Below, one piece after another: positions 1-36,238 of a stretch of DNA of 36,238 bases. The number at the start of each line of letters is the position of its first letter. Positions within the stretch are counted from its first letter, which is position 1. The notes under the pieces were generated by a model. The model was not told the DNA's origin, searched no databases, and saw nothing but the letters and a program-made list of their open reading frames with translations. The stretch is taken from the NCBI GenBank assembly GCA_010093605.1, contig MU004187.1, positions 1,620,018 through 1,656,255 of the forward strand, written 5' to 3'. A program made the position numbers and the translations under genes. Origin of the DNA: Lophium mytilinum. Taxonomy: Eukaryota.

Positions 1-146
1 TATTTATAGAAGCTGTAAAAGATAACTAGTTTATAGAAGTTATAAAAGATAATAAGTCTATAAAAGATAACGGCTCTATAAAAGATAATAGCTCTGTAAA
101 AAAGTAATAGCGCCCTTAAAAGATAATAGAGGGCGTGTAAGTAGTA

Positions 147-244
147 GTAATTAAGCTATAGTAATTAGTATATAGTAATTAAGCTGTAGTAATTAGTATA
201 TAGTAATTAAGCTATAGTAATTAGTATATAGTAATTAAGCTATA
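147..244. repeat. Tandem repeat, 28-bp period made of alternating 14-mers (gtaattaagctata / gtaattagtatata), 3.5 copies
   Basis: Read directly; lies immediately 3' of the pol stop of element 1. Confidence 0.9.
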
Positions 245-248
245 GCGA

Positions 249-3200
249 TTAGCTTTTATAGGCTAGATTGTATGCAGCGACAAGCTTATTATTAATGTCC
301 TTCTAGCGCGTCTAGCGGTTCTCTTTAGGCCTATAGCCTTTCTACTTAACTAGGTACTCTATAAATAGCTTCTTTAAGCGCCTAATATAGTAATAATAGC
401 AATTTAAGAGCTTCTTAACCTTATAGAAGGCGCCGCTCTTATTATTGCGGTTATTTTTAACGGCAGGCGGTTCCTCTTAAATGGGCCGCCTAAAGGGGTT
501 ATCCTTAGAAGCCGGTGCTAGCTTAAGCTATTCTACTAAGATAATAGGGTGTATTTTCTAGGTGGGAGGTAAGTTAACTTTATAGGCGTTATAACTAATA
601 GCCTGTATTACTAGTTAAGGCCCTATACGCTATTATCTAAACTTGCAGTAGATGCTAGAAACCTTAAAACCCTTATAGAGGCGTATATATATAAGGTCTC
701 CCGGTTAGAGATGCAGGGGTGCGTATTTTTTATTAAAACAGGCTTTTATTCTTACAGCGGCGTAGGCAATTAAGTTGGCAGCCTTCTAGCGTAGCCTCTG
801 CCGGGCTTCTAAAAAGCTTAACGCTTCTAGGTTAAGAGGCTATGCAGGTGTAGTTGTAGGCGTTGCAGGCGTTACTAATATTAACGTTAATAACTAAGTT
901 GCTGCCGCCGGCGTTGTAGCTAACGCGGGCGTTATAACTGGCGCGGACGTCTAAGTTGCTATTGTTGGAAGCCCCTTACTTAGCCGGAAGCCGTAGATAA
1001 TCTTATTTAGCGACTTGCTAGTAGACTAGTTAATAGAGTTATTTAACGTCCGGCGTAGTGCAGGTAGAATTACGTGCTACTTAGTATTCCCTTGTAATAG
1101 GTAGTAGCGGATTGCTAGCTTAACGGTCTAGTTTATGCGCTTTAATTAGCTATCTATATAAGAGTAGTAAGCTATAGATATAAGAATCTTAGTACTAAGG
1201 CGTAAGAATAGTAAGCGCTAAAAGGCTAATATAAACTTCTTGTTGCAATCTATTACTATTGTAGCTAGGACGCCCTAGTTAGTAAGTATATTAAGTATAA
1301 CTCCTACCTAGTCTTTAGCGTTGTAGGTGTCTTTCCCGGGCCTAATAGCTACGCGCTTTAAAAACTTGCAGGTGACTGTAATAAACGCGTTATAGCCTTG
1401 TTTACTAGATTCTAGAAGCCTAATAATAAAGTCTAAGGTAACTATATAGAATAGTATATTAGGCGTCTATACGGGTATAAGAGTTCTATACGGCTTATAG
1501 CGAGTTATTATTATAGTCCCGTAGACCTAATAATAGTCTAGGTATAGCTATAGGCGGCGAGCTAGATAGCGTAAGTAATATATAGCTTATACACGTTTAT
1601 AGGCCCTATAGAAGCCGGCGTAGAAGTAAGCGTTATAGTACTCTATAAAGATGTCGCCCTTAAGGGCTTTAGGTATATAGAGCTAGAGCCTGCTGTCTAT
1701 CTTATCGCGGTAATAGATAAGGCCCTTAATTAGTATAAAGGGGAGTCTAGGCGTATATATTACGCTTAGGGCCCTAGAAGCTAACTTGCTAGCTTCTATG
1801 CGTAGAAGGCTTATTATATTAGACTAGTGCTTATCTATGCTATAGGCCTTAATAAGTTATGCGCGGAAGTTATTAGTAATATAGATAACTAAGGTGCTAT
1901 ATATTAGGGGCTTAATATTAGTGTAGAAGGCTAATAGGTTTTTAAGCGTGTTTATAGTGGCGTCTCCGGGCCTAGCTGCTTATATAGATAGGCGAGAGAG
2001 GGCGTCTAGTACTAGGTATTACTTGCCTAGCCTATAGCGTATATCTAGACGGAACTATAAGAGATATTAAGACGCCCGGATAAGGCGGATGTTTAACTTA
2101 TCTACGGAAGATATGGATAATAAGGTCGCCCTTGTAATTTCTATTATTGCGGCGTAATCCGTGATTATAATTATAGGGTCTTTAGCGGCGTCTAGAAGAT
2201 AGCGGATTTAATAGACTACCTAGTAGAGGTAGGCTACCTTAAGCTCTATAGGCTAGTAGTTCTATTTAGTAGCTAATAGTAGCTTACTAAGGAAGAGTAT
2301 AGGCTATATTTAATTTTATTTAATATTATTAATAGATTATGGGTCGCCAATAATATAATATACTATAACGCCGTAGCCTAGCTTAAACGCGTTAATATTA
2401 ACGTATAGCTGCTGCTTTAGCTAATAATAAGCTAGGAAGGAGGAGTTATTAAAGGCTTACTATAAGGCTTTAAAGAATTTCTAGAGGTTAGCGGTGTCCT
2501 CTATATGCGTGCTGCGCGTGTAGTAATTATAGGCGTGTCCTGTAACGGGCGCGGTCTTAAGAAGCTATATTTTCTCTATCTAGAGGGCCTCTAATAGTTA
2601 CGCGTAGTACCTAATATACTAACGCAGCTATCTTATAAGGCCTAGGTAGTGCTTAAGCTTTTTTAGAGTAGCCGGGAAGTTTAGGTTGTATATAGCTACA
2701 ATTTTCTTAGCGGCGGTAGAGAGTTCTAGGGCGTTAACCTTCTAGCTAAAAAGCGTAATTAACGGGTAGCTAAGATATAACTTCTGGCCTTTTAGTATAA
2801 TGTTAAACTTAGTAAGGGCGTTAAAGAGTAGGCGTAGGTGCTATAGGTGCTTCTCTAATATCTTGCTAAAGATAACTATATTATTAATATAGGCCTTATA
2901 GAACGCTAATAGTTCTAATAGCTATATAATTCTATTAATTTGTCGCTATATATATGTAGGGGACCCGTAATAGCCTATTACAGCTACATTAAAGTGTTCT
3001 TAGCCTCTATAAGAGACAACTATAAACTTCTCTCTATTACTGTAGGCAACTAGCTACTAATAGAAAAAGGAGGCGGCGTTGATAGTAGAGATATACGGGC
3101 ACCTAATAACGGCGCTAGTTAGCTTCTTCTATTAAGGTAATAGATAGCTGTTCTTTATAGAGACCTTATTTAGGCCCCGGATATCTATAATAATACGGCC

Positions 3201-6200
3201 CTTTCTTACTAGCTAGCTATTAATAGTTACTGTCCTCTACACGATAAATACGGGAAAGCTAAACTTAGTTAGCTACTTAGACTATTCCATTCTTTTCTAT
3301 TTATATAGCTTGTTAAATTCTTTATTAATAAGGGCGCGTTTCTAAGGCCCGAGAGAGTAAACCTAGTGCGCTAACTTAGCGCTAGAGAGGTTTTATATAA
3401 GGGGTATCTGCAGCTACTAATTTTTAGGCACGCGAGCTAATTTTCTATTATCTATAAAGAGTGGTTTAAAGCCTTAGAGGAGGTTACTATACTTTTTAGT
3501 AACCGCGATTAATATGGCGTACACGGTGACGCTAAAGGGGCCCTTAAACTCCGTGTGCTGGGCGTCTATAGGCTTAATTACGGTTATAGTTACTAGTAGA
3601 GTTATAAGGTACGGGGGTGTTATAGAAGACGGGAGTATTAGGGATAAAAAGGACGTGGGCGTTATAAAAGACGGGATTATTATAGATTCTACGGTCGCGC
3701 GGTTTAACGCGCTTATAGAAGAGGGCTTATTAGAGAGCTTAATCTAGAGCTTAATCTATTTAGAGAGCCCGTTAGAGAACTTAATCTAATCTACGGCGCT
3801 ATTATAGGCGCTATAGTATAGAAAGTTATCTTCTAGAGGCTACTAAAACGGGGCGTGTTAAAAGGCGAGGTTGTAATTTTTAATATCTATAAGGTAGGCG
3901 GCTTTCTCTAGATAATCTTCTAGGGTTCTAAGGCGGGTGTTCTTAGAAACTATGTACGCCTTATTAGAGTTATTGCGCATAAGGATGGCTAAGAAGTTAA
4001 CATCTATAATGTATGCATAGACTCCGCCGTCTAGGCTAAGTTATAGAGTATAGAACTCCGGCGTAAAGGTAAGGTCTCTATCTAGTAAGCTATCGCGTTT
4101 GCGTATAGTAATAGATATAGCGGTAACTATATTAAAGGGTATTACTATAGAGCTTCCCGCTATTATAAGGCGTTAAACGCGGACGTTAGAGCCTCTAGCT
4201 TGCACGGAAATTAGCACCTTAATATTATTATAGCTGCTAATCTAAATATAGCGTCTTTTTAGGTTGAGGATAAAGCCCTCTAGGGTTAGTATATTAGTGC
4301 TAATTAAGAGATTAGCCTATAGGTAGTTAATAACGTGGGCCTTAAACTATATAATTGCTATAGCTTCGCCGCCGCTATTACTTAGGCGCCCGGGTATGTA
4401 TAAGGTTACAACGCAGAAGTTAGAGGTTAGCGTTAGGCGGTTGCTAACGCTATAAACTAGAACTGTTTATTTTAAGCTCTAAATTTTATACGGGTTGCTG
4501 TATTTTTTAAGAAAGTCTCTTTCTATAAGCGTTATTATATTGCCGCTATTAGGGGTTATATTCTTAAGGGCTCCGTTCTTTACAAGGGCTGCCTTTATTA
4601 TAATATAGTAGTAGCCCCGGAATATAAGGCCGGAGCTAAGCTGTTTTATAGCGTTTAAGCTAACATAGCTGTTAATAAGGCGTAAGCTAACAACCTTAAC
4701 GGCCTAACAGGTAACCTTATTGTCGGGCGTTTTTGGGGGCGAGGCCTTCTAAGGGCGTATTTATAATATTGGAGAGCACTTATAATGCAGGTATTAGAAG
4801 AGCGTGTTATTTAAGGGGAAGCTTATAGAATAGGTCTAGTACTAATATTAGGGGGATAAGACTATTAGAGAGGTTATAGCGTTGTAGACGTCTACAGACC
4901 CGGCGTTAATAAGGTTATTCTAGACGTTATTATTATAGTTTTAGGCGTTGCTGTAATTCTAGTTGTAGGCGTTATGCTATTTAAAGGGTCTATTATAGCC
5001 GTTATTCTCTAGGTAGTATTTAAGCTGGGCGTTCTTAGTCTAGGGCTTCTCTTCTTTCTAGGGTTCTAGACCTTCTTACTTATTATTGCCGGCGTTAGCG
5101 TTAGTATTATAGGCGGCGGTCTTATAGGACTGTCTACTATACTAGTTAGGCCTAGTAAACTAACCTTAGTTTCTAAAGCCTTCTTAATTAAAGCCTTCTT
5201 AACGGTTCTATAAGGATTAAGACTGGGCCGGCGCATTGCTGCTTATAAGGAGGAGTAGTTAACGCGGCGCCGGAAGCGCAGGTTTTAAGGGCGCTGTGGG
5301 GGCGTTTAGAGCCTATAGCTACTAATACTAGGCGTAAGCGTTAGAATATAAGAAGTTGCTAGGTCGGCTTCTAAACTAGTTCTAGTAACCTTAGTACTAC
5401 TAAGAGCTGTACTACTAGTTCTACTAGTTCTAAGGTTGTACTAACAGCTAGAAAGTCCGTTAAGAAGAAGAGAAGGAGTTTTAAGAATACTAACCGCTTT
5501 AGAAGAGCGAGCTGCGTAAGTAGATATTAGTAAGATTACTCTAATTATTACGTTGGGCCTTTAAGTTCTAGATAAACTTATAGACTGCTGTATTTACTAT
5601 AGGCGCTAAAAGACTATTACGGAGTAAGGGGTTAACTCCTTTCTAGGTAAAGGTAAGGCTGTTCTTTATATTCTTAAGGTTAGCGGCCTTTGCGCTGTAG
5701 AGAATATTGTAAATATAGGTAGATAGGCTGCGTCTATTTCTAGCATTCTATAAGGTATAGAACGCTAATATAAGCTTATTTAAGAACTTTATTAGGGGCT
5801 TCTTAAATTAATAGACTAAGGCCTTGCACTAGCTATTCTTAAGGGATAGCTAGCGGAGGCCGCCCTTTTTTAATTCTGTAAGAGAGGACGTAAACTATAT
5901 TAGGGCGCCGCTATATAGGTATTAGGGTAGCTTATTCTTAATAAGCTCTTTAGATTATTCTAGTAGCCTAGTAATGTCTTTAGCGTGTTCTATAAATATA
6001 TAGACGTTGCGGATATATATATTATTACTAATGTAGAAGACGTTGTTAGTAACGTCTAGATTTAGCTAGAAGTAGCTAATCTCTTGCACGCGGAAGCCGC
6101 CTTCGCTATTGCCGCCTCTAACGCTATTAGCGCCTGCGGGGCCCTAGGCTTCTAGAGGTCCTAGAGGTCCTGCAGGTCCTTATTAGGGGGCCTGTATTTA

Positions 6201-6278
6201 TATTTAGCCGGCGACGCGGGTAATAGCTTAATTAATAAGATTATTAAGCTATTATAGCTGGGCAGTATTAAACGCCAT
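249..6278 (-). pseudogene. Single-ORF gag-pol polyprotein (~2010 codons) of Gypsy element 1
   Basis: ATG at 6278, protease (N>D)SG at 4550-4542, RT AYI(N>D)(N>D)IVIFS at ~2894-2866, RNase H YV(N>D)I(N>D)AFK at ~2405-2385, integrase TLDFI at ~1440-1425, GPF-like motif ~620, chromodomain EYLVK(W)KGY at ~360-330, stop 251-249. Start, protease, RT and stop coordinates are all in one frame; internal stops are RIP-type. Confidence 0.9.
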
Positions 6279-6716
6279 ATTAGGCAACGGGTTCTAATTC
6301 TCGTTGCGGGGGACGTGCTCTATTTAGTTAGAGCGCCCGGAGTTAGCTAAGTGCGGAGAGTTAACGCTAATAGTAAGCTAACATTGCTTAAGCTGTTGGG
6401 CGAAGTTCCTAATGTTAGTCTAGAGGGTATAAGCTAATAATAGCTACTTAGATAGATACACCTAGCGAAAGCTAGGTAGCGGCTGGTTGGCGACTAGGAA
6501 TTAAATAAGAAAGCCACTTCTAAGAGCTGCGTTAAGTAACTAGCTCTGGATTTAGCCGGCGTTGGCACGCTTAAAGGCGTAAAGCTAGTGCCTAAGGCGG
6601 ATAATATTCTAGGGTAGGTCTAGGTAGGTATACTGCGGTAAGGGAGTGTTAGAGCTACTTATACTAGATATAGAGATTAGTAAGTAATAGCCTAAAAGGC
6701 TTAACGCGAATATTAA

Positions 6717-6818
6717 GCTAATAGCGGCCGTAAGAGACTAATAGTAGCCGTAAAAGACTAATAATAGCCTATAAAAGGCTAATAGCGGCCTATAAAAGGC
6801 TAATAGCGGCCTATAAAA
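6717..6818. repeat. ~20-21-bp tandem repeat (ctaatagcggcctataaaagg-like, ~5 copies) in the 5' leader of element 1
   Basis: Read directly. Confidence 0.8.
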
Positions 6819-6879
6819 AATATAGACGTCTAGCTTATAGTTAATAGTAAGCTTATCTTTACGCGGCCGTTGGAGAGCT

Positions 6880-7292
6880 TATTACCAACGTGCGTAATAA
6901 GGTAGATATAGATAAGAAGATAAGTAATAAAAGGGAGTTAAGAGAGTTAATAAGAAAGTTAATAAAGGAGAGATTCTAATAGAAGGTAGATAGGGTTTAT
7001 TAATAACGTAGTTTTCTATAAACTATAGAACTACTTCCTTAAGGCCTATAGAACCTTCCGCGCCTAGATAGGTAAGGTTATATAGAATAGCGGAACCTAG
7101 AAGTTATTAAAGACTAGACCTTCTAGAAAGCCGTGGAAGATATTCTAGGAAGCTGTAAAAGATAATAGGTTATTAAAGATAGCGGCTTTCTAGAAGTTAC
7201 TAAAGACGGTAAGTTTTAAGAAGATAGCTAGTTTTAGAAAGTTATTAATGGCAGAAGGCTGTAGCACGGTAGTTACTAGGTAGTTGTTAATA
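6880..7292 (-). repeat. Probable 5' LTR of Gypsy element 1 (left boundary uncertain)
   Basis: Lies upstream of gag. Minus strand starts tattaac (RIPped TGT..) and contains a CT-rich tract. No partner LTR in the window to fix the boundary. Confidence 0.5.
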
Positions 7293-8339
7293 ATATTATA
7301 GCTCTTTCTGGAGTTAAGTTGGGTACTAGCGTATAGGACGCTAAGGTCTATAATATAGGCGGTTAAGGACGCTAGTAGAGTAGCGCTTATAGACGTAATA
7401 GGGCTTATAAGAGCTTAAGGTTAAGGTCTTATAAGCTAGATATTAACGCCTTCCGGGTTAAGGTTAAGGTCTTATAAAGGCTGCGGTTAATAGAGGACTA
7501 CTTATACGCGAGGTTAAGGGTAATAGCTTCTTAGTATTCTAGCATTCTCTATAAGTTATAGAGGCCTGCAGATCTAGTGCTTATAGTATATAATGCTAGT
7601 AAGCTTATTATAGGGCTCTAGTAATGGCTATACTAAGCTACTATTTATTAAGAACGTAGAGGTAAAAGGTGTCCTATTAGCTAGCTAGTAGGCGTAGCCT
7701 TAAGAGCTACGCCGGCGTATAGAACGCCGGCGTCCGGCTAGGCGTATACATAAACGTCCGTTATATGCTATACGCTAGAGCCTGTTATCTATAGAACCGT
7801 AATAGTTTATCTATAATTATAGATTATAGTATAGTATATACTAGACTTCCGCTAAGTATACTAAGGTTATAAGGCTACTAATATAATAGGTAAACGCTTA
7901 CTAATATTTAAATTCTATAACCTTATAATTAGTCCCTCTATTATAATTAGTTCTTCTATATACTTACTATAACTCCGCAGCCTTACTATTATAATTAGCC
8001 TTTCTATTTCTACCTCTTTCTATATACTTACTATAGCTTTATAGCCTTATAGTTTATATAGTTTCTATTTAGAGAAGAGGTTTCTTTCTTAAAAGGGGGG
8101 GGTAGTATAATAGATCTAGGCCTCTTTTCTAGCTATAAACCTAGCACGTGCCTAATAGTTATATACTTACTAGGAATATTATTATTCTACTACTAGCGTA
8201 TTTCTCTAGATAGATTATAAGTAGCCTTATACTCTAGCTTCTTATAGTACGTCTTATAATATAATTCTACTTTTTATTTAATACGCCTCTATACCTTACT
8301 ACCTATAATATAATTAGATTAGAACTAAGTACTATTATA
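7293..8339 (+). mobile_element. 3' portion of a second LTR retrotransposon (3' untranslated region, PPT, LTR), probably the target of element 1
   Basis: Polypurine tract aaaagggggggg at 8091-8102, followed after tag by a segment bounded by the 8-bp inverted repeat tataatag (8106) / ctattata (8339), i.e. RIPped TG...CA ends. Assignment of 7293-8090 to this element is by position only. Confidence 0.6.
8106..8339 (+). repeat. Putative 3' LTR (234 bp)
   Basis: Upstream PPT and 8-bp terminal inverted repeat. Confidence 0.6.
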
Positions 8340-9461
8340 TCTAGTAAGATATTAGTTGCGTTAAGAGGCTTTTATCTAAACGCGTATTTAATAGCTAAAT
8401 TATCTAGTAGAATATAGGTACTATATAGTAGTTAATTAGTCTCCTAAATATCTAAGTATTACCCTATTATCTTTCTTATCTACTTCTAACCTACCTCTAC
8501 TAATTTTAAGCTATACTTAAGAGTTAGCCTTATAGCATACTATAATAGGTAAACCTAAGTATTACTAACCTATATATATTCTAGAGGCGTAGCCTATAAA
8601 ATATAACTATATAATTCTACTACTTCTAGAAAGGCTAAATCTATAAGAAGAAGCACGCTAATTTAGTTATTAGAGCGCAAGCTATAAAAGATAGAGAAAG
8701 AGTAGAAACTACTAAGTAGAGCCTCTAGAAAGCGCTATCTAAAGTAGTAGAAAGCTATAAAAGAGAGAGATATATAGGCTAGTTAAATATAAACTATAGT
8801 TAGCCTAGCGCTAGTAGAAGTAAGTAAGTAGATAAAAAGTATAATAAATATATAGGTAGGTAATACTAGTCTTTCTAGGTAGATTAAAGTAGGTATTCTC
8901 TATATAGAGGCGGTATACGCGCTAGTAGAAAAGCTAGAGAGTAAGAGTACTTATTTAGTAAGAAAGAAAGTAGGTAAGTAAGCTATTCTATAGTATAAGC
9001 TAAATTAGTAATACTTATAAAAAGAGTAGATAGTAAGAAGATATATAAATTAGTACTACTACCTACTAGCTTATAGGGCGCAACTTTAGTAGATAATAAG
9101 CTACTATTAAAGGTAGAAAGGCGCGTAGTAGCTTAGGTAATAATAAGTAGTATAGTACCTTTTTAGATAGCTATAGCTAACTTTTCTTTCTATTTTAAAA
9201 ACCTTAATCTATTAGCTACTAATCTAGTAGAGCTTATAATGCTAACTTAAATAATAGAGAGGGGCATCTATATATAGAAATTAGCCTTCCTCCCTATATT
9301 AATTAATCTAGGTAAGTAGAAGGTAATATTAGGTAGAAGTTATTACTAATCTATTAAGTATTACTAAAAGCTAATAGGTATAGATAAATATTAAGGTAGA
9401 GGCTAATTATTACTAATTATTAAATAGTAGAGTTTTTTAAGCTATATAACTCTTTACTAAG

Positions 9462-11037
9462 GATATAATGTAATTAAATTTGCAGCACCTTAGAAATACA
9501 ACCTAAGAAGGGCCCCTAGGGGCTACTTAAGGCCCTATAAATATTTACACGCAGTATTAGAGCTCTATAAGCTATGCTGGCGGTATTATAGTAGAATTAT
9601 ATATCGCAACCCCTATTGTGCAGCATTATTAATAATAATAATAATAATAACACTACTACTAATAACACTAATAACAACCCTAAAACTAAACCTACTAACT
9701 AAAGACTAAGTAGAATATTTACGCTAATGTCTAAGCGCTTATTAAAGAAGCCTATAGTATATAGAACTCTCTATAGAATAAGCCTATATTCTCTAACCCT
9801 AAGATAAATAACGCCCTTAAGCACCTCTAGAACTTCGCCGGGCGTATACTAGCTAGCCTCTTAGGTACTGCGGAGGACCTATAATAAACGCCATAGAGAA
9901 AGACAATAAAGATAATAGAGGAAATATAGAAGGGCGTATAGGCGCTATTTATATAAGGAATAACCTACGCAGCGGTAATAGCAGCAGGAAGAAATAGTAA
10001 GACTGCAGAAAATAGGGAGTATATAATATAGACTATCTATAAAATTACTATATATATTAAGGATAAGAAGAAACGCGCCGCAATAAATAAGAACTTAAAC
10101 GCAACTATTACCTATAAGCTCTAAGCGGTAGAAGAGCCTAATATAATAAAGATCTACGGCGTTAGAAAGCTCTAGAGCGGAGACGTAAAGGCCTACATGC
10201 TAGACGTAACTACTAAGGAAGCCCTATTAAAAAAGAAGAAATAGATAAAGGTTCTAGATAAAATAGTATAAATTTAACTACCTAAGGTCCTTCTAGAGGT
10301 GTACGGAGTACCTAAAGAGACGGACCTAGAGGACCTAATACTATAAAGCAGTATTATATAAGATAATAAGGTACTATACCTAGGCCTAGCTATATATAAG
10401 ATTATATGGAAGCACCTAAATTAGATCTAGGCTATTAGAAATAACCCTAAACAGCGCGCCTTATTAGCTATAGTTACTATAGGTACGGAGGTAATAGTAA
10501 ATAAGATTATAGATAGCGGGCTAGCATAGAATAGATATATACTAGAGGCTATAAAGTATAAGGTAGGCTTTATAGCTATTTAATACTTCTAATACTAGGG
10601 CTATAGGCACGTTACTAGATACTATAAGAAGGAGGCGGTATACGCAGCGTGCGCAGGAGCTTATAATATAAGATAATGCACGGAGAAAAGTATTAGAAAG
10701 TGCGCTAACTATAAGAGAAGCTATCTATTATACAGTGCAGCGTGCACTATAAAAAAGAATACTTAACTAAAAGCTAATATAAAGAGGTAGGCAGTACTAA
10801 CCCACTATAGGGCTAATAATAGCCCTAATAATAACACTAATAATACGCCGGGCATAGTAATATTCTAATCTATAATAGAATTATAAGCTCTTAACGCGGT
10901 AAGTAGAAAGAGAAAGGCTACTAAGAATAGTAATACACTAGATAGCAGCACCCTAAGAAGAGTAGAATGCCCCTCTATATCCGCTATATTTACCGCGTAT
11001 AAGAACCTAAAATAACTAAAGATAAATAGAGTACTAT
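9462..11037 (+). mobile_element. Tad1-like LINE, copy 1: 5' UTR and most of ORF1; truncated by an assembly gap
   Basis: Collinear with 24145-24337 plus 27559-28948, differing mainly by transitions. Three CCHC knuckles at 10581-10745. Confidence 0.92.
9567..11037 (+). pseudogene. LINE ORF1 (gag-like nucleic-acid-binding protein), copy 1
   Basis: De-RIPped frame gives an N-terminal poly-Q/H tract, TYAAV motif ~9963, and knuckles QCFQCQGYGHVARYC, CAACAGAHNTRQC, CANCKGSHPSYSAAC. Start codon inferred from ATA. Confidence 0.85.
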
Positions 11038-11047
11038 NNNNNNNNNN
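11038..11047. other. Assembly gap (10 N)
   Basis: N run; sequence on the two sides is unrelated, so the true size is unknown. Confidence 1.
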
Positions 11048-11589
11048 CTACTTTAAACTTTACCTTCTATCTAGCCTTTTAATTCTAATTCTTATCTACT
11101 ATTCTTACCTATCTTTCCTCTCTTATCCTTCTTCTTCTCTATCTCTCTCTTTTCTCTCTCTCTTCTTCTTCTCCTTTCTTTCTTATACGCTAACTTTCTT
11201 CTCTACGCCTTAGGCTTATCTATACTTACTATATTTCTAGTACTACTTTATAAGTACTTCTTTAATAGATATTATACCTATTTAAAAGTATAACTAAGAG
11301 TAGCTACTTCTATTACTAGCGTGTATAGATTTATATATCTTCTACTATAGTTACCTTATTTTTTAATATGCGTAATTTTAAGGTTAATTATACTATAAGT
11401 AGCGTCTACTATTATAACTTTATAGGTAAGTAACTATTTTACTTATTACTTACTATTACTATTTATCTAATATTATTAGCCTTCTATCTACCCTTACCCG
11501 CATTACTATATAATACTATTCTATCTACTAACTCTACCCCCTTCTATCTACCTTTCTTATACTCTAACTTCTTATTTTATTTATTTAAT

Positions 11590-14161
11590 ATAGCTAAAGA
11601 ATTAGGTTAATATACTAGTTACTAATAACGCCTCCCTAATAATTAAAATAATAAGGAGTTTAACCTAAATAAATAGTTATTAAGTATAGACTCTAGTTAA
11701 GTAGACTATAATAGTAATTTAGAGCTAGATAAGCTAGATAACTACTATAGCTACTAGCCTTCCTATAGTAGCTGCTAACGCTCTAGACCTACTTAGAGAA
11801 AGGCTATAATACTTTTAGTAAACCTACTATATAATATATCTATATAGAGTAAGGCGGTATCTAATTTTACTAAGAATTTTAAAAGCTACTTAAGTTAAAT
11901 AAATATTATAGCTAGCTTAGGTCTAGCTTCTAAGATATAGCGCTAGATAGAAGCTAACTTATTTATATTAATAGAGAACTCTAAAGCGTATCTATAGATA
12001 AAATATCTCTTATAACTAGGCTAAAATAACTATAATAAAAATAATGCCTACTTAAATACTTAGTCTAAAATATATATACTTTTTATAAATATATAGAGTT
12101 ATATATTTAAAAAGTCTTTTATATTAGCTAAGTAGAAGTAAGTATATTAGATATTAATCTAGTATAAAGTCTATAAGAAATATAAGATGCAGGGTAGTAT
12201 TATTAAAAGTAATAAGAAGTAGAAGTAGTTTAAATTAGCTTTATCCGCGAAGTTAGTTATATTAGTAGGCCTTAGCTCTCTAATAAAATCCCTAGATATT
12301 ACTACCTAAAATACCCTATTTAAGCTCTAGCTATTATACGCAGTTCTTACTATAATATACTAGCTACTATAGTAGAAAAGTACTAGACGCCTTTTTACTC
12401 TCTATCTTATAAGATCTAGTAGTAAAGGCCTAGAGCTAAAAAACTATAGCTTTATAAAGTTTCTAGAAGCTATTAATAGAACTTTTATAGACTTTAACCC
12501 TCTAGAGTATATTATTATAGTTAATAGAACCTAGAAGTTAATAGAGAATAACTTCTATCTAACTACGCTATTAGAGGAAATAAAGAGTATATTTAAAGAA
12601 ATAGTACTTAGTTTTATAATAAAGAGCCTTAATATTAGAAAGGTAATATCTAAACTTAAGACTAGATATATATTAATTATTATTAATTATTAAATATTAC
12701 TACTAACTAATATATAGCTAGGTCTATACTTTCTTAAGTTTCCGCCCCCTAGTATCTACCCGGTTAAGAAACGCCCCTACTATAGTAAGCCTAAGGCTAC
12801 TATAGCTAAGGGTCTATCTAAACCTACCGCCGCTAATACTCTAGATAAAATAATTATTAACTTAACTATAAGTCTAGACATATATATAGCTAATATAAAT
12901 AGAGTTAATTTTACTATAAAGTAGAATAAAGAAAAGAAGTAGAAATAGCTAGTAGATATAGTAAAAGAAGAGAAAGAAAAAAAGAAGAAAGAGCTAGTAG
13001 AAATAGTAAAAGTAGAGAGAGAAAAGAAAGAGAAAGAGAAGAAGAAGAAAGAGTTAGTAGAGAAAGAGCTAGCGGAGAAAGCGCTAGTAGAGAAAGCGCT
13101 AGCAGAAATAGTAAAAGTAGAAAAAGAAAAAAAGAAGAAAGAAATAAAGAAGAAAGAGATAAAGAAGAGAGAGCTAGTAAATATAGCAATAGTAGAGAAG
13201 GCTAAGAAGTAGATAGAATAAAAGAAGAGAGAGCTAGCTAAGACTATAACTAAAGAGAAAGTAAAGAGGTAGAAATAGCTAGAAGAGATAGTAGAGTAAA
13301 AGAAATAAAGAAAGTAGAAACTACTAGTAGAGAAGAAGGTATAGAAGCTATAAATAGAGAAGAAAGTATAACTAATCTAATAGATACTTAATATTATCTA
13401 GCTATATACTAAATTAATATATAATTCTATTTAGCCTAGTATTATCTATAATAAGGTTATATAGTAGCTTAGAGCGCTTAGACTTAAAACTACTTAGTAC
13501 TTAACTATTTAAAAATAACTTTATACGCTTATAGTTACTATAAAGAGCGGCTAAACTATCTCTAGTAATACTTAAGTTATAGAGGATATAGTAATTAGTA
13601 GTATTAATATTATAGCTATACTTAAATTTAATATATATAGTCTTAGTAAAACTAAACTCTCTATAGATATAAATAAGATAATTATAGCTAATATAGAGAA
13701 GGTAGATACTATTAATATTACTACTATAATAGCTTTAATATTAAGCTCTATAAAAAATATCTTAGTAGTAGCATTTAAAAAGGTACTATAGTTTTTTAGT
13801 TTACCTCTAATATATAGGAATTTTTCTAGTAATATAACCTTTAAGCTACTAGAAATAACTACTAACCTAAAGATATATATAGCTCTATACTAGGTAGCTA
13901 GAATATATAGTATTATCTAAGATCTTACTAGTAGGGCGCGTAGGCTAATTTTTATAGATCTCTCTAGAATAGGAAAAACTCTATAAATATTAATAGTATT
14001 TACTACTTATACTAGAGAGGCTAGTATTAATACTCTATATTCTAGTAGTATTAAAGGCTATATTATTTAGCTTACTAAGAAGAGTCTACTAAATTAGACC
14101 TATAAGGAGGTAAAATACTAGCTAAATATTAAATATAAAAATAAGAATTTTAAGGTCTCTA
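11590..14161 (+). pseudogene. SNF2-family ATPase/helicase pseudogene, segment 1 (long N-terminus, KE-rich coiled coil, Q-motif, Walker A)
   Basis: Coding-like frame from inferred ATG (ATA) at 11590; probable intron ~12666-12717; KE-rich coil 12920-13380; (P)(H)(Q)VA(G)I at ~13885; (G)LIF(A)DL(P)(G)(M)GKTL(Q) at 13942-13986, resembling the SNF2 GILADEMGLGKTLQ motif; motif Ia-like KKSLL(D)(Q) at ~14077. Start position uncertain. Confidence 0.8.
12920..13380 (+). repeat. Low-complexity purine-rich coding repeat (EKEKKKKELAE-like units)
   Basis: Repeated gagaaagaaaaaaagaagaaagagctag units in frame with the helicase motifs. Confidence 0.8.
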
Positions 14162-14352
14162 TATTATAGCTATATAATTGCGTATAATACGTAACTAGAG
14201 GTTATATAATAGAGGCTCTATAGAACGGGTAAATATTGCTCCGCCCCTTAGGTTATTATAATATCTAATCTAGGAACCTCTTTCTCTCTTATATTTATCT
14301 TTTATTAATATTAATACTATTTAATCTAACGTTTTAACCTTAAGCCCTAACA
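14162..14352 (+). repeat. 5' LTR of the complete Gypsy element
   Basis: tattatagc...ccctaaca; direct repeat of 22520-22710. Confidence 0.97.
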
Positions 14353-14353
14353 T

Positions 14354-14363
14354 AAGATAAATA
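14354..14363 (+). promoter_or_regulatory. Putative self-priming primer-binding site
   Basis: aagataaata, 1 nt after the 5' LTR, is the reverse complement of tatttatctt at 14292-14301 inside the LTR; no TGG tRNA-type PBS. Confidence 0.6.
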
Positions 14364-14469
14364 CCCTTCTAGCTTCCGGGAGCAACGGAAGTAACCCCTA
14401 GAAAATTTTCCGTAATAGAGTACGCTCTTATAATAAGCTATAGTATAGAATACTTATACCTCTATATAG

Positions 14470-14950
14470 TAACTATTAGTAGAGTTGCGGACCCCTAATA
14501 AAGACTATACTAATATAGTATACTATTAGTAGCGCCGCGGGCCCCTAATAAAGTAATCTAACTATTATATATAAAGTTAGATAATAGACCTTATAACTAT
14601 AGTAGTGCTTATAAGCCCCTATAATAGAGGGGTAGTAATAGCACTCTAGAAAGTCCTTACTAATTCTTATTAATTACTTTAATAGCTCTATAACTTCTTT
14701 TTCTATTTACTATTACTATATAGAGACTAACGCCCGGAAAGCTTAGTATAGATAATAGCGTATGCGCGCGCCTAGTATTACTAATTAATTACTATTACTA
14801 TATAGAGACTAACGCCCGGAAAGCTTAGTATTAATAATAGCTAACCTACGCGTATACTTAGTATTATAGAATAAATATCTATAGACTACCTATTTTCTAT
14901 ATACTACCTATTTTCTATATACTATCTATTTTCTATATACTACCCGTTTT
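14470..14950. repeat. Cluster of direct repeats in the Gypsy 5' leader
   Basis: actattagtag...cccctaataaag twice (~14472, ~14522); ~41-bp actattactatatagagactaacgcccggaaagcttagtat twice (~14709, ~14791); 18-bp ctacctattttctatata tandem x3-4 (14886-14950). Confidence 0.85.
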
Positions 14951-15153
14951 ATAAATAGACTACCTAATATTATTATTTACTATAATTCTCTAGGTAGTCC
15001 CGCTACTAAGCGTAACTAGCGCTTCTTTTAAACCTTCTAGGCGCCGGCGTATATAGTAAATAATCTAAATTTAATAGGCCCTTATATATAAATTTAATAC
15101 CTTATCCCTTTAAGTTTTCTTTCTTCTATACTAACTTTTTTCTACCTCCTTAT

Positions 15154-17787
15154 ATAGCTAACCCTAATTACTATACTTTTAACCGCGCTAAAGCTCTATA
15201 GTTTAGTAACTCTGTCTCTAGTAGACGCTCTACTACTAGACGCCTATTTAGTAACGCTAATAGTATTTCTATTAACCCCCGCCGTATTATATTATATTAA
15301 GAGGGCGCCCTAAACTTATAGCACCTTCTTATAGAAGATAATAATAATAATATAATATAGATTAATTATAGATTATAGCCTTCTTTTATTTAGCTAGTAA
15401 ACCTGCCCTTCTAAGGCGCAACTTAGTCTTAGTTATAGATACTAGCTGCCACTTCTTAACTAGCTCTATCTATTAGACTAGTCCCTCTAGTAATACCTAT
15501 AAAACTATAATATTATTAGACTAAGTTTAGTACTATAGGCAAGCCTCTACTAATTACTCTAGCTCCTCTAACTATAGAGGAAACTATACTTCCGCTTTTC
15601 CGCGTTAGTAGCTATATACTAGGTAACTTTAATTTACCTAACGTTAATAATATAATTACCGCTCTTAATAATATAGCTGCCGCCTATAATAAGAACTTCT
15701 TATCTAACTTTAACTCCGCTAATAAATATAACTATTAAGAGGAAGAACGTTAGTTTAGTAATAATATAGATAATAAAGTTAATAAGCTTTAGATAGTATA
15801 TTAAGACATTACTATTAATACTTCTAATACTATAGTATACTATAATACTATCCCTAAAACTAAATAGTCCCGCAATACTAAATATCTAAGAATACTACCT
15901 ATTTATAGTATTTTCTCCCCTAATATATCTCTATTATAATACTAATCTACCCGCGTTAAATCTATTACTAGACTTAATACTTCTAACCTAGCCTAGTAAG
16001 CAGCGGGCATAGAATAGAGTAATAGGTACCGCACTATAATACACGCAGAGAATTATTAGCAGTTGCGTTTTATAATTATATAGCGCGTAAATAGCTCTAT
16101 CTTTAAGATGCGCTATAGAGACGGCGTTTACTAGTAATATAAACTATAAGTTCTATAGAACCTTATTAAAGACGTCTAACTTATACTAGAATAGTAGTAG
16201 AACCGCGTTATACTAGCTTACTAAGATAGTAATAACTATAAGTATAAAATAAATATTACAGTATAGAAATAAGACACTGCTAATATAACTATTAAGAAAC
16301 TAAATAAAAAGTATTTACTTACTAATAGTAAACTTAATAAGCTCTAGATGCAAGTCTATACCCTTAACTATAAGCTTAAGGCTAAATAAATAGAGTTAGC
16401 CCGCATACGTCGCCTATATAATAAGAAGCACGCTAACTTCTAAGCCTAAACCCGTAAGCTTAATAACCTTAAAGCTAGATATTAATAGGCCTTAATATAA
16501 ATTACCTAGCTTAAAGCTTAAGTCTAGTAGAATATATAAATAGAATAACCTAATAATCTATATATAGATAAATATACTACTAATTATAACTCTACTAATA
16601 ATACCTCTCTACCGCTACTAGTAGGACTATATACTCTTAACCTAGATAAGTTCTAGTATAACTGCGTTCTAGGATAATACTTTACTACTACTAGAGGTAG
16701 AGGTAGAGGTAGAGGTAGAGATAATCTAAACCTAAGCTAACCGGGCAGTTTTACTTAGCTATAGGCCTACGGACCCGTCTATCCTTAATTTAGATAAGGC
16801 CCTTAACCTAAGTATACCTACTTATAGAACTTTAAATTAGGAGCTTTAGTATATATAGCCTAGAAGAACTATCTAATCTACTTAGTCTAAGTAGACTAGT
16901 AGACCTATTCTATAGCTATAACTTAAATCTAACTTACTATTAGCTACTATAAGGGGCGTGCATATAAGGTTATAAAAGACTATAGTCTTCTTATATCTAC
17001 TAACCTATATTAATCTCTTAAGGAACTTATCTAAGATCTAGACGCTATATTCTAGAAGAGTAATACTATCTATTATAACTACCTTCTTAACTAGCTTAAT
17101 AGTAAGGGTATAAAATAGTAATATAATAAAAAAACGTTAGACTTTTTATAACGCCTTAATATTATTCTTAACAGGCTAAAGTACGGTAAAATTAATAACG
17201 GCCTTATAACTTAATACTATTACCTTAAGAAAATACTATGCACTAATCTTGCTAAATATATTAACTTTAGTTTATTAACCTAGCACTAGATAAAAGATAA
17301 TATTCTATATAAGGACTATTATTATATTTAACGCGAAAAATAAGCCTATAAAGAGCTCCTTACTATATAGATCTTAGTACGCTAATTAAATAATATATAT
17401 ATATAGAATAGCTATTATAATATAAACTATATTTAATATAAGTAGTTTATTACTAAGACTAATAACTATATTATAGTTAAGAAGACTACTATAGTTCTAT
17501 TACTAAGCGTCCTACTATATATTTATCTACACCTTAGTAAGAAAGAACGCTGCTTTAGCTGCTTTAAGAAGAACTACTATGCTGGCGACCCTAAATGCGC
17601 TATAGCTAGAAAGACTATAATAGAGGCTTAGCGTAATAAGCGCCTTGCCGCCGCTAGCATTAATAGTCTAGAACTTAACGCCTTTAACTATAGTAGTAAC
17701 TAAGAGTATTAGTATAAGTATAAATATAAGGATAAATAGAAATAAGATAATAAAGAAGTTTATTCTAATAGTTTAGAAAATACTTAA
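15154..17787 (+). pseudogene. gag of the complete Gypsy element
   Basis: One coding-like frame from inferred ATG to TAA 17785-17787; RG/GG repeat ~16693-16720; zinc knuckle CF(G)CF(E)KN(H)(H)AGDPKC at 17551-17598; acidic tail. Start inferred. Confidence 0.75.
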
Positions 17788-20700
17788 TCTCTAATAAAAG
17801 TTATTATTAGAGATAGTTAGAAGACACGCTAGCTTAAGCTCTTGCATATATCTAAGAGCTTAAGCTACCCCCTCTAGAACCCCCTAATATTAAACTTTTA
17901 GCTTACGCGGTTAGACTTACCCTATTATCTAGTAAATAGATAGACTTTAACTATAGAATTAAGACTTTAACTAGAATAGTTAAATCTATAGTTTTTATAG
18001 ACTCTAGATATAGTAGATTTATATTTATTTCTATAAGCTTTATAAAATACTATAAGCTTAATATCTATAAGGCTACTCCGCGTAATATTAAACTGCTAAA
18101 TAGTTCTACCTTAGTTATTAATAAAGTAGTAAAAGTTACTATATAGATTAAAGAATACTATAATAAATTCTAGGTACTTATCTATAATCTTAAAGGCTAT
18201 AATATTATTCTTAGTATAGGCTAGCTTATAATATATAATGCCTATATAAAATTTAGTACCTAGATAATATAACTAGACTTAAACTACTACTATTCTTAGT
18301 GCCTAGTTAATTATAAACTAGTCTATATCTAGTCTAAAGACTCTATTGCCCGCACTAGTAAACGCCTATTTTAGTAGAAGCTTAATACCTAACTTACTAC
18401 TTTTAAAGCGCTTAATATTAACGCAGTATCTAGTAATAAGTATTTATATAACACCTAGTAATTACTAGAGAAAGATACTATCTATATATAGCCTAAATAC
18501 TTTAAGTTAGCGCTCGCTAATAAGAAAGCTAAAGTATAGGCGCGCGCTAAAGGGCGCCCGTATAAATTAGGTAATGTTGTCTTAGATCTAGCTAATTTTA
18601 CTAATAACCTAGCGGCTATTAGTCTTTATATAATATTAAAAGACAACTAATAAAAATTCTTTAAGAAGATAGAGCGTAAACTAATAACCTGTAATAAACT
18701 TAAAGTATTAGTATCTATAGAATATTACGGCTTTCTTAATATATAGAACCTAAAGAAAGCTAATAAGCTACTACTACGCTGTAAAGCTAAAGACGGCACG
18801 GATATTAATTACTATATTAATATTAAACTAGGAACTAAGGCCCTAGCTTATAAAGTCTATAGTTTTTTATAAGATAAGATACTAGTTATTAAAACGTTTA
18901 TTAATAAGATATATAGAAAAGAATATATTTATAAAAGTAATAGTTAGTATACCGCTCTAGTAATTATTATTTATAAACCTAGAGGAGGCTTACGTATCTA
19001 TATTAACTACTATAGACTTAATGCAGTTACTATTAAGGCCTGTAATATACCTCTAGCTATAAAGAATACTCTTATACTTCTAAAATACGCTTAATACTAT
19101 ATAAAATTTAATATTATTGCCGCTTTTAATACTATTAGAATGCGGAAGGGTAATAAAAAGTATACGGCGTTTCTTATAAGGTATAGTTTATTTAAATTTA
19201 CTATCTTACCCTTTAGCCTATATAATGCCCTAGCAACCTTTTAGGCCTTTATTAATAATATACTCTTAGAGTACCTTAATAACTTCTATATAGCCTATCT
19301 TAATAATATTCTTATCTTTAGTAAAATATTAGAAGATTATATAGGCTATATTAAGAAGGTTCTCTAATAACTCTGCAAGGCCGGTCTCTTTCTTAATATT
19401 ACTAAGTATAAATTCTATAAATAAGAAGTTAAATACTTAGGGGTTATTATTAGCGTTAATAGCCTTAAAATGGACCCAGCTAAAGTTAAGATAGTTATTA
19501 ACTAGCCCTAGCTATAAAACCTACGCGATATATAAGCCTTTCTAGGCTTCTATAACTTCTATAGGCGGTTTATTATTACCTATTCTAATATTACAGGACC
19601 CCTTACTAGACTTACTAGGGTAGAGGTCTATAAGTAGTTCGCGTTTCTATAGTAAAAAGGCAGTTTAGAAGACTTCTCCTTTAAGTAAATAAAGTAGGCG
19701 TTTATTAACGCCCTCTAGATAGCTTACTTTAATCTAGATCTAGAAATATAGGTAGAATATAACGCATCTAATACTATTATAGTAGCTATACTATCTTAAA
19801 TATAGGCTAATAGCGTTTTATATTCTATTACGTTTATATCCTATTAGATAAGCGCAGCCTAACTTAACTACTAGATTTATAATAAAGAACTTCTAGTAAT
19901 TATCTACGCCTTTAAGAAATAGTATATAGAACTTACTAGCTATAGATATAGTAATTTAATTAAAGTTCTTTTAGATTACTATACCCTATAATACTTTATA
20001 GAAACTAAGCAGCTTAACTAATAATAGGCTAGATAGGCCGAGTTTCTTTTTAAATTTAACTTTTAAATTACTTACTAACTAGGCAAGGATAATAGTAAGG
20101 CTAATCTACTAACTAGACGCCTAGGTAATATACTAGATTAAGATAATAAACGCTATAAAATCTAATAATAAATAATTTTAAAGGACTATAACCTAGAACT
20201 AGAAATATATTACGCTATTAAACTAGTATATATTATAACTAACAGCGTTACCTATAATATAGTCTCTCTTGCAGTAATAATATATAACTTTAGTAAAGTA
20301 GAACTTAATTAGGGGGAGTCTTAGAATAACCTTAATTAAGAACTATAGAAGCTACTAACGCAGGGGGAGTTATAGAGTAACCCTATTAATAGTACTATAG
20401 AGTAAGACATTATAGATTATATACGGGAAGCTCTTATTAATAATATTATTAGTAACGCTATTAAAGACGCTATTAGAGCTAAGCTACGCCGCCTACTAAT
20501 AGATATTATTAAGAACTACAGCATTAAGCTTAAACTCTATAATTATATAATTTATAATAGTCTTATCTTTATTTAGAAGGACCGCCTATATATTTCTACT
20601 AAGGAGAAACTCTATTTAGCTATTATTAAGAGCCTCTATAAGCCCCCTCTAGTTAGTTATAGTAGAATAATATCTATATATAATTGCGTCTCTATATACT

Positions 20701-22082
20701 ACTTCTAGCCGCGTATAATATCTAATATTAATTATTATATTAAAGCCTGTTAGCTATGCAATTAGATTAAGCATACTTATAAAGCTAAATAAGGCTTCCT
20801 TAAACCGCTTCTAATTTCTAAATAATATTAGACTAATCTTATAGTTAATTTTATTAGACCCCTACTAATCTATATATAATTTAGATAAGACTACTAATAT
20901 ATTATAGTAGTTATTAATAGGCTCTCTAAGATGCATAAGTTTATTCTAATAGTAATAATAGATACTAAGAAAGTAGCCTAAGCCTTTCTTAAATAGATAT
21001 AGCGCACTAAAGGATACCTATAGTCTATTATTTCTAACTAAGGATTATAATTTATCTTAACTTTCTAGTCTTACCTATATAAATACATTAGAATAAAACT
21101 AAAACTCTCTACTACTTTCTATCTAGAGATAGATAGTTAAATAGAAATTACTAATATAGGCCTAAAGTAGTATCTTTAAGTATATATTAACTACTAGTAA
21201 GATAACTAGGTTAACTTTCTTATAGTTGCTAAATTTAAGGCTAACTTATTAAAGAACGCCTCTACTAGAGTAGCGCTCTTTATAGCTACTAAGGGCTACA
21301 TTTCTAGTATAGGCACCGCGCTAGCCGCGTAATTACCTAAGGATATAAACGTAAACGCGAACGTAAACATACTAATAGTTTATTTTATAAAACTTATAGA
21401 TAAATTTATTAATAGGATAGATAAGTTGCGCGCGTTTCTCTACACGGAAATTAAATAGGCCTAAGCTAAGTAAAAGAAATACACTAATATAGAAAGACGC
21501 CTAGCTTATATATATTATTTAGGTAATTAAGTTATACTTAATAGATAATTTATTAAAATAAACCGCCTAAATAAGAAACTTAACTTTAAAAAGCTAGGTC
21601 CCTTTAAAATTCTAGAAAGCTATAAAAACGGTAGTATATATAAACTTAAGCTACCTAAAGGTATAGAAAATCTATACTCTATTTTCTATCCTTAGCTACT
21701 CTATCTAGCTAACGCGGCCCCTATAAAAGAATAGCGTAATTTTAAGCCTCTACTAATATAGACAACGCTAATATATTAGAAAGGTAATACTAAAGAGGTT
21801 ATTAACTACTATCTTAATAGAAGACAACTTAACCCTACTATAGATAAAAGGGGTATACTCTAGTATAAGATTAAGTTTATTAGATAGAATAATAAACCCT
21901 AATAGAATAACTATAATTACGCTAATAGTTATCTATATCTTATAGCAGACTTCTACTATTACTACTCTAAGAAGCTAGGGCCTTACCTGTTATTTAAACC
22001 ACTATTAAACTAGAAACTAACCTTAGCTACTATTTTTACCGCTATAGACCTCTATATAACTAATACTATAAAAGCTACGTAA
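17775..22082 (+). pseudogene. pol (PR-RT-RNaseH-IN-chromodomain) of the complete Gypsy element, -1 frame relative to gag
   Basis: DS(G) at 18000, YL(D)(D)ILIFS at 19296, VE(C)(D)AS(D) at ~19752, integrase V(D)FI(G)PL ~20844, GPFKI ~21597, chromodomain-like L(Q)YKIKFI(G)(W) ~21858. Confidence 0.92.
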
Positions 22083-22505
22083 CTTAATTACTAGACCGGC
22101 GGTTAAATTAATTTATTAAGGAGGCCTAACTGCAAACGTGCGTAATAATTAAATGTAATATAATAGCGTAGATTATTATAAGCACCTAGTAGTAGGCTAG
22201 CAGCTATAAAGGCTATACGGCTTCTTATAGCCCTATTATAGCCGGCCCTAGTCTAGATAAATAAGGCTACTTATAGTAATACTACGTATAGTAATACTAT
22301 ATATAGCTATACTACTATACTAAAATAGTAAGGCTATATAAAAATAGAAAGGATAAGTAATCCTCTATAAATTAATTTATTTCCTTTATTTACTTACAAC
22401 TATAATACAATTAGGCACTTTATTTAATAGATATTTAAGTAGTTATAGATACTCTAGTATAGAAGGGACTCTCTTTTATAAAAGCTTTAATTAGGGGGCT
22501 TCTTT

Positions 22506-22517
22506 AGAGGGGGGAGA
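22506..22517 (+). promoter_or_regulatory. Polypurine tract
   Basis: agaggggggaga, 2 nt upstream of the 3' LTR. Confidence 0.9.
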
Positions 22518-22519
22518 TG

Positions 22520-22710
22520 TATTATAGCTATATAATTACGCATAATATATAACTAGAGGTTATATAATAGAGGCTCTGCGGAACGGATAAATATTACTCC
22601 GCCCCTTAGGTTATTATAACGCCTAACCTAGAAACCTCTTTCTCTCTTATATTTATCTTTTATTAATATTAATACTATTTAATCTAACATTCTAACCTTA
22701 AGCCCTAATA
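22520..22710 (+). repeat. 3' LTR of the complete Gypsy element
   Basis: Direct repeat of 14162-14352 with no indels; preceded by a PPT. Confidence 0.97.
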
Positions 22711-22715
22711 CTCTA

Positions 22716-24106
22716 GTAGAAGACTTTATATCCGGCGTATATATAAAAGTATTATAGAGGGTAACCTTACTTTTAAAGACTAGAAGAACCTTAGGCCTAT
22801 CTACTAAGAAATAAATAGTTAGGTATAGTATAAGCTAAATCTAAAAGTAAAAACCTATCTTATTATTATAAGCGCGGAGACCTTTAATAAAAAATATAAT
22901 AAGAATTTAAACTTACTAGAGACCTTTATAATATTCTATAATCTATTATATAGTAATAAAGTAACCCCTATATATATATATAGGGCTGTTTTTTTTAATA
23001 AGTTCTATCTAGAATTTAATAATATATCTCTATATATTACAGCTTTTAGCTATATTAAGTCTATATAGTATTAGTATATATTCCGCCTAACTATATATAA
23101 ATAGGCAAATATTAACTATGCGCTTAATTAGGTTTATTAGAGCTAGAACTTAAAAGGGTTTAATAAGGCTGCTAATTTATATAGCTACTCTAGAGGCTTA
23201 TTCTATAGTAGAACTTCTTTTCTCTATAGTCTTAAAACTTTATTATATCTAATAGTTATACTATATAGAGGTTTATAGACGCTAACTTAAATAGCGGATT
23301 TAACTAACTTAGACGCTAATATTAAAGATAACCTAGATAATACTTTTCTAGATAAGAAGTTAGAGAAAGAGAATATAGATAAAGGGGATAAGTTTAATAT
23401 TCTTTATTAAGACTCTACCCTCTAGCGTATTAATTAAGAAAACCTTATAGGGGCTAGAGGTTACTACTATACCTTAAAAATAGAGAAAGAGTAGTAACTA
23501 TAGAATAATTCTAAATTATCTAGGCGTTTCTAGAGAGTATTAAATATAATTATAGCTATAAGTATCTATAGAATGCTAATAAGCCTTAGCCTAAATAGTC
23601 TTTCTTTAGAGAATATACTACTCTATATTATATAGTAGATAATAGTTAGTATACCTAACTACTTTAAACCCTTTATTAAGAAGTACTATATAGTTATTAG
23701 AGAGAGATATATAGACCTTAAAGAAAAGTATAAAAAATAGCTAAGGTATAGAGTAGTAATTAATAAGCTACTACTTTTCTTTAGCCTAGGCGCCTTTCTA
23801 ATAGGCTTAAGTAAGAAAAGGCTACCCTAGATTTTTATATTAATTCCTAGGCTAGCTAAGTTAAAGATATAATAGAAAGAGCTTAGCTTAATAAGTAATC
23901 TAACCTTTACTCTAGAAGATATTAAAAATATAGGCTAGATAGATTATATAGACTTAGAGAGTACCCTTACTAAATAGTATACTAACCTACTAGCTAATTT
24001 AGGGAAGCTAAAGAAGATTAGAAGTATAGTTTAATATATTTAAGCTAAAAAGAAGAAGATACTAATTATTAGTAAGGAGCCTATAGTTAATTTAGTTATC
24101 TATATT
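22716..24106 (+). pseudogene. SNF2-family helicase pseudogene, segment 2 (Walker B to start of helicase C domain)
   Basis: In frame with segment 1 after removing the Gypsy element and one TSD. LIIISAETF at 22859; AVFF(D)(E)F(H) at 22985-23008; probable intron ending 23184 followed by AT(P); (S)GKLKKI...KKILII at ~23998-24070; RIPped GTAAGT donor at 24107. Confidence 0.85.
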
Positions 24107-24549
24107 ATAAGTTGCTACCTATCTCTATCTATAATTAGTAATTAAATATAATGTAATTAAATTTACAGCACCTTAGAAATATAATCTAAGAAGGGCCTCT
24201 AGAGGCTACTTAAGGCCCTATAAATATTTATATGTAGTATTAGAGCTCTATAAGCTATACTAGTAGTATTATAGTAGAATTATATATTACAACCCCTATT
24301 ATATAGTATTATTAATAATAATAATAATAATAATAATAGGCACGAGTATTTCTATACCCTTCTATTATATATTAATACCCCCTAATATTAGTAGATATAT
24401 ACTCTTTCTACCCCTATTATTTTACTACCTTCTAATTAGCTTAGATAGGTGCTCTAGAGCCTCTAATTTACTCGCTTAATTTCCTTACTAAATCTAAATG
24501 CTCTCTCTAAATCCAGCGGCGTATAAACCTTATTCTCTACCTCTATACT

Positions 24550-27032
24550 ATACTTTCTCTATCTCTTACTATAGCTCTATAGCCTCTATAGCTAGCCTAT
24601 TATTCTATAGCTAAGAATATGCATACGGCGCTTTAGGCGCACGCCTTAGTGTAAGGCTATAGCTTAGTAAAGTTCTATACTAAATCTAATAAAGAGAAAG
24701 TAATTTAAAAAGTATAGTACTAGTACGCTTTTATAGGCTTCTATCTACCTATAAATTATATTTATAATATAGCTACTATAAAGAGCGGCTGTTCTATATA
24801 TAGAACTCTTACCCGCTAGCTAGAGAGTACCTAGATATAGTAAATAGTAGAGGCCTCTTACTACAGGCATAAACCTATACTTAAAGTATTAGCTTTACTA
24901 GAACTACAGCGCCTTAAGCGCACGGATAAGGTAAAGAAGCTTATTTATAATAACCTCTCTAGCGGCGGTGCGCCGTAGGCTATATATACTAAGCTACTTA
25001 AGAAGGGGGTAAATATTACTAAGAATAATATTATAAATAAGCGGAAATTATATAGAAAAGAACTTCTTAATAGCCTTACGCCTATCTAGGTACTACTCTA
25101 CACGTTAGAAATGTATAGTAGTAATAGAGAGGCGGGTAAGTTCTTCTATAGCTATTCTCTAGATAGTAATAAGCGTGTAGATTACCTCTTCTTTATATAT
25201 TCTTAGTCTATTAAGCTTCTTTAGTCTAACTATAATATTATTCTCCTTAATTACATGTATAAAACTAACTAGTTTAGTATACTATTACTCTACGTAACAG
25301 GTATTATATATATAGAAACTAGCTTTAAGATTATATATTATTTTATTCTAAGAGAGAAGAATCTAAACTATAACTAGGTAGTATAATAGCTTTATAAGCT
25401 CTTTTAAATATATTTACTACGCCTACGCGTTTTTCTAATAGATAAGAAAGCCGCGTTAAAGAAGGCCCTAAGAGCTAAGTAGCTAATAGTTCTATAGCTG
25501 CTCTATATATAGCATATTAATAAGAACTTTATTACTAAGCTAGCTAAGGTATATAAAGAGAAGCCTATATATAAGCTAGATAGCGTACTACCTGCGCCTA
25601 TATTAGATAAAGAGAAAGTAGCTATATAGAAAAAGAAATAGGAGAAAAAGAATGCATTTCTAGCCTGCTAGAACGCTCTAGTTAAGAAGGTTAATAAGAA
25701 TAAGTTTAAGAGTATATAGAAGAAGCTATAAGAGAACTATAAGAAAAGGCTAGAGCTAGTTAAGTATATAGATAAGAAGTAGTAGTTATATAGGCGGTAG
25801 TAGGCGTACTACTATATAAAGAGCACTTAGTACTTTAATACTATATAAGTAATTTTTCTTAATATTAAGATATCTAAATTTAATGCTTAAACTTTGCATA
25901 GGGTCTATATATATGCTAAATAAGTAGCGCTAAAGAGAATAAGAGTATAACTTAAAGAATAACTAAGAAATAAAGAAGTAGTAGAGGTATATAATGCTAA
26001 CTTAATTTCTTATAGTATTATATTACGGAATAAGGGCGGCCATAGCATGCTTAAGAAGTACCTCCAGGTCTCTACTAGCTACCTATTTAACGTTCTCCTT
26101 AATATACTTAACCTTATACTTAATAGTAAGGCTCTCTACCTAGATAAGAAGGCCGCGTAGTATATCTAATAGCCTTACAATATTAATATACCTAAATTCT
26201 ATAATCTAAAGTTTAAGATAGCACTATATATACTGCGCTTTCTTACACCTTAAGTATATAAAGTAAAGATAGCTAAGTACTAACTATAGAGCTATACTTA
26301 TATATTTAAGAGAATCTATAGCCTCCCTTATATATATACGCTGCATAATCGCCTTTACTAAGCGCTTAGTATTATTAAGAATAGTATTCTATATATTTAA
26401 CCTTAAGAGATTAATTACTATTAGTAGTTTAATTAGCCTAGTATTCTATAGCTAGTAATAGAGCTTTCTTTTATAAATATATAAGATCTAGAGGTTATTA
26501 TAGTTTATAAGGGCTGCCTAAAGAAGTAGAGAAGAGGCTACTATATAGATAATAGTATATAGAGAGATCTATTAAGATTTAAGCTTACTATAAGTATAAG
26601 TATATAGAGTAGACCTATAGGCATGCCTCTAGAATACATGCCGATAGCTTAGCCGCTAGAATAGCCTATTTCTATAGCCCCCCGTCTAGCTTCTATTACT
26701 TAGAGTGCTTCTTAGTCGGCCGCTACACTAGCTATTATAGAATTTAATAATTTACTTACTAATCCGCCTGAGTTTAAGTATATAGTTATAGCTAGGCCCC
26801 CCCCTATTACTATACCTACGCCTGTATCTACTACTGCATCTACTACTATACCTAAGAAGCGTAGCCGGCCGGCTAGTATAAAGAATAAGGCACCTAGAAA
26901 GAAGGTAGCACTATAGAAAGGGGCTGCGCAGCGTTATAATAGCGCTTATTCTAAGCCTTAGCTAGCTTCTTAGCCTTAGCTAGCTTCTTAGTCTTAGGCA
27001 GTGCCTGCGCTACTTTCTATTAAGAAGCTCTA
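24550..27032 (+). pseudogene. MULE transposase (FAR1-like N-terminus, DDE core, SWIM-like Cys/His motif, AT-hook-like tail), one intron
   Basis: LL(D)(C)(T)YKTN at ~25243; FL(T)DK(E)AALKKAL...L(C)I(W)HINKN at 25432-25527; (T)(S)RN(E)GGHSMLK at 26020; (G)LP(C)x(H) at ~26320; KKR(G)RP at ~26854. Ends approximate. Confidence 0.92.
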
Positions 27033-27254
27033 ATATTAGATAGCATTATATAATTAGTATATAGAGGCGTTAATAGATTAGAATAGCTAGAGAGGCGCGG
27101 CAGTAATATAGGGGGGCCAGGTTTAATATAGAGAGGCCGTAATAAGGTAAGAATTTAACTATTTTAGTATACTTATAGGTATATAGGTATATAGATAGTA
27201 ATATAATAGCCTATATATACTATAGAAAATAGAAAGTATATATAGTAAAATAGG

Positions 27255-27372
27255 TATACTATATAGCCTTACTATAACTATAGCCTTATATATAGCCTTA
27301 TATACTCTATAGCCTTATATAAGGCCTTACGTAAGGCTAACCTATATATATAGCCTTATCTATAGCCTTAAT
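27255..27372. repeat. Subterminal short repeats (tatagcctta-like) of the MULE
   Basis: Several tatagcctta / aggcctta units between the transposase and the right TIR. Confidence 0.7.
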
Positions 27373-27558
27373 AGGCTACTAGAAATAGTAAGAATATATA
27401 ATAAAATAGTAAGGCTATATAGCCTTTCTATTTTAAGCGCTAGAGTAGTAATCCAAGCCCTCTAGACTAATTAGAAGATTAGACGGGAGAAGAGTATATA
27501 TCTACTAATATTAGGGGGTGTTAATATATAATAGGAGGGTATAGAAATACTCGTGCCT

Positions 27559-29251
27559 ATAATAATACTACTAATAATACTAATAATAACTCTAAAACTA
27601 AACCTACTAACTAAAGACTAAGTAGAATATCTATACTAATATCTAAGTACTTATTAAAGAAGCCTATAGCATATAGAACTCTCTATAGAATAAACCTATA
27701 TTCTCTAACCCTAAGATAAATAACGCCCTTAAGTACCTCTAGAACTTCGCCGGGCGCGTACTAGCTAGCCTTTTAGGCACTGCGGAGGATCTATAATAAA
27801 CGCTATAGAGAAAGATAATAAAAATAATAGAGAAAATATAGAAGGGCGTATAGGCGCTATCTATATAAGAAATAACCTATATAGTAGTAACGGCGGTAGA
27901 AAGAAATAGTAAAACTATAGAAAATAGAGAGTATATAATATAGACTACCTATAAAATTACTATATATATTAAGGATAAGAAGAAACGCGCTATAATAAAT
28001 AAGAACTTAAATGTAACTATTATCTATAAGCTCTAAGTAGTAGAAGAGCCTAATATAATAAAGATCTATAGCATTAGAAAGCTCTAGAGTAGAGATATAA
28101 AGGCCTATATACTAGACGCAACCGCTAAGAAAGCCCTATTAAAGAAGAAGAAATAGATAAAGGTTCTAGGTAAAATAGTATAAATCTAACTACCTAAGGT
28201 CCTTCTAGAGGTGCATAGAGTACCTAAAGAGATGGACCTAAAGAATCTAATACTATAAAGTAGTATTATATAAGATAATAAGGTACTATATCTAGACCTA
28301 GCTATATATAAGATTATATAGAAGTACCTAAATTAGATCTAGGCTATTAGAAATAACCCTAAATAGTGCGCCTTATTAGCTATAGTTACTATAGATATAG
28401 AGGTAATAGTAAATAAGATTATAGATAGCGGGCTAGTATAGAATAGATATATACTAGAGGCTATAAAGTATAAGGTAGGCTTTATAGCTATCTAATACTT
28501 TTAATGCTAGAGCTATAGGCACGTTGCTAGATACTATAAGAAAAAGGTAGTATACGCGGCGTGCGCAGGAGCTTATAATATAAAATAATGCATAGAGGAG
28601 AGCATTAGAAAGTGCGCTAACTATAAGAGAAGCTATCTATTATATAGTGCGGCGTGCACTATAAGAAAGAATACTTAACTAAAAGCTAATATAAAGAGGT
28701 AGGTAGCACTAATCTACTATAGGGCTAATAATAGCTCTAATAATAATACTAATAATACGCCGGGTATAGTAATATTCTAATCTATAATAGAATTATAAGC
28801 TCTTAATATAGTAAATAGAAAGAGAAAGGCTACTAAGAATAGTAATATACTAGATAGTAGCACCCTAAAAAGAGTAGAACGCCCCCCTATATCTACTATA
28901 TTTACCGCGTATAAGGACCTAAAATAACTAAAGATAAATAGAGTGCTATAGTCTACCTATACTATATAGACTATCTAATTAATATATACTTTCTATTTAA
29001 TATAGTAGCCTAACTATAATAACCTATAGCCTTACTATAATAGCCCGCAGCCTTTCTATAGAACCCTGTAGCCTACCTATAAAATGCTATACTACTCTTA
29101 AATAATAACCTATAGTAATAACGCTAGACTATTATAATTTAATATAACTTAGGTACTATCTACCTAGAAAGAAGAGGCAGCAAGCTATTAGCTCTATACT
29201 AAGGCTAGCCGGGCTATAATAAATAACCCTAAAGACTCTATAGATACCTAA
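27559..29251 (+). pseudogene. LINE ORF1, copy 2 (portion after the MULE; first codons at ~24248-24337)
   Basis: Three CCHC knuckles at 28493-28657; in-frame TAA at 29249-29251. Confidence 0.85.
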
Positions 29252-31785
29252 TATTAGGGCAACCTAATATACTTACTATTATATAGTATAATATTAATAA
29301 GAGCTAAGAGACCTAAAGGGAGTTCCTTAAGAAGATAGAGGCGGCCTAGCTCTAGCCGTTAGTACTAGCTATATAAGAACTATAGAAGAATACCTAGAAA
29401 TATACCTTACTATATATAAAATTATACTACCTACTATATAGAGAAAGCCTAAAAGCTAGAATATATATATATATTAATAAGTGCCTAAACCTAGGCTAAT
29501 AGACTATAGAGTACTACTTACTAAATCTTATTACTCTCTCCCTCTAGGCCGGGGGAGAGGATATTTAAATTTATAATATCTATAACCTAAAGCTATATAG
29601 AATTATAGCTACGCTACCCCCTATACTATATAAGAAGGTAGAGTATATACTTATAGGCGATATAAATCTATACTACCTATTCTAGAAAGAAATATAGGTA
29701 ATTAGTATAGAAGAGTAAGCTAAGAAGCTTATTTATATTATAATAGAAGTAGGCCTAACTTTAGCTATAGAGGAGGGTATAGAAATATAGGCGAGAGAAA
29801 TATAGTAGACTATAATTAACCTTATATTTATATCTAAATAGCTAATAGAATAAATAACATCCTACATAGTTTAAAAGAAGTAGAACTATTACTTAGACTA
29901 CCACCCTATATACACAGAATTTAATATTACACTACTACTAGCAACTAAATAGCCCCTACGCCGGCTATAGAAGAATATTATATAGAAGGATATATAGAAG
30001 TATCTTATAGCCTAGCTAGTTAAGCTAGAAAACTAGAATAACCCCCTAGATAATAAAAAAGAAGAAGACCTAGATAACTTTATACGCATTCTCTACTAAC
30101 TTATTAAAATTACTATTAATACTATAGTACTAATAGTATAGCCCTTATAGCACGCATTACTATTCTAGACTAAGGAGTACTTAAAGAAGGTATATAAGAC
30201 TAGGCGGGCGTATAGAATATAGTACTTATTATACTCTATAAAGGACTAGATATTATACTAGATCTAGTATAACTATAAGAAAAGAGCTATATAGAAAGAG
30301 AGTACTAAGATATAGCGCTATATAGTAGAGAAGGTAATAAATAACTCTAAAGGGGTATAGAAACTAGCTAAATAGGGCTATATAGTTAGAAAGGAATTAA
30401 GGCCCCCTTCTTAATTTCCCCCCCTTTTCTAGCTAGGTAACTCTACCCTATATATAGATAATAAGATAAAAGTATATATACTTACTAAATAGTTCTTTCT
30501 ACTACTAGTAGAAGCTAACCTATCTAATCTAGAAGGGTTCTAATATCTAGAACTATATACTACTTCTATAGAAGTTACTATAGAAGATATACTCTTAGCA
30601 CTAATAGAAATTACGCTAGATAAGGCCTCTAGAATTATAGAAATTATAAATAGATTTCTAAAGAAGTATAAAATATAACTAGTACTAGTACTTGCCTACT
30701 TCTTTATAAAGTACCTATATAGAGAACACTACCCCTATCTATTTAAAGAATTAATTATAGTAGTTCTATATAAACCCTAGAAAGCGTTCTATATAATAGT
30801 AAAAGCCTATAGGCCTATTACACTGCTAGAAATAATAGGTAAGCTATTTAAACGCATTATAGCTAAGAGGCTCTTTAAGATAGTAGAGGAAAAGGGCATA
30901 CTACTACCTAGCTAAATAGAGGCACGGCTAGAACACTCTATATAGATAGTACTTAAACTTTTTATAGAATAAATCTATACTATATAGAAAGGAAACCTAT
31001 AGCTTATAGTATTACTTCTTAGCCTAGATATATTAGAAGCGTTTAATTAAGTCTTATATAAATAAATAATATATAATCTATAGGTCTAGAGTATACTAGA
31101 GTAGATAATAAGATTTACTAGGTCCTTTCTATAAGACTATATAACTAGGCTCTCTATAGAAAGCTATATAGTAGAACTAATTATAGTTACTATAGGTATT
31201 CTATAGGGCTCCTTTCTATTACCTATTCTCTTTCTTTTCTTTACTAGTATACTACTGCTAACCCTTTAGAATAGTAATATAATAGCCTATAGGTTTATAG
31301 ATAATATAAATATTCTTATATATAGTAGAACTATAGAGGCGAACTATAGAGCTATTAAGAGAGCCTATAATAGATGCATAGAATAGGTAAGAAAGTATAG
31401 CGTAGTATTTATACTAGATAAATATTACCTAATATACTTTATAAGAGCCTATAAAGAAGTTAATCTAAGAGCTATAGTTAATATATAAGGCTTTATAGAG
31501 GGCCCTATAATAGACCTAAGAGTACTAGGGATATAGGTAGACTTAAAGCTTAAATAGGGCCCGCACATTAGTATTATAAAGAATAAAGCTATAACCTAGA
31601 TAGGGGCACTTACGCGGCTTATAGTATCTACCTAGGGCGCTAGCTTTAGAAAAGCACGCCTAATATACTTAGTAGTAGTCCGGCCTGCTATTATATATAG
31701 ATGCACTACCTAGTATACTATACTAGGCATGCTAGAGTAGCTTAGTAAGATAAAAATTAAGTAGCTTAAAATAACCTAGAACTAA
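29251..31785 (+). pseudogene. LINE ORF2 (APE endonuclease + reverse transcriptase), runs into a gap
   Basis: (Q)YN(V)NKS at 29284, VLAI(Q)E(P)(W) ~29362, GD(M)NL(H)(H)P ~29656, (S)D(H)HPI ~29893, YRPITLL 30808, GI(P)(Q)GS ~31195, (G)F(V)D(D) at 31291, in frame with 29251. Confidence 0.95.
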
Positions 31786-32677
31786 NNNNNNNNNNNNNNN
31801 NNNNNNNNNNNNNNNNNNNNNNNNNNNNNNNNNNNNNNNNNNNNNNNNNNNNNNNNNNNNNNNNNNNNNNNNNNNNNNNNNNNNNNNNNNNNNNNNNNNN
31901 NNNNNNNNNNNNNNNNNNNNNNNNNNNNNNNNNNNNNNNNNNNNNNNNNNNNNNNNNNNNNNNNNNNNNNNNNNNNNNNNNNNNNNNNNNNNNNNNNNNN
32001 NNNNNNNNNNNNNNNNNNNNNNNNNNNNNNNNNNNNNNNNNNNNNNNNNNNNNNNNNNNNNNNNNNNNNNNNNNNNNNNNNNNNNNNNNNNNNNNNNNNN
32101 NNNNNNNNNNNNNNNNNNNNNNNNNNNNNNNNNNNNNNNNNNNNNNNNNNNNNNNNNNNNNNNNNNNNNNNNNNNNNNNNNNNNNNNNNNNNNNNNNNNN
32201 NNNNNNNNNNNNNNNNNNNNNNNNNNNNNNNNNNNNNNNNNNNNNNNNNNNNNNNNNNNNNNNNNNNNNNNNNNNNNNNNNNNNNNNNNNNNNNNNNNNN
32301 NNNNNNNNNNNNNNNNNNNNNNNNNNNNNNNNNNNNNNNNNNNNNNNNNNNNNNNNNNNNNNNNNNNNNNNNNNNNNNNNNNNNNNNNNNNNNNNNNNNN
32401 NNNNNNNNNNNNNNNNNNNNNNNNNNNNNNNNNNNNNNNNNNNNNNNNNNNNNNNNNNNNNNNNNNNNNNNNNNNNNNNNNNNNNNNNNNNNNNNNNNNN
32501 NNNNNNNNNNNNNNNNNNNNNNNNNNNNNNNNNNNNNNNNNNNNNNNNNNNNNNNNNNNNNNNNNNNNNNNNNNNNNNNNNNNNNNNNNNNNNNNNNNNN
32601 NNNNNNNNNNNNNNNNNNNNNNNNNNNNNNNNNNNNNNNNNNNNNNNNNNNNNNNNNNNNNNNNNNNNNNNNNNNNN
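31786..32677. other. Assembly gap
   Basis: N run. Confidence 1.
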
Positions 32678-33572
32678 TATACTATAGCGGGCCTTAGCGC
32701 CCCCTCTTAACTAGTACTTAGTATAGATAGTTAGCTTTAGGTCTCTACTATATACTCTATAATATATACTTTCTATATACTTTCTATCCCTTATAGCTCT
32801 TCTATTTTTAAATAGCCTATCTACTTTATAACAGTATATATACGCGGCTTTCTCCCTTCTACTATTAGTTAGTTATACTATAAGGGCTTATACTTACTAT
32901 AAGCGGCTATATACTTTCTAATTATAGACTATAAACTATATACTCTATACTCTTAGCCCTTCTATAGCTATTAGCTATACTATAGAGGCTTATATATGCT
33001 ACTATAGCTATAAACTCTATATAGCTGCTTATAGCCCTTCTACTCTTATAGCCTACCTATAAACTATATACTTTCTATATACCTCTACTATATACTACCT
33101 ATATACTATATAGCTTTTCTATCTCTAATAGCCTACACGGCTACTATTTATTTTACCTTATTACCTTAGATAAAGGCCCCGTAAGCGCACTACTTATATG
33201 CAGGCCCTTATACTAATTCTATACTAGCCTTGCATCTAGATTCTACTTAGCCTAAACCTAGAAGAATAATAATAAACCTTTCTAGATAGATATAGAAAGA
33301 CGCATCTTAATAGCTTATTCTATAGTAGTTTTTATAGACCTACTATATATTCTCTATAGTAAAATATAAAGAAAAAGGGCGCCTAACACTAGATATAATA
33401 GAGGATAAGGTTTTTACCTAAACGCTGCCTAGTAGTAAATAGTTTCCCCTTATAAATTAGCCTAGATAGAACAGCTATATAGACCCTAACAGGAGCTACA
33501 CTAGTATAATAGAATTTAATAATAATAATAATTAGTAATTATTATCTAATAAACTAATATAATTAATACTAG

Positions 33573-34000
33573 ATAATTATAAAGACTATACTAACTAAAA
33601 AGCTTATATAGTTATATTTATTGCTAATAGTTAAGTAATAGAAGTAATTTAATACTAGCTTTAAGTATAATTAAGATAATCTAGTAGCTATTAATATTCT
33701 AGTTGCAAACTAGAAGACTAGAGAAGTAGAAGGCTCTAACTTTACTTTTTAATATATATGCATAATAGTTATAGAGCTATAGACTATATCTAGCCTTAAG
33801 GTATAAATTATATCTAGAGTATAGTAGAAGAACTAGAAGTCTAATAAAATATATAGTATTATTCTTACCTATATAGGGGGTAATAACCTAGTAGATATAC
33901 TAGCTTAGTTCTATATAGTTAATAATAATAAGTTTATATATAAGGTTATATAAAGTATACTAAAAAAAAAGGAAAACTAAGAGACTATTAGTACTAAGGT
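33573..34000 (+). pseudogene. SNF2-family helicase pseudogene, segment 3 (helicase C-terminal domain); 3' end undetermined
   Basis: After acceptor AG at 33571-33572: (Q)FN, I(D)ILVAN, motif V-like T(G)(G)VEGSNFT, E(P), motif VI-like (E)V(Q)I(V)SRV(W)(R)KN(Q)K. In frame with segment 2 after splicing. Confidence 0.75.
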
Positions 34001-34078
34001 AACTACTAAATATACTAATTATATAGTATATATAGTTCTATAGTAGATATTATAAAATAAACTATTCTAACTTCTACT

Positions 34079-34963
34079 NNNNNNNNNNNNNNNNNNNNNN
34101 NNNNNNNNNNNNNNNNNNNNNNNNNNNNNNNNNNNNNNNNNNNNNNNNNNNNNNNNNNNNNNNNNNNNNNNNNNNNNNNNNNNNNNNNNNNNNNNNNNNN
34201 NNNNNNNNNNNNNNNNNNNNNNNNNNNNNNNNNNNNNNNNNNNNNNNNNNNNNNNNNNNNNNNNNNNNNNNNNNNNNNNNNNNNNNNNNNNNNNNNNNNN
34301 NNNNNNNNNNNNNNNNNNNNNNNNNNNNNNNNNNNNNNNNNNNNNNNNNNNNNNNNNNNNNNNNNNNNNNNNNNNNNNNNNNNNNNNNNNNNNNNNNNNN
34401 NNNNNNNNNNNNNNNNNNNNNNNNNNNNNNNNNNNNNNNNNNNNNNNNNNNNNNNNNNNNNNNNNNNNNNNNNNNNNNNNNNNNNNNNNNNNNNNNNNNN
34501 NNNNNNNNNNNNNNNNNNNNNNNNNNNNNNNNNNNNNNNNNNNNNNNNNNNNNNNNNNNNNNNNNNNNNNNNNNNNNNNNNNNNNNNNNNNNNNNNNNNN
34601 NNNNNNNNNNNNNNNNNNNNNNNNNNNNNNNNNNNNNNNNNNNNNNNNNNNNNNNNNNNNNNNNNNNNNNNNNNNNNNNNNNNNNNNNNNNNNNNNNNNN
34701 NNNNNNNNNNNNNNNNNNNNNNNNNNNNNNNNNNNNNNNNNNNNNNNNNNNNNNNNNNNNNNNNNNNNNNNNNNNNNNNNNNNNNNNNNNNNNNNNNNNN
34801 NNNNNNNNNNNNNNNNNNNNNNNNNNNNNNNNNNNNNNNNNNNNNNNNNNNNNNNNNNNNNNNNNNNNNNNNNNNNNNNNNNNNNNNNNNNNNNNNNNNN
34901 NNNNNNNNNNNNNNNNNNNNNNNNNNNNNNNNNNNNNNNNNNNNNNNNNNNNNNNNNNNNNNN
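34079..34963. other. Assembly gap
   Basis: N run. Confidence 1.
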
Positions 34964-35008
34964 TAGCTCTCTTAATTTTAACGCCTGCTAACTAATAATA
35001 AATATATA

Positions 35009-35500
35009 GAACTTAATAAGTAAAAAAGAATATACTACTAGAATATTCTAAGATAGTAATACTATATTATCTTAGCTATCTAGCTATATCTTATCTCTTA
35101 CTAGAAAGAGAAAACGCAGTATAGAGAATAAGAATAGGTATATACCTATCTTCTAATCTAGTAATACTAACTTCCGCGTATAAATAGACTTTAAGCGTAA
35201 GATTAGCTTATATATATATTATAGCTACTCTACTAAGTAGTATATACTAATAAATATCTATTAGAGTGCCGCCGTAGTCTAAGATAAGATAGTAGCTAGA
35301 ATAGAAGCCTATAGGGCTATTAACTAAATAACTAGGTCTAATACCTTTATATTAAGCGGTCTACTATTCTTTTCTTCTACTAGCTGCTTCTTAGGTATAG
35401 ATAGAGGTACATCTATTTATAACTATATTAGCTCCCTTAGTATAAAATAATATAGTAAAATAATTTAGATATAGAATAGTATAAATAGGTATACTAAAGT
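35009..35500 (+). pseudogene. Possible RIPped exon of unknown identity
   Basis: Branch/acceptor-like tgctaac...tag ending ~35008, then a frame with only RIP-type stops containing RKRKRS. No family motif recognised. Confidence 0.3.
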
Positions 35501-36238
35501 ACTAACTATAGAGGTAAAATATATAGTAGTAGAAGAATAAATAAAATACTAGATACTTAAAAGTATAGTATTAAGTACTAATATAATTAGGAAATATAGT
35601 AATAACCTTATAGCCTAGACTAAGAGTATTAGGCTAGATATATTTTAGTAAGTACTAATATAAATATAGATAGATATCTATAAAGACTAACTATTCTATA
35701 CTTAAGCTAATATCTCTACTACTCTAGACTCTTTTTATGCGTAGAAGATATATTACTCTCTTTCTACTTCTATAACCTTATATAATAGCTAATTATAATA
35801 TATAACCTAGATTTATAATACTTTTAATTATTTCTATAATACTATAATAAAGGTTACTTATAATATTATATAAGAATACTATAGTCTTAGTTCTATAACT
35901 CTAAATATTACTAGTACTGCGTTAATACTAATAAAGAATTAGAACTATCTCTTTAGGGTAGATAAAAACTAAACTAAGGTTAGTTACTAACCTAGTATTA
36001 GATAGTATTCTAATAGATTATAGGGGCTACTAGTAATCTTTATAGCTAAGGCTATCTAGATAGTAGTTATAGACCTACTCTTTATAGAATAGTTTATAAA
36101 CGCCTTAGAGATATAAAAATACTTAAAAGAGTTTTTTAACCCTCTTTTAGGTAATACTATTATATATATATATACTTGCCTCTACTATACTATTAGTAAA
36201 TATACCTTAGGCTAGAAGTATATAAACCTAATTTATAG

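What the first reader, a model, noticed from the sequence alone, without database searches (positions are those of the whole stretch)
11590..34000. Hidden, divergent SNF2-family helicase gene split over 22 kb and RIPped to saturation: candidate cargo or core gene of a large mobile element
Seen: three segments carry SF2/SNF2 motifs in the right order (Q-motif, ADxxGxGKT, Ia, DExH, ATP, GKL, V, VI). The frame is restored exactly when the Gypsy element plus one TSD is removed and when the LINE-containing intron is spliced. The gene is as CpA/TpG-depleted as the transposons along its whole length, including kilobases away from the inserts. Known: RIP needs a duplicated sequence and leaks into single-copy neighbours only partially. 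Inference: this helicase was itself multicopy, e.g. part of a giant transposon (Starship-like cargo), a segmental/subtelomeric duplication, or an undescribed SNF2-bearing mobile unit. Its very long N-terminus and non-canonical motifs do not look like a housekeeping remodeler.
Basis: partly seen in the sequence, partly recalled or inferred. Interest (0 to 1): 0.8.

Follow-up and report, generated by a model that had tools for sequence, protein, structure and literature searches.

The report
RIP-destroyed multicopy helicase-like gene relic
A long fungal gene that probably encoded a SNF2-like helicase once existed in many copies, was mutated beyond recognition by the fungal repeat-mutation defence (RIP), and was later split by three nested transposon insertions; it is a dead relic of a kind already described in a related fungus.

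Summary
One reading frame runs through 11590-14161, 22716-24144 and 33542-34078. It is restored exactly by removing a Gypsy element with a 5-bp target duplication and a LINE with a 14-bp one. The LINE is an insertion, not an intron: a contig of a public run joins 24144 directly to 33542. The segments are more CpA/TpG-depleted (3.5-9.3 per kb) than the inserted transposons (14.5-20.5), with no decay with distance. Public contigs show 2-17 distinct variants per listed site, so the unit was multicopy.

The helicase identity is weaker. The raw translation hits nothing in Pfam, PDB or 1.84 billion proteins. A RIP-aware profile comparison, built here from bacterial helicases, ranks the region above all 156 decoy chunks of the window for SNF2 and ResIII profiles. 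It does not for RecQ, DEAD or PIF1. It recovers Q-like motif, I, Ia, Ib, DExH, III, the SNF2-type block IV and a possible VI; motif V is not supported.

No tyrosine recombinase or element boundary was found. A close precedent exists: the RIP-degraded 26-kb X3X3R8 repeat of Stagonospora nodorum, which carries Rad5/SNF2-like helicases. Verdict: real, moderately interesting, a new member of a known kind.

The parts
11048..11589 (+). Hyper-RIPped flank upstream of the frame. It lies between a 10-N gap and segment A and has the same composition as the helicase segments.
   Evidence: GC 27.1%, CpA+TpG 5.5 per kb. Summed contig depth in X1 is 3561, like the rest of the unit. No frame preference.
11590..14161 (+). 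Segment A of the relic ORF. The frame signal starts at about 12190. It holds the long N-terminal part and the start of the ATPase core.
   Evidence: Stop density by frame. CpA+TpG 3.5 per kb. 2-14 distinct X1 contigs per listed variable site.
12913..13376 (+). K/E-rich stretch with a 15-nt (5-codon) periodic repeat inside segment A. It looks like a charged coiled-coil region and gives spurious profile hits.
   Evidence: Direct repeat families D1 and D2 with spacings in multiples of 15. Top decoy scores for the DEAD profile fall here.
13885..13986 (+). Q-like 'PYQ..G' motif and Walker A (motif I). The observed residues read IDLSRIGKTL*, which RIP reversal allows to be (A)DLSGMGKTLQ.
   Evidence: RIP-aware local alignment to the bacterial SNF2 profile scores 30.2 bits, against a permutation null of 18.0 sd 2.3, with 1 of 200 permutations reaching it. 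The ResIII profile aligns the same block.
14059..14109 (+). Motif Ia candidate: ..II*LTKKSLLN*TYKE, of the '(P)xSLLxNWxxE' type.
   Evidence: Aligned in both the SNF2 and ResIII chains. Not significant on its own.
14162..22710 (+). Gypsy LTR retrotransposon inserted into the ORF. LTRs lie at 14162-14352 and 22520-22710. The TSD CTCTA lies at 14157-14161 and 22711-22715.
   Evidence: LTR pair 91.5% alike over the 189 nt that align. Pfam: RVT_1 2.6e-14, RT_RNaseH_2 9.7e-13, RT_RNaseH 1.3e-9, SH3_Tf2-1 1.2e-5. TSD read.
22716..24144 (+). Segment B of the relic ORF. Candidate motifs: Ib (22862-22885, IIISAETF); II (22985-23008, AVFFNKFY, reversible to AVFFDEFH); III (23249-23263, LIVIL, reversible to LTATP); and the SNF2-type block before and including IV (23999-24073, GKLKKIRSIV*YI*AKKKKILIIS).
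   Evidence: Block IV scores 21.7 bits, with 1 of 300 permutations reaching it in the restricted search. The ResIII chain gives Ib, II and III. CpA+TpG 4.9 per kb. The frame continues across both joins.
24145..33527 (+). LINE-like non-LTR retrotransposon inserted into the ORF. It has a 14-bp TSD (24131-24144 and 33528-33541) and a (TAA)n-like 3' tail. It contains a nested MULE and a masked N run (31786-32677).
   Evidence: The TSD occurs exactly twice in the window. RVT_1 scores 27.3 bits, below the 29.6 cut-off. The 5' part recurs at 9463-11037. An empty-site contig in X1 runs from 24144 into the letters of 33542-33567.
24334..27558 (+). MULE DNA transposon nested in the LINE. Boundaries are approximate. 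Its ~100-bp terminal inverted repeats lie at 24307-24406 and 27490-27588.
   Evidence: Inverted match 90% alike. The MULE transposase domain scores E 1.3e-4, 22.8 bits, below the 27.6 cut-off. The LINE copy at 9463-11037 is colinear across the insertion.
33542..34078 (+). Segment C of the relic ORF. It holds a candidate motif V (33690-33749) and motif VI (33804-33827, *IISRV**, reversible to QIISRVRR). It ends at a masked N run.
   Evidence: The frame is continuous with B. The ResIII chain aligns VI. Segment C alone is not significant against lobe 2 of the SNF2 profile: 41 of 500 permutations reach the local score and 17 of 500 the Forward score.
34964..36238 (+). Hyper-RIPped tail after the N run (34079-34963). 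The frame that continues segment C has the fewest stops, so the ORF or the unit probably goes on to the end of the window.
   Evidence: 36 stops in 424 codons, against 68 and 59 in the other + frames; one antisense frame has 31 of 424. GC 24.8%, CpA+TpG 6.3 per kb.

Best explanation
This is the fossil of a repeat family whose unit carried one very long ORF. At least 1300 codons are visible, and there are probably more beyond the masked stretch. The ORF encoded an SF2 ATPase/helicase of the SNF2/Rad5-like (or closely allied ResIII-type) kind, behind a long N-terminal region with a charged coiled-coil-like repeat.

Proposed history:
1. The unit became multicopy in this fungus.
2. RIP then mutated all copies to saturation: GC about 26%, and almost no CpA or TpG left.
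3. The dead copy in this window was later hit by a Gypsy element and by a LINE. The LINE itself carries a nested MULE.

Nothing here is functional now.

Shown: the continuous frame, the two target-site duplications, the empty LINE site in another copy, the multicopy state, and stronger RIP than in the inserts.

Inferred: the helicase identity (moderate support), the SNF2 subfamily (weak to moderate support), and how the unit multiplied. By analogy with X3X3R8, I think it most likely multiplied as part of a larger repeated, possibly mobile, multi-gene unit.
For: Structure.
- Gypsy LTRs and the CTCTA TSD and its Pfam domains.
- The LINE's 14-bp TSD occurs exactly twice in the window.
- An X1 contig runs from 24144 straight into the 26 letters of 33542-33567.
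- The frame is kept across both joins: 7.5% stops against 14.8% and 15.8%. It probably continues after the N run: 36 of 424 against 68 and 59.

Multicopy.
- 44% and 43% of sampled 31-mers of seg A are in runs X1 and X2.
- At the nine listed sites 11815, 12741, 12919, 13779, 13922, 14125, 23459, 23528 and 23543, 2-14 distinct X1 contigs (X2: 5-17, none with the variant at 23459) cover the place. Most carry the less-RIPped letter (T>C or A>G).
- Summed X1 depth is 2000-5900 on the helicase bins, 2850-4970 on Gypsy-internal bins, 5300-8550 on LINE bins and 430-1060 on MULE bins.
- A contig joins 12086 to the MULE end at 27417 (all).

RIP. CpA+TpG per kb is 3.5, 4.9 and 9.3 in segs A, B and C, against 14.5-20.5 in the inserts, with no decay.

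Helicase identity, by RIP-aware marginal scoring against profiles built here from bacterial loci.
- SNF2 local score 30.2 bits, against a permutation null of 18.0 sd 2.3 (1 of 200). This covers the Q-like motif and motif I.
- A colinear block IV scores 21.7 bits (1 of 300).
- The Forward score has z 6.2 (0 of 500), whereas the naive translation has z -0.1.
- Chain score of the helicase part against 156 equal-length six-frame decoy chunks of the same window: 0 of 156 decoys reach it for SNF2 and for ResIII under all three RIP models. For RecQ the counts are 18, 42 and 31 of 156; for DEAD 11, 9 and 18; for PIF1 5, 8 and 7.
- hhalign P-values: ResIII 0.0013, SNF2 0.026, DEAD 0.2, RecQ 0.43.
- 16 of the 20 best pairwise references are SNF2, where 51 of 115 references are SNF2.

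Precedent. A RIP-degraded multicopy 26-kb repeat with Rad5/SNF2-like helicase genes is described in S. nodorum (PMC3017866, passages read).
Against: No standard search sees a helicase in the raw translation.
- Pfam finds 0 helicase families at E<=1 in all six frames of 11000-36238 and at E<=0.1 in 1-11037, and 0 at E<=10 for the four in-frame pieces.
- PDB gives 0 hits for seg C and 1 unrelated hit at E 2.2 for seg B.
- The word-based protein search gave 0 of 7999 scored candidates at E<=10.
- HMMER over 1.84 billion representatives gave 0 hits at E<=0.001.

The margins over the best decoys are thin.
- SNF2: 56.0 against 54.3, 48.1 against 42.6, 40.2 against 36.2.
- In single 400-codon chunks, other places of the window score as high or higher: 33.1 bits for a minus-strand chunk.

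Parts of the core do not align.
- The motif II-III zone and seg C are not significant against the SNF2 profile.
- The SNF2 and ResIII chains place II and III differently.
- The spacings II-III (about 80 aa) and III-IV (about 270 aa) are unusually long.

Controls.
- Real helicase genes RIPped in silico at CpA/TpG keep 279-767 bits to their own family profile even when read naively, and a distant SNF2 (RapA) keeps 68-84. This ORF is therefore either far more decayed than CpA-only RIP or only distantly related to the profiles.
- All profiles are bacterial. No fungal SNF2, Rad5 or TLH sequence could be brought in.
Confidence: 0.65

Rival explanations
1. The ORF is the helicase (with or without a transposase part in the long N-terminus) of a helicase-encoding DNA transposon such as AcademH or KolobokH, or of an undescribed element. 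The unit multiplied by its own transposition.
For: Copy number and summed depth are like those of the Gypsy and LINE families. There is a very long single ORF with about 740 codons before the ATPase core. AcademH, KolobokH and Helitron helicases are reported as common TE-borne DEAD/Helicase_C domains in fungi (PMC10799480, passages read). The ResIII-type profile scores slightly better than SNF2.
Against: No transposase domain, TIR or TSD of the unit itself was found: there is no repeat between the flanks and no Pfam hit. The DEAD profile does not score: 11, 9 and 18 of 156 decoys reach it. According to PMC10799480, AcademH is low-copy in fungi. The AcademH paper itself could not be read. The motif I context (D..G.GKT.Q) and the 'GKL..(K)ILI(F)S' block fit SNF2 better.
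Confidence: 0.12
2. It is a member of a subtelomeric, telomere-linked helicase gene family (RecQ-like TLH). Such families are multicopy, very AT-rich and RIP-affected in several ascomycetes.
For: Such families are documented. M. graminicola has 13 copies with a 3,480-bp CDS at 34.7% GC (PMC4522978, passages read). S. nodorum has the subtelomeric repeat X26 (PMC3017866). The ORF here is multicopy and hyper-RIPped.
Against: The bacterial RecQ profile gives no signal: z -0.2 by permutation; 18, 42 and 31 of 156 decoys reach the score; hhalign P 0.43. Walker A reads GKT, not the GKS I recall for RecQ. No telomere repeat was looked for or noticed in the window. The power of this test is limited, because fungal TLH proteins are far from bacterial RecQ.
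Confidence: 0.07
3. There never was a helicase. The segments are an old non-coding or unrelated coding repeat, and the motifs are what a flexible RIP reversal can find in TA-rich DNA by chance.
For: All standard searches are blank. Decoy chunks of the same window reach 42-55 bits in the chain test, close to the observed 48-61. A decoy at 7801-9462 gives a 41.6-bit ResIII chain in a frame full of stops. Motif V is not supported.
Against: The region ranks first of 157 for two related profiles under three RIP models, and not for three other helicase profiles. The best blocks are the two most family-specific ones, they are colinear, and they lie in the one frame with half the stop density. G-K-T, the DExH candidate and the LTxTP candidate need only RIP-type changes: CpA/TpG ones, and for the middle residue of motif III a CpT-type one.
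Confidence: 0.13
4. A single-copy host gene was RIPped by leakage from the transposons that landed in it.
For: Three transposons lie inside the gene.
Against: The gene segments are 2-5 times more CpA/TpG-depleted than the inserts and show no decay over 2.4 kb. Many distinct contigs cover each site, and another copy lacks the LINE.
Confidence: 0.02

Closest known systems
X3 / X3X3R8 repeat family of Stagonospora (Parastagonospora) nodorum SN15 (Hane and Oliver 2010, PMC3017866; passages read, supplements not opened)
   Same: Both are multicopy, RIP-degraded repeats whose origin is hidden from ordinary similarity searches and which derive from Rad5/SNF2-like helicase genes. X3X3R8 is a large unit (26 kb) of several genes, and many of its copies are pseudogenes full of RIP stops.
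   Different: No sequence comparison with X3 or the SNOG genes was possible here. No Rad6/UBC remnant, tandem second helicase or 26-kb structure was shown in the window. X3X3R8 still has nine copies with gene models, whereas this copy is saturated. The organism of the window is not known to me.
Telomere-linked RecQ helicase gene families (TLH; for example 13 copies in M. graminicola, PMC4522978; X26 in S. nodorum)
   Same: Multicopy helicase genes with very low GC that are subject to RIP.
   Different: The RecQ profile gives no signal. The motif I context and block IV are SNF2-like. No link to a telomere is shown.
Helicase-encoding DNA transposons AcademH and KolobokH (as cited in PMC10799480 and PMC10045372; original paper not held)
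   Same: A repeat family carrying a long ORF with an SF2 helicase.
   Different: No transposase, ends or 9-10 bp TSD of the unit were seen. The DEAD-type profile does not score. AcademH is reported as low-copy in fungi.
Starship giant transposons (DUF3435 tyrosine recombinase 'captain' plus cargo)
   Same: A large repeated unit with accessory genes in Pezizomycotina would fit a cargo gene.
   Different: No DUF3435 hit in any frame of the window. None of the 12 listed papers that hold two of the three terms Starship, SNF2 and DUF3435 holds SNF2 (listing only). Copy number here looks far higher than I recall for Starships.
Helitrons (Rep plus Pif1-like SF1 helicase)
   Same: Multicopy fungal elements with one very long ORF ending in a helicase.
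   Different: The PIF1 profile gives no signal: z 0.6 by permutation, and 5, 8 and 7 of 156 decoys reach the score. The motifs here are SF2-type (DExH, LTxTP).

Membership tests
SNF2 family (Pfam SNF2_N + Helicase_C) | Significant match to the SNF2_N profile | tested here: inconclusive
   Raw translation: no hit at E<=1 or at E<=10. A de-RIPped sequence could not be sent to Pfam. My own bacterial SNF2 profile with RIP-aware scoring gives local 30.2 bits (1 of 200 permutations), chain rank 1 of 157 under 3 models, and hhalign P 0.026.
SNF2 family (Pfam SNF2_N + Helicase_C) | Walker A in the context (A)DxxGxGKT(L/I/V)Q, preceded by a YQ..G motif (consensus taken from the profile built) | tested here: met
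   Observed LY*VARI...IDLSRIGKTL* at 13885-13986. RIP reversal allows PYQ..G and ADLSGMGKTLQ. This block scores 27.8 bits.
SNF2 family (Pfam SNF2_N + Helicase_C) | DExH box followed after about 25-30 residues by LTGTPxQN | tested here: inconclusive
   The DExH candidate AVFFNKFY (reversible to DEFH) at 22985-23008 and the LTxTP candidate at 23249-23263 are found only with the ResIII profile. They lie about 80 residues apart. The SNF2 profile does not align them significantly.
SNF2 family (Pfam SNF2_N + Helicase_C) | Block 'S.KL..L..lL....g.KvLiFSQ' leading into motif IV | tested here: met
   GKLKKIRSIV*YI*AKKKKILIIS at 23999-24073 scores 20.5-22.8 bits, with 1 of 300 permutations reaching it, and is colinear with motif I.
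SNF2 family (Pfam SNF2_N + Helicase_C) | Motifs V and VI (GG.GLNL..A..VI..D..WNP; QA.DR.HRIGQ) | tested here: inconclusive
   Seg C against lobe 2: 41 of 500 permutations reach the local score and 17 of 500 the Forward score. Two mutually exclusive placements of V exist (1384-1415 or 1484-1502 in the joined frame). The VI candidate *IISRV** needs two-step RIP of CGN codons. Part of the gene is masked by N (34079-34963).
X3X3R8-like repeat (S. nodorum) | Multicopy, RIP-degraded unit containing Rad5/SNF2-like helicase gene(s) | tested here: inconclusive
   Multicopy state and RIP are met. The helicase class is only SNF2/ResIII-like. The Rad5 subfamily features that I recall (HIRAN, RING) could not be tested with a profile. 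By eye, no Cys/His pattern of a RING (read as Y after RIP) lies between III and IV.
X3X3R8-like repeat (S. nodorum) | Linked Rad6/ubiquitin-conjugating enzyme gene and a tandem second helicase | not testable with these tools
   No eukaryotic UBC profile could be brought to the script machine. The raw-translation Pfam scan shows none. The window ends 1.3 kb after the masked stretch.
Starship | DUF3435 tyrosine recombinase at one end of the element | tested here: not met
   No DUF3435 hit in six frames of the whole window, at E<=1 for 11000-36238 and E<=0.1 for 1-11037. Heavy RIP or the window limits could hide it.
Helitron | Pif1-like SF1 helicase after a Rep domain | tested here: not met
   RIP-aware PIF1 profile: z 0.6 (49 of 200 permutations reach it). 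5, 8 and 7 of 156 decoys reach the chain score.
Telomere-linked RecQ helicase | RecQ-family helicase core | tested here: not met
   Bacterial RecQ profile: z -0.2; 18, 42 and 31 of 156 decoys reach the score; hhalign P 0.43. The power of this test for divergent fungal TLH proteins is limited.

The most novel reading that the evidence does not exclude
The helicase is not cargo. It is the core enzyme of an undescribed, once highly successful class of fungal mobile or self-amplifying unit: an SNF2/Rad5-like ATPase with a long coiled-coil N-terminus. S. nodorum X3X3R8 would be a less decayed relative. The class would have escaped all repeat classifications because RIP erases it.
Probability: 0.15. 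Interest if true: 0.75.

Novelty: new member of a known kind. Interest (0 to 1): 0.4.

Why it matters
It shows that RIP-saturated 'unclassified' AT-rich DNA can still be read as a gene, using three things: nested target-site duplications, frame continuity and RIP-aware profiles. It also shows that a helicase-bearing unit reached transposon-like copy numbers in a second fungus.

If such SNF2-like units prove to have defined ends, they would be a new kind of fungal mobile element. If not, they are one more example of amplified gene clusters destroyed by RIP, which matters for how AT-isochores are built.

The copy itself is dead and has no function today.

Tried and rejected
Searches that gave nothing.
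- No whole genome is held for the window, so paralogues, a de-RIP consensus and flanks of other copies could not be studied.
- Raw translation with X at stops: Pfam on six frames of the whole window and on four in-frame pieces; PDB sequences; the word-based protein search; and HMMER over 1.84 billion representatives with seg B. None gave a helicase hit.
I did not pursue it.

Methods that failed or were too weak.
- A profile of 300 sampled RIP-reversed versions of the frame found nothing in 55 long frames read from four E. coli stretches; RapA, if its frame was among them, was not in the listed matches.
- The first bacterial SNF2 profile run against those sampled versions gave only biased hits through the K/E-rich region.
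- The Forward score has a high null (about 50 bits), so I rely on the decoy test.
- Single 400-codon chunks were too noisy.
- A ResIII and SNF2 'hit' at 8100-10400 turned out to be a chance chain in a stop-rich frame.
- A pairwise outlier, DEAD-box protein L171 at z 6.7, is probably a low-complexity match; I did not check it.

Ideas rejected.
- The first DExH guess, 'D[Q/W]VH' near 23150, was dropped in favour of AVFFNKFY at 22985-23008.
- By eye, no RING-like Cys/His pattern lies between III and IV.

Literature.
- The AcademH paper is not held.
- X3X3R8 occurs in one paper only.
- None of the 12 listed papers that hold two of the terms Starship, SNF2 and DUF3435 holds SNF2.

Not usable as evidence.
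- Expression: no RNA holder was listed.
- Parts of the stretch without listed contig pieces are not evidence of absence.
- No structure or complex prediction was tried, because a stop-riddled pseudogene cannot be folded sensibly.

Full report
**What the window is.** The whole 36 kb is RIP-type fungal DNA. TpA/ApT is 1.6-2.6 in all 34 of the 36 1-kb bins that were scored, and GC is 24-41% in those bins. There are three N runs: 11038-11047, 31786-32677 and 34079-34963.

**The two interruptions are transposon insertions.**

*Gypsy element.*
- A direct repeat pair at 14162-14350 and 22520-22708, 91.5% alike, marks LTRs.
- Reading the ends places the LTRs at 14162-14352 and 22520-22710, with a polypurine tract before the 3' LTR.
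- The 5-bp duplication CTCTA lies at 14157-14161 and 22711-22715.
- Between the LTRs, Pfam finds RVT_1 (2.6e-14), RT_RNaseH_2 (9.7e-13), RT_RNaseH (1.3e-9), SH3_Tf2-1 and Integrase_H2C2.

*LINE-like element.*
- It starts at 24145. Its first 1.6 kb recurs at 9463-11037 (90-91% alike).
- It has a weak RVT_1 match (27.3 bits, below the 29.6 cut-off) and ends in a TAA-rich tail.
- It is flanked by the exact 14-mer ATAATTAGTAATTA at 24131-24144 and 33528-33541. These are the only two matches in the window, and 0 of 100 shuffles gave two.
- A MULE with ~100-bp inverted ends is nested in it at about 24334-27558.
- One contig of run X1 runs from 24144 straight into 26 letters that equal 33542-33567. 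Another copy therefore lacks the LINE.

**One frame runs through the three pieces.**
- From about codon 300 on it stays the lowest + frame in 11 of 12 100-codon blocks, the ones at both joins included; the exception lies in the K/E-rich repeat. The first 200 codons show no preference.
- One antisense frame is equally poor in stops (7.0%), so this measure alone is weak.
- The same phase has the fewest stops after the N run: 36 of 424, against 68 and 59. The ORF or unit probably continues to the window's end.

**RIP is stronger in the host unit than in the inserts.** CpA+TpG per kb:

| Part | CpA+TpG per kb |
|---|---|
| Seg A | 3.5 |
| Seg B | 4.9 |
| Seg C | 9.3 |
| Upstream flank | 5.5 |
| Tail | 6.3 |
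| Gypsy | 14.5 |
| This LINE | 14.9-17.6 |
| MULE | 20.5 |
| Other LINE copy | 36.2 |

Six 400-bp bins of seg A give 0-7.5 with no trend away from the Gypsy junction. Leakage from the inserts is excluded.

**The unit was multicopy.**
- Runs X1 and X2 (one sample) hold 44% and 43% of the sampled words of seg A. Three air-metagenome runs hold 5-6%.
- Laid at 80% likeness or more, the nine listed variable sites in segs A and B are covered by 2-14 distinct X1 contigs (X2: 5-17, none with the variant at one site). Most carry the less-RIPped letter.
- Summed X1 depth is 2000-5900 on helicase bins, 2850-4970 on Gypsy-internal bins, 5300-8550 on LINE bins and 430-1060 on MULE bins. The tool warns that this is not a copy number.
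- One contig joins 12086 to the MULE end at 27417, which is another copy with another insertion.
- Air-metagenome contigs lie on segs A and B at about 85-92% identity.

**Is it a helicase?** The raw translation, with X at stops, gives nothing.
- Pfam finds no helicase family.
- PDB gives no hit for seg C and one unrelated hit for seg B.
- The word-based search gave 0 of 7999 scored candidates at E<=10.
- HMMER over 1.84 billion representatives gave 0 hits at E<=0.001.

Changed sequences may not be sent to the tools, so I tested RIP reversal on the script machine.

*Method.*
- For every codon I computed the distribution of possible pre-RIP residues. Model 1 lets each TpA derive from CpA, TpG or TpA. 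Models 2 and 3 let any T derive from C and any A from G, with context-dependent weights.
- I scored these distributions against profiles built from real proteins fetched here:
  - 45 bacterial SNF2 cores (plus E. coli RapA);
  - 20 RecQ;
  - 20 ResIII;
  - 24 DEAD;
  - 9 PIF1.

*Results against permutations.*
- The first SNF2 profile gives a local score of 30.2 bits against a null of 18.0 sd 2.3 (1 of 200). The naive translation scores 19.4.
- The aligned block is 'LK.Y.A.Y*VA..' plus 'IFIDLSRIGKTL*' against 'L.AELRDYQQEGL...ILADDMGLGKTVQ'.
- A second, colinear block is 'GKLKKIRSIV*YI*AKKKKILIIS' against 'SAKLELLMEML..GRRILLFS'. It scores 21.7 bits (1 of 300 in the restricted search).
- The Forward score has z 6.2 (0 of 500), against z -0.1 for the naive reading.

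*Results against real RIPped DNA.* I also used all six frames of the window, cut into 156 chunks of the same length, as decoys. Chain scores of the helicase part:

| Profile | Model 1 | Model 2 | Model 3 | Decoys reaching it |
|---|---|---|---|---|
| SNF2 (observed / best decoy) | 56.0 / 54.3 | 48.1 / 42.6 | 40.2 / 36.2 | 0 of 156 each |
| ResIII (observed / best decoy) | 60.9 / 55.2 | 57.6 / 47.3 | 46.5 / 40.7 | 0 of 156 each |
| RecQ | – | – | – | 18, 42, 31 of 156 |
| DEAD | – | – | – | 11, 9, 18 of 156 |
| PIF1 | – | – | – | 5, 8, 7 of 156 |

Several of the best decoys overlap the same ORF.

*Other comparisons.*
- hhalign agrees: P is 0.0013 for ResIII, 0.026 for SNF2, 0.2 for DEAD and 0.43 for RecQ.
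- 16 of the 20 best pairwise references are SNF2, where 51 of 115 references are SNF2.

*Motif layout.* The ResIII chain lays out a full SF2 order in one frame:
- PYQ at 13885;
- GxGKT, ending at 13980;
- Ia at 14059-14109;
- Ib IIISAETF at 22862;
- II AVFFNKFY, reversible to AVFFDEFH, at 22985-23008;
- III LIVIL, reversible to LTATP, at 23249-23263;
- IV at 23999-24073;
- VI *IISRV**, reversible to QIISRVRR, at 33804-33827.

*Limits.*
- Margins over the best decoys are small.
- Single 400-codon chunks elsewhere score as high.
- A stop-rich decoy gives a 41.6-bit chain.
- The motif II-III zone and seg C are not significant against the SNF2 profile.
- The two profiles place II and III differently.
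- The spacings are long.
- In the control, real genes RIPped in silico keep 279-767 bits to their own family even when read naively, and RapA keeps 68-84. This relic is therefore far more decayed than CpA-only RIP (GC 26%, CpG also depleted), or it is only distantly related to bacterial models.

I conclude that an SF2 ATPase of the SNF2/ResIII type is likely, at roughly 0.75. SNF2 proper stands at about 0.5-0.6.

**What it is compared with.**
- *X3X3R8.* Hane and Oliver (PMC3017866; passages read) described X3X3R8 in S. nodorum. It is a 26-kb multicopy, RIP-degraded repeat derived from a cluster with tandem Rad5/SNF2-like helicase genes, a Rad6/UBC gene and unknown ORFs. This is the closest known kind. 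I could not compare sequences.
- *Telomere-linked RecQ helicases.* Such families are a known alternative (PMC4522978). The RecQ profile gives no signal.
- *Helitrons.* These are unlikely, because the PIF1 profile is blank.
- *AcademH and KolobokH.* Their helicases (PMC10799480; PMC10045372) cannot be excluded. The original paper is not held.
- *Starships.* No DUF3435 domain is seen in the window.

**Verdict.** The multicopy inference is right, the intron is wrong, SNF2 membership is plausible but unproven, and the nature of the amplifying unit is open. It is a new member of a known kind and of moderate interest.

Noticed in passing
window 1-7500, minus strand: A second, different Gypsy element: RVT_1, RNase H and SH3_Tf2-1 remnants at about 500-3000. 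It is much less RIPped than the rest (GC 38.6%, CpA+TpG 33.5 per kb).
   Followed up: partly
window 9463-11037: A second copy of the 5' 1.6 kb of the LINE, cut off by a 10-N gap. It is colinear across the place where the MULE sits in the other copy. It is less RIPped (36 CpA+TpG per kb) than the copy inside the helicase relic (15-18).
   Followed up: partly
window 24334-27558: Contigs of X1 and X2 join 24499 to 26934, 24518 to 27021 and 24448 to 27416. The genome therefore seems to hold internally deleted (MITE-like) derivatives of this MULE.
   Followed up: no
window 8000-9462: A stretch with the same extreme RIP state as the helicase unit (GC 28.6%, CpA+TpG 6.2 per kb), with no coding frame and no domain hit. 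It may be more of the same old unit, separated from it by the LINE copy and the gap.
   Followed up: partly
window ~12186-12195: One of only two ATG codons in the frame, directly followed by CAG. This is a spot where TpG and CpA both escaped RIP, just where the frame signal begins, so it is a possible original start codon.
   Followed up: no
window 31786-32677 and 34079-34963: Two N runs of 892 and 885 bases. The second hides about 295 codons of the relic ORF, possibly with part of helicase lobe 2. Its length is a multiple of three, and the frame is kept across it.
   Followed up: partly
window 11292-14087 and 22716-24019: Air-metagenome runs X3 and X4 hold short contigs that are about 85-92% identical to the helicase segments. 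Related copies therefore occur in airborne material.
   Followed up: no
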